Shown here one piece after another: positions 1 to 64,000 of a DNA stretch of 64,000 bases; position 1 is the first letter of the stretch; each line of letters opens with the position of its first letter. The DNA lies in contig CAVZJV010000014.1 of the NCBI GenBank assembly GCA_963775685.1, positions 2,272,001 through 2,336,000 of the forward strand, written 5' to 3'. The notes beneath the pieces were generated by a model. The model saw only the letters and a list, made by a program, of their open reading frames with translations. It was not told the origin of the DNA and did no database searches. Made by a program: the position numbers and the translations under genes. This DNA is from Candidatus Bathyarchaeota archaeon (lineage in GTDB: Archaea; Thermoproteota; Bathyarchaeia; Bathyarchaeales; Bathycorpusculaceae).

Positions 1-826
1 ACCGATGCCATCGTAAACTGGTTCTACGGACACAACGTTTTAGGCCTTTGGTTCACGCCTTTTGGGTTAGCTCTTTGGTACTACTTTATTCCCAAAATCT
101 CCAAACGCGCCCTGTACAGTGTCACCCTATCTCTAATCAGCTTCTTCGCCTTAGCCTTTTTCTACACCGGCGTCGGCGGACACCACCTTCTCCAATCCTC
201 CATCCCTGAATGGCTCAAAACAATCGCCGTCGCCACCAGCGGACTCATGATGATCTCCGTTTTAACCTTCGCCACAAACATCGGCATGACCCTCAGAGGT
301 GCATGGAAAGAAATCATGAGCAACGTGCCGTTGCGCTTCATAGTTTTCGGCTTCATATGCTATATATTCGTCTCGATACAGGGCACCTTCCAAGCCCTCA
401 GAGACATGAACATATACCTTCACTACTCACAGTGGACAGTCATGCACTCTCACCTTGCCCTGTACGCTTCCTTCGGAGTGACAATAATGGGCATAATGTT
501 CTGGGCAATTCCCAGAGTCACCCAAAAACAACTCTGGAGCAAAAAACTAATGGACGTGACTTGGTGGGTTACACTTTTGGGATTCGTGATTTTCATGTTG
601 GGCATGATGCTAGGCAGGGCTAGTTGCCAACGCCAACTGGTTCACTCATCAAACAATAGCTCAAGCACTTCCAACTCTAGAACCATACTTCATAGTCCGA
701 GCTATCGGCGGAGGCATAGTGGTTGTTTCCGCTTTCCTCTTCGCCATCAACATCATCATGACCGTAATTTCAAAACACCGGGCATCCGCTGTCCCGATGG
801 ATGAAGACAAAATCGAGGTACCTTAG
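1..826 (+). CDS. ccoN: cbb3-type cytochrome c oxidase subunit I (C-family heme-copper oxidase), 5'-truncated by window, +1 frameshift near 613
   Basis: Frame 1 reads DAIVNWFYGHNVLGLWFTP (helix VI His), FYTGVGGHH (helix VII Tyr and His pair) and HSHL (helix X). After an extra G near 613 it continues AGLVANANW...EVP to TAG at 824-826. Confidence 0.88.
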
Positions 827-828
827 CC

Positions 829-2418
829 ATGACCGCGACAGAAAAGAAACTTGAAGAGCAACTGGAAAAAGTTGAGAAAACCGTCAATTACCAAATGCGA
901 AAAGCGAAGAAGAAAATTGTTATCAGAAACCTATTTCCAATCGTAGCCGGCGGCGTAGCAGTCTTTCTGCTCATGGTAAGTATGGTTGTAGTTGCTCCAT
1001 ACATGTTCCTCCTTGATGTTCCCCCCTCCGACACAGCCCACACCTACACAACCCAAGAACAGGAAGGCAGAACGCTATTCATGAATTTAGGCTGCTTCTA
1101 CTGCCACTCCCAACAGGTTCGTGCCGCCGACTGGGGTTTGGGTAACGTTTCGCAGGAAGGCGATTACGTATACGATAGTCCCAACGCTTTAGGCACCGAA
1201 CGTACGGGCCCCGATCTGGCTCAGATTGGGGGGATGCGACCTACAATTTGGCATCACCTGCACGACCGAGATCCCAGAAGCGTAAGCCCCGGCTCAATCA
1301 TGCCCAACTTTGTTTTCCTAAGTGACGCGCAAATCGACGCCTTAACCGCTTACATCCAGAATTTGGGTCAAGAAAACCTCCAAGTTGAATCCTCAATCAC
1401 CAACGGCTCTGCATATCACCCTGTGGTTCCGGAAAACTATCTTAACGCCTCAAACCAATATGGGCCCCTTTACTTTGATGTCTTGGCACAGTACGACGCA
1501 GACAACGACGTCTACAATGGACCAGCTTCGCTTGGAGACCAATGGGCTGCGATATACGACGTCGCCAAAGCCGACTACACCGCACGTTGCCTGCCATGCC
1601 ATGGATGCTCTGGAAACGCTCAGGGACCATACGCCCGCCATGTGGTTACTCAACCGGCAAACCTCCATGAACGAATAGCCACCTTTCCCGGCGACAACTA
1701 TCATATCTGGCGCGTGACTGAAGGAGTGCCTGGAACAGCTATGCCTGCATGGGGGCTAAGTCTCAATGATACGCAAATTCAGATGATTGCCGTTTACGAG
1801 ATGAGTTTCGTTTTTGGCTCCGCAAGAACCTTCGACGGAGCACTCTCTGATGCTGAAGGAGACGCTTTTGCTCAGTCAACGCTTAATTCACCTCCGATTG
1901 CTGGCACGCAGCAGGAATTTCAGAATGGCAATGACCTCTTTAACTTGTATTGTGCCCAATGCCACGGTGTCGATGGACAAGGAGACGGATCCGCCTCTGG
2001 CAAAGTCGCAGGTGGATACATAGTGCCTGTTCCAGCTAACTTTACTGAGTCAGGAAGTGACTTTCAAATGTATGGTAGATACGTCTGGAAAGTCAAAGAA
2101 GGCGTAGAAACAACTAACATGCCGCCTTGGAAAAATGCTTTAACAGACAACGAAATCTACCAGCTTGTATTCTACATACAAAGCTTCGCAACACCACAAG
2201 ACTACAACGCCAAATGGGGACCCCAATATAGCGACCCCTACGCAAGAAACCTGAAAATCAACCAAGCCAGCATAGGTGCCGACCCAGCTGCCGCCCTGAC
2301 ATTGTTAGCCGCCATCGTGCTTTGGGACAAAAAGTTTAACGGACAAAAACTTCGCTTCCAAAATGGGCGACATAAAAAATTAGTAGATTTAATCAGTTTT
2401 GGGAGGATTAAGCTTTGA
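829..2418 (+). CDS. ccoO: CcoO-type cytochrome c fused to two further cytochrome c domains (triheme)
   Basis: N-terminal TM; GCFYCHSQQVR and GTERTGPDL...SIMP (CcoO signature); then CLPCH...AMPAW and CAQCH...NMPPW. Confidence 0.85.
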   Translation: MTATEKKLEEQLEKVEKTVNYQMRKAKKKIVIRNLFPIVAGGVAVFLLMVSMVVVAPYMFLLDVPPSDTAHTYTTQEQEGRTLFMNLGCFYCHSQQVRAADWGLGNVSQEGDYVYDSPNALGTERTGPDLAQIGGMRPTIWHHLHDRDPRSVSPGSIMPNFVFLSDAQIDALTAYIQNLGQENLQVESSITNGSAYHPVVPENYLNASNQYGPLYFDVLAQYDADNDVYNGPASLGDQWAAIYDVAKADYTARCLPCHGCSGNAQGPYARHVVTQPANLHERIATFPGDNYHIWRVTEGVPGTAMPAWGLSLNDTQIQMIAVYEMSFVFGSARTFDGALSDAEGDAFAQSTLNSPPIAGTQQEFQNGNDLFNLYCAQCHGVDGQGDGSASGKVAGGYIVPVPANFTESGSDFQMYGRYVWKVKEGVETTNMPPWKNALTDNEIYQLVFYIQSFATPQDYNAKWGPQYSDPYARNLKINQASIGADPAAALTLLAAIVLWDKKFNGQKLRFQNGRHKKLVDLISFGRIKL

Positions 2419-2567
2419 ATTTCGACATGCTAATCTACACCATCGGTGCGCTAATTATAACTCTAATCACCGCGGGCTTCGTAGTTTGGGCTTTTAAAAC
2501 TAAGCAATTCGAGTCAAACGATTTTCTCCGTTACTACCCTCTTGAGGAGGATGAAAACCAACAATGA
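2415..2567 (+). CDS. ccoS: CcoS/FixS-like cbb3 oxidase maturation protein (50 aa, not in ORF track)
   Basis: TTG start after GGAGG. One TM helix then FVVWAFKTKQFE, resembling the FixS WA-x-K-x-x-QF motif. Overlaps both neighbours by 4 nt. Confidence 0.65.
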   Translation: MNFDMLIYTIGALIITLITAGFVVWAFKTKQFESNDFLRYYPLEEDENQQ

Positions 2568-2848
2568 GCTATCTACCAACCGCAAAAATCGTAGAGTTAG
2601 CCCCCTACGACATTTATTTAGCCCTGTTTCTAATAGCAGCGGTAATAATCGCCATTGTGTTGATTGTCAGAAGTTCAGATGAATACTCTGTTGAGAAAAC
2701 CGAGAAAAACTCTGAAGAATTCGCAGGTGAAATACGGGACTCTCAGGGGCCAGTTACAAAATGGTTGTGGGTTGTCTATATTGTTCTGATTATTTGGGCT
2801 GTTGCTTATTTGGCTCAGCACTGGAGCGAGTTCGCTTTTTTCCCATAA
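2564..2848 (+). CDS. Membrane protein resembling the N-terminal domain of CcoP/FixP
   Basis: EEFAGEIRDSQGPVTKWLWVVYIVLIIWAVAYL resembles the CcoP N-terminal DGIxEYDNPLPxWW...Y segment. No CxxCH. Last gene of the operon. Confidence 0.55.
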   Translation: MSYLPTAKIVELAPYDIYLALFLIAAVIIAIVLIVRSSDEYSVEKTEKNSEEFAGEIRDSQGPVTKWLWVVYIVLIIWAVAYLAQHWSEFAFFP

Positions 2849-3196
2849 TTTTTAACTTCATAATTATTTTTGGTTTTTCTTTTTGCAATAAGAACGGGGT
2901 CCTTAGAATACAAGGCGATTTTCTCGCTCTTGCTTCGTATGTCAAAATTTTAGCCCGGTTACCAATAATTATTAAATCAAACTTCTTTCTTTAGTCAGAT
3001 TCAATATAGCAGATATAGGAAAAAAGATGTAGATGTGAGTAATACCTCAAAACTAACCATCTGCTTATAGGACGTAAAAGAAGCCTGTCTTAGCTGAAAA
3101 GTACATTTACAGCATATAATCTTTAGTTAGTGGCTTTTCTAAAAATTCAAATACGCAAACAACACTAAATTTATAGTCAATCGGCGGTATGAATAG

Positions 3197-3439
3197 ATGA
3201 AGTTCTTAAAAGATAATTTCAACAAATTGCTTAAGCAATTTAAAGCATTAAGCGTTGAGAAATTGGAAATAGAAAATGAGATTCTCAAGTTGTATGAGTC
3301 TTCAACTACTGACAACGTTGTAACAATAACTTCTGATAAATTAAAGAAAATAGAAGCCTTGAGGGAAAGATTGAAAATCGTAAGCAAAGAGATGAAGAAA
3401 ACAGATAAGAAGATTTTTAAATTATTCAAAGACAAATAG
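3197..3439 (+). CDS. hypothetical coiled-coil protein
   Basis: 80-aa K/E-rich ORF in AT-rich DNA. Confidence 0.35.
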   Translation: MKFLKDNFNKLLKQFKALSVEKLEIENEILKLYESSTTDNVVTITSDKLKKIEALRERLKIVSKEMKKTDKKIFKLFKDK

Positions 3440-3647
3440 CTATTATTAATGTGTTTGTACTTTTTTCTGGGATGTTTATTGGTTCCAAATATACTTACAA
3501 AATAATTTTAAGTAGAAAAAGTTAGTGTCATAAGCATCAGTGTTTAGTGTATTAATTAATTTTAAAGTTTGTTATTAACATAACCGTAGGTGTATTTACT
3601 ATGTTTATTGTATCTGCCTTAAATAGGGTAATTAACATATATAGAGT

Positions 3648-3956
3648 GTGAATCACATGGTAGATTCGAATAACTCCAAAAAGAAGTTAGTAGTTAAAGC
3701 TACGCCAGTAGAGGAAGTTCCAGAGGGCAAAAAGATAGCTAGAAGACCAGAGTATGATGAAGTATTCAAAAAGATTATGGAAAACCCCGAGAAGATTTTC
3801 AAGATTGAGGTGGAGGGCAGAACTGTAAAAACGTTGTATGCTCCATTTGCTTCTAGAGTAAAAAGATACAATAAACAATCTGAAAGAAAATTCAATGCAC
3901 AGCTTAAAGTAAGAAGCAAAGAAATCTACATTGTCAAAGTAGACAAGTCAAACTAG
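3648..3956 (+). CDS. small basic hypothetical protein
   Basis: 102-aa ORF preceded by TATA-like CTTAAATA; protein-like composition. Confidence 0.5.
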   Translation: MNHMVDSNNSKKKLVVKATPVEEVPEGKKIARRPEYDEVFKKIMENPEKIFKIEVEGRTVKTLYAPFASRVKRYNKQSERKFNAQLKVRSKEIYIVKVDKSN

Positions 3957-4543
3957 GATACAGCAGGACATTCTTTTGTTCAGTATTTTCTTTCTGATTA
4001 ATCTTAAAAGGTTTTTTTACGCTCCCTGAAATTGTTTTAATGGTCTTTAAATCTGAAATTGACCAGTCTGGGTCCCAAACTTTAAAGAAGAAATTAGAAT
4101 GAAAATCAAAGGTTATAGATTTCCATGTTGAGGTATGTGGAGATAATAAAGTTGTTTGTAGCATCCAAGTTTTTCTTTAGAAAGAGTGGGGAGGTATATT
4201 ATGCTATAGCTAGGCATTATGGAGCCGATAAGAAGTTCTACTATCATCAACAAAGCGTTGAATATACCAATAGAAAACTTATAGCGCTAGGTATTATTGA
4301 CCCTTGTCAAGCATTTAATAATAAATCCCTTGCTCAGACTGTAATAGAATCAGGTTCTAAAATAGATACAATGGCGGGCGGGGATAGCTATGAGCCCTCG
4401 TTTGAACCCTCGGGTCGTAATGGCAGTAGAGACTGCACACAGCTTTTGGTTGAAGTGGCAAAATAGAAATAGCTTTGGAGCTAGCGTTCGCCCAAATATC
4501 GGGCGCAGTAGAGATAGACTTATACTAAAAAACTATCGCAAAC

Positions 4544-6940
4544 TCATTTGTAGGTCAATTTACCGTTTAGCTCCTTGGGGGGGGGCAAACGAACTGTGAA
4601 AGTGGTGCCTTTGCCTTCTTGGCTCGTGAAGGAAACGGTGCCACCCGAGGATTCTGTCATCCTTTTAACAACCGGCAAACCAAAGCCTTGACCTTTGGAC
4701 TTTGTTGTAAACATGAGCGTAAACATTTTATCCTGAATTTCCCGCGGAATTCCAACGCCCGTATCCCTAACCGATAAAACGGTGTCGTCAACTTCTTTAT
4801 GTGCATCTATCGTTAACTTGCCTCCGTCAGGCATTGCCTGAACAGCATTAGTAACTAAGTTAAACAAGATTCGGTTCAAGTAGTATGAGTCAGCTTTAAT
4901 CCTTCTTGCTTCATCTGCTATTTTTACCTTAACCGTAATATTTTTGGGCAAACCGTTTTTTGCAATGAATGCTTCAACGATGGACTTCAAATCGCTTTCT
5001 TCAATCTTTGGGTTAAGAGGTCGAGCATAATCCTGAAGGTCCTGAACAATTTTGTTAATGTAATCGATATTTTTCTCGATTTCATCCATACTCTCCAAGG
5101 CATTCTTCTTCTCTTCACTATCGGGTATGGAAGCTAACTCTGTTTTAGCTAAGAACACATCGCTGGTTATGGCTTGCAATGGGTTTCGAATATCATGCCC
5201 CACCATACCTGCAGTAGCGCCGATAGCGGCCAAACGCTCTGAATCTTTGAGCTTATTTGCTCTCTGTTCTGCAAGCTCCTCCAATTGACTGGAGTATTCC
5301 TCAAGTTCTACAGCATTTTCTTCAAGCTTTCTTTGGGTATTCTCTAATTCCTCTGTTTTGTGTTTCAGATCCAATTCAGCTGTCTTACGCTCAGTAATAT
5401 CTACTGATAAAATAAAAATGCCTTCAGGAACAGGTGTTATCCTTAGGTCATACCATCCAGAGGTTTTGTCGGGAAAAACGAAAAAGTTCTCCATTTCTTG
5501 AGGAATTCTCTCCTCCATACAGCACTTCAATTTGACAAAGCCTTCGGTGAATTCAACGCCTGGCCACATTTCCATATACCGATTTCCCAATAGTTCTTTG
5601 TTTGATTTGCGGTTCTGAATTTCAGCCGCCTTATTGATGTAAATATACCGCCAATCATGACCAATTATTTGACCGCCTTCAATCATGCTGTCTAATGTGC
5701 TGTGGAACCGCGCTTCACTTTCTCTTAATGCTTCTTCGGCTTTCTTGCGCGCTGTTATGTCCTCAAAAATTGAGACAAAATAGCCCTTTCTTGGACAGTA
5801 TGCTGAAACCGAGTACCATCGGTCTAGTTGTGCAGCGTAATTCTCGAAAATCAAGGGTTGACCTGTAATCGCGACCTTCCCATACACTCCTATCCAGTCA
5901 GCAGGGTCTTTCTCTATTCCAGGCAAGATTTCCGTTACTCTTTTTCCAATGACATCTTTTCGTTCTATTCCAGTCATTTTCTCGAATGCATCATTGACGG
6001 CGATGTAGACGTAGTCTACCGGTTGCCCTTCTTTGACCAAGATTTTATGGTAAGAAAAGCCGTCGAACATACTTGAAAACAAGTTTTCCAGCTGTCGACT
6101 GTCATTGCGGAACGCCTCAGCCCAATTAGATGAAACCCCTAGTTCAGAACTTGAATATAAACTAGCTCGGGGGCGAGCCATCAAGATAGCCACCAAGAAA
6201 TAGACGCCTGCGAGCCAATACGACACTCTGGTAGCCCAGTTATATGGGCCGTTGGGTGTTTTGTAAGTTGCCAAGCCTACAAGAGATATTGCGAGAAGTG
6301 CCAATGCCAACGCATACCAGAAAACAACTTTAGATTTTGAAAGCCTGTATTGCCAACTTAGAAGGATACTGCTAACTGCGCTCAATGCTCCAGCTCCAAC
6401 GATAATCCTTTGCCGAATAGCAGTGGGACCTGATACTGCAAAAAATGTGGGTGCGAAACCGCCAAGAACTAGAACAGCTGATATAATAACAAGCGCTGTA
6501 ACTGCAACATAGCCTAAGAATAAGAGATGTTTGCGACGGCTTTGCGAGCTAGGGACAGCACCGGCCACGATTAGTACAGCGCTCAATAGCTGAAAACCGC
6601 CAGAAAAGAGAAAGCCAAGGTTGAAGAGGGCTACATTATCATTTACGGATATTGAAGCTGCAAACCCTGCGACTGAAGCTAACACTCCTCCCACTGCAGT
6701 TGCCATTCCTAAAAACAGCAAACTCAAGTCTCCTTCAGAATGGTAACTCCATGCAGAGAGGATAGCGACAATTAGACCTGAAACCGTCAAGAACAGAGTG
6801 TTAAGTGCGAACAGGAGGTTGGGTGATGGATAAACCGTCACCTCACCTATGTTAAGCAGTGCCATTATCAGGTAGAGAACCACGAGACCGATTGGTGGGA
6901 TTAATGCCACTTTTTGTAAAGATAGCTTGAGCGGTCCCAT
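4544..6940 (-). CDS. membrane-bound PAS-domain sensor histidine kinase
   Basis: About 7-8 TM N-terminus, two PAS/PAC segments (DITARK, DITERK), H-box GHDIRNPL, N/G1/F/G2 boxes (NAVQAM, DTGVG, FTTK, GQGFGL). Confidence 0.92.
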   Translation of the reverse strand: MGPLKLSLQKVALIPPIGLVVLYLIMALLNIGEVTVYPSPNLLFALNTLFLTVSGLIVAILSAWSYHSEGDLSLLFLGMATAVGGVLASVAGFAASISVNDNVALFNLGFLFSGGFQLLSAVLIVAGAVPSSQSRRKHLLFLGYVAVTALVIISAVLVLGGFAPTFFAVSGPTAIRQRIIVGAGALSAVSSILLSWQYRLSKSKVVFWYALALALLAISLVGLATYKTPNGPYNWATRVSYWLAGVYFLVAILMARPRASLYSSSELGVSSNWAEAFRNDSRQLENLFSSMFDGFSYHKILVKEGQPVDYVYIAVNDAFEKMTGIERKDVIGKRVTEILPGIEKDPADWIGVYGKVAITGQPLIFENYAAQLDRWYSVSAYCPRKGYFVSIFEDITARKKAEEALRESEARFHSTLDSMIEGGQIIGHDWRYIYINKAAEIQNRKSNKELLGNRYMEMWPGVEFTEGFVKLKCCMEERIPQEMENFFVFPDKTSGWYDLRITPVPEGIFILSVDITERKTAELDLKHKTEELENTQRKLEENAVELEEYSSQLEELAEQRANKLKDSERLAAIGATAGMVGHDIRNPLQAITSDVFLAKTELASIPDSEEKKNALESMDEIEKNIDYINKIVQDLQDYARPLNPKIEESDLKSIVEAFIAKNGLPKNITVKVKIADEARRIKADSYYLNRILFNLVTNAVQAMPDGGKLTIDAHKEVDDTVLSVRDTGVGIPREIQDKMFTLMFTTKSKGQGFGLPVVKRMTESSGGTVSFTSQEGKGTTFTVRLPPPKELNGKLTYK

Positions 6941-7188
6941 TTTATTATTAATCCTTCGTTTTAACTACATATAACTTTCGCGAAAGATTAAAACAAAGTC
7001 TAGTGCACTTGCTCATTAATCTTGGAAGAGCATGAACTCAACTTGAAAGCTCCGATAGTTTCACTAACACTGGGTAATTTTGCATGCTAACCCCGAGCGT
7101 TCAAACGCTAAATTGAAATATAAGCACTAAAATGAGTTAAAAAAGCAGTTCTTCTTATAGAAATCATTTATTTGCCAAAATAAGCTCT

Positions 7189-7209
7189 TGGCGGGCGGGG
7201 AGAGATTTG
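7189..7209 (-). repeat. copy of tRNA-Arg 3' end (att-like direct repeat)
   Basis: tggcgggcggggagagatttg matches 13008-13028 tggcgggcggggagggatttg at 20/21. Confidence 0.75.
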
Positions 7210-7265
7210 GTCCTGCGCCCTAAAAGGTATTTCACTCGCAAACCCCTTTTTTTATTTGCTTTTTT

Positions 7266-7304
7266 TCTTTTCTCCTATTTCGGTTCCGGAGCCTCAGCAA
7301 ACCC
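7266..7304 (+). repeat. 39-bp direct repeat (3' half of the conserved structured element)
   Basis: tcttttctcctatttcggttccggagcctcagcaaaccc is identical to 10290-10328. Confidence 0.9.
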
Positions 7305-7496
7305 ACATCAAACAGAAAAATAATAAGTACCATTTCCACCGCATAAAAAACTTTTTGCCACCTCAACTGATTAGGTTTTTTCGCTTTTTGTCGTCAGTGC
7401 CAACTTGTCACTTAGTTTATATACTATATTCTCGTAAAGTCAATAAAGTTGACTAAAACAAATCTCAAAACAATTTGTTTGGGTCAATTAAAATAA

Positions 7497-10163
7497 ATGG
7501 AGAAAAAAGAAAAAATGCATTTTAAGAAAATATTATCTACTTTGATTTTAGTAGTATTCTTAGTTTCAACAATTGCGGTAATATCTATACAACCAGCAAC
7601 AGCACAAGCGACACAGAAAACCTATCCAATTGTCGATGCAATTCCTAACCCTGTCGGTGTTGGCCAGGAGACACTACTTAAATGTGGTATCTCAGAGGCT
7701 GCACCATCAGCATCTTATGGCTGGAGTGGAATCACCATTACCGTCACAAAACCAGACGGAACAACCGAGACTCTTGGTCCATTCACAACTGATGCTACAG
7801 GCTCAACCTACACCACATATGTACCAACCCAAATAGGAAACTACACCATAACAACAAACTTCCCTAACAACACATATCCAATAACAACCTTAGTATCTGG
7901 AAGAATTGTACCAACACAACAAGGCACTATACTTCTAGCAAGCTCCATATCAACGACATTGGAAGTAGTCGAATCCGTAGATATACAATTCTATCCTGGT
8001 CATGCCTTACCAACTGAGTATTGGAGTCGACCAATCGACCCAGCGCTCAGGGAATGGTATTCAATCTCAGGTAATTGGGTAGAACGACCATTCAACTCGT
8101 TTATAGAGTACCAAGGTGGCGCTCCTGAGACTCCCCACGTCCTATGGAATACCCCGTATGAGCAAGGCGGCATATCAGGCGGTTTGTACGATGGCGAAAA
8201 CAATGTAATTGGAGATATGTATGGGGGCGACGCTTACGAAGGTAGATTCGCAAACTCGGTCATTATCAACGGAGTACTATACTACAACACCCAAGGAAAC
8301 GGTTTATACGCGCAAGTTAGCATACCTGGAATTCAAGCAATGGATCTGCATACAGGTGAAAAACTTTGGTTCTTAAACAATACATTTCTGTCATTTGGTC
8401 AGACGATGTTTTTCCCAAACTACAACGTTAACGGTGTATGGAACTACCTCTGGTCAGTAACTGGCAACAACTACACAGCATACAGTACAAATGATGGCTC
8501 ATTCCAGTTCATGTTCCATAATGTACCCTCTGGCACAAGAATCTGGGGTCCAAACGGAGAAATCCTCATCTACCAAATCGATTATGCACACGGTTGGATG
8601 GCGCTCTGGAACTCAACATTAGCAGGTCAACAAAACGACGTTATCAACACACCATCCTATGGTAGCTGGTCCTTTGGTGCCTTAGGAATGGATGCAAACG
8701 GTAAAGGCTCACGCGACGTAGGCGGTCCTACAAACCCAATTAACGCAATAGGTCAGCAGATAAATTCAGACTTCCCAGTGACAAGATACCTAGATGGTTC
8801 AATAGACAAATGTTACACATGGAACGTAACCATACCCACAGGCTTAAGCGCAAACTATGTTAGAGCCTACCAAGGCGACAGAATCGTCGGTATGGCCTAC
8901 AACGATTCAATGGTACGCGTCTGGGGATTACCAATTGATGGGATAACTACCACACGCAACGCATCCATAAACACACAATCAATCTCAAAACTATTCGACA
9001 AGACTTGGACTCCCCCATCTGAATGGCTCGCAGGATCAAACATACTATACTACACTGGTGCATCAAACTATGTCACAGACGATACTTATGGCGACGGTGT
9101 CATTGCAGTTTTTGATAAAGAATTAACAACCCACTACGGCTTCAGCCTTGTCGACGGATCATACCTCTGGGCAACTGCACCTGAAAACTACCTTGACCTT
9201 TACGGTTCGGGTGCTGGTGAGCACACCTGGTACTTTGCTTACGGCAAACTCTACTCAGTCGGTTTAGCAGGTATTATGTATGCATACAACCTCCAAACTG
9301 GCCAAATTGACTGGACCTACGCACTAAAAGATCCCTACACTGAGCCAGTCACCGGTGAGAACTGGTGGGGCTGGATTGACTTAATTATAGAAGGCAAAAT
9401 CTACATTGGCACTCTCGAGCACTCTGCAAACAGTCCAATGCCAAGGGGTGGACCTTATGCTTGTGTTAACGCGACTGACGGTAGTGAAATTTTCCGTATT
9501 AATGGTTTAATGCGTGAGACTCGTTGGGGTGGTAACCCAGTTATGGGTGACAGCATCATCGCAGGCTACGATACATACGACCTACAAATCTACGCAATGG
9601 GCAAAGGCCCAAGCAAAATCACTGTAGCAGCGCCAAACCTTGGAGCCGCATTAGGGCAAAGCGTACTATTATCAGGTAGAGTAACCGACGTTTCACCAGG
9701 AACAACTGACCCACGCATTGTGCTACGGCTCCCTAATGGTGTAGCTGCAGTTTCAGATGATAGTCAAAGCCAATACATGCTCTATGTCTACAAGCAATAC
9801 GAGATGCCAACCAATACAACCGGTGTTACAGTTACAATCTCAGTGATTGATGCAAACGGAAACTTCCGTGAAATTGGAACAACCACAAGTGACTCCTCAG
9901 GTAGCTACAGCTTAAGCTGGATTCCAGACATTCCAGGTAAATACACAGTCATCGCGACCTTCGCAGGCTCTAAAGCATACTATGGATCATACGACCAAAC
10001 AGCTTTCGTCGTTGACCCAGCACCAGACGTAACAGCAACACCAACAATCACCACATCATCGATAGCTGATCAATACCTTCTGCCAGGAATAGTTGGCATA
10101 ATCGTTACGATAGTCATTGTCGGCATCGTACTTGCACTGCTAATGCTAAGAAAACGACCATAA
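7497..10163 (+). CDS. secreted, C-terminally anchored PQQ-like beta-propeller surface protein (paralog 1)
   Basis: Signal peptide, PNPVGVGQ, LPTEYWSRPI, AMDLHTGEKLW-type repeats, Ig-like C-terminal domain (IATFAGS), TM helix and LRKRP tail. Confidence 0.85.
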   Translation: MEKKEKMHFKKILSTLILVVFLVSTIAVISIQPATAQATQKTYPIVDAIPNPVGVGQETLLKCGISEAAPSASYGWSGITITVTKPDGTTETLGPFTTDATGSTYTTYVPTQIGNYTITTNFPNNTYPITTLVSGRIVPTQQGTILLASSISTTLEVVESVDIQFYPGHALPTEYWSRPIDPALREWYSISGNWVERPFNSFIEYQGGAPETPHVLWNTPYEQGGISGGLYDGENNVIGDMYGGDAYEGRFANSVIINGVLYYNTQGNGLYAQVSIPGIQAMDLHTGEKLWFLNNTFLSFGQTMFFPNYNVNGVWNYLWSVTGNNYTAYSTNDGSFQFMFHNVPSGTRIWGPNGEILIYQIDYAHGWMALWNSTLAGQQNDVINTPSYGSWSFGALGMDANGKGSRDVGGPTNPINAIGQQINSDFPVTRYLDGSIDKCYTWNVTIPTGLSANYVRAYQGDRIVGMAYNDSMVRVWGLPIDGITTTRNASINTQSISKLFDKTWTPPSEWLAGSNILYYTGASNYVTDDTYGDGVIAVFDKELTTHYGFSLVDGSYLWATAPENYLDLYGSGAGEHTWYFAYGKLYSVGLAGIMYAYNLQTGQIDWTYALKDPYTEPVTGENWWGWIDLIIEGKIYIGTLEHSANSPMPRGGPYACVNATDGSEIFRINGLMRETRWGGNPVMGDSIIAGYDTYDLQIYAMGKGPSKITVAAPNLGAALGQSVLLSGRVTDVSPGTTDPRIVLRLPNGVAAVSDDSQSQYMLYVYKQYEMPTNTTGVTVTISVIDANGNFREIGTTTSDSSGSYSLSWIPDIPGKYTVIATFAGSKAYYGSYDQTAFVVDPAPDVTATPTITTSSIADQYLLPGIVGIIVTIVIVGIVLALLMLRKRP

Positions 10164-10183
10164 AAAATCTCAAACAAAAACAA

Positions 10184-10208
10184 ACTTTCTCCTTTTTTAG
10201 TTTTTTTT
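10184..10208 (+). terminator. oligo-T archaeal terminator after paralog 1
   Basis: ctttctccttttttagtttttttt; similar cctttttag tracts follow paralogs 2 and 4. Confidence 0.5.
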
Positions 10209-10222
10209 GGAAAATCAATTGA

Positions 10223-10328
10223 GGCTGAGTAAGCTCTGAATAAATCTAACTATTGAAGCTGCAATCAAAAAGAGGTTTATGCATTTTCCTCTTTTCTCCT
10301 ATTTCGGTTCCGGAGCCTCAGCAAACCC
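10223..10328. ncRNA. conserved structured element, copy A
   Basis: GGCTGAG-3nt-GCTCTG...AGAGG[TTTATGCATTTT]CCTCT...CGGAGCCTCAGCAAACCC; homologous to 28193-28288 and 40642-40739. Confidence 0.6.
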
Positions 10329-10494
10329 TGATTTTCTCTTAATTCGCTGCGGTAGAGGTTTGCCCACAGTGTACGCTGTATCATTTTTGTGCAGAAACTT
10401 TCCGGGAAATTTTCAGGCGCGCCCATACGTTCGAGCCAAGCGGGTCCATGGATTTAACATTTTCTGCCTAATTGGATTTTCGAGGAACGTATTT

Positions 10495-10592
10495 CAGATT
10501 TTTCTAACGGTAGCTACACGTCCGTTCGGCATGTCCGTCATTTGCAACTCTATCGTACCGCCTGGGGGGAGAGGTTCAGAAATTCAGCTATT
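10495..10592 (-). pseudogene. 5'-truncated AbrB-like gene remnant, paralog of 11222-11389
   Basis: IAEFLNLSP/GGTIELQM...RVATVRKI* parallels IVEFLNLHPGDTLEWTM...RTAKVRKA*. The flank tttaacatttt?ctgcctaa is shared. Confidence 0.5.
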
Positions 10593-10598
10593 TAATGG

Positions 10599-10619
10599 AC
10601 TGTTTCAGTTTTGTTTCAG
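10599..10619 (+). promoter_or_regulatory. tandem-repeat operator-like site
   Basis: actgtttcagttttgtttcag, identical to the reverse complement of 33366-33386; just upstream of TATA-like TTTATATAA. Confidence 0.65.
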
Positions 10620-10670
10620 GTAATTTATATAAGTAAATATTAGTATATTATAATGTGGTGATGAAAGAAA

Positions 10671-10988
10671 ATGTCAACTGCAAAAATCGCAATTGTCCTC
10701 GCCGCAATAGCCACAATAACACTCGCAATCCTTGGAATCGCAGCAGCATCGCAGATAGCTCAAAATCAAATCTACTCTAGCACACAGGCAGCCCCAAACA
10801 ACGTAGCACCAAACCAAGGTTTCTGGGGATGGTTAGGCAACTGCTTTGGTTTTTGGGCAAATCAAACACCTAACAACCAATACATAGTTCCGCCAGTCTC
10901 CGCAACCAACACTACAGCACCTGCACCTTACCAACCATATCAAGGCGGCTACGGATACGGCTATGGACCCTGCTGGGCAGGCTGGTAA
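10671..10988 (+). CDS. small secreted protein with GFWGWxGNCFG and YGYGPCW motifs
   Basis: Signal peptide; clear paralog at 33015-33314. Confidence 0.8.
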   Translation: MSTAKIAIVLAAIATITLAILGIAAASQIAQNQIYSSTQAAPNNVAPNQGFWGWLGNCFGFWANQTPNNQYIVPPVSATNTTAPAPYQPYQGGYGYGYGPCWAGW

Positions 10989-11221
10989 ACAATAAGTCCT
11001 GCTCAGACAATAGTCCTTTGTTTTCTAAAGTTTTTTTAATAACCCTAAGTTATACGCGGCAATCTCCTTTAACGATATTAGTTAAAGCTCTGTATTCATT
11101 GATTGGTCGTGAGGACTTTTAACCCAATATTTTCCAAAAATTTTTAACGCCCGTGCTTGCAACCCTACCTTTTGCACGGGTTTAACATTTCTGCCTAAGT
11201 GGATTTTTGTTAGAATGTCTT

Positions 11222-11389
11222 TTAGGCTTTTCTGACTTTGGCTGTGCGTTCGTTTCCTTCGGTGTCCATGGTCCATTCGAGGGTGTCGCCTGGGTGTAAA
11301 TTCAAAAATTCAACTATTCCCTCAGGTACTGTAGCTCTCAGCGACTTCGATTTGGGTCGGGCTATCGATGTTTTTGATTGAAGTGGCAT
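11222..11389 (-). CDS. AbrB/SpoVT-family DNA-binding protein (55 aa, not in ORF track)
   Basis: MPLQSKTSIARPKSKSLRATVPEGIVEFLNLHPGDTLEW..., an AbrB-type SLRxTVP...LxxGDxLEW pattern. Confidence 0.75.
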   Translation of the reverse strand: MPLQSKTSIARPKSKSLRATVPEGIVEFLNLHPGDTLEWTMDTEGNERTAKVRKA

Positions 11390-11484
11390 GTGTATTTTAT
11401 GGTTTAGGCGCTATTTATTTATACCTATGTGTTGGCAGAAGAGTTTATATATAGTTTCGCACATTTTACGATATGTGAACCAAA

Positions 11485-11710
11485 ATGGCAACACAAATCT
11501 TGACCCCAAAACAACGGAGCGAAAAGATAGCCTCCGAAGACATCGTTCAAATCAATCCCCGAGTTTTCGTCAAATCCCAAACAAGCCACGCGGCTATTCA
11601 GTGACGTGGGTCGGCAAAGTTGGAGCTGCGACTGCCCAGATCACCGGTATCGCCAGCTGAAGTTCAAACATATCCACGCCGTTGAGTCCCAATTTGCGCA
11701 GGTTCCATCT
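11485..11710 (+). pseudogene. SWIM zinc-finger gene remnant
   Basis: Frameshifted reading includes SCDCPDHRYRQLKFKHIHAVE (SWIM CxC...CKH with Cys to Phe). Confidence 0.5.
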
Positions 11711-11718
11711 AAACCGAC

Positions 11719-11937
11719 ATGGCCATATCCCCTGGGGCTTTGGGAGGCACAGAAATGAACTCTTGCCCCAACAGCGGCGGGGCAGATCCGAAGGCATTGG
11801 GAATAGAGCAGGTCAAATCCATGGGCGACAACTGCGCCGTCCTCGTCACCAAATACAAATGCAAAGAATGTGAATGCGAATTCCGCGAATACATGGTCAC
11901 ACACTGGCATCTCGAAGTCACCCAGCATGACCGATAG
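11719..11937 (+). CDS. small zinc-ribbon protein
   Basis: CPNS...YKCKECECEF. A second Zn-ribbon remnant (CPEC...CQTC) follows at about 11950-12120. Confidence 0.45.
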   Translation: MAISPGALGGTEMNSCPNSGGADPKALGIEQVKSMGDNCAVLVTKYKCKECECEFREYMVTHWHLEVTQHDR

Positions 11938-12198
11938 AGCAGTTGTTTATGGAGGCGCCGGTTGACGTGTCCCGAATGCGGAGCCCTAAATTCCAAGTTT
12001 CTCGGATTCACAGACTTAGGCAGCCTGCGGATTGTCCAATTCAAGTGCCAAACCTGCAAATGCATTTTTTCCGTTAAGACTCAAACAGAAACCAAGGTCT
12101 CGGAGCATGGACGTCGGGCTTAAGGCCCAAACATGCAACCCGCCTAGGGACAATGCATACATAAACAGCTATGTCACAGGCGGGAGGGCTTTAGGTAT

Positions 12199-12348
12199 AT
12201 GACCAATCAACTTGAGATACTTCTGAGCGATCTGACACCCGAGGCGCAAGCCAGAGTAAAGAATTTCCTTAAAATCAAAGATGCCGAAGAAGCAAATCTC
12301 GACGTCTTTCCGCTGTTTGTTCTGCCCAAGCCCGATCAATCATGGTAA
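12199..12348 (+). CDS. small hypothetical protein (49 aa)
   Basis: MTNQLEILLSDLTPEAQARVKNFL...; GGGAGG upstream. Confidence 0.45.
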   Translation: MTNQLEILLSDLTPEAQARVKNFLKIKDAEEANLDVFPLFVLPKPDQSW

Positions 12349-12388
12349 ACACTTTAGACGAGTAAAAAAAGAGGAACGGATGTCCAAG

Positions 12389-12700
12389 CTACTCAATGGT
12401 TATTTTGAATTTGGCAGGCACTATTCCGACTGCTCTGCGAACATATAGGACCTTTCCCGCAAGTTTGGCAGCATCGACTATGGTCAAGAACTGATTACCC
12501 GGGCCACCTGAGCTAGCCAACATCATTCCAACAGCATTCTGGTCAAAATCACCCATGGATCCCGCGGAAAGCATAAGATTTGTACCTGACGTATTATTCT
12601 CAAAAACAATCTTCAAAACTGCGTTCGAAGTAGTTTGCACCGGTATTCCTGAGACAAGGTATTTGCCGTTTGCGCCGACCGTGCCGGTTATTATTAACAT
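12389..12700 (-). CDS. hypothetical beta-rich protein
   Basis: 103-aa ORF with AGGAG upstream. Confidence 0.55.
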   Translation of the reverse strand: MLIITGTVGANGKYLVSGIPVQTTSNAVLKIVFENNTSGTNLMLSAGSMGDFDQNAVGMMLASSGGPGNQFLTIVDAAKLAGKVLYVRRAVGIVPAKFKITIE

Positions 12701-13007
12701 TTCTTTCTGTCTCCTGATACTTATAGAGAAAAACTCTTGCTAATAAAATTCACTGAAAGCGGGCACCAAGGTTTTTCGGGGTGGGGCGCAACTTTTTGAA
12801 AGCCTTCGCCATTTTGTCCCCCATAGAGAGAGAGCGGCCAACGCTTGCCTGAAAAACGCTATTCCTCACAATAAATAAAAAATAAATAATATATTTTGAT
12901 TTGACTCTATCTATCCCCCTCAAACCGTTGAAGGCCTTCAAATCGCCGGAAAATCCGCTCGTGTACTTGGTGTATAAAGTAAACCAGAAAAGGGCGGGGA
13001 TTGTCCG

Positions 13008-13140
13008 TGGCGGGCGGGGAGGGATTTGAACCCTCGACCCCCAACTTAGGAGGCTGGTGCTCTATCCGTGAAGATATCAAAACAAAGCGGGACCCCCCTC
13101 TTTGTAGAGAACTCTCCAATCCGTACTGAGCTACTCGCCC
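13008..13140 (-). tRNA. tRNA-Arg(CCT) with a 55-nt insertion/intron in the D-loop, CCA encoded
   Basis: GGGCGAG acceptor, GCTC/GAGC D-stem, CCAGC-CTCCTAA-GTTGG anticodon arm, GAGGG-TTCAAAT-CCCTC T-arm. Insertion at about 13070-13124. Confidence 0.88.
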
Positions 13141-13625
13141 TCTCCGAGACTGATGAAGCTACAAAGAGTAGACCTAAAAAGGTTTTTGGAGGTAGAGAAA
13201 AAAGAGGCTGAATTAATAGAAAGGCAAAGAACAAGAGGGCGAATTAATTCTATCCCTCAAGAGCTCAAAGTAGGAGTGCCAGTATTGATAGTTTGGGGAA
13301 ATTTCAAGAAAATAGAAACAGAAGTAAGATTCAAAAAAGAGGCTGAAAACGAAAATAATCTTCAATCTACAATTGACCAAAATTCAGCTCAGTCCAAGGA
13401 AAAAACTTAGCGATAACAAGAAAAAGCATTTCTTTTGTAAAGAAGTTGCCAAGAAATGAATTACTCTATGTCTGCACAAGAGTAATCAGAAAGCCGATTT
13501 TGACACCCCAATACTCAAAAACTGCGACGTAACAAGTCGACAAAATGGTAACTTAGTCCAAGCATGTTTATTTGTAATACACAAGTTTTTTATGGTTTAA
13601 CTCCCATCTCGCGTCAGGCGTAAAA

Positions 13626-14231
13626 ATGTTTAGATTTGCACAAGTACCGTCACCATCAAACAAGATGAAAAACAAAGCGAAAGCAAGCCAAATAATACCA
13701 GTTGTGATACTAATCGTGTCAATCGTCGGAGCGTTATATTTTACTGGTTTTTTAAATGACTTCACTGATACCTCTATTTCCGATGGAGGTAAACTTACTC
13801 CAACAAGAGACATAGAAGGAACATGGAAAACAGCAATTTCCACAAAATTTACAATCGCCACAGACTATGAAAACTTTGGTCAGCTCACAAATGCGGGCTC
13901 AGAAGACCGCACAATGACGTGGACCATAACGGGAACAAGCGACGAGCACACCGTAATTGTCGACATACAGTTTACTTATTCAAATAGACAATTAGTTCAA
14001 GGGGCCGGTTATACCCCTGATGTTTCACCAATGCAGCTAACAGGCACAATAAATGGAACACAGTTGACTCTAACTAAAGGAAACGTTGGTCCGATTGAGC
14101 AAATAGGGTTAGTTGGTGTATTTACTTTTACTTCAAATCAGATGGAAGGCACATGGCATGACCATTGGAATGGCGTATACGAACAAAACGTCTATACAAC
14201 AACCAATGCCCTAAAACTAATAAAACAATAA
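13626..14231 (+). CDS. membrane-anchored or secreted hypothetical protein
   Basis: N-terminal TM followed by a Thr/Gly-rich beta domain. Confidence 0.7.
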   Translation: MFRFAQVPSPSNKMKNKAKASQIIPVVILIVSIVGALYFTGFLNDFTDTSISDGGKLTPTRDIEGTWKTAISTKFTIATDYENFGQLTNAGSEDRTMTWTITGTSDEHTVIVDIQFTYSNRQLVQGAGYTPDVSPMQLTGTINGTQLTLTKGNVGPIEQIGLVGVFTFTSNQMEGTWHDHWNGVYEQNVYTTTNALKLIKQ

Positions 14232-14324
14232 TCTGCGAACCACAATTTTGAAAAAAATAATGCCCAATCTGTTAAGCAAAAACACCTCAGGTAAAATCGT
14301 TATCCAAAATCAATTTTCAAGTAA

Positions 14325-14621
14325 TTGGCTTATAACTCATTCGAACCTTTTACAGCGGGCAAGGGTCTAAGTATTCACAAAGCCCGAATGCAAGTTAGTA
14401 ATATGATTTATTATTTAGAGAATAATTTGGGGAATGAAATTACCTCTATGGTAAATTCACCTTATTTTCTTTTGTATGTTCCAGTGATTGTTCTGGAAGG
14501 AAATTTATTTGTTTATGAGAATGACCAATTAAGTAAAGCGGATGGTTTATTCTATCACTTCTCTCATTTCCAAGCGACTTACATAATTGACATAGTTAAA
14601 TCAACAATCTTTGAGAAATAA
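14325..14621 (+). pseudogene. gene fragment
   Basis: YVPVIVLEGNLF looks like the C-terminal part of a larger protein; no good start. Confidence 0.3.
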
Positions 14622-14815
14622 ATAGATAACTTTGAACAAATAATGATTAATCTTAAAATCAAATAAAATATCAACATAACGAAATAGAAATCAATGGTAT
14701 CAGTTGAGTCTCAAAAAGCTTTTTACTAGAAAGCAACGTCACCACTATTACTGAATTATTGAAGTGAGTGAATGTATGAGTAGAATGCAAAAGAGTAAGA
14801 AATTACTAAGCCCTA

Positions 14816-14842
14816 AGGCTGGTGCTCTATCCGTACTGAGCT
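14816..14842 (-). repeat. intron-less fragment of tRNA-Arg D-arm and anticodon stem
   Basis: AGCTCAGTACGGATAGAGCACCAGCCT equals the joined exons of the tRNA at 13008-13140. Confidence 0.8.
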
Positions 14843-15144
14843 TCGAGGAAACGCTCTTTGGCTTTCTTACTTGCCCAAATTCCCGTCCAGCAACCTTGCA
14901 AGTTGGTTGGGTGTTATAACTCTAACGTTCAGGTTAGCGAGCAATTCAGAATATTTTTTCAAATAACGGTCGGCTGTTACAATAACTGTTTGCAAGTCTA
15001 GTTTATGATAGTGCTCAACCTTTTGGTAGTTCTCTTGCCTTTGTTTCTATCTATGTTCTTGATAGCGATTGAGCATTTATGGAGAAAACAACTTCTAAAA
15101 GCTTAACTTTACAGCAACAATAAGAACTCGGATTAAACAGAATT

Positions 15145-15519
15145 TTAAACTATCTTTATGTTTATGTCATCTATCGAACCGAATTTTTGATCACAAGTCA
15201 ACAAAAGCTCGTTGTTGGCAAGTGAAATTCCAGCTATAAGCAAATTGTTCTCGTTGACCATCTTTCCAGCTTTGCCAAGCTTCTCAAAAAGTGCAGCGGC
15301 TTCTCTTGCAGAAGCTCTATCGAAAGGACAAATCGTTACCACTGACAAAAACTTTTCCGCCATTTGCCTTTTTAGTTCGGTTTTATGTTTAAGTAATTCG
15401 TACTCTGTTATGGTTGTTGTTTTGATTTCGTCTTTCGCAGCGAGTTCTTTTATTATGGCAACAACTTTTTCGTCGCCTGCTAAGAAATCGATTATAACAC
15501 TTGTGTCTATGAAGGTCAT
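15145..15519 (-). CDS. vapC: VapC PIN-domain toxin
   Basis: FIDTSVIIDF, ITEYEL, LLIAG, LLTCD motifs. Confidence 0.9.
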   Translation of the reverse strand: MTFIDTSVIIDFLAGDEKVVAIIKELAAKDEIKTTTITEYELLKHKTELKRQMAEKFLSVVTICPFDRASAREAAALFEKLGKAGKMVNENNLLIAGISLANNELLLTCDQKFGSIDDINIKIV

Positions 15520-15523
15520 GGGC

Positions 15524-15760
15524 TCACTTTAGTGGTCTTCCGTAGTTGGCTTCTCTTTCAGCCGTTATTTTCGACTTCAAGTGCTCAAGCTTTTCTTTTT
15601 CGTCTTTAAGAGCTCCTGCAAAGCTCATGATATCTTTTTTTCCTTCCGTCGGACACAGATTTTCTTTTATAACTTGAGAGAAACTCTTTTTGCCCTTCCT
15701 TTCTATCAGAAGTTCATAGACTTCGTTTGAAACTGAAATCTGCCGTGCCATCTTATGCAT
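15524..15760 (-). CDS. vapB: VapB-family antitoxin (DUF217-like)
   Basis: RQISVSNEVYELL...KSFSQVI; directly upstream of the PIN gene. Confidence 0.82.
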   Translation of the reverse strand: MHKMARQISVSNEVYELLIERKGKKSFSQVIKENLCPTEGKKDIMSFAGALKDEKEKLEHLKSKITAEREANYGRPLK

Positions 15761-16395
15761 TCACCTATACATAATATATAGATATCTGTAAATAAACAAA
15801 TAAACTTTCTTGGCTTAAACCTGAAAGTAGCCGAATGCCAAAGACAACAAAAGGCGGTTACTGAAGGACCCTAAATCCAATTAATACGCTTTCCTTAAGG
15901 GCACTATTTACGAGAAGTCTTATAATGAAAATCATTCCTATAATTGAGCAATGGATAGCACAAGCAAAGGTTCTCGCTACTTCTTGTTGTTATCTTGGCA
16001 GTTTCAAGGCTAATTATGGTTAAATTTGCATCTGCTAAGTCAATACCTCTGTGCTGGAATTCACTCTAAAGTTTGTTGACCATCCATATGATGTACCACC
16101 AACCTGTTAAAATAACCCCTACACTGGTAAGAGTATCGAATAATTTCACTGGAATAAGAAGCGATGGGAGCAACACCTAAACCGTCACCAATCTGAAACA
16201 TACACTTTTTCAACTCCAACATCTAAATCTCTAGAATTCCTTATGCTTTTATTCTTGTTCTTGCTTGTAGCTATACCCTTGATAGCGGCTTGTTAGCAAG
16301 CGTTCGTTTTTTGCAAAGTCAAGTAGACAAGGCTTGTTAGTCGAGTTCTACATTCAAAAGTCAAATTTTCAGTTATATTTGACTTTAATTATTTT

Positions 16396-16779
16396 TCACT
16401 TGGGGCAGTGCTGGACGCCTATTGTTGCAGCTTGTTTTAGTAGACGAACAAGTTCAAGCTGTACCTTGATAAAATCGCCTACTTCAACATGGCGGACATT
16501 CTCGTTCTGTTGTGAGGATCCTCTACTCTTCAACATTTCCGAATCGAGACTTGCACCCATAGCAAACTCTAAATCCATATGCTCCTGAAAATGGCTAATC
16601 CACGCAAAGTCTTTCTCGCCCAGTTTATATGTTATCTTACCATGCTTTACCATTTCAACGGTTTCTGGAACGGTGTTTTTGATAAGTAAGCGTAGGTTTT
16701 GGAGAGTTTCTTTTTGGGTTGGATTTAGACTGCCTAAAACTTCGTCGAATGTTAATTGTTTTTCCTGTGCTTTTGGCAT
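16396..16779 (-). CDS. DUF1801/YdhG-like protein
   Basis: LRLLIKNTVPETVE...HMDLEFAMGASL...RHV pattern. Confidence 0.65.
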   Translation of the reverse strand: MPKAQEKQLTFDEVLGSLNPTQKETLQNLRLLIKNTVPETVEMVKHGKITYKLGEKDFAWISHFQEHMDLEFAMGASLDSEMLKSRGSSQQNENVRHVEVGDFIKVQLELVRLLKQAATIGVQHCPK

Positions 16780-17152
16780 AATAGACTTTTGGTATGGGAC
16801 TTTTTATTAGTTATACTTTTACGCTGTCTTGAGATTCTTTTTGCTTTAGGAAGACTATTAGGCTTATTTAAAGCGTTAACGAGGGCAGAATGGGCTATAG
16901 AAAAAATTTGCAAAAAGTTTGAGCCGCCGGGTTGAATCTAAACCCCAAGGCAAACACCGTCAATCCAATAGCTCTTACCAATTTGCCTCCTTGATGTAAT
17001 CTCGGCTGCGCTTTAGCAGTGACTTAGCGACTAATCTGCGTGTTAGCCGTGAAGAATGTTCCTCAACCGGCACACAATAAATTCTTTTCATTGAATAAAT
17101 TGTTATGTTGGCTCAAGTCGAGCCAACTATTCGTTATAAAAGCTTATGAAAT

Positions 17153-18001
17153 TTACTGAGCCGCTTCTTTTTTGTTTCTGCTGAGGTTGGAGAGTTCCTT
17201 TTTTCCCTCCGCAAGCGTAATCGGTATTTGTCCAATCAAACCCTGACTTTTTAAATCGGAAAACAGGTTAACGATGGCAGGGGGCTCTAAACCCGACGAT
17301 TGCAAAAGCGACGCATCCTGCAAAACTTCCCGTGTTGCACCACCGCCCAGCATCAAGCCACGGCTGATGACGATTATTCGATCCGCTAATTCAGGCAGTG
17401 CTTCCACGTCATGTGTGGAAACAATTATGGTTGTGCCTGCCTTATTGAGTTCGTTTAGTGTGTCTATCAAGCCGCGTCGAGAGACAAGATCCAAGTTCGC
17501 TGTGGGCTCATCCAAAATTAACAACTCAGGTTTGAGCACCAATGCGGTGGCTAGTGAAACCTTCTTCTTCTCGCCAAAACTTAGTCTATGCGGTGGTCGG
17601 CTCTTTAGGTGTTGGATGCCCATTTTGTCAAGTACGTGTTCGCTTCGAGCTTTGATGTCTTCTTCGGGGAGCTTGAGGTTTTTGGGTCCATATTCGATGT
17701 CTTCGATAACGCTTTGAGTAAACAATTGGTCGTCGGGATCTTGAAACACCAAACCTATCCGTGAACGGAATTTTTGGAAGTTTTTGGAGGTTGTTTTTTC
17801 CCCGAACACAGTGATTTCGCCTTTTTGAGGTGTCAACAACCCAGCTATCATTAGAATAAGTGTGGATTTTCCCGAGCCGTTAGGTCCAAGGAGGGCTACT
17901 CTTTCACCTTGTTGTATATCAAGTGATACGCCTTTTATGGCGCTTACTCCTGCGGGATAGATGAACCTGACTTCTTTGACCGAAACGATGGGTTCCGCCA
18001 T
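17153..18001 (-). CDS. cbiO: ECF transporter ATPase (CbiO/NikO)
   Basis: GPNGSGKST, FQDPDDQLF, LSFGEKKK, LDEPT. Start taken at MAEPIV (18001). Confidence 0.92.
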   Translation of the reverse strand: MAEPIVSVKEVRFIYPAGVSAIKGVSLDIQQGERVALLGPNGSGKSTLILMIAGLLTPQKGEITVFGEKTTSKNFQKFRSRIGLVFQDPDDQLFTQSVIEDIEYGPKNLKLPEEDIKARSEHVLDKMGIQHLKSRPPHRLSFGEKKKVSLATALVLKPELLILDEPTANLDLVSRRGLIDTLNELNKAGTTIIVSTHDVEALPELADRIIVISRGLMLGGGATREVLQDASLLQSSGLEPPAIVNLFSDLKSQGLIGQIPITLAEGKKELSNLSRNKKEAAQ

Positions 18002-18011
18002 GGCGTTGCCT

Positions 18012-18824
18012 CTATAGAAACGCAAGTAATGCGAACGCAACTATTAACGCTGATGCAAAGAACGCATCCAGGAGTCCAAATGAAGGCATCGATGATTTGC
18101 CACTGCTTTGCACTTCAAATCCCCGAGCTTTCATCGCCAAATACACTCTCTCAGAGCGCTCGTAGGTGCGAATGAACAAGGCGGCAAGTATGTGACCGAG
18201 GTCTTTTAGGGATTGGCGGTTTAAGGTTTTCCTGTTGAAATATGTTCGGGCTTCTTTGGCTATTAGGACGCTTTGAGCTTCATGTATGGATACGAAGAAG
18301 TAACGGTAAGTTAAGGCGAAGAGTTGGACGATTATTGCTGGAACTTTGATGGAGGAGAGAAGTTTTAGCATGCGGTCAAAACCAGTAGAGAGGATCAGCA
18401 GGGTAAGGGAAGCAACGCCGAACCAGACTCTAACTGAGAACACCAAAAAATGTGTTAAGCCCTCGGCAGTTACGGCGAGTGTTGTTATGCCAATATTTGC
18501 GCTCCAAACTGGGTTACCAGCACTTAAGAAAAGAGTGGGTATGGCGATTATAGCGGCGAAAACTGGGAAAAGAGAGGTCCGAGAAAAGAAATGCTTAAGC
18601 GGGATTCGTGATGCTACCGCCAAAGCAAAAGGCACAACACAGATTGCAAGCAAAAACGATAGTTGGAAAATGCATAACGACGCCGCAATCATGAAAACGA
18701 TGGCGACAAGCTTAACCACGGGATTTATAGATTGCAACAGACCTTTTTTGCTGCTTAAGTCTTCAACGTAAACTAACGATTCTGCACCTTCAACTAAATC
18801 TCTTAAGGATTGTGGAACTTTCAT
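18012..18824 (-). CDS. cbiQ: ECF transporter T component (CbiQ/NikQ)
   Basis: TYRYFFV, EAR and RSERVYLAMKARGF motifs. Confidence 0.9.
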   Translation of the reverse strand: MKVPQSLRDLVEGAESLVYVEDLSSKKGLLQSINPVVKLVAIVFMIAASLCIFQLSFLLAICVVPFALAVASRIPLKHFFSRTSLFPVFAAIIAIPTLFLSAGNPVWSANIGITTLAVTAEGLTHFLVFSVRVWFGVASLTLLILSTGFDRMLKLLSSIKVPAIIVQLFALTYRYFFVSIHEAQSVLIAKEARTYFNRKTLNRQSLKDLGHILAALFIRTYERSERVYLAMKARGFEVQSSGKSSMPSFGLLDAFFASALIVAFALLAFL

Positions 18825-18825
18825 T

Positions 18826-19113
18826 TTAACTCTTCCTCTTTTTCAATAATTTAGCTACCCCAAAGGTTACCGCAAAAATTAGTAACGTGCCAGCTATCCC
18901 AATCACTAAGGAACCTAATTGACTATCTAAGCCCAAGAAGCTGTAATCTGGAAAAGGCGGCTGATAGATGGTTTGTTCTTGTGCGCCGAGTTCTTGTGCT
19001 TTCACATCAAGAGTTTCCATAGCGTAAGAGAAACAAAAGACACCTATCACAACGAAAAGTAAAGCAACTGTTAAGCCAATGATGAGGGTTTTTTGGTTCA
19101 GATTTTTTGTCAT
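18826..19113 (-). CDS. PDGLE-type NikN/CbiN accessory membrane protein
   Basis: Two TMs flanking METLD...PPFPDY. Confidence 0.75.
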   Translation of the reverse strand: MTKNLNQKTLIIGLTVALLFVVIGVFCFSYAMETLDVKAQELGAQEQTIYQPPFPDYSFLGLDSQLGSLVIGIAGTLLIFAVTFGVAKLLKKRKS

Positions 19114-19812
19114 TTATTGTGCCTCCGAAGATGCTTTATTTTTGAACATGAAAAGTTTCCCTAAAATGGGGCTCTTCTCTAATACGTCAGGACGCAGTTT
19201 CAGCAGTGTCCCGATGAGGACAACGGTGACTATGCCTTCTGCAACTCCGATAATCGAGTGGTTTAGCGCCATCACTGGTACTGCGATGTTTATGCCAAAC
19301 CACGGAGACAATGAAGATAAACCGACTTCGGTTCCTGCAGCTACAGCAGCAAGTAAATCACCAAAAAAGGCTGAAATGAAGATTATCGTGTAGATGCTGC
19401 CGTTTGTTTTGGGTTTAACCAGTTTGTTCATCGCTATGAATACTATGCATGGGATAAATACGGATAATATACCTATGTTTAATACGTTGGCGCCAAGGGT
19501 GGTGATTCCTCCGTCTCCAAAAAGTAGTGCTTGTAAAACTAGGGTTATGGTCATGGAGATTACTCCTGCAAAGGGTCCAAGTATGAGTCCGATTGATGCT
19601 CCACCCAAAAGATGGGCGGTTGTAGGTCCGACTAAGGGGAAGTTTAGCATCATGGCTGCGAAGAAGAGTGCGGTTAGTAGGCCCATTATGGGGACTTGTT
19701 GTTCGGTGAGTTTGATTTTTTTGAAGGCGATTATCCAGACGATTATGGTTATTATGAATGTTACAATTACTATGTCGAGTGAAAGGTATCCGTCTGGTAT
19801 GTGCAATGTCAT
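19114..19812 (-). CDS. cbiM: ECF transporter S component (CbiM/NikM)
   Basis: N-terminal HIPDGYL, TTAHLLG, QALLFGDGG, ANVLN, H..IGVAEG. Confidence 0.92.
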   Translation of the reverse strand: MTLHIPDGYLSLDIVIVTFIITIIVWIIAFKKIKLTEQQVPIMGLLTALFFAAMMLNFPLVGPTTAHLLGGASIGLILGPFAGVISMTITLVLQALLFGDGGITTLGANVLNIGILSVFIPCIVFIAMNKLVKPKTNGSIYTIIFISAFFGDLLAAVAAGTEVGLSSLSPWFGINIAVPVMALNHSIIGVAEGIVTVVLIGTLLKLRPDVLEKSPILGKLFMFKNKASSEAQ

Positions 19813-19822
19813 TTCGCCTCCA

Positions 19823-19850
19823 GTAACACTTTATTCAAAAAATGTGTTAC
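19823..19850. promoter_or_regulatory. NikR-like palindromic operator
   Basis: GTAACAC-N14-GTGTTAC (28 bp) between the TATA box (19851-19858) and the cbiM start; extra half-sites nearby. Confidence 0.7.
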
Positions 19851-19907
19851 TTATATAAGTGTTACTAACCCAACAAAAAATGTTACCGTCAAACCCAACA
19901 ACCCAAA

Positions 19908-20696
19908 CTAACCAGTTCTACGAAATTTCGCGGCTCGATTAGCAACCAAACCAGCCACGGCACCAGCAGCAACACCGCCATCAATGTTCACAACCGCTAA
20001 CCCCAACGAACAAGACTGAAGCATAGCCATCAATGTACTAACACCTTTCGCGCCAAAACCATAACTATTCGAAGTTGGCACCGCAATCACAGGAACATCA
20101 ACGAGTCCCGAAACCACCGAAGCCAACGCACCTTCACGCCCAGCAACAACCACGACCACGTCAGCATCGTTAGAAGCAACCTGCTTCATGGGTTCAAGTA
20201 ATCGGTGGATACCTGCAACGCCCACATCATAGATAGCAGTAACTGCGCAGCCCATTTCCTGCGCTATAAGCTTGGCTTCCTCAGCAACGGGGATGTCGGA
20301 GGTTCCAGCAGTTAAAATGGCGACTCGTCCACCGCTGGAATTAATTAGGAAAGTGGGTTTTTTTATGATCATCATACGCGCTTTATCATTAACTTCCATA
20401 GATACATCGCTTTGGAACGCTTTCTTAACTGCCGCCAAATGCTCCCTGCTGCATCTACTCACAATCGCTCGCCCACACTTCGCAACCATACACTGCGAGA
20501 TCTCCGCCACATCCCCAGCAGTTTTGCCTTCAGCCAAAATAATCTCAGGCACACCCTTCCGCAACCAACGATTCCTATCCAACTTGGCCAAACAACCCAC
20601 CTCCTCGATAGCGAGCAACTGCAAAAGTTTCTCCGCTTCCGCGGGTGAAACCTCTTTTTTGGCGACTTTGTCCAAAACATCTCTTAGCGATGACAT
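19908..20696 (-). CDS. larB: nickel-pincer cofactor biosynthesis protein LarB
   Basis: GVPEIILAEGK, AGTSDIPVAEEA, DVGVAGIHRL, VPTSNSYG, VVNIDGG. Confidence 0.92.
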   Translation of the reverse strand: MSSLRDVLDKVAKKEVSPAEAEKLLQLLAIEEVGCLAKLDRNRWLRKGVPEIILAEGKTAGDVAEISQCMVAKCGRAIVSRCSREHLAAVKKAFQSDVSMEVNDKARMMIIKKPTFLINSSGGRVAILTAGTSDIPVAEEAKLIAQEMGCAVTAIYDVGVAGIHRLLEPMKQVASNDADVVVVVAGREGALASVVSGLVDVPVIAVPTSNSYGFGAKGVSTLMAMLQSCSLGLAVVNIDGGVAAGAVAGLVANRAAKFRRTG

Positions 20697-20749
20697 AAAC
20701 AGACAATATTTAAAAAACGCTTGATAATATATCTATTATGCTTGCTTGA

Positions 20750-22021
20750 ATGAAACATGTTTTTGTGATATTTATGTCTGAATCGAAAAGAGTTTTGGTG
20801 ATTGATTGTCAAACTTCAGGCGTCGCCGGTGACATGATTTTAGGTGCGTTAATTGATTTGGGAGCAGACATTAAAAAGGTAACGTCTGCTATAAAATCTT
20901 TGGAAAACCCAGATTTTGGCTACGAAAACGTCAATATTAACCTTAAAGAGGTCATGCGAGGCGGGTTTAAAGCAACCCAAATCGATGTGACCTCGCAATC
21001 CGTCCATAAAAGTCATGGGAGCGAACTCGTCGATATAGTAGAGAAAGCATCCGGTATTCTTGAGCTTTCATTGAAAGCCAAACAGTTCGCCTCCAAAGTC
21101 ATCCGCACCCTTGTCGGTGCGGAAGCGCAGCTGCACAATACCTCTTTTGATGATGCACATTTGCATGAGGTAGCCATGGTTGATACGGCAGCTGAGATTC
21201 TCGGTGTTGCGGTCGCCCTTGATGATTTAGGCTTGTTTAACGCAAAGATTTACTCGACGCCGCTTGCGGTTGGCGGAGGGAACTTCCAGTTCTCGCACGG
21301 CATCGTCTCCAGCCCTGCTCCTGCAACATTAGCTATTCTTCAATCAAAAAATTTCCCATTCCATGGCGGACCAATCGAAGCGGAGCTGGCGACGCCTACT
21401 GGCGTTTCGATTCTAGTCAACTTAGTGGATGAGGTTGTTCAGTTCTATCCCTCACTTGTGCCCTTGCTGGTCGGTTTCGGAGCAGGAACCAAAGAATTCA
21501 TTGGGATGCCGACGGTTTTGCGACTTATTGCAGGTAACGTGTATAGTAATGGGTTGGTGAAAGATGAAATCGCCATTTTAGAAACAAACGTTGACGACGT
21601 AACTGGCGAAGTCGTGGGATACACCCTTGACAAGCTCCTTGAAGAAGGCGCCAAAGACGTTAGCATAATTCCCATGTATACCAAAAAGAATCGGCCCGGA
21701 CAAATAATCAAGGTTATAGCAGACCAAAAAGATATCCAACACCTCTCCAAAATCCTCATCGATGAAACAGGTACATTGGGAGTTCGAGTCTACTACTGTG
21801 AACGCCACATCATTAACCGCGAATTACACACCGTTGATTTGTTGTTGATGGGCAATAAAGAAACCGTCCGGCTCAAAATAGCCAAGAACCTCCAAGGCGA
21901 AATTATCCATATAAAACCCGAATATGAAGACCTAAAACGGCTGGCGGAAAAAACCAAAAAGCCTCTACGTGAACTCTTGGAGCTTGCAGTTGCCCAAATG
22001 AATGAAAAATTAGGCAATTAG
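20750..22021 (+). CDS. larC: nickel insertase LarC
   Basis: SGVAGDMILGAL, HLHEV, HG..PAPAT, TPTG, ETNVDD, KKNRPG, KPEYED. Confidence 0.93.
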   Translation: MKHVFVIFMSESKRVLVIDCQTSGVAGDMILGALIDLGADIKKVTSAIKSLENPDFGYENVNINLKEVMRGGFKATQIDVTSQSVHKSHGSELVDIVEKASGILELSLKAKQFASKVIRTLVGAEAQLHNTSFDDAHLHEVAMVDTAAEILGVAVALDDLGLFNAKIYSTPLAVGGGNFQFSHGIVSSPAPATLAILQSKNFPFHGGPIEAELATPTGVSILVNLVDEVVQFYPSLVPLLVGFGAGTKEFIGMPTVLRLIAGNVYSNGLVKDEIAILETNVDDVTGEVVGYTLDKLLEEGAKDVSIIPMYTKKNRPGQIIKVIADQKDIQHLSKILIDETGTLGVRVYYCERHIINRELHTVDLLLMGNKETVRLKIAKNLQGEIIHIKPEYEDLKRLAEKTKKPLRELLELAVAQMNEKLGN

Positions 22022-22033
22022 GAGCAGACACCT

Positions 22034-22862
22034 TTGGAACCACTGGGTCGGAAACTTGAAGCACTAAAAAGTTACATCGCCGAAAAGGGACAGGACGGCG
22101 TTGTCATAGCTTTCTCAGGCGGCGTTGACAGCTCAACTTTAGCTGCAGTTAGCCACCTAGTTTTAGACGAATAAAACGATAGCTGTCATCGCAACTTCAC
22201 CAACCTTCACCTCCGAAGAGTTACAGGATGCAAAGCAAATCGCCAAAGACATCGGCATTCAACTCTTCACTCTGCAAACTAACGAGTTAAACAACCCTGA
22301 CTTTATCAAAAACCCTGAGAACCGCTGCTACTTCTGCAAAAAAGAACTTCTCCAAACGCTGGTAAATTTTGCTCATGAACACGGTTTCCGAGCGGTTTTC
22401 GAAGGCACAAACTTTAGCGATCTAAAGGACCACAGACCAGGATTCAAAGCGGTTCAAGAAGCCCCAGACGTTTACAGTCCATGGATGATAAATGGGTTTA
22501 CAAAAGATGAAATCCGCCAAGTTGCAAAACATTTGGCTCTTAGTGTTCATGATAAACCTGCACTGGCGTGCTTAGCGTCGCGCATACCCTTTAATGAAGC
22601 GATCACTGCAGAAAAACTGCAACGCATTGAAAGAGCAGAGCATGAAATCAAGGTAATAGTGCCTGTTAAGCAGCTTAGAGTAAGGGATCACAAAGGTTTA
22701 GCACGTATTGAAATTTTGAAAGCAGAGTGGAATCTTTTCTTCGAGGATGATGTTTCTGATAAGGTCGTGGAGACGCTGATTGGATTAGGTTTTAAGTATG
22801 TTACTTTTGATTTGGAAGGGTTCCGATCTGGGAGCATGCTCAAAACCTTAGAAAACCCATAG
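22034..22862 (+). CDS. larE: sacrificial sulfur transferase LarE (frameshift near 22170)
   Basis: PP-loop AFSGGVDSS, then in the shifted frame RCYFCK, DHRPG, ACLASRIP, QLRVR, GFRSGSM. Confidence 0.88.
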
Positions 22863-23209
22863 CCTAACGGTCTAAGCAATCCATCTACCCCTTATTTAAA
22901 TTAGCAATAGATAGTTTGAGTCACGATTTCCTTAGAATAGACAAAGAAATCAGGGATGCAAGGTTGAGTCTAAACCTCCCGTAACAGTGATTAGTCATTT
23001 AATATTTGCCTTATCCTTTCCTTTTTAAGGGAATACTTTCAAGAATTCAATTAACAACTAATTCAATGTACCTCATGAAGTGTTCTTCAACTCAACAAAT
23101 AACAACTTTACTTTTCAAAAACAAATAATCCTTTGTTGGCATCCCAGGACAACAAACAAAACAAATACAAAAAACTTAAACAATACCGCGTAGATGTATC
23201 GGTGCTGGT

Positions 23210-23331
23210 GCCGGGGTATCCGAGCCAGGTCTAAATAGGCGGCCAGATAATTTGATTGCCTAAGATATGGAGGAGGACTTAAGATCCTCTGGCGCAGGCC
23301 TTCGTGGGTTCAAGTCCCACCCCCGGCACCA
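23210..23331 (+). tRNA. tRNA-Leu(TAA) with 34-nt BHB-type intron in the D-loop (23235-23268)
   Basis: GCCGGGG/CCCCGGC acceptor, GAGGA-CTTAAGA-TCCTC, long variable arm, GTTCAAG, CCA. Intron has a GTCT/AGAT helix, AAA and ATG bulges and a TAGGC/GCCTA stem. Confidence 0.92.
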
Positions 23332-23963
23332 CTATGTTAAAAACTACTGTGGGTTTGTCTTGGCGATAATTCTTAATTGATCCAAAAGGACATTTTTTCC
23401 GCTTGACTTTTTTGTGTTTGGTTAGTCATGTTGTTACTTCCTTTTCCTGAACAGTTTGTGTCTTTCAAAATCGCAGACAAAGTCAAATCCAGCTTCTATT
23501 AGTAGGCAGGCTTCAGCTTCCGTTTTTGCTATCTTTGAGGTGAAATCTATTTGGTCTTGGAATAGTGCTTCTTCGAACTGGATTTAGTGTAGCGTGTTTT
23601 TGATGTTTTTGTGACCTAGAACCTGTAGAGGATGAATCTTTGAGAAGAAAGCATTTGACGGTTTAGTTCTAGGATTTTTCTATTTGAATCGCCCCTTAGA
23701 CTACGTCAAGGAGTCTGTTGGAAAAAAGGGTTGGATTGCGCTTGAGAAAATCTGACGTGTCGTTGAAAGCGACTACGAATTAAGGCAGAAACGTAACGAA
23801 TTTTTAGGTTTTTTGGCGAGAGAACAGTTAGAGAGTGCTAAGACTATCGTAGATTGGATAAAATACCTAAAAGTTGACCAAGCAACAAAGAACTGACAGG
23901 TATCATCGCAGCTTTTCACTAATTGGTAGAAGAAGAAAAACGACTAAATTCCTACAGAAAAGA

Positions 23964-24153
23964 GTTGTTCTTCTTCTTTTCAGGAGAGAAAAATCGATTT
24001 TTCCATAATAACAATTTTTTCCTCTTTCAACTTAAGGCTAAATTTCTTTTGAAAAGTCTCTCAGCTAAATGGTAGAAGAAGTGGTAGAAGAAGAAGCACC
24101 CGTACAACAACCTTCTTCTACTGAAAACGGCTCATTTAAAGAAGAAGAACAAC
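23964..24153. repeat. 190-bp segment bounded by a 16-bp perfect inverted repeat
   Basis: GTTGTTCTTCTTCTTT (23964-23979) and AAAGAAGAAGAACAAC (24138-24153); internal TGGTAGAAGAAG repeats. Confidence 0.5.
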
Positions 24154-24229
24154 AAGCAAAATTTTCATCTGTTGTTGTTCTAGCGATCCCCAATTGCCGG
24201 TCAGATCAGGGCGGCCTTTACACTTTAGG

Positions 24230-24847
24230 CTAAGACTCTTGATAGTCAACTGTTAGCTTACAAACCAACTCATAATGATATGGTCCTGCATCGATTTGTT
24301 TAATGACACAAAAACCGTTCTCGCCAAGAACTCGATTGGCCTCATCTTCCAAGAGGCGTTCTTTAAATGGCGGTCCATGATCAGTTTGGATCTTCTTCCA
24401 GTCTACATCAACAATCGTGGCTGTTGGTTTAGCTATGCGCCTAACTTCTTTAAAGAACACTTTCTTATCCGCTACCTCATGCAAAACGTTAGCGAATAAG
24501 GCAAGGTCAACGGATGCTTTCGGAATTCCAGTATGGCACACATCGCTATTTACTGTTTTTATGATATTTGGGTTCACTTCTGAGTTGGCAATGTTTTCTT
24601 TTAAGCCATTTAGCATTGTCTGGCTGCTATCAACAGCGTATACTATGCCTTTTTCTTCTGTCATCTGAGCCATTGGTATAGTAAAAAAGCCAGGTCCCGA
24701 ACCCAAGTCTACTATAACCATTCCTTTCGTTACCCCTATCTTGTTTAGAAGGGTTTGTGGATTATGCCATTGTTTTCTTTCTTCAGACATTAAGAACTTG
24801 ACAAGGTCAATATGAGGGTCAATATGAGGGTCAATATGAGGGTCCAT
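24230..24847 (-). CDS. class I SAM-dependent methyltransferase
   Basis: VDLGSGPG, YAVD, ANVLHE, DW..HGPP. The N-terminal (DPHI)3 comes from a 12-bp tandem repeat. Confidence 0.85.
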   Translation of the reverse strand: MDPHIDPHIDPHIDLVKFLMSEERKQWHNPQTLLNKIGVTKGMVIVDLGSGPGFFTIPMAQMTEEKGIVYAVDSSQTMLNGLKENIANSEVNPNIIKTVNSDVCHTGIPKASVDLALFANVLHEVADKKVFFKEVRRIAKPTATIVDVDWKKIQTDHGPPFKERLLEDEANRVLGENGFCVIKQIDAGPYHYELVCKLTVDYQES

Positions 24848-24857
24848 TACTAACTCC

Positions 24858-25343
24858 TCAACTTTGCCTCTTTGGGTTCGAGCGTTTTTTGGTTCGCCAC
24901 GTTAAGCCACTATAAATCGTAAACGCTAAAAGAACCACAAAAACCGCTGCCTTGATGACTGTGAAATCTATGATGGCAGAGTAAAGGGCAAATGTTGCTG
25001 GAAATGCCCCTATGTATAGAGTGTAGAATATTGCTGTGGGTAGTTTGTAGTTGTATTTGTAGTCTTTGAAGATGCGTTTGCCAAAGTATAATGCTGCTAA
25101 GCGTCCTGTGCCATGAGTGCATTTTATGCAATTGTAGCATGGACGCAGGCAACCAAGAATGTTTAGCAAACCATAAATTAAGATCAGCGTCACTACAAAA
25201 AATACAATACCGGCAGTTAAATCAAATAGTAGAAAAGCGACTGCGTCAAGAATAATCCATAAGAAAAGCGCGAGGTTGCCGTATATAACTAATTTTTTGG
25301 GGAAGAAGATTGGTCGACCATTTTTTGGTTCTGTCAATGCCAT
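24858..25343 (-). CDS. membrane protein with Cys cluster
   Basis: Four TMs and CLRPCYNCIKC. Confidence 0.7.
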   Translation of the reverse strand: MALTEPKNGRPIFFPKKLVIYGNLALFLWIILDAVAFLLFDLTAGIVFFVVTLILIYGLLNILGCLRPCYNCIKCTHGTGRLAALYFGKRIFKDYKYNYKLPTAIFYTLYIGAFPATFALYSAIIDFTVIKAAVFVVLLAFTIYSGLTWRTKKRSNPKRQS

Positions 25344-25352
25344 AGCCTCTGT

Positions 25353-25763
25353 CTATTGCACAATGTATCGTTTGAATGTTGCTTCTATGTGGGCTTTTGG
25401 ATAAGCGCCGACTATTCGCTCTACTGCTTGACCGCGGTGGAAGATGACGATTGTGGGTATACTCATGATTCCAAAGCTGCTGGGCAGGATTTGGTTTTCG
25501 TCTACGTTCATCTTTCCGAAAGCTACTTTGCCTGCATATTCAGCGGCAAGTTGCTCAATTACTGGTCCGACCATTCGGCAAGGCCCACACCAAGGCGCCC
25601 AGAAATCAACAACTAGTAGCGCATTTGTCTTTACTGTGTTATCGAAGTTGTCATCAGTAATGATGAACGGGTTGTTGTTTTCCTGCTTTCCCTGGTCTGT
25701 TTGGTTTAGCATCGCTTGAATTTTTCTTAGTCTTACTTGCTTTAATTCGCTGTCCTCATACAT
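25353..25763 (-). CDS. trxA: thioredoxin
   Basis: DFWAPWCGPC and SIPT. Confidence 0.95.
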   Translation of the reverse strand: MYEDSELKQVRLRKIQAMLNQTDQGKQENNNPFIITDDNFDNTVKTNALLVVDFWAPWCGPCRMVGPVIEQLAAEYAGKVAFGKMNVDENQILPSSFGIMSIPTIVIFHRGQAVERIVGAYPKAHIEATFKRYIVQ

Positions 25764-25781
25764 TGATGTTCCCTCAAGGCT

Positions 25782-25889
25782 CTACGCTTGTTTTTTTGCG
25801 ACCTCTCTTAGTTTCCAAACGTTGCAGGTGGGAGCGTGATCACACATCTCTTCGGGTATGCCTCTTGGGCATTCAAATTTTTTCTCCAT
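25782..25889 (-). CDS. small Cys-containing peptide (35 aa)
   Basis: MEKKFECPRGIPEEMCDHAPTCNVWKL..., first ORF of the trx operon. Confidence 0.4.
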   Translation of the reverse strand: MEKKFECPRGIPEEMCDHAPTCNVWKLREVAKKQA

Positions 25890-25996
25890 GTTCTCACTTT
25901 CTAAGGGAATGCAATATGGTTACGAACAAATATGTGTTGTGGTATTGACAATACCAAACAATACCATTTATATGCGAGAAAATACATTGTTTATCC

Positions 25997-26380
25997 ATGG
26001 CAAGCATCAATCTGTTAACAAAAAAAGGCGCATCATGCACTGATCTACTAACATGTCTGTATAACTTGAAACCCGCCGACATAGAAGTCCTTCAAGCTGT
26101 CGCAAAAGACGAAAACTCGAGTCTAGACCAAATTGCCGCTAAAGTACAAAAGGACCGAAGCTCGGTTCACCGCTGCTTATCTAAACTTGTTAGCATAAAT
26201 CTGGTCACTAAGCAAACTAAAACCCTGAAGGGTGGCGGATACTACCACATCTATTGCATGCTTGACCCAGTATTGATTAAAAAGCATCCTAGAGAACGTG
26301 TAAAGGAAATAACCGAAAGCTTACAGTTATTAATTGATAACTTTGACTCAGACCTCAAAAAACACTTGACACATATATAG
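25997..26380 (+). CDS. winged-HTH (TrmB-like) regulator
   Basis: LDQIAAKVQKDRSSVHRCLSKL and GGGYYHIY; CxxLLxC at the N-terminus. Confidence 0.8.
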   Translation: MASINLLTKKGASCTDLLTCLYNLKPADIEVLQAVAKDENSSLDQIAAKVQKDRSSVHRCLSKLVSINLVTKQTKTLKGGGYYHIYCMLDPVLIKKHPRERVKEITESLQLLIDNFDSDLKKHLTHI

Positions 26381-26550
26381 TTAGGAGCCCACAATTGGGC
26401 ACGCAGGGGTCAATCCGTAGCGCCATTTTTTCTTCTTTTTGACTTTATACTTCTTTACCATCAGGTTCTGGTAGAGAAGACGCACCCATTCAGCAACCTT
26501 CTCAAACAAAGATTACATCAACTCTAAAGTATACCGGTTGAAAGACTACA

Positions 26551-27616
26551 GTGGAGAAGGTCTATGAAGCGCTTCATAAGATAGGTCTTCCAGCGCTGGA
26601 GCCGACACTTGAGTTCCTTAAGGAACAAAGAACCCAGAAGGATGATGGAGGCATTTTGGGTGCAATCGTAATCCTTAAAGGTATTAAGGACGAAAAAACT
26701 TTCATCGCACTTATTGATTTGTTGCATGATGACGCCGTGGAAAAAGAGTACATAATCCCTGATCTTGTACAATATGGAGATGGCCGAACAGCAGAGCATT
26801 TGAGAACGCTTGTAAGCGATAACGAGGATGAAAGCGAACGACTCGACGTTTTTGAAGCTATACGCGATTTGGCACCAACCGAAACCCAAGCCTACCATGA
26901 TATGATAGCTCCATACTCGGTCAAAGACCTCTCAAAGCTTTCAGCACCAATCCATAGGGCACTGGGAAACCTAACCTTGGCACATAAGCACAATTTGGAA
27001 TTTGAAGGCGACAACGCCAAAGAATTCAATTCAGTAGTCTTTTCGTACCGAATCCAAGAAGCCATGGCTGACTTGCTTCGGGCCGCGTTTGAATTGGGAA
27101 GCTATGAAACCATCCTCCCAAATCATCTAAATAGCTCAGGCGAACTTTTGGAAATCAGAACTAAATGGTATAATTTAAAGCAAGAGAACGTCGAAATCAT
27201 AGAAATGATAAACACCCCTTTCCCAGAAGATTGTTTAAGCCAAGTGACGAAATCATATAATGGCTTGGCTACATCCCGTTATGAATCTGGACCAAAAAAT
27301 TGCTCAGCTGCAAGGCAGAATCCAGCAATGGCTAAAAGAACAAGGCTTCTCAGTCACTGATCGCGATGGAAATCTATGGGCATACAAAGGCGCAAAGGAC
27401 AAACGGCTCGGCGGTTTTTTCTCTTCAGGAAGCGATTATGAAAGCCCCAAAACTTGGGGCCCCCTTGACCTTGCTGTTTGGGGCAACGGATGGACTGAAA
27501 GCAATGCTAACCTGTTTAGCGCTGCCTTCTGGGAGTTCTCAGAAAAGACTATCGCGGAGCTAATTGGCGCAAAAAGGCTTCAAAGCCTAACAATCAATCC
27601 TGCGAGTCAGACTTGA
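26551..27616 (+). CDS. HEAT-like repeat hypothetical protein, frameshifted near 27290
   Basis: Two overlapping ORFs (26551-27360, 27260-27616) with helical repeats. Confidence 0.45.
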
Positions 27617-28192
27617 GCGGTTCCAAGACGATTATCAACTGCTTCGCGTTATATCCGGTATTATTATCCAGATACATTTTATAAGCGCCCATGATGATGT
27701 ATAGGTATAGATGAAGGCATCTTAAGATAGCATGCCAGCGGGTTACAGGGTCTCCAGAGAAGGCAACGTCCGCGTTAAAACGGCAAGCGACGCCCGATAA
27801 AGAATTTGTTATATAAGCAAACCACCCAGGAAAATCCTTATCATAACTGCGGCAGCCTCAATCTGTTTCTGATTCAACTAAGAAACCTCACCAATATGAA
27901 AAAAAGAAAAAGGTTGAATCATCGTTTTTCTGAAAATCGATACCAACACTTTCGGCATAGGTACCGTTGAATTTCCTTTGAACGAGTATATCTTATGTCG
28001 TCTTTGTATGACTTCTGGCTGCTGCGAACTGGATATTTAGCTACTTTTTCTTCAATGTTTCTTCATCTCCTCGTTGCTTTTTAGTCGATTTTTAAAGAAA
28101 ATGGGGTGGTGCGGGTGATATATCTGCTTTGAACGGGGTTCAAATTAAGCCGGGGTCAATTTAGGACTGGGGGTTAAAAAAATTAATTGCAA

Positions 28193-28288
28193 GGGTTTGC
28201 TGAGGCTCTGGACTTTAGGAGAAAGAGCAAATGCAAAAGCTCTTTTACTATGGCTATTTCGTTAATTGTTGCCGGAGCCTTCTCAGCC
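28193..28288. ncRNA. conserved structured element, copy B (oriented with minus-strand paralog 2)
   Basis: Reverse complement GGCTGAGAAGGCTCCGG...AGAGC[TTTTGCATTT]GCTCT...CCAGAGCCTCAGCAAACCC. Confidence 0.6.
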
Positions 28289-28355
28289 CTTGTCTTGTTT
28301 TCCACTGTTTTTTTAAGACTAAAAAAGGGGAGAGATTGTTTTGCTTGATATTTGT

Positions 28356-31283
28356 TTATGGTCGTTTCCTGAGCACTAAGATTATGACAACGCCAATTAC
28401 AGCTACAAAGACAAATAGCCCTGCAATTGCCGGTAGGAAGTATTGATCAGACATAGACGGCGCCAGAGTAGGCGAGGGCGATAAAGTCGGATGCTCCTCC
28501 ATTACATTAAACGCCGCAGTTGCAGATGATGGCCAGTAAGCGTTGGTGCCTGCAAAAGTAGCAATAACATTGTATGTGCCTGAAATGTCTGGTTGCCACA
28601 CTAGATTATATGCGCCAGTGTAGTCGGTTGTTGCTGTTCCAATACTTCTAAAGTTTCCGTTTGCATCAACAACATTTATTGTAACATCAACGCCAATAAA
28701 GTTGCTAGGAAGCGCCTTCTGCTGATAGACATAGCCCATCCAGTCTTTCATGATAGAGTCAGCTGCAACTGGAACACCCGCTGGAAAGTCTGCTGCCTGC
28801 TGGCTCTGCTTTGTACCTGCCGAAATATCCGTCACTGCGCCATGTATCACCACTGCCTGTCCTGAGGCTGCCGATAGGTCTGGAGCTGAAACTGTCATTG
28901 CACTGGGTCCTTTGCCGATGCTGTAGATGTTGTTATCCAAGCCGTTCATGCATGTCAAATAGCCGTCTGCAACAGCCCAAGCACTACCAGGAGTAGACCA
29001 CTCACTGGGATAGCCAGAAAGCTGCCAAATCAACTCGCCAGTAGATGCGTTAAGAGCAGTATATGTAGTGCCCTTGTAGAGTGGATTTGGTATGGTGTGT
29101 TCATTTGTTGCCAAGTAGATTACACCGCCAGCAATCGATTGAATAAACGTTGGATAATGCCCATATGAGAGAGATAGGCCAGCGTTTGTGCTGTTGCCTT
29201 CGCCGCCGTTGCCCCATGTCCACTGCAGTTGGCCTGTTACGATATTGTATGCGTAGCATGTGCCTGAGAATCCGCTGGTGTAGAGGTTGCCGTAAGCTGG
29301 AACACTTAGCATAGTGTTGCCCACACCGTAGTAGTCAAAGTCTGCTTGACGCGGAGTTGTGTATAGGAGGTTGCCATTGTCCAAACTGTAGGCTACCCAA
29401 TTGAGTGTTTCCTCATAGTTAAAGTAGAAGACACGGTTCTGGAAATCGACTCCGACGCTATTTGCGTAGGTGATGTTGCCTTGTACGGGGTCGTATGTTT
29501 TCATCCAAAGTATCGAGCCGACAGCTCCGCGTGAGGCGTTGAGGTTAACAGTGAACATCGTGTAAGGAAGCTGCAAGCCGCCATTGCTATTTCCCTTATA
29601 TCCAACGGGTAGTGAGCCGTTTCTGCAGAGCATCACATCGCCATCAGCTAGCTGCGATCACCGATACAGGATTTGATCCCTTAGGTGGCAATGTTACTTC
29701 TCCTGTTGTTGTGCTGTAGGTTGGTGCTAGGGGCATTGTGTTTAGCCAGGGTAGTGAATAGTTCCAGTCGTATGTTGTTATGCCTTGACCGGCAACACCA
29801 ACTCCGCCGCGTTGCCCTCCAATAGTTGTAATGTTAATCGGAATGTCTGCATTGACTGTCGATTGTGGATACCATAAGAAACTGAGACGGTTGATCCACG
29901 TGGGTGAAGTTGGCCTGTAGCTGAGCCGGAGTATTTGGATTAGATGGAATAGTTGAAATTATTACTCAGGTTGCTTGCGTTAATAACAGATGGGTTAAAG
30001 CTTCCACGGCCAGTGTAGGGGTTGACATCGTACTGCCAGAGTTTGCTAGAGTTCCACTCAGACAAATACCATTGCGGATTATTGTTTGTGCCAGCGTTTC
30101 TTATAACATAACGTATTTGCTCACCAGTTGGACCAGACACCGAGGTGCCTGAAGGAACACCAGTTACGTTAAACAACTGCTCGCCTGTGTATGCATCATA
30201 AGCTCTGCCAAAGTTGGATGTGAACAGTATTGGCGGGAAAGTTCCATGTTGATCACCATTCCAAAGATTGTAGATATAGCCAAATGAAAGCGGTGCCACA
30301 TCGGTGCGAGACCAAAGAACTTGCCCTGTACGAAGATCAACAGCCGTGGTTGGTCCACTGCTGGGACCTGTGAAGGAAATTACTTCGGTGTAGAAGAGAA
30401 TGCCGCTGATTATTATTGGATTGCTGAATCTTGGTTCGTATGAGCTGCCTTCGAAGTATGAGACTCCTTGAACTGCACCGTTGGGGTTAGTGCCGCCCTC
30501 GACAAATGCGTTTCCTCCAACAACTCCTCCAAACTGAAGTGGACGTGTCCACATCACGTGAGAGGTCAAAGGTCCTATGCCGTCGGGCACGTAGAGCCTG
30601 TTGCTGGTATAGCCGCTTAGAACGGGTGATCCTGAACCTAGCCAGTCAGAGGAGACTGTCCACCAGTCTGTGCCTTCGCCGTAAATTGGGTGTGTCCAGT
30701 ACTGTGTTGGAAGCGGAGAGCTGCCTAAGGGCCCAGGTATTGGATCTTGCTGAACAGTAAGAGTTGTAGATGCCGTGCTACCTAAGTAAGAGTCGCCTAT
30801 CAGTATTGAGTTTTCGTAGCCGTTGCCGTTCTCGCCGTAGACTTGTCCTGGGTATGTGAAGTTGAAAGTGTATGTGCCGACTTGGTCTGGAGCGAATCTG
30901 GTAAATTGTGAGGATGTGGTGTCTGTTATGGTGGCAAAGGTTTGTGATGTGGTTGTTCCGTCAGGGGCTGTGATTGTGAGCTGGTAGTTTTTGAATCTGT
31001 AAAAGTTTGCTGTCAATGCTGCACTAGTTGTGGAAGCATTCGTGCCAATGGCGGCAGTAGATCCGCCTGCTACTCCGTAAACGGGGTCAAGCCACATGTA
31101 AACGTGTACTTCTTGACCGACTCCTACGGGGTCAGGTGCTGCAACGATGTATGCATAGGTAGGAATATTCCATCCAGGGGTATGCGCATCAGTATAGGGT
31201 ATTAAAGCTATTGAAGCTGTCATTGAAACTGTTAAAATTGCTGCAATCAAAATAGCTAAGCTTTTGTTTTTTAGATTTAGCAT
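28356..31283 (-). CDS. PQQ-like beta-propeller surface protein (paralog 2), frameshifts at about 29640-29960
   Basis: PDPVGVGQ, LPTQYWTHPI and AVDLRTGQVLW in the 5' ORF; IATFAGT, TM and LRKRP in the 3' ORF. Confidence 0.82.
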
Positions 31284-31521
31284 TTTTTGTTTTCTCCTTT
31301 ATTCTGTAATTAACATATTGGTCCTCGCTTTGCTTAAAAAAGGTTGTAACAAGTACTCACACTGACAAAATTGTTCAGATAATTTAAATTGAATAAATCC
31401 CATAAATCAAATTTGTGGATTGTTTTAGACAAAATGCCAAAGGGTTGCTGGCTTGTAGAACCATCAGAGAGAAAATCCAAAATTTTGGGCCAAAATTAAC
31501 CTTGACCCTGTCGATAATGTT

Positions 31522-31575
31522 TTCAACTGTTGTGAACCCTTAAATATGTTCAACTGTTGTGAACCCTTAAATATG
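31522..31575 (+). repeat. 27-bp perfect tandem duplication containing a TATA-like box
   Basis: ttcaactgttgtgaacccttaaatatg x2. Confidence 0.85.
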
Positions 31576-31615
31576 CCAAGTATATACCATTTATATTCCG
31601 TTAAGGTATTAAATA

Positions 31616-31810
31616 ATGAAAATAACAAAAGAAGTAATCGTATGCTTGATCATCGGTGCAATCTTGGTGTTCTTTGGAACATCAGTCAAGAGTTACATCT
31701 TTGAAGCATTAGCTATTATCATAATAGCTTTCGGTGTCATCTTAGCTGTTTTCTGGGATGACCTCTTCAAGACTAAAAATCGAGACAAACAAGAAAAAAA
31801 GAGGATGTAA
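31616..31810 (+). CDS. small 2-TM membrane protein
   Basis: Abuts the SPFH gene (TAA-ATG). Confidence 0.55.
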   Translation: MKITKEVIVCLIIGAILVFFGTSVKSYIFEALAIIIIAFGVILAVFWDDLFKTKNRDKQEKKRM

Positions 31811-32695
31811 ATGGAATCGTTGTTTAAAAAAATAGTTGCTGTCGCCATAATCGTTATGGTTGCAATTGTGTCTATAGCGGTATTAACGAACGCATACCAA
31901 ACAGTACCAACAGGATACCAGGGTGTCGTGCTCGCATGGGGTAATCCAGTGCGTACTGTCAGTTCAGGACTAAATTTGATTACTCCAATCGCTGAAAATA
32001 TTGCTTTAGTGAACACTCAAATACAAAAAGCCACAGCGCAAGAGTCAGCCGCGTCTTCTGACCTTCAGGAAGTATCAACATCAGTGACAGTAAATTATCA
32101 GTTAGATGCGGCTTATGCTAAAGAAATCTACACCAACCTCCGAGACCAATACGAAAGCAGAGTTATTCTTCCCGCGATGCAAGATGCCTTAAAAGCTTCA
32201 ACAGCAAAGTTTCAAGCAAGCGAATTAATCACACAACGAGAAGCAGCTAAAACCGCCTTTTTAACTCTGTTGCAAGACAAATTAACTCAATATCACATAA
32301 CTATAGTCTCAGTTTCTATCACCGACTTCCAATTTTCAGAATCATTCAAAGTTGCCATTGAAGCAAAAGTAACTGCCGAACAAAACGCGCTTGCTGCAAA
32401 GAATAAGCTTGAGCAAATAGGCTATGAAGCTCAGCAACAAGTCATCCAAGCGACCGCTAATGCCACCGCAATAGTAACCACGGCAAATGCTAACGCAAAT
32501 GCTACAATAATTGCGGCTAACGCAACAGCTCAAGCAGTGCAAATAATCCAGGTGCAACTTACCCCGGAGTACATATCGTACCTTTATGCAATCGGCTGGG
32601 ATGGAAAGCTACCCATCTACTGGTCTTCCGGTAATAGTACAGCTCCCTATCTGTTACTGCCAACGCAACAACCAATCAACAGCACAAGCCCATAG
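31811..32695 (+). CDS. prohibitin/SPFH (band 7) protein
   Basis: VPTGYQGVV, SSDLQEV, ELITQRE, FSESFKVAIEAKV, WDGKLP. Confidence 0.9.
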   Translation: MESLFKKIVAVAIIVMVAIVSIAVLTNAYQTVPTGYQGVVLAWGNPVRTVSSGLNLITPIAENIALVNTQIQKATAQESAASSDLQEVSTSVTVNYQLDAAYAKEIYTNLRDQYESRVILPAMQDALKASTAKFQASELITQREAAKTAFLTLLQDKLTQYHITIVSVSITDFQFSESFKVAIEAKVTAEQNALAAKNKLEQIGYEAQQQVIQATANATAIVTTANANANATIIAANATAQAVQIIQVQLTPEYISYLYAIGWDGKLPIYWSSGNSTAPYLLLPTQQPINSTSP

Positions 32696-32704
32696 GTTGA
32701 AACA

Positions 32705-32869
32705 ATGCCAAGAAGAGAAATATCAATACTATATGCAGATGGAAAAACCTTGATCTTGGAGGGTACGGTAGGCAAGGACTACCGTTTTTCAATCCCCAAG
32801 CAACTTAGAAAAATCATAAGTCCAAATTCAAAAGTAAAGATCACAATAGAGATTGCCCCTTGTCCTTGA
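32705..32869 (+). CDS. AbrB-like small protein (54 aa)
   Basis: GTVGKDYRFSIPKQLRK...KVKITIE. Confidence 0.6.
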   Translation: MPRREISILYADGKTLILEGTVGKDYRFSIPKQLRKIISPNSKVKITIEIAPCP

Positions 32870-33014
32870 AGCGGTAAGTTAGAAAGAGCAGATCTTTGTT
32901 GTATTGTAGATGATTGTTTTTCCCAAGTCTGCCTTTTTTGGAGAGCAAATTAAATTAAAAAACAAATTTACTTTAAAAAAGGGGAGTTCAAAGAGCAAGA
33001 GGCACAAGTTTGAG

Positions 33015-33314
33015 TTATCTTGCCCAGCATGGTCCAAAGCCGTATTCGTAGCCATAGCCGCCTTGATAAGGTGTAGGTGCGGGAGACGAACCGTCAGTTG
33101 ACGCCTGTGGCACTACGTTTTGGCTGCCGTAGGCTTGGTTTGCCCCAATCCCAAAGCAGTTGCCGATCCAACCCCAGAACCCATTGTTAAAGGGTACACC
33201 TGGGCTTGTGGTTGAGGAAGGTTGGGTGACTATTTGGGCTGAAGCCAATCCAACGATGGCCAGGGTTAGTGCCGCAACAGCGACCAAGGCGATTATGATT
33301 TTAGTTCTTTGCAT
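33015..33314 (-). CDS. small secreted protein, paralog of 10671-10988
   Basis: Signal peptide, NNGFWGWIGNCFG, YQGGYGYEYGFGPCWAR. Confidence 0.8.
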   Translation of the reverse strand: MQRTKIIIALVAVAALTLAIVGLASAQIVTQPSSTTSPGVPFNNGFWGWIGNCFGIGANQAYGSQNVVPQASTDGSSPAPTPYQGGYGYEYGFGPCWAR

Positions 33315-33365
33315 TTTGTTTTATCACCATATTACACTATGGCTACAGCGTCTTATGGAAGTTGT

Positions 33366-33386
33366 CTGAAACAAAACTGAAACAGT
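33366..33386 (-). promoter_or_regulatory. tandem-repeat operator-like site
   Basis: Reverse complement is identical to 10599-10619. Confidence 0.65.
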
Positions 33387-33643
33387 TTCCATACTTCCAA
33401 GTTCTTGAGATTTGCTCATGAATTCTTCCTTCTATCAAAAATTTATTGATTATTTGCCTTTTTTTGTCCATGCCACGCATCTAGTCTGAATTCATCTTGT
33501 TTTCTGACATTAAATACTTACCTAAAAAATGAGGGGTGCGGGGTGAAACCTCCTCACAACTGAATGAGGTCAAATAATCCCTCTGGAACTACTGTAAGCT
33601 GTTTGAGGAAAAAATTTTAATCTTAAAGCAACCCATAATAGGC

Positions 33644-34117
33644 ATGAATAAAGAATCGAATTCTGTAATTACTAAAATAGTAAATGCTGAATCCTTTGAT
33701 GATTTTTTGGGTTTAATTGATAAACTTGCGGATTATGAGAATTTGGCTCCTCCGGATGATGAAGCTAAACAAAGATTGCGAAGGGATTGCTTGGGTGAAC
33801 ACCCCAAGTATCAAGCGGTTATTGGAAAAGTAGGCGATAAATCTGTCTCTTACTGCATTTATTTTTTTACTTATTCGAGTTTTCTTGCTTTGCCGACGCT
33901 TTTTCTTGAGGATATTTTTGTACTTGAAGAATATCGAAGACAAGGTGTAGGCAAAAAAATGTTCACCGTCCTAAAAGTAATCGCTAAACACGAAGGATGC
34001 GGCAGGATTGAGTTTGCCGTTTTGAAATGGAATAAATCAGCGCAAGAATTCTATGAAAAAAACAAAGCTAAAGGCTTGGAATGGTTTTTGTATCGTTTGG
34101 TCAAAGAAGACTTTTAG
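33644..34117 (+). CDS. GNAT N-acetyltransferase (SSAT-like)
   Basis: LFLEDIFVLEEYRRQGVG and WNKSAQEFY. Confidence 0.88.
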   Translation: MNKESNSVITKIVNAESFDDFLGLIDKLADYENLAPPDDEAKQRLRRDCLGEHPKYQAVIGKVGDKSVSYCIYFFTYSSFLALPTLFLEDIFVLEEYRRQGVGKKMFTVLKVIAKHEGCGRIEFAVLKWNKSAQEFYEKNKAKGLEWFLYRLVKEDF

Positions 34118-34373
34118 GGTAATAAGGAACTTTTTTCCAATAGAGTTATATTTTTTTGTGTTTTAGGTAAGGGATACTTCACAAGAAAAGAAGCAGATCT
34201 ACGATTATTAACCAACTGCTTTTCTGGTTTCTTAGTATCTTTTCATCCCTGAAAATGTCAATAATGTGGAGTCAGAAGCGCCTTTTCTTCTCATACTGCC
34301 TTAATAGAGACTTGAGCTTCAGGGTGTGATATATTCAAAAAAAGAAAGAAACAACTGTTAAGACAGTTGCCTA

Positions 34374-34655
34374 TTACATTTTATGCTCTTTGAGAACGGT
34401 CATCGGTGACGTACTAGTATCGGCGATGCCCGGCATGGCTCGTAAGATCTCTCCGACGAAGTGAAGACTGTTTTCATTGCTATCGGCTTTGAAGAAAATC
34501 ACGAAATCCCAGTATCCGTACAAGCTCCATGAGGACTCGATCTTTATTCCTTTCATTGGTTCGGTAGGCATCTTTTTAAATGCTTCCCAGAACTCGCCGC
34601 CCTTTCCAGAGATCGTTTTGATTAAAACTTGATATTTATTCGTGCTTTTTTCCAA
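34374..34655 (-). CDS. GYD/Lrp-AsnC ligand-binding-like domain protein
   Basis: SLYGYWDFV...ILRAMPGIADTST. Confidence 0.6.
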   Translation of the reverse strand: MEKSTNKYQVLIKTISGKGGEFWEAFKKMPTEPMKGIKIESSWSLYGYWDFVIFFKADSNENSLHFVGEILRAMPGIADTSTSPMTVLKEHKM

Positions 34656-35033
34656 TTAAAACACCGCTCTTATTTTTGTTAAGACGAACCTTTAAGATTC
34701 TGTGGCTGCATTGTCACAACCACAACTGCGTACCGATCCAACGTCAACTTCTCCCATTCACAGACCCTTTTGTAAACTCCTTCGCGTTTCGTTATAGACC
34801 TCTACTTGTTCGTTTCCGACTTTGTTGTATTCTTAATATGGCTAAGTGAAAGAAAATAGGCTGAATTCTAAACTGTTAATTCGTCATTTTATTAAACAAA
34901 ACTTCTAAATTATTTAATAAAAATAGTTTATTTTCTTTTTTTTAACAAGCTATTTATAGTTATACGGGTTGAAGACCCAATTGGGTTGCCAAGGGGCAAC
35001 CAACATAGGTAGCTTTTTGTCAACCCCAAAATA

Positions 35034-37669
35034 TTGGAGAAGAAAAAAATGTTTAAATTAGAAAACAAAACTGCAGCTATTGTAATAACTCTGTTGTTGA
35101 CACTGTCAATTGCAGGCGCAATTGCTGTCCCAAAAGCAAATGCAGCTAATTTCCCCGGAACCACAATTCCAACTTGGGCATATCTTCAGGTTGTACCTGA
35201 CCAAGTTGGAGTAGGTCAAAACGTACTGATGGTAATGTGGATTGACAAACCTCCACCAACAGCCAACGGCATATTAGGCGACAGATGGGTAAACATGACA
35301 CTTAAAATAACAGACCCCGACGGAACCGTTCAAACTTCTAGGACCTTTCAAGTCGGACGACGCAGGTGGCTACACAACCAACTATGTTCCCACTAAACTT
35401 GGCGACTATTCTGCAATCTTTATCTTCCCAGGCGAAACCCTCACAGGCTCTCTTGGAAATGACGGCTTCCCATTTATCAATTCAGCAGTAGGCGATGTCT
35501 ACGGCTCCTCAACCAGCAACGCAGTTCACTTTACTGTAAGCAACGAACCATACTCCACGATTCCTGAGAATCCTCTTCCAACAGATTATTGGCAGAACCC
35601 AGTTGAAGCTTTTAACCACTACTGGTCAACAATTGCAGGCAACTGGCTCGGAATTTCAGCCGTCGAATTTGGAAACACAGGAAACTATAACTTTGCGGGC
35701 AACTTCAACCCCTACACCCAGGCACCATTAACCGGACACGTAGTATGGGCACAACCGCTTGTCCCTGGATCTCCAGGAGGTCAACTGGGCGGAGAATTCG
35801 GTGGCACCGCAGAAAGCAACTATTACTCAGGCTTCCAATACCAACCTAAATTCTGTCCAATCATTATGAACGGGATACTCTACTACCAAGCAATGCCAAA
35901 CTTCAACTCGCTAACTCAGGGTTTTGTCGCTTTAGATCTGAGAACGGGCGAAACCCTTTGGACCAAGAACTACAATAATTACTTCTCGAACGGCTCGCAA
36001 GACGTTTTGCTATGCGGACAAATATACGTATACAAAACAATGAACACATATGGCGGCCAGTCATACCTTTGGGCAACCAGAACCACTGCTGGAGTAACTT
36101 ACCTTGATGTCTTTGATGGGGCGACTGGTAACTATGACTTCAGCATACAAGGAGGCGGAGGCGGAGGATCGTTTGGAAGGCAAAACTTCCAAGGGGAAGA
36201 CGGTAGTCTACTGCAATTATACCTGAATTCCTCTAGAGTTGACGGTGTAACACGACAATCTCTGACTCTATGGAACTCTAGCCACTGCGTAAACCCAACC
36301 GACAGCCAATTCTTTAACTTCCAACAAAACGGAAACTATCAATACAACACAGGAATAATGTGGTCAATACTATTGCCAAACCAAACTTCAACTGGCGATC
36401 CAATGCCCAGCTGGATCCTTGACGACGCTGGTCACTCAACCTGGGACCCAGACAAATACATTTTCATCATACAAGGAGGTACAGGTATGGTACCTACATA
36501 CGGATGGAACCCTGGCTGGCTGATGGAAGCAGCATACGACATGAAAGATGGAACACAGCTCTGGATAAAGAACCAAACTGAAACACCATTCGCCGCCACA
36601 ATGATGATGACAGGAGCATCAAACAGTATCTACGCCGAATACACAAAGGAAGCAATGACTTTCACAGGCTACAGCACAAAAACTGGAGAAAAAGTCTGGG
36701 GTCCAACTACGCCTCTAGTTAATCCATTAGCTTACTATGACCAAACAAGTGCAGTCTGTGCATACGGAAAACTATATACATGGACATTCGGCGGGGAAGT
36801 CTACTGCTTTGATATGGCAGATGGTCGTAAGGTCTGGAACTGGAGTACTGGAGACGCTGGAGCAAACACACCTTATGGGGTCAACCCACTTTGGATCATC
36901 GGTAACTACGAAGCAACTGTTGCAGATGGAATACTCTATGTAGAAACAGGCCACGATTATGGACCGCCGCTATTTAGTGGCGCGAAGATATATGCACTAA
37001 ACGCAACAACAGGCGAGCCAATTTGGGATATACTGAACTTTGCCTAGTGGCTCGTGCCTACCAGTTACATACGGCTATATGCTCTCGTTCAATGCATACG
37101 ACAACCAAATATACTGCTATGGTAAAGGACTGACCCAAACCACCGTTACAACTTCACCCGTGATAAATAATAACGCTCAGATACAGATTAGCGGTACCGT
37201 CAACGACCAGTCACCAGGACAAACCTGCTTAGGAATACCCGTAGCAGGCACGCCAGCTATTGACGACCAATACATGAGCAGATGGATGGAATACCTCTAT
37301 ATGCAATCGCCAAAGCCAACAAACGCAACAGGCGTTCCAGTTACTCTATCCTACGTCGACCCCAACAACAACTACTACGAAATCGGAACCACAACATCCG
37401 ACGTAAACGGTCAATACACATACAATTTCAAACCCGACATACCTGGAACTTATGCCATTACAGCAACATTCGGAGGATCTAACTCATACTTTGCATCGTC
37501 AGCACAAACTCATGTCAATTTTGATACACCAGCAGGAGCTACCCCTACATCCACACCACAACCCGCATCCATGGTTGATTTATATTTTGTACCAGGTATC
37601 ATCGGCATTATCATTGCAATCATAGTTGTCGGCGCAGTCATAATAATAGCTCTAAGAAAGCGACCATAA
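35034..37669 (+). CDS. PQQ-like beta-propeller surface protein (paralog 3), frameshifts near 35340 and 37045
   Basis: PDQVGVGQ, LPTDYWQNPV, ALDLRTGETLW, TATFGGS, TM and LRKRP across three frames. Confidence 0.82.
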
Positions 37670-37981
37670 AGCCAAAAAATAGGAATTATTTCCTTCCTTT
37701 TTTTATTCTGTAAAGCCTAAATTTTACTGGCATGGGATCCATTTAAAAGTAGTAACGCTCCGTAGAAAACTGTTAAGCTAACAAAAATATTAGTTTTGCC
37801 TCATTTTTACTAATTTTTCTTAACCAATTTACTCTAAATAATTACTATTTTATGTCACCAATGCCCACTTGCCACTCACCATTATAAGCTGGTACTATAA
37901 GAGACGGATTGGGCATGGAAACAAAAAGAAACATGTGTATTTTGTTTTCTGTCCTAAAAAAATAACGGAAGAAAAAGAAAA

Positions 37982-40587
37982 ATGCAAAAAATAAAATCTT
38001 TGATAGTGCTGCTTCTTTTCACTATTATAATAGTACCCATGACAATGCAGATATCCCAAATAGCGCCCGCAGCCGCAGCAGATGACATGCCAGTCTACTT
38101 AAAAGTATATGCTGAACCAAACCCTGTAGGCGTGGGTCAAACAGTATACATCAGTCTCTTCTTCACTAAACCCATACCCGTCGTCGGCGTAGCTGGCGGC
38201 GCAAGCCAATATATAGGGCTATCACTTAACATTGTAAACCCCGATGGAACCAACACCACTCTTGGACCCTACGCAAGTGACACAACTGGCGGAGTAGGGG
38301 GGATCCAATTCGTCCCTGCAACCATAGGAGACTACTCTGTGCAAGCATTCTACAAAGGACAAACGATTTCCAACAATGCTGGAACCCTCAGCTATAATAT
38401 ACTTCCCACACAAAGCGATACCATAACCTTCACTGTGCAGACAGATCAAATCTCCAACGTTCCACTAACGCCACTTCCAACCGAATACTGGTCACGTCCC
38501 ATCTACGCTACAAACTATCTATGGGCACAATTAGGTGGCAACTGGTGGGGCTTAGGAAAACCCTCTTTCACTGATACCGGAGGATACGACGCATCTGGCA
38601 ACAACTTTAATCCTTACTCCCAAGCGCCAAACTCAGCCCACATTATGTGGGTTAAACCAACAGCTTTTGGCGGACAAGTAGGAAATCCAATTAGCGGCGA
38701 CCAAGAAAGTCAATATACAGCACCTCAATTCTATACAGACAATTCGAGCCCATAATACTCAACGGTATCATTTTCTACAAACTATACCCCAACGTACCGA
38801 CCACCGTAACTAGCTCAGGAGGAACCCCCGGTTGGGCCGCAGTGGATCTTCGCACAGGCGAAACACTATGGACCAAAGATACCAACGATACACTAGTTTT
38901 TGGCTGGAACATGCAGTTCCACACCATTCAAGAATACGGGACGCAAGCATTCCTAGTGGCAATTGGTCCAAGCGTTGGCAGCGGCTTTAACGCATACAAC
39001 GTTTGGTCCCTGTACGACCCAATGACAGGATACTTCATCGCCAACATAACCAGCGTACCCAGCACAACGGCTTCAGGATTAGTTGAAATCGACGACGACA
39101 GTACACAGGGAGCGGTCTACATATACAGCACTAACGGGACAACAGGCGCTCAAAGCCTAACCATGTGGAACTCGACCAGATGTTTAATGTCGAGTCTTTC
39201 ATCAAGCACTATACGTCCATCAGGCAACATCAACTACACGCGAGGGTATCAATGGTCAGTTCCGATTCCAACAAACATCACTGTGAACGGAGTTACAACC
39301 GACATATACAATCCAGCAAATGCTCTGAAAAACCCCGCCCTTAACATTGCCGGAAGGACAAACGAGGTTATCCTAATGCGAGCATACGGGGAAACTATGG
39401 ATACATTTGCCTCAGAATTTGGTGAAGATTCCGAAATCGAATGTGGATTTAACGCAAAAACAGGCGCACTTCTATGGGGTCCAGTAAACAGAACATTGCC
39501 AAGATACCATGAAATCAGCGTCCTCGCAGCAGGCGAAGGCTACTATGTTGAACAAGACAAAGACACAAACATAGCATACGTCTATAACCTGAAAACTGGC
39601 GTAGCAGTTGGTGGACCAATCCAACTTCAAGGAAGTGCTTTGAGCACTCTTTCGCGAGGCGGAGCAATCGCATACGGTAAAGCTTACATTTGGGACTTCG
39701 GAGGATACGTAAACGCAATCGATCTAAAAACAGGAACCCTAAGCTGGACGTACACACCCCGACCTGCAGGATACAATACTCCCTATGGCATCTATCCTTT
39801 CTGGCACTTTGGATCGCACAGCATAGCAGACGGCAAACTATTCCTATCTGAAGCCCGCATGTATGACCCCCCAATGTTCTCTGATGCACATAAACTAGCG
39901 ATAAACTGCACAGACGGATCGCTCGTCTGGAGTGGACTTGGTTTCTATGGACGTGAACCAAGCGCAATCGCAGACGGCTACCTTGTTGCATGGAACAGCT
40001 ACGACTGCCAAATCTACACATACGGCAAAGGACCAACATTAACAACAGCAAACGTTCAACAAAACGTTGTGCAATACGGTAGCAGCGTGCTAATAACAGG
40101 CACTGTTATGGACAAGTCTACAGGAACAACAGACGACGATAGAGCAGCGCGCTTCCCAAGTGGAGTGCCGGCTGTTTCTGACAATAGTCAAACTGCTTGG
40201 ATGGCGTACGTCTACATGCAGCAGCCAAAACCAGATAACGCAACTGGTGTGCAAGTTACCATAGGTGTCGTTGATTCAAACGACAACTATAGAGAAATCG
40301 GAACCACCTTAACTGACGCCACAGGATTCTACAGCTTACAATGGAAGCCAGACATAGACGGCAAATACACAGTCTACGCCAAATTCGCCGGCAGCGAATC
40401 CTACTGGCCTTCAGAATCAACAACCGCATTCGCAGTTGACGCAGCCTCAATAACCAATAATCCAACCCCCATTCCAGTTCGATCTGTAGCTGACCAATAC
40501 TTCATTCCAGCCATCTCAGGCTTATTCGTCGCAATCATCGTTATCGGCGCAGTATTAGCACTTTTGTTGCTAAGAAAGCGATCTTAA
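37982..40587 (+). CDS. PQQ-like beta-propeller surface protein (paralog 4), frameshift near 38720
   Basis: PNPVGVGQ, LPTEYWSRPI, VDLRTGETLW, AKFAGS, TM and LRKRS. Confidence 0.82.
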
Positions 40588-40641
40588 GAAAACAAAACAA
40601 AACACACCCCCCCTTTTTAGTTTAAAATGTAAGAGAAATGT

Positions 40642-40739
40642 GGCTGAGAATGCTCTGGTAAGAACTAACGGGTGACTTACTCACCGACGCATTTGCATTT
40701 GCGTTCTTTCTTTCCTTGCCCCAGAGCCTCAGCAAACCC
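40642..40739. ncRNA. conserved structured element, copy C
   Basis: GGCTGAGAATGCTCTGG...GGTGA[CTTAC]TCACC GACGC[ATTTGCATTT]GCGTT...CCAGAGCCTCAGCAAACCC. Confidence 0.6.
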
Positions 40740-41135
40740 TTGCATTCTAACTAAATTGAGTAAATTATCCAGATGCCCTTTGAACAAAGAAACGTTTCTG
40801 TATGCAACTGCAAGCCTTTTTGTATTTTCAGCCTCTTAAAAGTTTCTTTGATGAATGGTTACTATGTGGAATTACATAAAGACGCAATGTAATACTATTT
40901 AAGGCACTTCCAGGAATTGCTGCATTGATTATCGCATAAAACGTGTTATGCTTAAACTGGCGCAATATAAGCCAATAATCAATAGACCGTTCTATCCAAC
41001 GGAAGCATAATTGATGATCTAATTAAAAACTGTGAGCAAAGCAATTAGAATTATAACCCCCAAAACACTTTATGACTTTGGCGGAGTGCGAAAGGGGAAA
41101 AGAATGATCCTTAATTATGGGTTATCTCTTATTTT

Positions 41136-41615
41136 TTAGTTAGTTAAGCTCTGGCTTTTTTCGCTCAGTAATTTACCAAAGGTTGGACCGATTGGAAAGC
41201 TTGTATCATTAATGCAAGCGATTTTTATTTTTTGTATATTCGGAGCCTTTCTAGCCTCTTTGACTATCTTCTGGATGCTCTTTAGATCAATAATAGGTGC
41301 GATTGCTAATATTTCGTAAGGCCCGATTAATTCAGTAAGGACAATTATGTTTTTGACTGTCTTAAGGTATGAAATTGTATCAGATCTCTTAGCATCAGGG
41401 CCAACAGTTATAAAAAGAAAGGCTTTGCCCTGGTAACCCAACTTTGCTAGGTCTATGGACACGATGCACCTATGAATTATCCCTGTCTTCTTTAGCTTTT
41501 CGTATCTTCTTCGAACCGTATAAGGTGATACCCCTAGTTTTTTCGATATTGTAACGAATGAAAGGGTCCCGTCTTTGAGCAATTCGCTAAGTACAAGGTA
41601 ATCCAAATTGTCCAT
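41136..41615 (-). CDS. Lrp/AsnC family regulator
   Basis: DNLDYLVLSEL..DG, TVRRRYEKL, KLGY. Confidence 0.88.
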   Translation of the reverse strand: MDNLDYLVLSELLKDGTLSFVTISKKLGVSPYTVRRRYEKLKKTGIIHRCIVSIDLAKLGYQGKAFLFITVGPDAKRSDTISYLKTVKNIIVLTELIGPYEILAIAPIIDLKSIQKIVKEARKAPNIQKIKIACINDTSFPIGPTFGKLLSEKSQSLTN

Positions 41616-41617
41616 AA

Positions 41618-42094
41618 TTACCGCTCTTCAGATGCATTCAATTCAACATTTTCAAAATTAATTTGCGGAGTATTTGACCATACGTTAACAGTTAGTTTCC
41701 TTATGTCGTACCGTCTTTTAATGGCCTCTAACTTTTCATTCAAGCCAGAAAGACTTTCAGCATACACTAAAGCGCATAAATCATACTCCCCTACACTAGT
41801 AGCTGGTTCTATTAGCGTTGTATAACAATCAAGCATTTTCAGAATTTCATTAGCGTCCGCATCTGTCTCAATACCAATTGTTGCCACGACTGTGAATCCC
41901 AACTTACTAATTGAGGGAAAAAACGTTGCACCTGTAATTACACCAAGCTCCTTTAATCGATTAATTCTGTTTAACACTGAGACTGATGATAAACCGCATT
42001 GTTTAGCTATTTTCTTCAAACTTGTGCGAGCATCTTGTATGAGGATATGTAAGATTTTATCGTCAATTTCATCGATTTCGACCATGTTTGCCAT
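41618..42094 (-). CDS. Lrp/AsnC family regulator
   Basis: DEIDDKILHILIQDAR, SVLNRINRL, GEYDL. Confidence 0.9.
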   Translation of the reverse strand: MANMVEIDEIDDKILHILIQDARTSLKKIAKQCGLSSVSVLNRINRLKELGVITGATFFPSISKLGFTVVATIGIETDADANEILKMLDCYTTLIEPATSVGEYDLCALVYAESLSGLNEKLEAIKRRYDIRKLTVNVWSNTPQINFENVELNASEER

Positions 42095-42291
42095 TTAAAT
42101 TCGTATCAAGTAAATGTTCACAATTAAATAAAGCTTTAATTTTAGGATAAATGATAGAACAGATGTTTGTTATAATTATGTAATCAAGTGATGTAGGCTA
42201 ATTTTAATTGAGCATTTTGGTCATTTTGCAATCTTATGACCTAGTAGAGTTAACTCAAGTTCAACAAAAAGTATCATCAAAAATATTGACC

Positions 42292-43221
42292 TTATTCGAA
42301 AAATTCTTCAAGATATTGCATAACCAAAGCATAAGCCTGCATATCGTCAGGGCCTACTCTGATGTTGTTGCGGTCAATGCTGATTACGGCGCTACCCTCA
42401 TTCTCTCCGACTGGCTTATTGTTCTTGATTCGACAGACACATCGTATAATAGAGTCCGATTGAACCTGAAATGTTAACAAAGGATATTTTACCCCAGACA
42501 AGTGCAAATCGTATTTTCCCAATGCTTTAGGCTCAATTATAAAATGCTCTGTCTCTTCAAGCCGAAGAAGACTTTGTAGGAGTGATCCTTTATACTGAGG
42601 AAAATGAGATTTCAATTTTAATTCAGCTTTTTTTCTAACATCGTTAATTTTTCTGGACAAAGTTTCTGCATCCCAAAGTTCAACATGTAGTTTCTGGGCA
42701 TCTGCAATCGCTTGTTGGGTGAAATATGCGGAGGATAAGACAATTGAATTCTGACACATGTAAGTTTGTTTTGCTAGCATCGACATAAAAATTATTACGT
42801 TCGAAATTTTGTAGGTTTTAGGATACCTTCTGGCTTGAATCACAATTTTCTCGCCGTTTTTCGTAGCAATCAAGTCAACACCAAAAGCCAGTGCGTACTT
42901 TTCTGAGTGGACTGCGTATCCTAGTTCTTCCAACAGCCATATTATGAAATGTTCAAATTCTTTTTCCGAAAGACTCTCAACAGAATAAACTCTATCTTTG
43001 GGGATGCATTCTGATTTACTTGGTTTTTCCAAGATTGTTTTTAATGGTTTTTGCTCTGTTTGCTCCGTTTTTTGGAAGTATTCTTTTTCTATTCTCGAAG
43101 CCAACTCTTCTGCTTTATAATCGGGAAGCTTAAGTTCTATTTGCAGAAGCCCTGCCATGTCGATATTTGAATACTGCTCTACAATTTCTTGTAAGATGCC
43201 GTTAAATTTTAAGAAACGCAT
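42292..43221 (-). CDS. Mrr-like restriction endonuclease domain protein
   Basis: EFEHFIIWLLEELGY, GVDLIA, VIQARRY, FTQQA, VELWDAETL (Mrr_cat). Start taken at MRFLKF. Confidence 0.8.
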   Translation of the reverse strand: MRFLKFNGILQEIVEQYSNIDMAGLLQIELKLPDYKAEELASRIEKEYFQKTEQTEQKPLKTILEKPSKSECIPKDRVYSVESLSEKEFEHFIIWLLEELGYAVHSEKYALAFGVDLIATKNGEKIVIQARRYPKTYKISNVIIFMSMLAKQTYMCQNSIVLSSAYFTQQAIADAQKLHVELWDAETLSRKINDVRKKAELKLKSHFPQYKGSLLQSLLRLEETEHFIIEPKALGKYDLHLSGVKYPLLTFQVQSDSIIRCVCRIKNNKPVGENEGSAVISIDRNNIRVGPDDMQAYALVMQYLEEFFE

Positions 43222-43225
43222 TTTG

Positions 43226-44687
43226 TTACTCCTTTGATTTCTGGAGGCAGTTGGCACATAATTTTTTCCCTGTAGCTTTACAAACCTTGCTTTCATCGAC
43301 TCCGATGATTGATTGGCAGTTTTCACATTTCACAACGTGTTTGGGACAAAGTTTTCGCCTGAATTCTTGGGTAGATGCAAGGTTAGAATTTGAAAAGACA
43401 CTTCCACAGACATCGCAAAGTCCATAGTGGTGGATACATACGCTTGAATTGTCATGACTGCATTTGAATTCTAGAAGCTTGCTGTACCTTTTTCCGCAGA
43501 CCGCACAGACGAACCCTGAATCCTGTTCTATGTATTCATGCAACGTTTCGTCTAGTTTTAAAGCGGCTTTTTTTGAGTAAATTTTTGCAGTGTCGATGGA
43601 TTGTCTAATGCAGCCTTTGCAAACATAAAGGGAATCTTGGGTTGCATATCCCTCAGAGAAAGTGTTACGGCAGATGGGGCAAGTAACTTCTGCGGTATGA
43701 TTAACTCCGACGATGATTGAGGAGTGTATCGTTGCGTTGTTGTCAAGGTTTAATTCAAAACTAATCTTCGAGGTATTGATAACGAGTAAGTTGATGAATT
43801 TTACCTCTATGTTGGTTGCTAACGATTCTTCTTCTCTCTTTAGAAGCGCTTGATAGTTAGCTGGTCTTTTCTGCGCATTAAAATCCTCTTTCTCTATAAT
43901 TAGCTGTTCTAGCCGCTCTCTTCGAAGCCTTTTTTCGTATCTTTTGAGTTTAGCATTTTTTTCTTTGCTAAGCGGTAAGTCAAAAATAATGAGTTTTTCT
44001 TTAAGTAATTTTTCCAACTTTTGGTCAGCGACTTTTTTCAACTCATCAAAAGTGGAAATTTTCAGTTTTGCCTTAAAATCTTGAACATCCAACTGTCCAT
44101 TATCCAAGATATTTTCTTCATCAAGATTTTCGATGTTATCTACTATTGCCTTGCTCATCCATGCCTATGGAAATTATCTCTTCGTTTCGTGGTCTCAACT
44201 TGTTCTTGAATGAAGTTAAATAATAAAATCGATAGTAGCGCACGGGTTCTTTTTTAACTACAGTCACAGAAGCAATTTTTCCATTGTTTATTTGATGGTA
44301 ACATGGTTGAGGGTTAACACAGACACAAGCCACTTTTTCGCCCAAGGTCACCTTGCTACAGTCTTGGCAAGCAAAGACTGAATCCTTAAAGTACTCTTTT
44401 GGAAGTGTCTCAAAATCTTTTTTGGGATTAACTAAAATTTGGCATAGAGCGCCATCTTCTAAACATTCAGTCAATATCTGTTGGAACGTTTGACTTCCAA
44501 ATGTTATTAGCGCTAATTTTTTTTCCCGCGCTATTGCAGGTTCATAAGTGTACTCTGTTGGGTTCATTTGGTTTGGGTATTTTACGGTAAAGACTTCATT
44601 AGATTGTTCTGTTAATTCGCCATTTTTCGATTGGACAAATGACCTGATAAATTGATGAATTTTTGTTTCAGAATATTTTGAGCTCAA
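43226..44687 (-). CDS. YqhG-like protein with Cys/His-rich C-terminus (frameshift near 44150)
   Basis: ITFGSQTFQQI resembles Bacillus YqhG. Two ORFs overlap. The C-terminus has many CxxC/CxxH pairs. Confidence 0.55.
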
Positions 44688-46708
44688 TCAATAACCCCTT
44701 GAGTAAACTTTTCAGCTAACTCCTGATTTTTCCTTGAAACACTCAAATCGTTAGCAAGTTTTTCCAGTTCTTCCTTTATACTTATTTTAGAGTCATTTCT
44801 CAATACAATGCTCATAATTGTTTTCTGTAGGTCCTGTGAGCCTTCTTTTAGTTCAGCTAAAACAGTTTCCATTTTACCAATTGTCATAGTGAATAAGTCT
44901 ATTTTTTGGTATAGAATGTGCAGAACATAGTCGTCGATGGTGTCTTTTATGCTTAGATTGAAGACCGTTACGTCGCGTTCTTGTTTGTACCTATGGATTC
45001 TGCCAATTCGCTGCTCAATTTTCATGGGGTTCCAATGCAAATCATAGTTAAACATTACACTGCAATTCTGAAGGTTTAGTCCTTCTGCCGCAGAATCTGT
45101 TGCGATAAGATATTTGATCCTGCCTTTTTTGAAAGCTGAAATGACGCTGTCTCTTTCGTTCTGGGTCATGTTGCCTAAGTAGACGTCGGCTTCTCCGAAT
45201 TCTTGACATAGAACTTCTTTTAGTTTATGTGCTGTGATTCTTCTGAGACAAAAAATTATCGCTTGCTCATTTGGGATTTCCCTGAGAACCTCTTTTAATA
45301 ATTTAATTTTTGAGCTCCGAACTTGTTTTGCCATCTCAATTAATTTTCCTGTAGCTTGAGCTTCTGAGGGAAACCGCTGTTGCCTTTTCATCAATGATTC
45401 AATTGAGGCTTCGGGGGAGCTGGAAAATGACTGTTGAAGCGCAACGGCTTGAAAAACTAAAATGGCATTGCTTTGGGATTTGCTGAATTTTCGTGTTGGA
45501 TTCTCCGCCATCAACGTCTCAATTGTCCTAAAACTGTTTTTGTATATGTCTCGCAGGTACTCAGTTGCTTTATCAATAAAATTACGTTCGCTCTCATGTG
45601 GCTCAAGCGTTCTAGAATCAACACATCTTTTCGTGAATGGAACGCCAGTTTGTTCTCTTCTGGTACGGCACATTACTTCTCGAAGGGTTTGTCTTAGTTG
45701 ATACGCCCCTTCCGGTTTAACAACTCTGCTCCTCGCGTCTTCCGCAAATCGGGAAACGAATAAGCGTTCACTATCAAAGATTCCTGGTTGAATTAAATCA
45801 ACTATACTGTACAAGTCAGTTAGCCTATTGCATAAGGGAGTAGCTGTAAGAAGCAACAAATGATTTTTCTGAAGATTCGCCAAGCACACTCTTCCTTTGC
45901 TGTGAGTATTTCGAAATGAATGAGCCTCGTCTACAACAATTAAATCCCACGTTCGACTTGCCAACACATCATATTTTCTTGCCATAAGAGTATGAGAGCA
46001 GATAATTCTGTTAGCCGTCTTCAAATCAAGTCTGTGATTGTTCGCAACAGAAAAGGTCTCTCCAAATTTTTCAGCCATTTCAGTCTTCCACTGAGATAGT
46101 AGGCTTTTTGGAGATACAATAAGTATCGAATTAATTTCACCTCTTAGAAGCAACTCTTTAATGATAAGGCCAGCTTCGATTGTTTTGCCAAGCCCCACTT
46201 CATCAGCAAGAATTGCATTTGCGTTCATTTCGTTAATTACTTGAAGAGCAATTTGCATCTGAAAATTATAAGGCACTAGTTTAGCTCGTAAAGTCTCTGC
46301 AGAGATTAACTTGTCAATTTGGCATGAGTCTTTAATCTGTAGTGCTTCTAATTGAAGTTTAAAGTTTCTAAAACTTGAAAATGACCTAGTTTCTAATCGT
46401 TTTCTTATGCTATTTGGGTCAGAAATAGTGTAGGAGTATTGATATCGGGCTTTTTCTCCATCGGCTGTTTCATCTTCAAATTCAAAACTGCGAATCTCAG
46501 ATATAGATGGAACAGACGGTTTGTTATTGGTTTTCTTTCTAATTTTTTTAGCGGGGGGACGCTCTGTTTTGTGATTATCAACTTTATTTGCGGATGATAC
46601 TGTGCTTTGGATATAATTGTATTTTTCACAAGTATTATCATAAGGATTAGGAGTTACCGAATCGGGTGGCTGGCACTCGTTAGTGTTAACTTTGCGCTTA
46701 ACAGACAA
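44684..46708 (-). CDS. SNF2-family helicase (YqhH/RapA-like)
   Basis: ILADEVGLGKT, DEAH, LTATP, AEGLNLQ, WNPMKIEQRIGRIHR. Confidence 0.92.
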   Translation of the reverse strand: MSVKRKVNTNECQPPDSVTPNPYDNTCEKYNYIQSTVSSANKVDNHKTERPPAKKIRKKTNNKPSVPSISEIRSFEFEDETADGEKARYQYSYTISDPNSIRKRLETRSFSSFRNFKLQLEALQIKDSCQIDKLISAETLRAKLVPYNFQMQIALQVINEMNANAILADEVGLGKTIEAGLIIKELLLRGEINSILIVSPKSLLSQWKTEMAEKFGETFSVANNHRLDLKTANRIICSHTLMARKYDVLASRTWDLIVVDEAHSFRNTHSKGRVCLANLQKNHLLLLTATPLCNRLTDLYSIVDLIQPGIFDSERLFVSRFAEDARSRVVKPEGAYQLRQTLREVMCRTRREQTGVPFTKRCVDSRTLEPHESERNFIDKATEYLRDIYKNSFRTIETLMAENPTRKFSKSQSNAILVFQAVALQQSFSSSPEASIESLMKRQQRFPSEAQATGKLIEMAKQVRSSKIKLLKEVLREIPNEQAIIFCLRRITAHKLKEVLCQEFGEADVYLGNMTQNERDSVISAFKKGRIKYLIATDSAAEGLNLQNCSVMFNYDLHWNPMKIEQRIGRIHRYKQERDVTVFNLSIKDTIDDYVLHILYQKIDLFTMTIGKMETVLAELKEGSQDLQKTIMSIVLRNDSKISIKEELEKLANDLSVSRKNQELAEKFTQGVID

Positions 46709-46807
46709 GAGTATCGCGTTCTACTCCGATATCTTACTATAAAAAGATGAATGGAGGAAAAACAAAATTTGCAAGCCTTAACTAAAACTATGTCTTGGCT
46801 CCGAGAG

Positions 46808-47671
46808 CTAAGGCGGCTGAAGTGCTTTTCTCTGCAGAAATGAATTCACTGCATCTATGAGGGCTTCACAAGCAAACCACCGTTCTTCCAAGGATCCATC
46901 TGTCTCCATGTTCTGGATTATTCTGTTGAATTTTTTTATTTCCTCCAAAACTGGCTCCCTTTTTTTATCGTATTCGGCTCGTATTTCCTTTTGCTTGACA
47001 CTAAAATCCAGCATAACCAATTCAAGCTCGGTTTGCTTATCGTTTATTTCCTTCATTATAGCCATTTCTTTTTGTTCTCTTTTCTTCTTGGAAACGCCAC
47101 GGAAAAATCCGGTTTTCATCCGAATTACCTCATCCTGTTCTTTTTTCAGAAGGTTTATGGAAATGTAGAGACTCTTAATTTCTCGGTTTCTTTGACTTTT
47201 AATTGCCCCTGTCAAAGTTGCATATTCTTTATTGATTAGCTTTAGGCGGCTTCGCCAATCTGACAGACAGTTAATTTCTTGGTCAAGTGAGGCTTCCCTT
47301 CGGCGTATGCCTTCAAGATGTTGATCAATATTGGCGAGTGTTTGGGAGCGCTCCCTGACAAATTGTTCATCTGCGATTACGTTAGGGTGAGATTCAAACT
47401 CGCCAAGAACATCCGACAAGCTCGTCAGCCAACGATCAAAATGTTCGCTGAACGGGAAAGAACCAAACTTCTGGATGCCCAAAGTATGGAGCCGCTTAAG
47501 GGTTGCCTCTGAAATCTCTTTTTCAGTTGCAATTGGCTTCTCTTCCTGTACTTGACCAACAATTCCTCTATGTACGCGTTTTCTATCCTTCCTTTTTTCA
47601 CGAAGAGTTTTTTTGTATCCATGAATCGCGCCTCTTGGCGACTTCACACGAGGCTGGTATCCCATAAACAC
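46808..47671 (-). CDS. coiled-coil hypothetical protein
   Basis: Long heptad-rich K/E/R sequence; probable start MGYQP at 47665. Confidence 0.7.
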   Translation of the reverse strand: MFMGYQPRVKSPRGAIHGYKKTLREKRKDRKRVHRGIVGQVQEEKPIATEKEISEATLKRLHTLGIQKFGSFPFSEHFDRWLTSLSDVLGEFESHPNVIADEQFVRERSQTLANIDQHLEGIRRREASLDQEINCLSDWRSRLKLINKEYATLTGAIKSQRNREIKSLYISINLLKKEQDEVIRMKTGFFRGVSKKKREQKEMAIMKEINDKQTELELVMLDFSVKQKEIRAEYDKKREPVLEEIKKFNRIIQNMETDGSLEERWFACEALIDAVNSFLQRKALQPP

Positions 47672-47844
47672 AAGGTATCATCAATGAACTATTTAGTTTG
47701 CGCCTAATTGCCTCAGAATTCGTCTTCTTCCTGATTATTGCCTGACCCTTATCAAGTTTTTCACAGCCCTTGTTTAAGTCAATTTCAGACTGGGGTAACT
47801 CAAACCACAAACATAATAAGTTTAACTCGTGAAAGAAAAGAACT

Positions 47845-48351
47845 GTGAAAAGTATGCCGCAGTTTGTCGTTAATCCAAGCCGAATTGACCCCTACAAGAA
47901 ATTCAAGTTCATAGTAAAGTGGGATGGTAAAGTCGTTGCGGGCGTCTCAAAGATGAGTCCCCTGAAACGAACCACTGATGTCATTCTGCACCGCGAAGGG
48001 GGCGATGCAAATGTGGAGCGGAAATCTCCCGGCAAAACTCATTATGACCCCATCATTCTAGAACGAGGCGTAACACATGACCCTGAGTTTGAAACTTGGG
48101 CTAATTTGGTGTTTAACAAGGGCAATGGTTCAATGTCTCTTAAAAACTTCCGCAAAGACATAGTCATCGAATTGCTAAACGAAGCGGGAGTTCCAGTGAT
48201 TGCTTACAAGGTCTATAGGTGTTGGGTCTCAGAGTATACTGCCCTGCCTGAATTGGACGCGGGTCAAAATGCTGTTGCCATACAAAGTATAACCATCGAG
48301 CATGAGGGCTGGGAAAGAGACACTGGGTTAGCTGAACCCAAAGAAACATAG
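47845..48351 (+). CDS. contractile tail tube protein (T4 gp19/Afp1-like)
   Basis: DPYKKFKF.V, HREGG, KSPGK..YDPIILERG, RKDIVIELLNE, CWVSEY..LDA...VAIQ. Confidence 0.9.
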   Translation: MKSMPQFVVNPSRIDPYKKFKFIVKWDGKVVAGVSKMSPLKRTTDVILHREGGDANVERKSPGKTHYDPIILERGVTHDPEFETWANLVFNKGNGSMSLKNFRKDIVIELLNEAGVPVIAYKVYRCWVSEYTALPELDAGQNAVAIQSITIEHEGWERDTGLAEPKET

Positions 48352-48367
48352 AGGCTCAGAGTAGGAT

Positions 48368-49045
48368 TTGACCTTGCCAAGCCAACCCAACATCCACAGA
48401 GGAACCTTAATACTGCTTGCACCAAACGCTGCAGACGCCTCTATCTCCTCGAAAAATATCTATTTTGTTTTCCAGTACAACCCAGAAAAACTAATCCACA
48501 CCTTCAACCAAAGTATGCCCTCAACATTAGCATCAAACTCGACAGATTCACAACTCCCAATAAATGAGCTTTACAACTTAACTTTTGAACTCGACAGTTT
48601 AGATGCCGATTCGGTTTCTCAGAATCAGAGTTCAACCGATCTTGGTCTCCACCCAACTTTAGCCATGCTTGAGATGATGATGCGACCGCAGGTCGTTGGC
48701 AAACAAAAGTCATTACCCATCGTTGTATTCAAGTGGGGTGCAAAACGATCTGTTGCGGTTCGGTTCATCAGTATGAATGTTGAGGAAAAATCTTTCGACG
48801 TTACCTTGAACCCGACGAGGGCAACTGTTAGCTTAACATTGAGAGTGCTTGACGCTGCCGAGACTGCAGACAACATTGGCGCCAAGAACATTTGTTTGGT
48901 CCATAATAATGTGCTGGCAACTCTGGTTGACGCTTACAAATTCCAAACTAGTCAAGCTTCTGTTCAAGCAGGAAGTGTTTTGGGCGTTTCTGGTACGGCA
49001 GGTGAGGGGTTAAACGTTGAAAGGAAAACAAAATTTGGTCCATAG
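48368..49045 (+). CDS. CIS tube-initiator-like protein (Afp7/Pvc7 type)
   Basis: FQYNPEKL, P.VVFKWG, EEKSFD.LNPTRATVSLTL. Confidence 0.72.
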   Translation: MTLPSQPNIHRGTLILLAPNAADASISSKNIYFVFQYNPEKLIHTFNQSMPSTLASNSTDSQLPINELYNLTFELDSLDADSVSQNQSSTDLGLHPTLAMLEMMMRPQVVGKQKSLPIVVFKWGAKRSVAVRFISMNVEEKSFDVTLNPTRATVSLTLRVLDAAETADNIGAKNICLVHNNVLATLVDAYKFQTSQASVQAGSVLGVSGTAGEGLNVERKTKFGP

Positions 49046-49303
49046 CCCTTTTTTTCTTTGTTGAACAATTTTTTGCTAATTTTAGATTTTGGTTTTTGCT
49101 GTGTTGTTTGCTAAGCTTTAAATCAGGCAAGTAAAAGCTTAGTTGGTTGGTGAGGGGAGCCTGTGAAACTGTTGAAGATCCCCTTTACCTTTCAAACTCG
49201 GGTTTTTTTCAATCGTGAAGTAGGAACAGACTCAACGTTTCTTCCTTAAAACGTCGAGATCAAGATAAATCGGGTTAAAAGATTTCCCTGACGAATTTGT
49301 TTT

Positions 49304-49732
49304 CTATGCTCTATTACCGTAGTTTTTGCTCATGCAACTCTGGCAATAATTTCGCTTAAACCTCTTTATTCGCTTTGGTTGGAAGAGTTTTCCGCATGAA
49401 CTGCATTTTATTTGGTTTACTGTCTTTGGGTCGAGTAGTTTGAGTCTTCGTTCAATCTCATTTTTAATATCTGAGTCATTTTCGGTTATCAATGCATGGG
49501 TTAGTAGTGTCTTTGCTTGATCTTCGCATTTGTCTCCGAACATTTTTGAAAACACATTGTTTTTTTTCTGGTCAACACTTATCTGAGATGGCAACATACA
49601 GATAAAATTTGAAGGATAACTCTTGGATTTATCTGAGTCGACAACGGCAAATCGATAGTGCCTGCCCACATAGTTGCCCTCAACATTATCCTGAGTAAAT
49701 ATTTGTAACTTGAATTTCAATTGAGTGCTCAC
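49304..49732 (-). CDS. hypothetical protein with C-terminal zinc ribbon
   Basis: CSSCGK...YCQSC. Confidence 0.7.
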   Translation of the reverse strand: MSTQLKFKLQIFTQDNVEGNYVGRHYRFAVVDSDKSKSYPSNFICMLPSQISVDQKKNNVFSKMFGDKCEDQAKTLLTHALITENDSDIKNEIERRLKLLDPKTVNQIKCSSCGKLFQPKRIKRFKRNYCQSCMSKNYGNRA

Positions 49733-49837
49733 ACGTATATAGAAAGCACTTGCCCAGCTAATATCTGTAGTTCTTCAGGACTCGATTTTCATCGCTAAAT
49801 TTGTTTAGACAATTGGTAAACCACAAAAAATGTTATA

Positions 49838-50767
49838 TCATCCATTTTGTCTTTTTAGTTTGCCAATGATATTGGCAAAGCCTTTTCTAAAGTCAAATGA
49901 CGCTACGACCTCAGTGAAATTAACGAGGATTAATGACGTTAATGTCAAGGAGGGTATGAGTGCGTAATAGTAAAGTGGTGTAGTTAATCCTGAGCCTAAA
50001 ACCATACTTACAAACCCTGCCCCCATGCCGGGGGAAAAAAGCATCAAATTTGATAAGAACAATGCGGCGAGGCCACTTGCGGATGCGACCTTGAGGTTTT
50101 TGCAGTTGTACATCACAAAAAGAGGAAGAGCCAATAAACCGAACCTTACATCAAAAAATCCCAGTGCCAATGCAATTCCTGAAAAGAATGGTTTGCCTTT
50201 GCTGCCAAGGTATAAGCTGAGGAGAAGCAGAAAGGTAAGTATGACTTTGGCTTGTCCTTCTCCCCATTGCCAATAGTAACTTGGAGACAGGCCCCAATTC
50301 GAAGTTGGGAAGGGCAGTAGCAACGTAATGGTCATCACAGCTAGAGTTACTGCAAGATGCTTGCCGCTTAAGAGCTTGTAGAGCATATAGGCGATTGCGG
50401 GGAGAAGCATAAATTGGATTATGTCAAAGACCAGCAATGCCTTCTGATAACCAAGAGACAGCAACGGTGAAGCAACCAACAGAAAAGAGGGCAGATACTT
50501 ATAGGCTTCAGGATATGGTGGAGTTAAGGGTTCGCCACTGCCTAAAGCGCCGAAATGATAGATTTGCGAGGGATTATGCCAGAGTCTCCAAGCACCAACA
50601 TAGTAGGCGGAGAAATCTTTTGCAAGTATGCTGCCTGAAGTATTGATGCCTGGGCTGGGTGTGTAGGTTTCTGGATACGCCACTATGAAGGTATATAGGT
50701 TTAGGGTGATGAGCAAGGCGACTGCGATGATGAGAATGACTTTGTTTGGGAGTAGTTTATGAGTCAT
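49838..50767 (-). CDS. GT87/DUF2029-like membrane glycosyltransferase
   Basis: KDFSAYY, YKYLP, GQ motif; multiple TMs. Confidence 0.7.
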   Translation of the reverse strand: MTHKLLPNKVILIIAVALLITLNLYTFIVAYPETYTPSPGINTSGSILAKDFSAYYVGAWRLWHNPSQIYHFGALGSGEPLTPPYPEAYKYLPSFLLVASPLLSLGYQKALLVFDIIQFMLLPAIAYMLYKLLSGKHLAVTLAVMTITLLLPFPTSNWGLSPSYYWQWGEGQAKVILTFLLLLSLYLGSKGKPFFSGIALALGFFDVRFGLLALPLFVMYNCKNLKVASASGLAALFLSNLMLFSPGMGAGFVSMVLGSGLTTPLYYYALIPSLTLTSLILVNFTEVVASFDFRKGFANIIGKLKRQNG

Positions 50768-50941
50768 TTTTTCTCAGCGGTGGACTGTTTATGGTTTTAT
50801 TTCACTGTGATGGAAACTTTTATACTTGGTTATTTAGTAAATTGTGTCTAAATGTTCTTGAATGTATTACACTCGTCTTACAGATGAAAATGCTTTTATT
50901 CAATTTCCACTCTGAAGCCTTAAAATGCTCAACTCAAAGGA

Positions 50942-51544
50942 TTGAATCTGAAAATGTTGCAAAAACAAACCAGCGCAAAACGAGCCTCAATAATTGCCAT
51001 GACAACTGCACTCTACGTCGTATTCTTTTTCCTATCCTACTCCGTAACACTACCAAACTTCACTCTCCTCTACCTTCCTATTATTCTGTTAGGCGTTTTC
51101 CCAATATGGTTTGGATGGAGTGGACTTGTGGGCGCCATGCTTGGGGGATTCATTGGCGGTGCTTTTGTCGAAGGCTTAGGTTTTCTGGGAATATTCGAAT
51201 CAGTAGTAGCGCTCCTCATATATCTCGTTAACTGGACACTTATTCCCAAAAAAGCAGCCGAAGACGGAAACAAACTCAACCTAATTGCTCTTATAGGCGT
51301 ACTGACAGTGAGTCTTCTTGCGGGCACAAGTTACATCCTCTTTCAATACACCATTCTACCACAATTATTCACTGCATCCGAAGCGTTATTCATTCTGATT
51401 CCCACGTTCCTGATTAACTTGCCAATTGTCTTGATTACTTGTCCTCTTCTGATTAGGGCTGTGTCGCCTAAATTGAGAACTTGGGGTCTGTACTCCGGCA
51501 ACTTTGCAGAATGGCGAAATCGCAATGCCTCAAAACCAGTATAA
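50942..51544 (+). CDS. membrane protein, possibly an ECF S component
   Basis: AMTTALYVV and FGWSGLVGAMLG; 5-6 TMs. Confidence 0.55.
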   Translation: MNLKMLQKQTSAKRASIIAMTTALYVVFFFLSYSVTLPNFTLLYLPIILLGVFPIWFGWSGLVGAMLGGFIGGAFVEGLGFLGIFESVVALLIYLVNWTLIPKKAAEDGNKLNLIALIGVLTVSLLAGTSYILFQYTILPQLFTASEALFILIPTFLINLPIVLITCPLLIRAVSPKLRTWGLYSGNFAEWRNRNASKPV

Positions 51545-51626
51545 TTTTTCTCCAAAAACTTCTTCCTTTTTTAGAACCTAAGCGCGTCTGCTTGTTCTAA
51601 CCAATGCCAAAAACTATAGTCGCCAG

Positions 51627-52199
51627 ATGGAAAATACTTTTAAGTTGTGGTCCCTTAAGGCACCTGAAGCGTTGAAGATGAAAATCAGAATCCTAAAACT
51701 AACCTCTGAATTTCTGGCTGTATTGCTCAGAGGCAAGACTTTCTCTTTTACCTCAACTTTGCCTCTTGACGCCGAAATTTTAGATGTAAAAATGGATTTA
51801 TTTTCCAAGCAGGTTTCCATAATAGTGAGGAGCGATAGTTTTGAGGATGTTGCCGAGTCCATGCCAATTCCCGAGTTCAACGTTTCAAAAACCGATGAAC
51901 TCAAAAACGAGCCAAAACCAGCTTCGCCAGTTAAAGCTCAAGTTGTACCTGAGTTTAAGCCTACTATTGCAAAGTTGCCTCAGCCGCAACCAAGTCGAAT
52001 GGCCTCAAAAATGGAGAACGAGTTTAGCCCTGAACAGCGCAAACTGCTAAGTTTCACCGTTAAGGAGGACCACGTTGTAGTTAAGCCTGTGATGTTTTTG
52101 AAGGCTGAGTGGGACGACATAAATGAGGTTGTGCGGAGTTTAGGCGGCAGGTGGGTTAAGGGCGACATTATTAGCTACTGGGAAATTCCACTTCTATAA
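51627..52199 (+). CDS. hypothetical protein
   Basis: C-terminal INEVVRSLGGRWV...WEIP domain. Confidence 0.65.
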   Translation: MENTFKLWSLKAPEALKMKIRILKLTSEFLAVLLRGKTFSFTSTLPLDAEILDVKMDLFSKQVSIIVRSDSFEDVAESMPIPEFNVSKTDELKNEPKPASPVKAQVVPEFKPTIAKLPQPQPSRMASKMENEFSPEQRKLLSFTVKEDHVVVKPVMFLKAEWDDINEVVRSLGGRWVKGDIISYWEIPLL

Positions 52200-52268
52200 A
52201 TAGTGTTTTAGTGAGAAACGAAATAACTTTAAACCAGAAACACCTAATTGGAAGCAGAGTGAGCCTAC

Positions 52269-52655
52269 ATGGAAAAAACCGATAAACCATTAACCAGAGA
52301 CGCATTAGTCTCAATGCAAGTTATAGATGCAAAAGGAAAGCTGCTGGGAAAAGTTCAAGATGTTGTTTTCGCCGTTGGAAAAATGGGCATAGCTTTAACC
52401 GTTGAAAATGAAGATGGGGAGACACAAACAGTTGCGTGGGAAGATGTTCAAGCGGCCTCAGACTACATTATCCTAAAACCCGTTACACAGACCACATACC
52501 AGCCACAGACACAACAACAGCAACCTGCCCAAACCGCAACTCAGCCAGTTCAACAACAATCAACTCAACCGCTTTGCCCAACATGTGGCAAACCCTTAAC
52601 ATGGATTCCGCAATACCAACGATGGTACTGCTACAACGACAAAAAATACGTCTAA
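52269..52655 (+). CDS. PRC-barrel protein with C-terminal zinc ribbon
   Basis: VIDAKGKLLGKVQDV, Q-rich linker, CPTCGKPL...WYC. Confidence 0.8.
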   Translation: MEKTDKPLTRDALVSMQVIDAKGKLLGKVQDVVFAVGKMGIALTVENEDGETQTVAWEDVQAASDYIILKPVTQTTYQPQTQQQQPAQTATQPVQQQSTQPLCPTCGKPLTWIPQYQRWYCYNDKKYV

Positions 52656-53053
52656 AACCAATCGTTCATCCTTATTTTTCTTTCTTAAATTTTTTCCAGT
52701 TTATGCCTACCTAAGATTGAGGCTTTAAGTTCTTTATTGCGTTTGGTGAGTGAGCTATCGCCCTCGCGGTTTGTCTCCTTAACAGTTCTTAGACTATTAT
52801 GCTTAACTGGTGATTGTTAGCAAGAGGAGATTTTACAACATCTTTCATGAAGGAATACTTGGGCCCTTTATCGTTTGTATACTGCACGCTTGTACTTTCA
52901 AATAGACTTGGGCAAACCGCTACCTCTCAAGCAACCTACCCCGCCATATATCATTTCAAGTGTAGGTTCAACCAAAAGTTGACTTGGAAAAAAATTATGG
53001 TTAACGAGTCAAAAAATTGGTATTTTTCTCAAAAAACATGCCTATTTGGGTGT

Positions 53054-53680
53054 TTAGTTGCCTATGGGCTTTTCTAAAACGGTAATGTTTCCGTTCTTTC
53101 CTAGTCGCAACTGCTTTTCACCCTTAAACATCGCCACATGGGCATTCTTAACTTCTATAAAGTCACCAGTATGGACGCTATTTATCTGCTGATCCCAGAG
53201 GCAAAGTAGAATTTTTCCTGTTTCATCCCCAATTGACGCGTTAGAAACAACCGCGTTGTCCCGGAACTGGGTGTGAACTTTGGCTGGCTCAGCGGTCTGC
53301 AAAACTTCTGCAGTGACGTTGATTTTTTTCATCCCAACACGCAAGTTCTCAATTTTTAAGTGTGAAGGCGCAGGGTTCTGTCGGGCAATTTCTTTACGGA
53401 TTTTGTTGCTGTCCATTGAGCTGTCAAAGGAAACATCCGTTCTTGCCAAAGTCTCATCAGGTACTCGAAACTGAGCAATTACTTTACCATCTTTTGTAAT
53501 CAAAAAGATCGATTGGGTACTTACGTTTCCACGGTACTCCACATTCAAATCCGTAACTGTAATTGGCTTGCTCTGTTCCTTTGCGTCTATTAAGGCTTGA
53601 AAAAGCTCTGTTGGATAAACCTCATGCTGCGTAGCGATGAATGCAAGCTGATCTTCTAGGGTAGGCTTTTTTGGTTTCAT
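53054..53680 (-). CDS. OB-fold single-stranded DNA-binding protein (RPA/SSB-like)
   Basis: IGDETGKILLCLWD...GDFIEVKNA...FKGEKQLRLG. Confidence 0.82.
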   Translation of the reverse strand: MKPKKPTLEDQLAFIATQHEVYPTELFQALIDAKEQSKPITVTDLNVEYRGNVSTQSIFLITKDGKVIAQFRVPDETLARTDVSFDSSMDSNKIRKEIARQNPAPSHLKIENLRVGMKKINVTAEVLQTAEPAKVHTQFRDNAVVSNASIGDETGKILLCLWDQQINSVHTGDFIEVKNAHVAMFKGEKQLRLGKNGNITVLEKPIGN

Positions 53681-53940
53681 GCTCTATTCTATTCTCCTTT
53701 TAATTTAGCGAATAACCTCGAAATAGCAAACTATTTAACCCTAAAATTTACTTTTTCTAGATTAAATTCCGCAATTTAGTAATATGCCTCGCTCAGTATA
53801 TAGGTGTAACTATAAAAAAATGCGTTTTCCATGGAATAATTGAACATTTGTGTAGGTTTCAAATTAAGGTCTGGTTTTCCAAAAAGGAAAAAGCCCAGCT
53901 TTACAATACATATATAGAGAGATTATTTTGGAGCAAAAAC

Positions 53941-54816
53941 ATGACCGAAAACCTCAAAGACCTGACCAAAGTTGACTTGAAAAACCTCGATAAAATCTTC
54001 TACCCCAAAAACAAAGTAACCAAAGAACAAGTCGTCGAATACTACATCAGAATGGCGCCCAAAATCCTTCCCGTCATAGCGGACCGCCCCTTAGTTTTAA
54101 CAAGATATCCTGATGGCATTGAAGGTGAAACGACGAGTTTTTTCGAAAAAAACGCTCCTGAAGGCACACCTAATTGGGTTAAAATAAAAACAATCTACTC
54201 TTCAACTTCAAAACGAGATGTCAACTACATAGTTTGTAACGACTTGGATACCCTTATTTGGCTTGCAAACTTGGCAGCCCTGGAAATTCACATGCCCTTC
54301 TCTAAAATAGATGCTCTAGACAAGCCTGATTTCCTTTTCTTCGATGTTGACCCTGAACCTCCTGCAACTTTGAGCGACGCCGCCGAAGTTTCACAGCTGC
54401 TAAAAGAGAAGCTCCTCGATTTAGGGCTTACTCCTTACGTTAAAACATCGGGCAAAAAAGGCTTACATGTCATAATTCCCATTGAACCCCAACATACTTT
54501 TGAAAAGACAAGGGCTTTTGTGCATTATATAGGAATCGAACTTGCAAAAAGAAGCAACCTTGTTGTTTCTGAATTTAAAGACACAAAAAAACCGGGCAAG
54601 GTTTTTGCCGATTATTTGCAGAATTCTTCTCTACGAACAATGGTTATTCCCTACAGTTTGCGCCCAACGCCTGACGCCACCGTTTCAACGCCTCTTGAAT
54701 GGAGTGAAGTAAAGAGAGGCATGAATCCTTCTGATTACACAATTTCAAGTGTAGCTAAACGGACCAATAGTCCATGGAAAGACATTTTTGAGAAAAGAGC
54801 CATCTTGAAGATATAG
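53941..54816 (+). CDS. LigD primase-polymerase domain (stand-alone)
   Basis: RYPDG, FFEK, DVDP, KTSGKKGLH, DYLQN, PYSLR, STPLEW. Confidence 0.92.
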   Translation: MTENLKDLTKVDLKNLDKIFYPKNKVTKEQVVEYYIRMAPKILPVIADRPLVLTRYPDGIEGETTSFFEKNAPEGTPNWVKIKTIYSSTSKRDVNYIVCNDLDTLIWLANLAALEIHMPFSKIDALDKPDFLFFDVDPEPPATLSDAAEVSQLLKEKLLDLGLTPYVKTSGKKGLHVIIPIEPQHTFEKTRAFVHYIGIELAKRSNLVVSEFKDTKKPGKVFADYLQNSSLRTMVIPYSLRPTPDATVSTPLEWSEVKRGMNPSDYTISSVAKRTNSPWKDIFEKRAILKI

Positions 54817-54895
54817 TTTTTCAGAGTTGGCTAATCTTTAAAAGTCATACCTTATTTTTTGCTATTTAGACCATATATTCTTTGGGTGTGTAGTT

Positions 54896-56104
54896 ATGCA
54901 GTACCGGATTGTACCAAAAAACAACGACAAACTCTCCGCTCTCGGTTTCGGATGCATGCGTCTGCCTATGAAAGGGCAAGTCGTCGATGAAGAACGTGCC
55001 ATCAAACAAATCCGTCTCGCAATAGACAACGGCGTAAACTATGTTGACTCCGCTCCACCCTATCATATGGGAGAAAGCGAAAAAATCCTCGGTAAAGCTT
55101 TGCTTGATGGCTACCGAAACAAAGTAAAAGTCGCAACAAAACTCACTCCCTTCATGCTTAGACGTGCCGAAGACATGGAGAAAATGCTCAACCTGCAACT
55201 GCAGAAACTTCAAACTGACCACATAGACTACTACCTTTTACATGGGTTAGAGGCAGAGTTTTGGAAGAAAATGCGGGGATTTGGAGTTCTAAAATTTTTA
55301 GAGAAAGCAAACGATGAAGGAAAAATCGTTAACATGGGCTTTTCCTTTCATGGTTCACTTTCAACTTTTAAAGAAATCATCGGAGCCAACGATTGGACCA
55401 TGTGCCAAATCCAATACAATTTCCTTGACGAAAAACTGCAGGCAGGTACTGAAGGTCTCAAGTATGCTACTTCCCAAAAGCTTGCGGTTATGGTCATGGA
55501 GCCCCTACGTGGCGGCTGCTTAGCTAATAAACTGCCCAACGAAGCCAAAAAATTCTATGATAATGCAGCAATTAAGCGAAGTCCAGCTGAGTGGGGGCTA
55601 CGGTGGGTTTGGAATCATCCCGAAGTAACCCTTGTGCTTTCAGGTATGAACGAGGAAAGCCAAGTGATAGAAAACATTAGAACTGCTAAAACAGCCCTTC
55701 CAAACTCCATGAAACCAGACGAACTCGAAGTGATAAAACGGGTTGATGACGCCTACCGAAAACTTCTCAAGGCCCCTTGCACAGGGTGCCAGTACTGCAT
55801 GCCTTGCATAAATGGCGTAAACATCCCCCGCAATTTCCAAGCCTACAACGAATTGTATCTGTCAGGCGACGAGCAACAAACCCGCAGCATGTACGCCATG
55901 TTTCTGATGGGTGGTTTGACGGGTACACGGGCGGATGCAGCGTTGTGCAAGGGCTGTGAAAAATGTTTAGAACGTTGTCCACAACACATAAACATCCCTG
56001 AGAAACTAAAGGAAGTTGCCAAAGACTTGGGCGGTCCCAAAGCGGAAGAGGCTATTGCCGCTTTGAAAAACAACATAGCGCAGTTCCCAAATAGAAAACC
56101 ATAA
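54896..56104 (+). CDS. aldo/keto reductase with C-terminal 4Fe-4S domain
   Basis: LGFGCMRLP, IDYYLLH, MEPLRGG, CTGCQYCMPC, CKGCEKCLERCP. Confidence 0.9.
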   Translation: MQYRIVPKNNDKLSALGFGCMRLPMKGQVVDEERAIKQIRLAIDNGVNYVDSAPPYHMGESEKILGKALLDGYRNKVKVATKLTPFMLRRAEDMEKMLNLQLQKLQTDHIDYYLLHGLEAEFWKKMRGFGVLKFLEKANDEGKIVNMGFSFHGSLSTFKEIIGANDWTMCQIQYNFLDEKLQAGTEGLKYATSQKLAVMVMEPLRGGCLANKLPNEAKKFYDNAAIKRSPAEWGLRWVWNHPEVTLVLSGMNEESQVIENIRTAKTALPNSMKPDELEVIKRVDDAYRKLLKAPCTGCQYCMPCINGVNIPRNFQAYNELYLSGDEQQTRSMYAMFLMGGLTGTRADAALCKGCEKCLERCPQHINIPEKLKEVAKDLGGPKAEEAIAALKNNIAQFPNRKP

Positions 56105-56242
56105 AATGAATCGGTTGGAACATGCCTTTAGTTAAGAGCGCCTCTTCTGCTTCATGATGTCGGGGATTCAGAAAAAGGTTAAACCCTTGAAGACGTATAG
56201 TTTATTTTAAGCAGATTTTGACGGTTTTGGAGAGTTAAAATT

Positions 56243-57079
56243 TTGAGCTCAGAGCAAGAAGAACAAGAAAATATTAATCAGCCTGAAGAGAAAACCAGTG
56301 CTGCTGCCCCCAGCAGGTCCATTTGGTCAGGAAACATCACCATTGGCTTGGTGAATGTTCCTGTAAAGTTATTCTCTATGATCTACGATAAGGGCATAAC
56401 TTTTCATTTTTTGCATAAAGTAGACGGTCAACCCCTAAAATACGTAAAAATGTGCACCAAAGACGACAAAATAGTACCCTGGAACGAGGTTGTCCGCGGC
56501 TACGAGGTCGCCAAAAACGAATATATAACCTTTGACCAAAAAGAACTCAACAGTGCCAAACCCGAATCTGACAGGCGCATCCGCATAAGCAAATTTGTCG
56601 ACTACTTCTCTGTGGACCCCGTTTACTTTGACCGAACATATGCTTTGCTTCCTGACAAAAGCAAAGATGCCTACAGTCTACTTTATAAGGCATTGGAAAA
56701 AACTAACAAAGCTGGTGCTGCACGGATAACCTTGCGAACCAAAGAATACCCCGCGCTTCTCCATACATACAAAGGTGCATTGGTCCTAACTACTCTTCGT
56801 TACGCTTACGATGTCGTTGACCCGGCCGATTTTGAGCCCCTGCATAAACTTGAGACGCCGCAGAAAACCGAATTAGACCTTGCCATTAAAATCGTCACAG
56901 ACCTCTCAGGTGAATTTGACATAACAGAATTCGAAGACACCTACCTTAAACGCGTCCAAGAACTGGTCAAGCAGAAGGTAAAAGGAGAAAAAATCCACAT
57001 AGAGAAACCTCCAGAAATTGAAGCTAAAAGTCTCATGGTTGCTCTTCGAGAAACCCTCAAACAGTTGGAGCAAAAATGA
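56243..57079 (+). CDS. ku: NHEJ DNA end-binding protein Ku
   Basis: RSIWSGNITIGLVNVPVKL, VRGYE, DPVYFDRTY, LMVALRETL. Confidence 0.93.
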   Translation: MSSEQEEQENINQPEEKTSAAAPSRSIWSGNITIGLVNVPVKLFSMIYDKGITFHFLHKVDGQPLKYVKMCTKDDKIVPWNEVVRGYEVAKNEYITFDQKELNSAKPESDRRIRISKFVDYFSVDPVYFDRTYALLPDKSKDAYSLLYKALEKTNKAGAARITLRTKEYPALLHTYKGALVLTTLRYAYDVVDPADFEPLHKLETPQKTELDLAIKIVTDLSGEFDITEFEDTYLKRVQELVKQKVKGEKIHIEKPPEIEAKSLMVALRETLKQLEQK

Positions 57080-58509
57080 GTCGACACATCTATCGCCCTA
57101 TGCTTGCAAAGGTCGCCGAGGAACCTTTTTCCGATAAAGACTGGATTTTTGAAGTAAAATGGGATGGATTTCGGGCAATAGCCTACGTTGAGGAAGCCTA
57201 TAGCCTAAAGAGCCGAAACGAGAAAGAGCTAAAACAAAACTTTCCAGAACTATACGAACTAAACAAACTAGCCAGCAACATCGTGGTTGACGGCGAAATC
57301 GTCGTTATGCGAGAAGGCAAACCAGACTTCCAATCCCTTCTCGAACGCGGTCAAGCAGTTTCGTCGGGTGAAATTCAAAGGCAAGCAAGTAGGGCACAAG
57401 TCGTTTACATAGTCTTTGACATACTGGAAAAAGATGGAAACCCACTCACCACGTTGCCTTTGATGGAACGCAAAGCGATCCTTAAGGATTCGCTTAGGGA
57501 GGGTTCGAATGTGCTTTTGTGTGATTTTATCGAGGAGAAAGGTGAAGCCTATTTTCAGTCGGCTTTGGAGAAGGGTTTGGAGGGGATTGTGGCTAAGAGG
57601 AAGAATGGTGAGTATGAAGAAGGTTTGCGGACGGGGAGTTGGTTGAAAATAAAGAAACTCAAAACATGTGACTGCGTAATCTTCGGTTACACTCGGGGGA
57701 CAGCGATTAGGGCGCAAACTTTTGGTGCCCTGCTTCTTGGCCTCTACGATAAAGAGGGCAAACCAGTTTACGTAGGTAAAGTTGGTACGGGCTTTACGCA
57801 GAAGACGATAGGCGTTTTAGCTGATAAATTTGAAAAAATAAAAATCGATGCCGCGCCATTCAAGCCCGAAGCTGGCGACGTAGTGACTTGGCTTGACCCC
57901 AAACTGGTCTGTGAAGTGGCTTATCAAGTGTTAACAAGGGACATGAGGTTGCGTATGGCGCGGTTTAAGCGTTTAAGGGATGACAAGCAGCCCTCAGAAT
58001 GCACAATCGACCAGATTGTTGAAGCCAAAAAAACCGAAACATCTGCCCCCATCGACGACGACAAGCTTTTCGATTATGCAGGGAAAAGACATTTTGAGGA
58101 AACACCAGAACCAAGAGCTACTGTTGAAAAAAAGGAAGACAAACTAATCTTCGTAATCCAAGAGCACCACGCACGAAGGCTCCACTACGACCTAAGATTG
58201 GAAAAGGATGGGGTTTTGAAGAGTTGGGCGGTTCCCAAAGGCATACCTGAGGCTGGGAAAAAGGTTTTGGCTGTGGAGGTCGAGGACCATCCTTACGAAT
58301 ATGCCAGTTTTGCGGGTGAAATCCCAAAGGGGCAGTATGGGGCTGGAACGGTGAAAATCTGGGATAAGGGGCACTATGAAGCCAAACTGTGGGAGGGCGA
58401 CAAAATTGAGTTTACCTTAGATGGTGACCGCCTCAAGGGACGCTACATTCTGGTGCGGCTAAAGCGGGCGAACGACAAAGATTGGCTCCTTTTAAAGGGA
58501 AAAGAATAA
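57076..58509 (+). CDS. ligD: LigD ATP-dependent ligase fused to C-terminal 3'-phosphoesterase domain
   Basis: EVKWDG, EGIVAKR, WLKIK, VGTGF, then FVIQEHHARRLHYDLRLE..SWAVPKG. Confidence 0.92.
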   Translation: MSRHIYRPMLAKVAEEPFSDKDWIFEVKWDGFRAIAYVEEAYSLKSRNEKELKQNFPELYELNKLASNIVVDGEIVVMREGKPDFQSLLERGQAVSSGEIQRQASRAQVVYIVFDILEKDGNPLTTLPLMERKAILKDSLREGSNVLLCDFIEEKGEAYFQSALEKGLEGIVAKRKNGEYEEGLRTGSWLKIKKLKTCDCVIFGYTRGTAIRAQTFGALLLGLYDKEGKPVYVGKVGTGFTQKTIGVLADKFEKIKIDAAPFKPEAGDVVTWLDPKLVCEVAYQVLTRDMRLRMARFKRLRDDKQPSECTIDQIVEAKKTETSAPIDDDKLFDYAGKRHFEETPEPRATVEKKEDKLIFVIQEHHARRLHYDLRLEKDGVLKSWAVPKGIPEAGKKVLAVEVEDHPYEYASFAGEIPKGQYGAGTVKIWDKGHYEAKLWEGDKIEFTLDGDRLKGRYILVRLKRANDKDWLLLKGKE

Positions 58510-58510
58510 T

Positions 58511-59251
58511 ATGGCAAATCTTCATTTGGGCACGATTGGCTGGAGCTACAATTTCTGGAAGGGCAAACTCTACCCCGACAAAACTAACCCAAAAGATTAC
58601 TTAGCCTACTACGCCTCGCAGTTCAATACTGTTGAAGTTGACAGCACGTTCTACCGAATCCCAACCCAACTGACTGTAACTAACTGGAAACAGCGAACCC
58701 CCGATGGCTTCAATTTTTCGCTCAAGTTTCCCCAAATGATAACGCACATTAAGATGCTCAAGGACTGCAAGTATGAAACAGGCATTTTTCTTGACACGGT
58801 AAGCTTGCTTGAAGAAAAGCTGGGTGTTTTGCTTTTGCAATTTCCGCCAAACTTTGGCGTTAATCACTTTCCTGATTTGATGGATTATTTAGATAAGCTG
58901 CCAAAAACGCATCGTTATGTGGTTGAGGTCAGAAACAAAGGGTGGCTAAACAATGAATTCTATTCCCTTTTAAGAAGCAGCAAGGTTGCTTTGGCATGGA
59001 CTGACAGCCCCATTATGACCCCAATAAACGAAGTCACCTCGGATTTCCTATATGTTAGATGGGAGGGCGACCGAAAAAAAGTCAATGGCCTTTTGGGCAA
59101 AATAGAAGCCGACAGGGAAGAAGATCTGAAGTTGGAGGCAGAAAAAATCAAGCCATTCCTAAGCAAAAAGGAAGTTTTCGGCTACTTCGGCAAATACTAC
59201 TCAGGATACCCGCCTTCTGATGTAAGTTTCCTTAATAGTCTGTTGGTGTAG
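58511..59251 (+). CDS. DUF72 (YecE) family protein
   Basis: GTIGWSY, VEVDSTFY, LLQFPP, VEVR. Confidence 0.88.
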   Translation: MANLHLGTIGWSYNFWKGKLYPDKTNPKDYLAYYASQFNTVEVDSTFYRIPTQLTVTNWKQRTPDGFNFSLKFPQMITHIKMLKDCKYETGIFLDTVSLLEEKLGVLLLQFPPNFGVNHFPDLMDYLDKLPKTHRYVVEVRNKGWLNNEFYSLLRSSKVALAWTDSPIMTPINEVTSDFLYVRWEGDRKKVNGLLGKIEADREEDLKLEAEKIKPFLSKKEVFGYFGKYYSGYPPSDVSFLNSLLV

Positions 59252-59383
59252 CTTTTTTTATCTTTTTCTAGTGGTGCGCCAATTTGTTTTTCGGAAGCAA
59301 CCAAGATATTTTCAAGGTGAATAGGAAACAAACAGCTAAATAACAAGCAAAAATGAAGTATAATCAGAATAGGCGACGCAAGA

Positions 59384-59890
59384 ATGGACACCGATAAACT
59401 TTTTGAATTAGCTAAACCCTATCTTGAAAAAAACGAATTCGGATTATCTCATACTCAAAGAGTCTTTAACATTGCCAAACAGAATTTTACGGTTAAACCC
59501 CAATTGGAAGAGCTAACTCTTACAGCAATTATTTTTCATGACATCGGCGGCTGCACCATTAAGGATCAATACGAGAAGGGTCCCCAAATAACAAAATGTA
59601 TACTTGAGAAGTTAAATTACCCGGAACAATTCATCCGGCAGGTTTGCGAGATAATTAGTGCTCACCATGAACACCCTGAAAACCCATCTGAACCTTTTAA
59701 GGCACTCTACGACTCGGATAAGATAGTTATGTTTTCCCCAGAAGAATACTCGTGCCACAATGCACGAGAAGGCTTTGACTGGGACAAAATCGTTTCGCAG
59801 ATCTACACTACGAAGGGGCAAGATTTAGCCAAAAAAGCTTTGACGCAGAGAAAAAAGGAAAATGGCGAGCGTGAAACCCATGTTTTTTGA
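59384..59890 (+). CDS. HD-domain hydrolase
   Basis: HTQRV, FHDIG, HH, DSD. Confidence 0.82.
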   Translation: MDTDKLFELAKPYLEKNEFGLSHTQRVFNIAKQNFTVKPQLEELTLTAIIFHDIGGCTIKDQYEKGPQITKCILEKLNYPEQFIRQVCEIISAHHEHPENPSEPFKALYDSDKIVMFSPEEYSCHNAREGFDWDKIVSQIYTTKGQDLAKKALTQRKKENGERETHVF

Positions 59891-60494
59891 GCAAATTCAG
59901 CGGCACAGCGACAACTTCTCGTACATTATAGCAGATGAAAACACCAAGGAAGCAGCGGTTGTTGACTCAAGCTACAACGCTGACGCACTGGCCAAAATCA
60001 TAAAAAACCAAACATTCCAATTAAAATACGTCATAAGTACCCATGGGCACTCGGACCACACTGCTGGTAACACAGAATTAGTCTCTATGTTTGGAGCAAA
60101 ACAAGTTTCCCACAAGCTATCCACGGTACTTCATGACATTTCAGTCGAAGAAGGTGATGTTTTAAATGTTGGCAAGGTCTCCTTGAAAATTATTTACACA
60201 CCGGGGCACACTACTGACAGCATCTGCCTTCTTGTAGACAACCAAAAACTGCTAACGGGCGATACGTTATTTGTGGGCGAATGCGGAAGTACAGATTTTC
60301 CGGGCGGCAACTCAAAAAGCATGTATGAGAGCCTTTTTGGTAAGCTTACAAAACTTGACGATGATGTGGAAATCTATCCGGGACACGACTATGGAAGTAA
60401 ACCGTCATCAACTATTGGCGAAGAAAAAAAGGCAAACTACACTCTACAACCCAGAAGCCTCAAAGATTTCCTTGAATTCATGAGTCAACCCTAA
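59862..60494 (+). CDS. MBL-fold hydrolase (glyoxalase II-like)
   Basis: THGHSDH, TPGHT, TGDTLF, PGHDY. Confidence 0.88.
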   Translation: MASVKPMFFEQIQRHSDNFSYIIADENTKEAAVVDSSYNADALAKIIKNQTFQLKYVISTHGHSDHTAGNTELVSMFGAKQVSHKLSTVLHDISVEEGDVLNVGKVSLKIIYTPGHTTDSICLLVDNQKLLTGDTLFVGECGSTDFPGGNSKSMYESLFGKLTKLDDDVEIYPGHDYGSKPSSTIGEEKKANYTLQPRSLKDFLEFMSQP

Positions 60495-60497
60495 CAG

Positions 60498-61400
60498 TTA
60501 ATCACGCTTTCTTCTTCTAGCAATCAAAGCCACTGTAACTAACACAGCAATAAAAAATATGGCAATTGCCAAGATTTCCGGATGAATCAGAATCTCAAAC
60601 ATCAAAATAAGGGTTTGACCAATAGAGCTGTTGGCGAATGTTTGGGGGACCGTGTTTTCCACTGACACAGGCAACCCCCTATAGTCTATTTCTGAAGGCA
60701 AAATTACTGAATTCTCTTTTAACCATCCACTAAGCGGGTAAAAGCCCACGTTACTTATTTCCCAAGCGAATAGCGTGGCAACTCCATAAACATCCAATGT
60801 AGAAACTTTTTCAGGCGAACTCCCACGGGTGTAGTATGCGTTCATTAAATCCCCCGTATAGTTGCTGTGTCCCAACCCTAAACTGTGCCCCAACTCGTGA
60901 AGGGCAACATTTTGCAAGTCTCCTTCATTTAACGAGTCTCCATGGTGGGTGTGGGCTGCAAGCATAACCGTGCAATTATTGATAGTGTTTCGGTAGTTTG
61001 CTGAGATCTGTGATAAGCCTATTTCATCAGTTGTATTGCTAAATGGCGTGGTAGTCCATTCAACATAGATGTCAAATCCAGATCGTGAAGTGTTTGAAAC
61101 CGTCGGCAGAATCGTAAGACTAGATAAATATGAAAAGTCGGAGTTGTTTGATGCAAAAGCAGCGATGGCTTCATTCCATTGGTCGATTGCTCGTAGGGCG
61201 ACGTTAAGGTACAAATTACTCCACCAAGACTCATTATTGGACGTAACTATAAGCGCGTTTAATGCTGTATGATTCCAAACAAACCCTTGAAGCTGCAGGG
61301 AATACTCATCCTTGACTTGCGCCAGAGCTCCGCTACAACTATTAAAACAAGCTACAAAAATTAAGCTTGAAATCCATAAAAAGAACAAAAATCTGCGCAT
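60498..61400 (-). CDS. matrixin-type (M10) zinc metalloprotease, membrane anchored
   Basis: HELGHSLGLGH plus Met-turn; signal peptide and C-terminal TM. Confidence 0.85.
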   Translation of the reverse strand: MRRFLFFLWISSLIFVACFNSCSGALAQVKDEYSLQLQGFVWNHTALNALIVTSNNESWWSNLYLNVALRAIDQWNEAIAAFASNNSDFSYLSSLTILPTVSNTSRSGFDIYVEWTTTPFSNTTDEIGLSQISANYRNTINNCTVMLAAHTHHGDSLNEGDLQNVALHELGHSLGLGHSNYTGDLMNAYYTRGSSPEKVSTLDVYGVATLFAWEISNVGFYPLSGWLKENSVILPSEIDYRGLPVSVENTVPQTFANSSIGQTLILMFEILIHPEILAIAIFFIAVLVTVALIARRRKRD

Positions 61401-61867
61401 TCTGCTCCTAGCACTAAAAAGGGATTGCCACCTTTAAGTTTTCTTGAAGATGCAATCTTATGATATGAAGCAAAAAGCTGAGATATCGAGCAAAATTAAC
61501 TGCTAACCTCCAGAACAGAAGAGTCTGTTTAACTTTCATTTCAGAATAAATACGCCGCGTTTATTCAGATACTTTTTTATTGCTGCTGTTCTAAACAATG
61601 GGTTTAAAAGTTAACGCTTAATACCCTTAAAGAATACAAAACTTAAAAAGTTAAAGAAAACATATGAGAGAACGTAATGGAAAATAGATTTGTGATCTCT
61701 TGCGTAAACCAAAAGGAGCGCTTTGAAGCTGTTAATTGCGGCGTAATCATCAAAATCAAATCGGAGATTATTTCTGCTATTCCTCAGTTCGGATTCGTGT
61801 TAACCATTAGAAACTTGAATCAGGCTGGTGGATATACATAATAATTTTCGACTTAATATCCATAACC

Positions 61868-63082
61868 TTGCTTGCGGCACTTCTTTTTTGGACAATCTAC
61901 AACGGTTCAATAATATATGTGGGAATAAGAAGTAACCGCAAGCAGCAGTTAACCCCCAAAAAAAATGCGATTGGTGACTTGCCTAAGTTTTCAATTATTG
62001 TTCCAACAAAAAATGAGGAAACTGTTATCCGTCGTTGCCTAGACGGCATATTTAATCTAGATTACCCTAAAAATAAAATGCAAGTAATCGTGGTTGACGG
62101 AAAATCAAACGATAATACTGGCAAAATATGCTCAGAGTTTTCCCAGAAATACCCTGAAAACATCCAATTCATCTGTGAGAAAACTGTAAAAGGCAAGCCA
62201 GCTGCCCTCAACCTTGCCCTTTCACACGTTAACGGCGATATCGTGGGAGTTTTTGACGCCGATAGTCTTCCTGAAAGAGATGTCTTATCGAAAGTCGCAT
62301 TTTACTTTAACGATAATAAAATTATGGCAATTCAAGGCAGAACAACATCAATTAACGAAAGAACAAATGCCCTCACAAGAGTTATTGCCTCAGAAGAGAG
62401 AGCCTGGTTCCAAATGCTGCTTAGTGGAAGAGAAAAACTGCAGCTATTCGTTCCACTAACTGGAAGCTGCCAATTCGTTAGGCGCACCGTTGTCGAAGAA
62501 CTCCACGGGTGGGATGAAAATTCATTGACTGAAGACGTGGAATTTGCATTAAGGATGGTTGAAAAGAACCATCACATCAAATATGCACCCGATATTTGCT
62601 CAGGACAAGAAACACCCAACGCCATAGGTACTCTCTTTAAGCAAAGAGTTCGTTGGTATAGAGGCTACATGGAAACAGCCATTAAATATGGACGCCTCCT
62701 CGACAAACTTAACAAAAGAACCATCGACGCAGAAATCTCGATGGCGGGACCATTCATGATGGTTGTTTCCCTTCTAAGCTACATTAACTGGTTCTTTGTC
62801 GCACTGTTCCTCTCACAAAGCAATCCCGTTATAAACTTCACCGGTTTAGTAATAGCTCTAACAGCAGTTTCACTTGTATCGATAGGCTTAGGATTGATGG
62901 CATCTGAAAAACCCATCAAAACTCGCAATGCCCTCTGGATCCCCTTCATTTACGTTTACTGGCTTTCCCAGATGTTCATTGCAGGTTGGGCATTCTTAAA
63001 GCTAATTTTTAGAAGAAAAAGAGTTTGGACAAAAACAGCTAAACAGGGACTCAACATTTCAGATTCCATGTTGAGTGAATAA
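61868..63082 (+). CDS. GT2 glycosyltransferase (cellulose synthase-like)
   Basis: KPAALN, FDAD, TED, QRVRW. Confidence 0.88.
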   Translation: MLAALLFWTIYNGSIIYVGIRSNRKQQLTPKKNAIGDLPKFSIIVPTKNEETVIRRCLDGIFNLDYPKNKMQVIVVDGKSNDNTGKICSEFSQKYPENIQFICEKTVKGKPAALNLALSHVNGDIVGVFDADSLPERDVLSKVAFYFNDNKIMAIQGRTTSINERTNALTRVIASEERAWFQMLLSGREKLQLFVPLTGSCQFVRRTVVEELHGWDENSLTEDVEFALRMVEKNHHIKYAPDICSGQETPNAIGTLFKQRVRWYRGYMETAIKYGRLLDKLNKRTIDAEISMAGPFMMVVSLLSYINWFFVALFLSQSNPVINFTGLVIALTAVSLVSIGLGLMASEKPIKTRNALWIPFIYVYWLSQMFIAGWAFLKLIFRRKRVWTKTAKQGLNISDSMLSE

Positions 63083-63087
63083 TTAGT

Positions 63088-64000
63088 ATGAGAATCTGTT
63101 TCGTCTCCTCCTACCCATCCAATCAAGCTAGACTAAGCGAGTACGCCTATAACCTTTTAATGGAGATAGCAAAAAGACCCGCCATTAGCAAAGTTTACGT
63201 TTTGGCAGACACAGTTAAAGCTTTTGGGGAAAAATCCGCTAGAAACTCCAAAGTCGAAGTGCGGAGGGTTTGAATGGCAGATAATCCTCTATTTATAACA
63301 GCTATACTGAAAAAATTATAAAATTGAAACCGGGTATTGTCAATTTTAACATTTATTTTCAAAGCTACGGCAGAAATAGGGTAACAAAGTTTATCGGCTT
63401 CTCCCCTGCGCCCCTGTCAAGGATTTTTGAGTTCAAAACAATGGTTCTCCTGCACAATTTAGGAAACAAAGTTGATTTAAAAAAAGTAAAGGCTAAAACC
63501 CCAATCTAATCAACAAGATACGCTTACTTGTAGCCACTATGCTTGTCCTTTCCGCCTCAAGCACATTTGTAACGGTTCAATCCTACGTCGAGTACATAAA
63601 GAAGCGTTATTGGAATAACACTGTTCTGTACATACCTCATGGTACCATAGCAGCCAAAACAATACCAATACAAAGTGGCGAAGAAGAAGTAATCCTAATG
63701 TTTGGGCATATGAGGCCCTCAAAGTGGATCGATGTGTTGTTCCAATTATTTGAAAATCTTAGTAAAGAAACGGCAAAAATTAAACTTGTTATCGCAGGAA
63801 ATAACCACCCAAATTTATCAGGCCACCTCAAAAGGAATAAGAAAATCGCTCCGCAAAAGGTTGACTTTCTTGGATACGTCTAGGAAGAAACATTCCAAAA
63901 TGTATTGGGCAAAGCCGATGTCTTTGTGTCGCCCTATTCTACTTCCACTGGTACAAGCAGTGCCTTTCATCTTGCCAGCGGCTTTGGAAAGCTAATAGTG
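63088..64000 (+). pseudogene. GT4 glycosyltransferase, disrupted by several stops/frameshifts, runs off window
   Basis: MRICFVSSYP, YIPHG, FGHMRPSK; stops at 63271, 63507 and 63881. Confidence 0.7.

Follow-up and report, generated by a model that had tools for sequence, protein, structure and literature searches.

Introduction

The IS10 RNA-OUT is a small stem-loop RNA whose exposed loop pairs with the ribosome-binding site and start codon of RNA-IN and blocks its translation. In plants, some microRNA genes arose by inverted duplication of their target genes. Integron attC sites are structured sites of about 60-140 nt at gene 3' ends that vary in sequence and conserve their fold, with the core sites R'' (RYYYAAC) and R' (GTTRRRY) at their two ends. 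Excerpts of two reports describe bacterial base-pairing small RNAs (sRNAs) that are released from mRNA 3' ends (PMC9438474), including a flagellar example in Campylobacter (PMC11187230). In Staphylococcus aureus, as described in an excerpt of a third report, an anti-Shine-Dalgarno pyrimidine motif in the icaR 3' UTR pairs with the Shine-Dalgarno (SD) region and hinders the initiation complex (PMC3868564). Here we analyze a structured element of about 105 nt that lies behind surface-protein genes in a 64-kb stretch of Bathyarchaeia DNA, hereafter the window, and compare it with these systems.

Results

Copies in the Window and Their Host Genes

Three full copies of the element are present in the window, at 10223-10328 (+), 28193-28288 (-), and 40642-40739 (+), starting 59, 67, and 54 nt after the stops at 10163, 28356, and 40587, respectively (Table 1). 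A previous sequence-only reading had located them at these positions and on these strands, about 55-70 nt past the stops, and this was confirmed. The parts that it described, an outer stem GCTGAG/CTCAGC, a 3-nt bulge, a stem GCTCYG/CRGAGC, a TAAC, and a 3' AAACCC, were found in all three copies, as was the TGCATTT loop, enclosed by AGAGG/CCTCT, AGAGC/GCTCT, or ACGCA/TGCGT. A fourth, partial copy had been overlooked. It consists of the pyrimidine tract and the 3' strands of helices P2, P1, and P0, about 39 nt of it being identical to the 3' half of copy 1, and it is located directly 3' of a tRNA-like/TCACYCGCA module, about 210 nt upstream of the ATG of the copy 1 host gene.

Table 1. Coordinates, in the window, of the element copies, the parts of copy 1, and the host genes.
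Feature	Position	Strand	Details
Element copy 1	10218..10335	+	Covariance model, 107.5 bits (C14:2282218-2282335)
Copy 1, P1 5' strand	10224-10229	+	GCTGAG
Copy 1, bulge	10230-10232	+	TAA; P2 5' strand begins at 10233
Copy 1, hairpin P4 loop	10276-10287	+	Anti-ATG CAT within, 10282-10284
Copy 1, end of pyrimidine tract	10296-10299	+	CTCC, closing the tract
Copy 1, P1 3' strand	10317-10322	+	CTCAGC
Copy 1, bulge and P0	10323-10325, 10326-10328	+	AAA bulge, then P0 CCC
Element copy 2	28186..28293	-	Covariance model, 114.2 bits
Element copy 3	40637..40746	+	Covariance model, 113.5 bits
Partial copy	7260..7306	+	3' half only; nhmmer, model positions 35-104
Host gene of copy 1	7497..10163	+	888/882-aa surface protein
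Start region, host of copy 1	7499-7503, 7515	+	GGAGA, then ATG
Host gene of copy 2	28356..31283	-	Two ORFs (29940-31283, 28356-29636); start near 31277
Host gene of copy 3	37982..40587	+	Two ORFs (37982-38755, 38842-40587)
C-rich/T6/AGT motif, behind copy 1 host	10190..10201	+	CCCTTTTTTAGT; host stop-element interval
C-rich/T6/AGT motif, behind copy 3 host	40610-40621	+	Host stop-element interval
C-rich/T6/AGT motif, behind copy 2 host	28318-28329	-	Host stop-element interval

The protein encoded in front of copy 1 combines a signal peptide with a C-terminal transmembrane helix that ends in LRKRP, and its matches to Ig-like and PQQ-like propellers are weak. NCBIfam provided no name for the family proteins, and Pfam only Ig-like and PQQ-like matches that fell below the cut-offs. 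A broken family gene (35034-37669) has no element downstream.

The placement of the element is regular: it lies on the strand of the gene, 47-92 nt after the stop and 20-33 nt past a C-rich T6 run (T-run end to the GGG of P0 in 38 of 48 copies), and its orientation is fixed, 39 of 45 copies from 30 genomes being found within 92 nt of a family C-terminus. The C-rich/T6/AGT motif was also found behind family genes without the element, and it is thus part of the gene, probably its terminator. The element was also considered as an insulator of the next gene in tandem. This was rejected, since of the four family genes located 125-514 nt past a copy, three (C14:51155, C14:821773, and C9:3502) are among the poorest matches to the element.

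The Fold Is Backed by Paired Changes

Paired changes back three closing helices (P0, P1, and P2) and hairpin P4. In an alignment of 53 copies from 30 genomes, fitted to the model, 91.2% of the cells pair compared to 82.0% after shuffling, and 17 of the 21 pairs vary on both sides, a number matched by none of 500 shuffles; here, as in all our statistical tests, copies were treated without regard to their relatedness. The closing helices were recovered independently with MAFFT and RNAalifold from 14 copies of another genus. These results support the earlier proposal, drawn from covariation in the window, that the fold is under selection. P0 (GGG/CCC plus flanks), the AAA bulge, P1 (GCUGAG/CUCAGC), a 3-nt bulge, and P2 together form a clamp around the interior of the element.

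Several described motifs and an additional helix were tried and rejected. The archaeal bulge-helix-bulge is defined by two 3-nt bulges on opposite strands exactly 4 bp apart; the element has opposite-strand bulges (AAA and NAG), but 5-6 bp (P1) separate them. A kink-turn consists of a 3-nt bulge followed by tandem sheared G-A pairs, and a check of the sequence showed that P2 opens after the bulge with G-C and C-G Watson-Crick pairs. An extra helix between a GGAGAA in the 5' flank and the pyrimidine tract gave -7.36 kcal/mol with the copy's own flank, -7.46 with other flanks, and -7.12 with reversed flanks.

Rfam 15 gave zero matches at the gathering score in the window, and at E <= 1 the five element loci searched returned only DUF805b (18.8 bits for a threshold of 35.6) and tmRNA (11.4 bits for 47), both located off the element. 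As no Rfam family matches, the suggestion of a new non-coding RNA or 3'-flank motif went in the right direction. An attC-like recombination site, raised in the same reading, would account for an imperfect palindrome with bulged bases at gene 3' ends whose sequence varies while its fold is kept. We nevertheless find an integron site scarcely credible: the ends of the element read GGGCTGAG... and ...CTCAGCAAACCC and contain no R'' or R' core, the copies are dispersed over the genome and not gathered in cassette arrays, and the best match to the integron integrase model (TIGR02249) scored 45 bits for a cut-off of 265.

The Interior Mirrors the 5' Ends of the Gene Family

When reverse-complemented, the interior of the element aligns with the 5' ends of the family genes from about -20 to +44, a span that includes the SD site, the ATG, and some 14 codons. 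The core, reverse-complemented, reads TTAGGAGAAAGAGCAA-ATG-CAAAAGC; 43 family starts have the consensus TTAGGAGAAAGAAAA-ATG-CAAAA, and a ATGCAAAA start is present in 18 of them. Local alignment of the mirrored elements with these 43 5' ends gave a mean score of 27.0 and a maximum of 59, whereas a composition-matched control reached 20.2 and 37, and one alignment contains 49 identities over 66 columns. In another genome, G052, the mean and maximum were 34.7 and 59 (control: 22.9 and 50). Within the window, the interior of copy 2 (28214-28268) is the reverse complement of positions -16 to +40 of C14:1936522, a family gene without an element, and the core of copy 3 (40692-40717) that of positions -17 to +7 of the family gene C14:793778. 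That the interior is the reverse complement of a family 5' end had been missed in the sequence-only reading.

The match is specific to the family. A search of G052 (2.15 Mb) with the 23-nt mirrored core, allowing up to three mismatches, returned eight sites: four in elements (mirror strand), three at the starts of family genes, and one orphan. Controls returned none. In the window's genome, the best two blastn-short matches outside the elements are family starts; at >= 28 bits, 4 family starts were found versus 8 other sites, and at >= 24 bits, 13 versus 157. The median predicted duplex energy with the element was -13.7 kcal/mol for the 43 family starts and -10.4 kcal/mol for 300 other SD-bearing starts (Mann-Whitney p = 3.6e-8). 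An earlier test of complementarity used 12 starts, all from element-bearing genes, and revealed no clear excess, as 2 of the 12 ranked within the top 2% of controls; the set of 43 superseded it. Complementarity to the starts is not continuous, and the duplex energies predicted are modest.

In genus g16, the family starts read TTGAAGGAATGAAAAA-ATG-AAAAAA, and the element core is their mirror. When starts were swapped between genera, the energies of -13.6 and -15.6 kcal/mol for cognate pairs weakened to -8.6 and -10.9 kcal/mol for non-cognate ones (paired Wilcoxon p = 2.4e-4 and 4.8e-7). Judged by these predicted duplexes, the mirror and the start regions differ in step between the two genera.

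Mapped onto the fold, the anti-ATG CAU falls in the P4 loop and the anti-SD UCUCC in the pyrimidine tract. The consensus fold and the majority of single-sequence folds predict both to be unpaired. Compared with the gene sequence, the P4 stem arises from paired 2-nt insertions that flank the anti-ATG.

One use of such complementarity would be in cis, the element acting as a 3' UTR that pairs with the start of its own mRNA and throttles or stores the message. The element does follow its host gene directly and shares its strand, and the icaR 3' UTR, which pairs with its own SD region according to the excerpt of that report, provides a bacterial precedent (PMC3868564). A cis role appears improbable, however, as better partners exist than the 5' end of the host itself (median rank of 29.5 among the 43 by alignment; 23rd or worse of 43 by duplex energy for 10 of 15 hosts) and the T-run intervenes between the host gene and the element.

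Distribution and Probable Exchange of the Copies

The genome to which the window belongs contains 25-29 copies. A covariance model built from the three window copies gave 25 matches at E <= 0.01, and nhmmer 28 matches at E < 1e-3. The 16-nt 3' motif, with up to two mismatches, occurred 21 times in the 3.06-Mb genome and once for the reversed control, and the element is thus far above chance. It was detected in 28 of the 36 other species of the genus and in both species of a second genus. Among the 21 genera searched, the element and the protein family have the same range, genera g1 and g16 only. The element was found only where the family of ~900-aa surface proteins occurs. The statement that the element follows every locus is correct for the three window loci but not genome-wide, as 18 of the 43 family genes with a clear start have an element downstream and 25 do not.

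No element match was obtained in 8 of the 36 congeneric species, one of which has 24 family genes. At an orthologous gene in three relatives, the element was absent, decayed, or reduced to the P1 hairpin. This patchy presence and decay indicate that each copy, taken singly, is under weak selection. A repeat of the MITE, IS200-IS605, or REP kind, selfish or neutral, derived from an inverted 5' fragment, spreading or decaying devoid of a regulatory role, and with the clamp as its terminal inverted repeat, would be in keeping with this fast decay of orthologous copies, with ends that form an inverted repeat, and with the number of model matches per genome, which ranges from 0 to 21 for 1 to 52 family genes. 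It would leave unexplained a core that tracks the cognate start regions in two genera, internal stems with paired changes, and a place and orientation fixed behind one gene family. Moreover, a search for Y1 transposases alone gave no match in the 96.9% complete genome, and no target-site duplication was seen by eye in the inspected flanks. We thus regard a mere repeat as a poor prospect.

Signs of exchange among copies were also apparent. In the mosaic copy C14:72973, the P4 5' arm belongs to one subtype and the 3' arm to another; the partial copies at 7260-7306 and C14:655578 start at or near the P4 loop; and recombination between spacer and element at the T-run was seen among copies. Similar host genes do not tend to carry similar elements (Mantel r = -0.09), which, together with the mosaics, points to exchange at the DNA level. 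The single match in viral contigs is uninformative about mobility, because its gene context is the same as elsewhere. The signs of exchange among copies, and the several tyrosine recombinase genes of the genome, are those expected if the element were an inverted repeat of family 5' ends used as a substrate for inversion or gene conversion, which would disconnect or swap the 5' ends of paralogs and produce phase or antigenic variation. Such a role at the DNA level is unlikely in our opinion. Neither the surplus of G-U over A-C pairs described below nor a conserved clamp with paired changes is accounted for by recombination. The stretch of about 65 nt that aligns with gene 5' ends is only about 75% identical to them, the neighboring genes do not regularly include a recombinase, and an incidental look noticed no inverted arrangement.

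Strand and Transcription

In the element, G-U or U-G pairs outnumber A-C or C-A pairs, 60 versus 31 overall and 34 versus 12 in hairpin P4, an excess that favors the strand of the host gene as the one carrying the putative RNA. The sequence-only reading held that G-U pairs do not settle the strand; with these counts, the question is partly settled toward the host strand. If the opposite strand were active, it could present a decoy family 5' end that titrates a regulator or encodes a short peptide, and the mirror strand does carry a complete SD-spacer-ATG. However, its ORF is not conserved, with lengths of 5, 12, and at least 21 codons in the three copies of the window, the family promoter motif lies outside the mirror, the flanks on that side are unconserved, and the G-U excess favors the host strand, making a decoy very improbable. 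A short ORF was likewise rejected on either strand, as none is conserved.

TATA-like 8-mers cluster 19-25 nt upstream of the GGG, and their position and the T-run spacing would be compatible with a transcript start near the GGG. No BRE-like purine stretch, such as those at tRNA promoters, was found before the element. Four metatranscriptome contig sets were mapped at >= 85% likeness, and contigs cover the coding region of relatives. The depths in the four sets, from contigs that carry neither strand nor ends and may include DNA carry-over, were 5.8, 6.5, 23.1, and 0 at 10146-10266; 0, 0, 0.83, and 0 at 10267-10387; and 2.0, 29.7, 0, and 0 at 7242-7362, around the partial copy. A search of sequencing runs found small shares only (<= 0.10 of words).

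Element-Bearing and Element-Less Genes

In the window's genome, element-less genes match the element better than element-bearing genes, with duplex energies of -14.8 versus -12.0 kcal/mol (p = 0.008, relatedness of the genes uncontrolled), and the same contrast by alignment score gave p ~0.01. The ATGCAAAA start is present in 15 of 25 element-less and 3 of 18 element-bearing genes (p = 0.006, relatedness uncontrolled). In genome G003, ATGCAAA starts were found in 5 of 12 element-bearing and 2 of 3 element-less genes, one start being uncaptured, and the split was thus not clearly repeated.

Discussion

Because its interior mirrors the start region of the family, the element most likely makes an antisense RNA. 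On balance, we consider it somewhat probable that it is a structured antisense RNA module that blocks the translation of surface-protein paralogs. The mirror homology and its family specificity, the in-step change between genera, the fold, and the placement are directly supported. We infer transcription of the host strand, pairing of the RNA in cells, repression, and an action in trans, with sister genes and not the element's own mRNA as targets. In this mechanism, the interior, a reverse-complement copy of a 5' end, would be held between the two strands of the conserved clamp, and an RNA of the host strand would expose the anti-start CAU in the P4 loop and the anti-SD UCUCC in the unpaired pyrimidine tract. 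The RNA may originate from read-through past the C-rich/T6 run of the host or from a start about 26 nt past this run. It would then pair with the translation start of paralogous mRNAs and prevent ribosome binding.

The properties expected of an antisense sRNA, a complementarity to the SD and start codon that exceeds that of other genes and recognition bases exposed in a loop or single strand, were observed, the latter in the predicted fold. For an sRNA derived from a 3' UTR, the position on the coding strand behind the stop is the expected one; the T6-7 run that lies between stop and element, probably the host terminator, speaks against the antisense reading.

We may tentatively extend the antisense reading, with limited confidence, to the set of about 50 surface-protein paralogs, which would form a hierarchy run by RNA. 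Sender modules would aim at the starts of module-less target genes, the starts of the senders having drifted out of reach, and the coat proteins of the cell surface would be expressed in a ranked or mutually exclusive manner in this uncultured lineage. Inverted copies made from target 5' ends would keep renewing the modules, in a way resembling the origin of plant microRNA genes.

To our knowledge, no structured RNA family specific to these archaea is known, and among the leading results of our literature searches no paper linked Bathyarchaeia to such an element. It would represent such a family, with hundreds of copies and a fold supported by paired changes. The element carries a built-in target prediction that can be tested directly with synthetic RNAs and existing metatranscriptomes, and it hints at a way in which an archaeon might select among about 50 interchangeable surface-protein genes. 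If the antisense reading is true, it would also exemplify, in a prokaryote, a regulator that arose through inverted duplication of the gene it targets.

Among the known systems, attC sites share with the element the location at gene 3' ends and the kept fold, whereas the defining cores, the array, and the integrase are missing here. Compared with the icaR 3' UTR, as presented in the excerpt of that report (PMC3868564), the element also has an anti-SD pyrimidine motif in a 3' region; icaR pairs its own mRNA through a 7-nt motif, whereas the element finds a poor partner in its own start and its match extends over the ATG and early codons. The sRNAs released from mRNA 3' ends, as far as the excerpts describe them (PMC9438474, PMC11187230), resemble the element in their location, which directly follows a structural gene on its coding strand, and in pairing with other mRNAs. 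They come from single loci and use short seeds, whereas the element has at least 20 copies per genome and about 65 nt that mirror family 5' ends, and its processing is putative.

With RNA-OUT, the element would share a start-site pairing led by a loop and exerted across the copies of a multicopy element. The match of RNA-OUT is perfect because it is encoded opposite its own target, whereas the element is a separate, diverged, inverted copy with about 75% identity. Unlike RNA-OUT, it is archaeal, framed by a clamp, and placed behind other members of a cellular gene family. Plant microRNA genes differ in domain of life, machinery, and size, and no Dicer-like processing is implied for the element; like them, however, it appears to have begun as an inverted partial copy of its putative target, and to have kept its complementarity and gained a fold of its own.

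Copies of the Element and Their Fold

The sequence-only reading had described three copies of a folded stretch, each starting about 55–70 nt after the stop of the last beta-propeller paralog in its locus. These paralogs belong to a family of large surface proteins (~900 aa). Upon re-reading of the window, all three were found in place with all the sequence features listed, 59, 67, and 54 nt past the respective stops, but the count was incomplete, since a partial copy consisting of the 3′ half alone, identical to the same half of copy 1, had been overlooked. In the 3.06-Mb genome of the window (C14:2272001-2336000), the 16-nt 3′ motif occurred 21 times with up to two mismatches, compared to once for a reversed control. 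Searches with nhmmer and with R1, a covariance model made from the three window copies, returned 28 (E < 1e-3) and 25 (E ≤ 0.01) element matches, respectively. No known Rfam family covers the element: the 64-kb window gave no match at the gathering score, and five loci with copies gave just two weak matches at E ≤ 1, both off the element. No tRNA was detected in the window by ARAGORN.

Coordinates of the element copies and associated features (C5, C7, and C14: contigs of the window's genome; G052: genome of the second genus with the element).
Feature	Location	Strand	Remarks
Element copy 1	window 10223-10328	+	after ORF 7497-10163 (+)
Element copy 2	window 28193-28288	-	after ORF 28356-29636 (-)
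Element copy 3	window 40642-40739	+	after ORF 38842-40587 (+)
Partial element copy	window 7260-7306	+	3′ half
Split family gene	window 28356-31283	-	
Split family gene	window 35034-37669	+	
Split family gene	window 37982-40587	+	
Second module	window 7190-7250	+	
Second module	window 28085-28125	-	
Second module, other copies	C14:655543, 658632, 796670, 800688, 2268728, 2174319; C5:145310		
Alternative post-T-run stretches	C14:53782 (+), 749211 (-); C7:30121 (+), C14:1052109 (-)		
Promoter-region motif	window 7388-7424	+	
Orphan start-region copy	G052:C1:1446450-1446472		1 mismatch to mirrored core
Shorter element variant	L087:1433-1519		IMG/VR contig, 26,980 bp
FixO/cytochrome c ORF	window 829-2418	+	1e-21 to 9e-33

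Single-sequence folds of 25 copies mostly followed one shared plan, in which a closing rod (helix P1, a 3-nt bulge, and helix P2) surrounds two hairpins, the variable P3 and P4 with its loop UUUUGCAUUU, together with UCUUUUCUCC, a tract left unpaired. In an alignment of 53 copies fitted to R1, 91.2% of the cells were paired versus 82.0% in shuffles, two-sided changes affected 17 of 21 pairs versus 10.0 ± 1.5 (none of 500 shuffles was as high), and sliding the partner by 1–3 columns lowered pairing to 33–52% of cells. Independently of R1, MAFFT and RNAalifold recovered P1 and P2 from 14 copies of G052, with compensatory changes in 8 of the 22 pairs of the consensus fold. The same run added an outer helix, P0, pairing the 5′ flank and GGG with CCC and the 3′ flank across an AAA bulge, which accounts for the conserved AAACCC noticed earlier; its GGG/CCC pairs hold in 42–53 of 52–53 rows of the 53-copy set. 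G-U and U-G pairs exceeded A-C and C-A pairs overall (60 vs. 31) and in P4 alone (34 vs. 12). Such pairs had been considered not to settle the strand; their excess in the aligned sequences favours folding of the host-gene strand.

Host Genes and Taxonomic Range

Fifteen of the 29 copies in the window's genome, where the family has about 49–50 members, sit 47–74 nt past a long ORF (433–963 aa). A sixteenth is preceded by an ORF of 200 aa with a tail like that of the long host ORFs, and four further copies come after frameshifted remnants. Paralogs of one another, the host proteins combine a signal peptide with a Thr/Pro-rich linker and a TM helix that terminates in (L)RKRP; their Ig-like and PQQ-like propeller matches are weak, and NCBIfam gave no name for them. 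Of the four family genes that the window contains, three are split into two or three ORFs instead of a single one of ~900 aa, and could be pseudogenes, frameshifts, or assembly errors.

Among 45 copies from 30 genomes, 39 lie at most 92 nt past a family C-terminus. The host stop is followed by an A-rich spacer and the motif CCCTTTTTTAGT, with 20–33 nt between the T-run and the element GGG in 38 of 48 copies. As this T-run motif is also present behind at least ten family genes with no element or a degenerate one only, it is a feature of the gene itself, to which the element is an optional extra. In two other genomes (G030 and G027), 3′ flanks read by eye showed the C-rich/T-run stretch and no element. 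Behind the T-run, some element-less family genes have other short conserved sequences in common (GATGTGAGGCTAAGGAAATTCC... and GGGCTCAGTAAAGCTATCGAG...), which could represent further modules of the 3′ flank or forms related to the element that have diverged strongly. On L087, a contig classed as viral, the usual arrangement recurs, with a family gene, the T-run, and the shorter variant of the element; the contig could be cellular DNA that was misfiled or come from the flank of a provirus.

When R1 was run with stricter filters on 61 genomes, the window's genus (g1) had the element in 28 of its 36 other species; it was also found in both species of g16, a genus of another family in the same order, and in none of 22 genomes from 19 other genera. 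The range of the surface-protein family, with the query used, agrees with that of the element (36/36, 2/2, and 0/22), with 0 to 21 element matches versus 1 to 52 family members per genome. No published account of such an element in Bathyarchaeia was found among top-ranked literature results.

The Element Mirrors the Start Region of the Family

The reverse complement of the element core reads TTAGGAGAAAGAGCAA-ATG-CAAAAGC, and the consensus of 43 family starts in the window's genome is TTAGGAGAAAGAAAA-ATG-CAAAA. Median duplex energy was −13.7 kcal/mol with these starts versus −10.4 with 300 other starts carrying a Shine-Dalgarno (SD) motif (p = 3.6e-8); a smaller complementarity test on 12 starts only gave no clear excess. 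When mirrored cores were compared to this genome by blastn-short, the two top matches outside elements were both family starts, and the matches comprised 4 family starts versus 8 other sites at ≥28 bits and 13 versus 157 at ≥24 bits, the whole family offering only ~49 start sites. With three mismatches allowed, the 23-nt mirrored core matched four elements, three family starts, and one orphan intergenic site in G052 (controls: 0). Aligned with the 5′ ends of family genes, mirrored whole elements match over about −20 to +44 (for example, 49 identities over 66 columns), a stretch that takes in the SD and the ATG, the Lys-rich N-region, and the first part of the signal-peptide core. The family promoter region is absent from the mirror. 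Mean/maximum alignment scores were 27.0/59 versus 20.2/37 for a composition-matched control in the window's genome, and 34.7/59 versus 22.9/50 in G052. Relative to the gene sequence, paired 2-nt insertions flank the anti-ATG in the element, thereby creating the P4 stem.

The orphan start-region copy in G052 has no family ORF behind it and sits upstream of an HD-domain gene. A motif in the promoter region is also common to family genes: TTGTCGTCAGTG-N5-ACTTGYCA and, after it, a TATA-like TTTATATA. It is probably bound by a shared transcription factor; in the window's genome it stands ~95–130 nt before the ATG of many members, and it implies 5′ UTRs of ~70 nt.

Element and gene change in step between genera. 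Family starts in g16 read TTGAAGGAATGAAAAA-ATG-AAAAAA, and the g16 element core, UUUUUUCAUUUUUUCAUUCCUUCAA, is their mirror. When equal-length segments were swapped, cognate pairs reached −13.6 (g1) and −15.6 kcal/mol (g16) versus −8.6 and −10.9 for non-cognate pairs (paired Wilcoxon p = 2.4e-4 and 4.8e-7, related copies being counted as independent).

Turnover and Neighbouring Modules

Element identity (67–92%) was uncoupled from host C-terminus identity (40–73%; Mantel r −0.09, n = 15), and mosaics occurred among the copies. For the gene preceding copy 1, the ortholog lacks the element in G014, has a decayed one in G015, and keeps the P1 hairpin only in G034. The main rival explanation, in which DNA recombination uses the inverted repeat, accounts for the mosaics but leaves the G-U bias and the P0/P1/P2 clamp unexplained. 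The attC-like site that had been offered as an option was rejected, as the defining features of attC fail in the element; neither an integron integrase scoring above the cut-off nor a Y1 transposase was found in the window's genome.

Several copies of a second repeated module adjoin element copies. In this module, a tRNA-like acceptor/T-arm piece in reverse complement, different from copy to copy, precedes GAT(A/G/T)TCACCCGCA, after which come C-rich sequence and a T6-7 run. ARAGORN detected no tRNA in these copies, and their only Rfam match was a weak one to the tRNA-like domain of tmRNA. They could be unusual tRNA-like genes, or what is left of the att sites of elements that use tRNA genes for integration. 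Elsewhere in the window, one ORF strongly matched FixO (mono-heme subunit of cbb3-type cytochrome c oxidase) and cytochrome c domains, possibly an uncommon trait in this archaeal lineage.

A Candidate Antisense RNA and Its Possible Partners

These data are best fitted by a structured antisense RNA derived from an inverted copy of a family 5′ end, of which we infer transcription, strand, ends, and effect. In the predicted RNA, the anti-AUG would be displayed in a loop and the anti-SD in a single-stranded part.

The host's own 5′ end was not preferred, its median rank being 29.5 of 43 by alignment; by duplex energy, the own start ranked 23rd or worse of 43 in 10 of 15 hosts. In the window's genome, genes without an element matched the elements better than genes with one (−14.8 vs. 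−12.0 kcal/mol, p = 0.008; alignment scores, p ~0.01), ATGCAAAA starts were found in 15 of 25 versus 3 of 18 (p = 0.006), and the best partners of copy 2 and other copies were genes without an element. A division of the family into senders, with the element, and targets, without it, is put forward as a hypothesis only. In G003, where 12 of 16 family genes have the element, such a split was not clear (ATGCAAA starts in 5/12 with and 2/3 without). Pairing in cis with the host's own start, for which icaR is a precedent (PMC3868564), is disfavoured because that start matches poorly; the predicted antisense RNA would, unlike icaR, act on paralogous mRNAs.

Follow-up and report, generated by a model that had tools for sequence, protein, structure and literature searches.

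The window analysed here is a 64,000-nucleotide stretch of the genome of a soil member of the Bathyarchaeia, and contains two adjacent genes on the same strand whose predicted products resemble the inner tube and the tube initiator of contractile injection systems (CIS) (Table 1). Both reading frames are intact and are followed by a T-tract, as a preliminary description of the sequence had stated. ORF1 occupies positions 47845-48351 (+) and opens with a GTG at 47845; the tube gene itself likely begins at the ATG at 47854, because 11 of 15 orthologues are 165 aa long and align from that codon, the ORFs of the remaining four opening further upstream. ORF2 extends from 48368 to 49045 (+), and its orthologues start at the second TTG (48374). 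The initiator stop codon (TAG, 49043-49045) is followed three bases on by a run of seven Ts, which opens a T-rich stretch that appears terminator-like for an archaeon. When the 100 nt preceding the tube gene were aligned, a 17-nt motif – a putative archaeal BRE/TATA promoter – was kept in 11 of 11 species; conservation in this segment is limited to the motif and the start region, and the sequence further upstream is unalignable. Read in this way, the locus would be a self-contained module, running from the promoter-like motif through tube and initiator to the terminator-like T-tract.

Table 1. Features of the tube-initiator locus and of related pieces elsewhere in the same genome.
Feature	Position	Strand	Details and basis
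Promoter-like motif, ACCACAAAC(A/G)TAATAAG	47804..47820	+	~38 nt before ATG (motif centre); archaeal BRE/TATA-like
CIS inner-tube gene (Afp1/Pvc1/Cis1 type)	47854..48351	+	165 aa; PF06841, TIGR02241, solved tubes
Tube-initiator gene (Afp7/Pvc7/Cis7 type)	48374..49045	+	223 aa, TTG start; PF19266, PDB profile search, predicted fold
Initiator protein layout			Tube-fold domain ~residues 1-160; helix 168-191; disordered tail 199-223
T-rich stretch after stop	49049..49100	+	T7 at 49049-55, T6 at 49069-74, more runs; read from sequence
Basic coiled-coil-rich ORF	46808..47671	-	287 aa; no Pfam/PADLOC family; shares intergenic region with pair
SNF2 helicase	44684-46708	-	674 aa; Pfam SNF2-rel_dom/Helicase_C; PADLOC DrmD/BrxH/ZorD-like
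Mrr-type nuclease	42292-43326	-	344 aa; Pfam Mrr_cat; PADLOC ZorD C-terminus-like
SNF2-Mrr stretch	42292..46708	-	Also holds two no-family ORFs (183 and 310 aa)
One-domain sheath gene, own genome	G000:C14:220.2-221.3 kb		Three +1 frame changes in reading
Short AAA domain, own genome	C12		~190 aa; one frame change; sole AAA found
gp25-like scrap, own genome			87 aa; beside DDE transposase; no match in 100 congeners

The pair stands alone in the window as far as CIS and phage genes are concerned, in agreement with the preliminary description: Pfam searches of 30 further ORFs matched only cellular families, and tblastn with 2293 ORFs from 53 eCIS loci matched the window at the two genes and at one generic multi-copy ATPase-like protein only. 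The pair had also been described as divergent from a helicase-nuclease cluster, which is true in that the SNF2-Mrr genes lie on the opposite strand, but the directly divergent gene is the 287-aa coiled-coil ORF, with SNF2-Mrr behind it. This ORF has an equal divergent position in three other loci (L040, L041 and L043; 65-76% identity) and is 9 kb away in genome G012, and its place beside the pair is, on these alignments, local synteny among close relatives. The flanks of the pair are syntenic in the closest relatives only, and clustering of the ORFs within 7 kb of 21 pair loci yielded no conserved third gene past local synteny.

By its profile matches, the ORF1 product is a CIS inner-tube protein. 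It matches PF06841 (Phage_T4_gp19) with 149.4 bits (cut-off 28.2, E 6.8e-44) over profile positions 2-134 of 134, and TIGR02241 with 148.7 bits (cut-off 62.4), and is far under the cut-offs of the equivalog models CIS1_fam (55.9, cut-off 220) and CIS5_fam (57.5, cut-off 260). A comparison with proteins of solved structure matched the tubes All3324 (7b5h, 6.8e-15) and that of AlgoCIS (7adz, 3.1e-14), and more weakly Afp1 (1.4e-5) and Pvc1 (7.8e-5). Identity is 77-91% with tubes of congeners and 62-76% with bacterial tubes; for tubes from complete or sheath-linked clusters it is 62-71%, a constraint that might perhaps be expected only within a complete machine. A viral origin finds little in its favour, the viral-contig counterparts being four IMG/VR loci at 62-65% identity, and the tube sits in the eCIS clade, not with viral tubes.

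The ORF2 product is an Afp7/Pvc7-type tube initiator by Pfam, PDB profile search and predicted fold. It matches PF19266 (CIS_tube) with 30.7 bits (cut-off 27, E 3.2e-7); a six-frame genome search with this model missed ORF2 itself, and the model is therefore too weak for genome scans, for which we used a profile of the initiator family (alignment A1) instead. Against the PDB, the A1 profile matched 9rce_H (5.3e-9), All3321 (2.5e-3) and Afp7 (0.017). When the AF2 model of the protein (pLDDT 79.3) was searched with Foldseek, ranks 1-9 (E 1e-6 to 8e-6, TM 0.37-0.46) went exclusively to chains from baseplate or tube-initiator entries, among them the named initiators 8kea_P, 6j0n_b (Pvc7), 7b5h_AK (All3321) and 6rao_G (Afp7), and Afp5 and Hcp appeared only with E of at least 0.014, so that the modelled fold would be closer to solved initiators than to tube or Hcp proteins. 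The chain names 9rce_H and 9gtp_P point to a C-terminal LysM domain in some tube-initiator members; none was found in the ORF2 product at E up to 1, nor in the four scanned cluster-encoded relatives, and LysM is therefore not defining for this initiator clade. A place in a baseplate operon, beside the spike or hub that carries the initiator, marks this class of protein but is not seen here: the neighbours of the initiator gene are unrelated genes, and the models Phage_GPD and Phage_base_V gave no match in the genome.

Tube and initiator genes, the latter located with the A1 profile, are adjacent in 22 of 101 congeneric genomes. Selection was estimated by NG86, with omega values that are rough because dS is about 1 or higher. 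For the tube, dN/dS is 0.03-0.07 against 13 of 14 orthologues (one dS was not computable), with a median of 0.07 over 75 pairs; for the initiator it is 0.06-0.25 against 13 of 14 orthologues, with a median of 0.16 over 50 pairs. Relaxed selection, which would have marked the genes as a remnant in the preliminary description, is contradicted by these values (tube about 0.05, initiator about 0.16), and because of the low dN/dS, the conservation across the genus and the retained promoter-like motif we conclude from the sequence comparisons that these two genes are no relic. In a phylogeny of 81 tubes, the state in which an initiator is adjacent and a sheath is not requires six changes, at least two of them forced by well-supported branches, which suggests that tube-initiator pairs at sheath-less loci arose several times, bacteria included. 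The Bathyarchaeia pair clade has a support of 98 and a stem of 0.34 on this tree.

Elsewhere in the genome – a MAG of 96.9% completeness in 14 contigs – we found a one-domain sheath gene 2.1 Mb from the pair, a short AAA gene and a gp25-like scrap. The sheath gene and three neighbours, together about 4 kb, all carry frame changes, and account for four of the nine frame-changed genes among 98 orthologue-like genes of the assembly, all otherwise well conserved. Because frame changes are so dense here in genes that are otherwise well conserved, the three +1 insertions read in the sheath probably stem from errors in the local assembly; if they are real, this genome is without a working sheath. A public soil run that contained 14% of the sampled words provided two 151-base contigs (L003 15835-15985 and 16292-16442), which lie outside the three shift sites. 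A full-length AAA ATPase (Afp15) was not found in the genome. Pfam scans of the genome also gave no match to the cap model Pvc16_N, which matched nowhere in control searches, yet matched 39 of the 101 genus genomes. The only Baseplate_J match (C14:1548.5 kb) proved to be a pyridine-nucleotide disulphide oxidoreductase and was rejected. When 136 ORFs from five complete congener eCIS clusters were compared with the genome, they matched only the tube, the initiator, sheath pieces, the AAA fragment and the gp25-like scrap, with no J, spike or cap. As far as sequence searches recognise baseplate proteins, the genome has no complete eCIS: of the components that the preliminary description had suggested looking for beyond the locus – sheath, gp25, baseplate J and VgrG – a sheath and a gp25-like scrap are present, but no J and no spike.

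Across the 101 genomes, 34 have both sheath and tube, six sheath only, 12 tube only and 49 neither, in counts made without ancestry correction; by module, 16 of the sheath-positive genomes with a tube match have the initiator pair and 11 have a tube and cap pair. A sheath match is present in 16 of the 22 pair genomes and is unlinked to the pair in 15 of these, with a distance of 506 kb in the one-contig genome G014; in G054, a sheath directly adjoins a tube and an initiator::AAA fusion, and such fusions of the initiator to an AAA domain occur in three genomes. Co-folding of the G014 sheath with its own tube gave a score of 0.00 (mark 0.32), which speaks neither for nor against their assembly. 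In nine congeners the orphan sheath stands as a lone gene in cellular surroundings that are partly syntenic, and its omega of 0.09-0.15 (from the 8 of 28 pairs with usable dS) indicates purifying selection. Matches to gp25 occur in two of the 22 pair genomes. Twelve congeners have a tube and Pvc16_N cap pair, and 11 of these also show a sheath match; degraded full clusters are also present in the genus, for example at G054:C9 and in G048 (stops inside the tube).

Several explanations of the pair need to be weighed. It may be an autonomous module for which no sheath is needed, with initiator-capped tube rings or short tubes acting alone, perhaps holding or chaperoning other proteins in the manner of an Hcp ring, and with sheath co-occurrence reflecting shared ancestry only. 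Sheath matches are indeed missing from six of the 22 pair genomes, five of which are at least 90% complete, and from three of five bacterial genomes with an adjacent pair, so that the pair may work without a sheath; the long stems of the pair clades (0.34 and 0.47, with an end branch of 0.71) also suggest changed constraint after leaving the cluster. We nonetheless regard this as rather unlikely, since the sheath is found in most pair genomes and is itself under purifying selection, 34 of 40 sheath-positive genomes have a tube match, the sheath stands beside the pair in G054, and the tube has kept its 62-71% identity to sheath-linked tubes. A split eCIS, one of the options raised at the outset, draws support from the sheath and AAA genes that do sit elsewhere, but the lack of detectable baseplate J, spike and cap leaves no complete system that could be split. 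A complete eCIS with its genes scattered, or lying on unassembled or unbinned DNA in a true split locus, is improbable: some DNA is missing from an assembly of this completeness and contig number, and split loci are described in the available text of Chen et al. 2019 (PMC6899500), but neither Pfam nor congener homologues found J, spike or cap, Baseplate_J is present in none of the 22 pair genomes, and genus-wide searches for Baseplate_J and Pvc16_N found neither in the single-contig pair genomes G014, G111 and G057. Nor was a complete eCIS that uses the pair, the outcome that would have overturned the preliminary description, found elsewhere in the 96.9%-complete assembly.

Still less probable is a decaying remnant of a lost eCIS with no present function. 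The genome does contain CIS debris, in the form of the gp25-like scrap by a DDE transposase, the frame-changed AAA gene and the sheath with its three frame changes, and degraded full clusters are known in congeners; yet both ORFs are full length and agree in length with their orthologues, omega is far under 1 wherever it could be computed against the genes of the window (for each gene, 13 of 14 orthologues), pair and promoter-like motif are conserved across 22 genomes, the arrangement is of repeated origin, and a dS of about 1 speaks against the orthologues being recent transfers of one element. The selection data appear largely to refute a remnant. Very improbable, finally, is an antiviral role in which the pair, together with the SNF2-Mrr operon, would serve as a decoy for viral tail assembly or would sense it, an option that the preliminary description had listed. 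The neighbours are defence-like (a DrmD/BrxH/ZorD-like helicase and a ZorD-like Mrr nuclease), and genes of defence-like type also come after the pair at two bacterial loci (TIR-TPR at L114; MBL and a lamin-tail domain at L046), but an SNF2 or Mrr homologue stands by the pair in none of 35 other loci examined, and other pairs adjoin SRP54, pyruvate:ferredoxin oxidoreductase or URO-D. PADLOC models matched neither protein, and the placement of the tube in the eCIS clade also argues against a viral decoy. The SNF2-Mrr genes are a neighbour and lie outside the tube module.

Of the options in the preliminary description, a domesticated tube filament fits best, given the purifying selection, the presence of the pair in 22 of 101 congeners and its repeated origin. 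The reading that we prefer, with middling confidence and from sequence comparisons, is that the pair forms part of a CIS-derived gene set, reduced and dispersed, that has no baseplate. The module would have descended from eCIS clusters of the sheath-tube-...-initiator type common in Chloroflexota, Cyanobacteriota and Pseudomonadota, and the genus set would consist of the tube and initiator locus and an unlinked one-domain sheath of about 358 aa in partly conserved synteny, with no baseplate, spike or cap, joined in some genomes by a short AAA domain, which is encoded on its own or as part of an initiator fusion. To judge from what these families do in CIS of solved structure, an initiator hexamer would template the first ring of tube hexamers, the tube would then polymerise and the sheath, where it is made, would polymerise round it. 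In known systems such as T4 and T6SS, the baseplate lets the sheath assemble in a high-energy extended state, and sheaths assemble contracted without a gp25-type sheath initiator, so that a working contractile device is hard to picture here. To our knowledge, no contractile injection system has been characterised whose gene set lacks a baseplate or a spike. Without a gp25/J baseplate and spike, a classical target-triggered injector would not be possible, and the product may more likely be an intracellular filament, of sheath and tube or of tube alone, that serves as a structural element or holds cargo.

More tentatively, it is possible that this Bathyarchaeia genus, and independently some bacteria, have cut an eCIS down to a scattered, baseplate-less set of three to four parts that builds a non-injector sheath-tube filament; the parts would be a tube and a one-domain sheath, an initiator or a cap as the single end-binding factor, and sometimes a short AAA domain. 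If this is true, such filaments would form a class of intracellular structures new among CIS derivatives, a change of the same kind as that which led from phage tails to T6SS or tCIS. The lineage keeps tube, initiator and sheath under purifying selection with the sheath mostly unlinked, and has other mini-modules (tube and cap; initiator fused to AAA), and so may offer a natural test of what a sheath-tube does without a baseplate and of how archaea domesticate phage-tail parts. Context-defined eCIS surveys would probably miss such dispersed reduced sets, to judge from the available account of the survey of Chen et al. 2019 (PMC6899500). If the pair is merely a selfish or neutral passenger, its interest is modest.

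Searches of the literature found no report of orphan tube initiators of contractile injection systems, and none of tail sheaths in Bathyarchaeia under that name; the split loci of PMC6899500 may include comparable cases, and the accessible part of PMC9230969 mentions a Bathyarchaeota MAG with a one-domain sheath homologue of 321 aa, leaving its gene context aside. Compared with eCIS clusters (Afp, PVC, AlgoCIS, Anabaena tCIS and Streptomyces CIS), in which the tube directly follows the sheath gene in 53 of 80 fetched loci, the tube described here is 62-71% identical to those sheath-following tubes, the modelled initiator shares the Afp7/Pvc7/All3321 fold, and LysM is absent from the initiator both here and in clusters of the same clade. 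The arrangement differs: tube and initiator are adjacent here, whereas in 17 cluster loci the tube is separated by 5-10 kb from an initiator further downstream. The sheath stands 2.1 Mb off, and the searches of the genome turned up no J, spike, cap or full-length ATPase. Split eCIS loci and T6SS-iv, as presented in the available sections of Chen et al. 2019 (PMC6899500), likewise have CIS genes at more than one locus, but the split loci jointly hold the core set, whereas baseplate, spike and cap are not detectable genome-wide here. Orphan hcp/vgrG/PAAR islands of T6SS, in the portion of PMC13098142 that treats them, also place a tube-family gene and an end-binding partner off the main cluster, often in variable contexts; these islands pair tube with spike and usually feed a complete T6SS, whereas here the partner is a tube initiator and no main machine was found. 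Closest to home are the tube and Pvc16_N cap pairs of the same genus, unpublished as far as we have searched, which are also two-gene tube modules unlinked from a one-domain sheath, but have another type of tube (~29-36% identical) and a partner that binds the opposite, distal end of the tube.

ORF1 and ORF2 encode a contractile injection system (CIS) tube protein and a tube initiator. ORF1 matches PF06841 over the full profile (149.4 bits versus a cut-off of 28.2) and TIGR02241 (148.7 bits), and among tubes of solved structure it matches those of Anabaena tCIS and AlgoCIS (E ~1e-14). ORF2 passes PF19266 (30.7 bits versus a cut-off of 27), and a profile of its family (35 sequences) matches 9rce_H (5.3e-9), All3321, Afp7, and Pvc7. 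The nine top Foldseek matches of its AF2 model (pLDDT 79.3) are chains of baseplate/tube-initiator entries, among them 8kea_P (tube initiator), 6j0n_b (Pvc7), 7b5h_AK (All3321), and 6rao_G (Afp7); Hcp and Afp5 match weakly. Domain scans found no LysM domain in ORF2, nor in four cluster-encoded relatives. A T7 run begins three bases past the ORF2 stop. The Pfam scans, profiles, and fold match confirm the preliminary description of orphan tube and initiator genes, because the Pfam families matched by 30 further window ORFs were all cellular (including cytochrome c/FixO, histidine kinase, CbiMQO, LarC, and LigD), with no other CIS or phage gene.

Features of the window, the host genome (G000), and related loci (L numbers)
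Feature	Location	Strand	Remarks
FixO-like gene	829-2418	+	Mono-haem subunit with two fused cytochrome c domains (cbb3-oxidase type)
Putative SNF2-Mrr operon	42292-46708	-	SNF2 helicase (DrmD/BrxH/ZorD-like), two no-family ORFs (183 and 310 aa), Mrr nuclease resembling ZorD C-terminus
ORF1, CIS tube	47845-48351	+	Probable start ATG 47854; 165 aa; PF06841, TIGR02241
ORF2, tube initiator	48368-49045	+	Probable start TTG 48374; 223 aa; PF19266 CIS_tube
LigD primase-polymerase	53848-54816	+	Pfam
Aldo/keto reductase	54896-56104	+	Between LigD primase-polymerase and ligase genes
ORF (no domain scan)	56243-57079	+	Between aldo/keto reductase and ligase genes
ATP-dependent ligase with phosphoesterase domain	57076-58509	+	Pfam
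Sheath and three neighbours	G000:C14:220.2-224.5 kb (L003 15234-19400)		Frame-changed, yet 60-90% identical to intact orthologues
gp25-like ORF	G000:C14:1492251-1492511 (L007 10252-10515)		87 aa; abuts DDE transposase
Initiator-AAA fusions (PF19266 + PF00004)	L142 9847-11001 (G054); L143 8747-9922 (G104); L144 8965-10140 (G059)		384-391 aa; directly after tube gene
Tube then directly Pvc16_N cap	L034 9160-10234 (G008)		~150-160 and ~195-205 aa; same layout in 11 further congeners
Pvc16_N-domain family	G016:C5:505243; G053:C5:711412		~290-320 aa; examples
TIR-TPR protein	L114 11155-13362		Directly after pair; Gammaproteobacteria MAG
MBL-fold hydrolase with lamin-tail domain	L046 11044-12519		Directly after pair; Ignavibacteriales MAG

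The flanks of the pair are common to its nearest relatives only. The downstream genes (49304-58509) are syntenic in the congeneric genome G012 and partly so in L040 and L043, and the pair has the same divergent neighbour, a coiled-coil gene of 287 aa, in L040, L041, and L043 as in the window. The LigD primase-polymerase and ligase genes lie ~2.3 kb apart and together suggest an NHEJ-type repair set; G012 keeps both LigD genes and the unscanned ORF in the same order, with no orthologue of the aldo/keto reductase found there. The window also encodes a FixO-like fusion protein; members of the Bathyarchaeia are usually described as anaerobes.

The host assembly (3.06 Mb, 14 contigs, 96.9% complete), in which the window spans C14:2272001-2336000, contains no complete extracellular CIS (eCIS). 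Pfam scans show the window tube to be the single PF06841 tube in the genome, with a single sheath match (C14:220.6 kb), a single weak gp25 match (C14:1492 kb), and no Phage_GPD, Phage_base_V, or Pvc16_N; a Baseplate_J match is false, being a pyridine-nucleotide disulphide oxidoreductase. Two homology searches, by tblastn (2293 ORFs of 53 eCIS loci with a linked sheath) and by phmmer (136 ORFs from five complete congeneric eCIS clusters: G006, G101, G063, G045, and G072), recovered nothing beyond the tube and initiator, parts of the sheath, a piece of an AAA gene on C12, and the gp25-like scrap. The last is a relic with no match among 100 congeners. The AAA gene on C12 is short (~190 aa, one frame change) and shares 67-73% identity with an AAA gene of 196 aa adjoining a second tube in G002.

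Reading the host sheath requires three +1 insertions (frames 1, 2, 0, and 1 in succession); all segments are conserved, there are no further stops, and the 358-aa one-domain sheath of G014 aligns with the region end to end. Frame changes occur in nine of 98 orthologue-like genes of the host assembly. Because four of these nine, the sheath and its three neighbours, cluster within ~4 kb, the sheath frameshifts are probably local consensus (indel) errors of the assembly, and 'broken gene' calls in this genome therefore need care. In nine congeners the one-domain sheath occurs as a solitary gene among cellular genes with partly conserved synteny; its omega is 0.09-0.15 in the eight of 28 pairs for which dS was usable.

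Among 101 sampled genomes of the genus, 34 have both sheath and tube, six sheath only, 12 tube only, and 49 neither; gp25 is present in 11 and Baseplate_J in seven, and complete eCIS clusters are therefore rare. Tube and initiator genes are adjacent in 22. Sixteen of these have a sheath match, none has Baseplate_J, and two have gp25 debris. The pair thus co-occurs with an unlinked sheath, which in 15 of the 16 lies away from it (506 kb off in G014, 733 kb in G111, and on separate contigs in the rest); the exception is G054, where a 363-aa sheath directly adjoins the pair, divergent beside an initiator-AAA fusion. Such fusions to an eCIS-type AAA domain occur in G054, G059, and G104, and the initiator is therefore tied to that ATPase. 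A second mini-module, in which another tube type adjoins a Pvc16_N cap, is present in 12 other genomes (11 with a sheath match), likewise without a baseplate and with the sheath elsewhere. A separate Pvc16_N family, in ~17 congeners without a tube or sheath match, looks like another domesticated CIS part.

A query with the tube protein yielded 80 loci for context comparison, the nearest all from Candidatus Bathyarchaeota or Bathyarchaeia MAGs. The sheath gene is directly upstream of the tube in 53, with an initiator homologue 5-10 kb downstream in 17 of these; in 21 of the 80 the initiator is adjacent with no adjacent sheath. In a tree of 81 tubes, six changes are required to account for the pair state, and well-supported branches force at least two of them. 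The pairs of the Bathyarchaeia form a clade (13 rows, support 98, stem 0.34) whose weakly supported sister is an Ignavibacteriales pair (tube 76% identical to the window tube), and three Burkholderiales pairs group apart in a clade of their own (support 99). In five bacterial genomes carrying such pairs, a sheath is encoded elsewhere in two and has no match in three. Because the pair state arises repeatedly on this tree, bacteria included, reduction to tube and initiator is recurrent.

The pair could be a neutral relic, but this is poorly supported. The window tube is 77-91% and the initiator 49-65% identical to relatives in the genus, and dN/dS (Nei-Gojobori; dS computable in 13 of 14 comparisons per gene) is 0.03-0.07 and 0.06-0.25, values that are approximate because dS is ~1 or saturated; the relaxed selection that the preliminary description took as the mark of a remnant is not seen. 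A 17-nt motif, ACCACAAAC(A/G)TAATAAG, is kept ~38 nt upstream of the tube ATG in 11 of 11 species, among which the DNA beyond it is unalignable, and it may be a BRE/TATA-type promoter travelling with the pair. A defence decoy is also poorly supported. The nearby SNF2-Mrr genes resemble DrmD/BrxH/ZorD defence parts, but their homologues lie beside the pair in none of 35 other loci, and the proposed joint system is unsupported. The operon, which resembles a ZorD-type helicase-nuclease divided into separate genes, is absent beside the pair in relatives and so probably represents a defence island inserted here.

We favour a conserved module in which an initiator hexamer would nucleate the tube and the sheath would coat it, the product being a putative filament rather than an injector, given that there is no baseplate or spike. 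The main rival is a module needing no sheath, in keeping with the six pair genomes without a sheath match; a complete but scattered eCIS is poorly supported given the searches of the host genome. A literature search, with the supplementary tables of PMC6899500 outside its scope, found no published description of such tube-initiator pairs. Among known systems, complete 'split loci' are described in PMC6899500, and one-domain sheath homologues of Bathyarchaeota are noted in PMC9230969.
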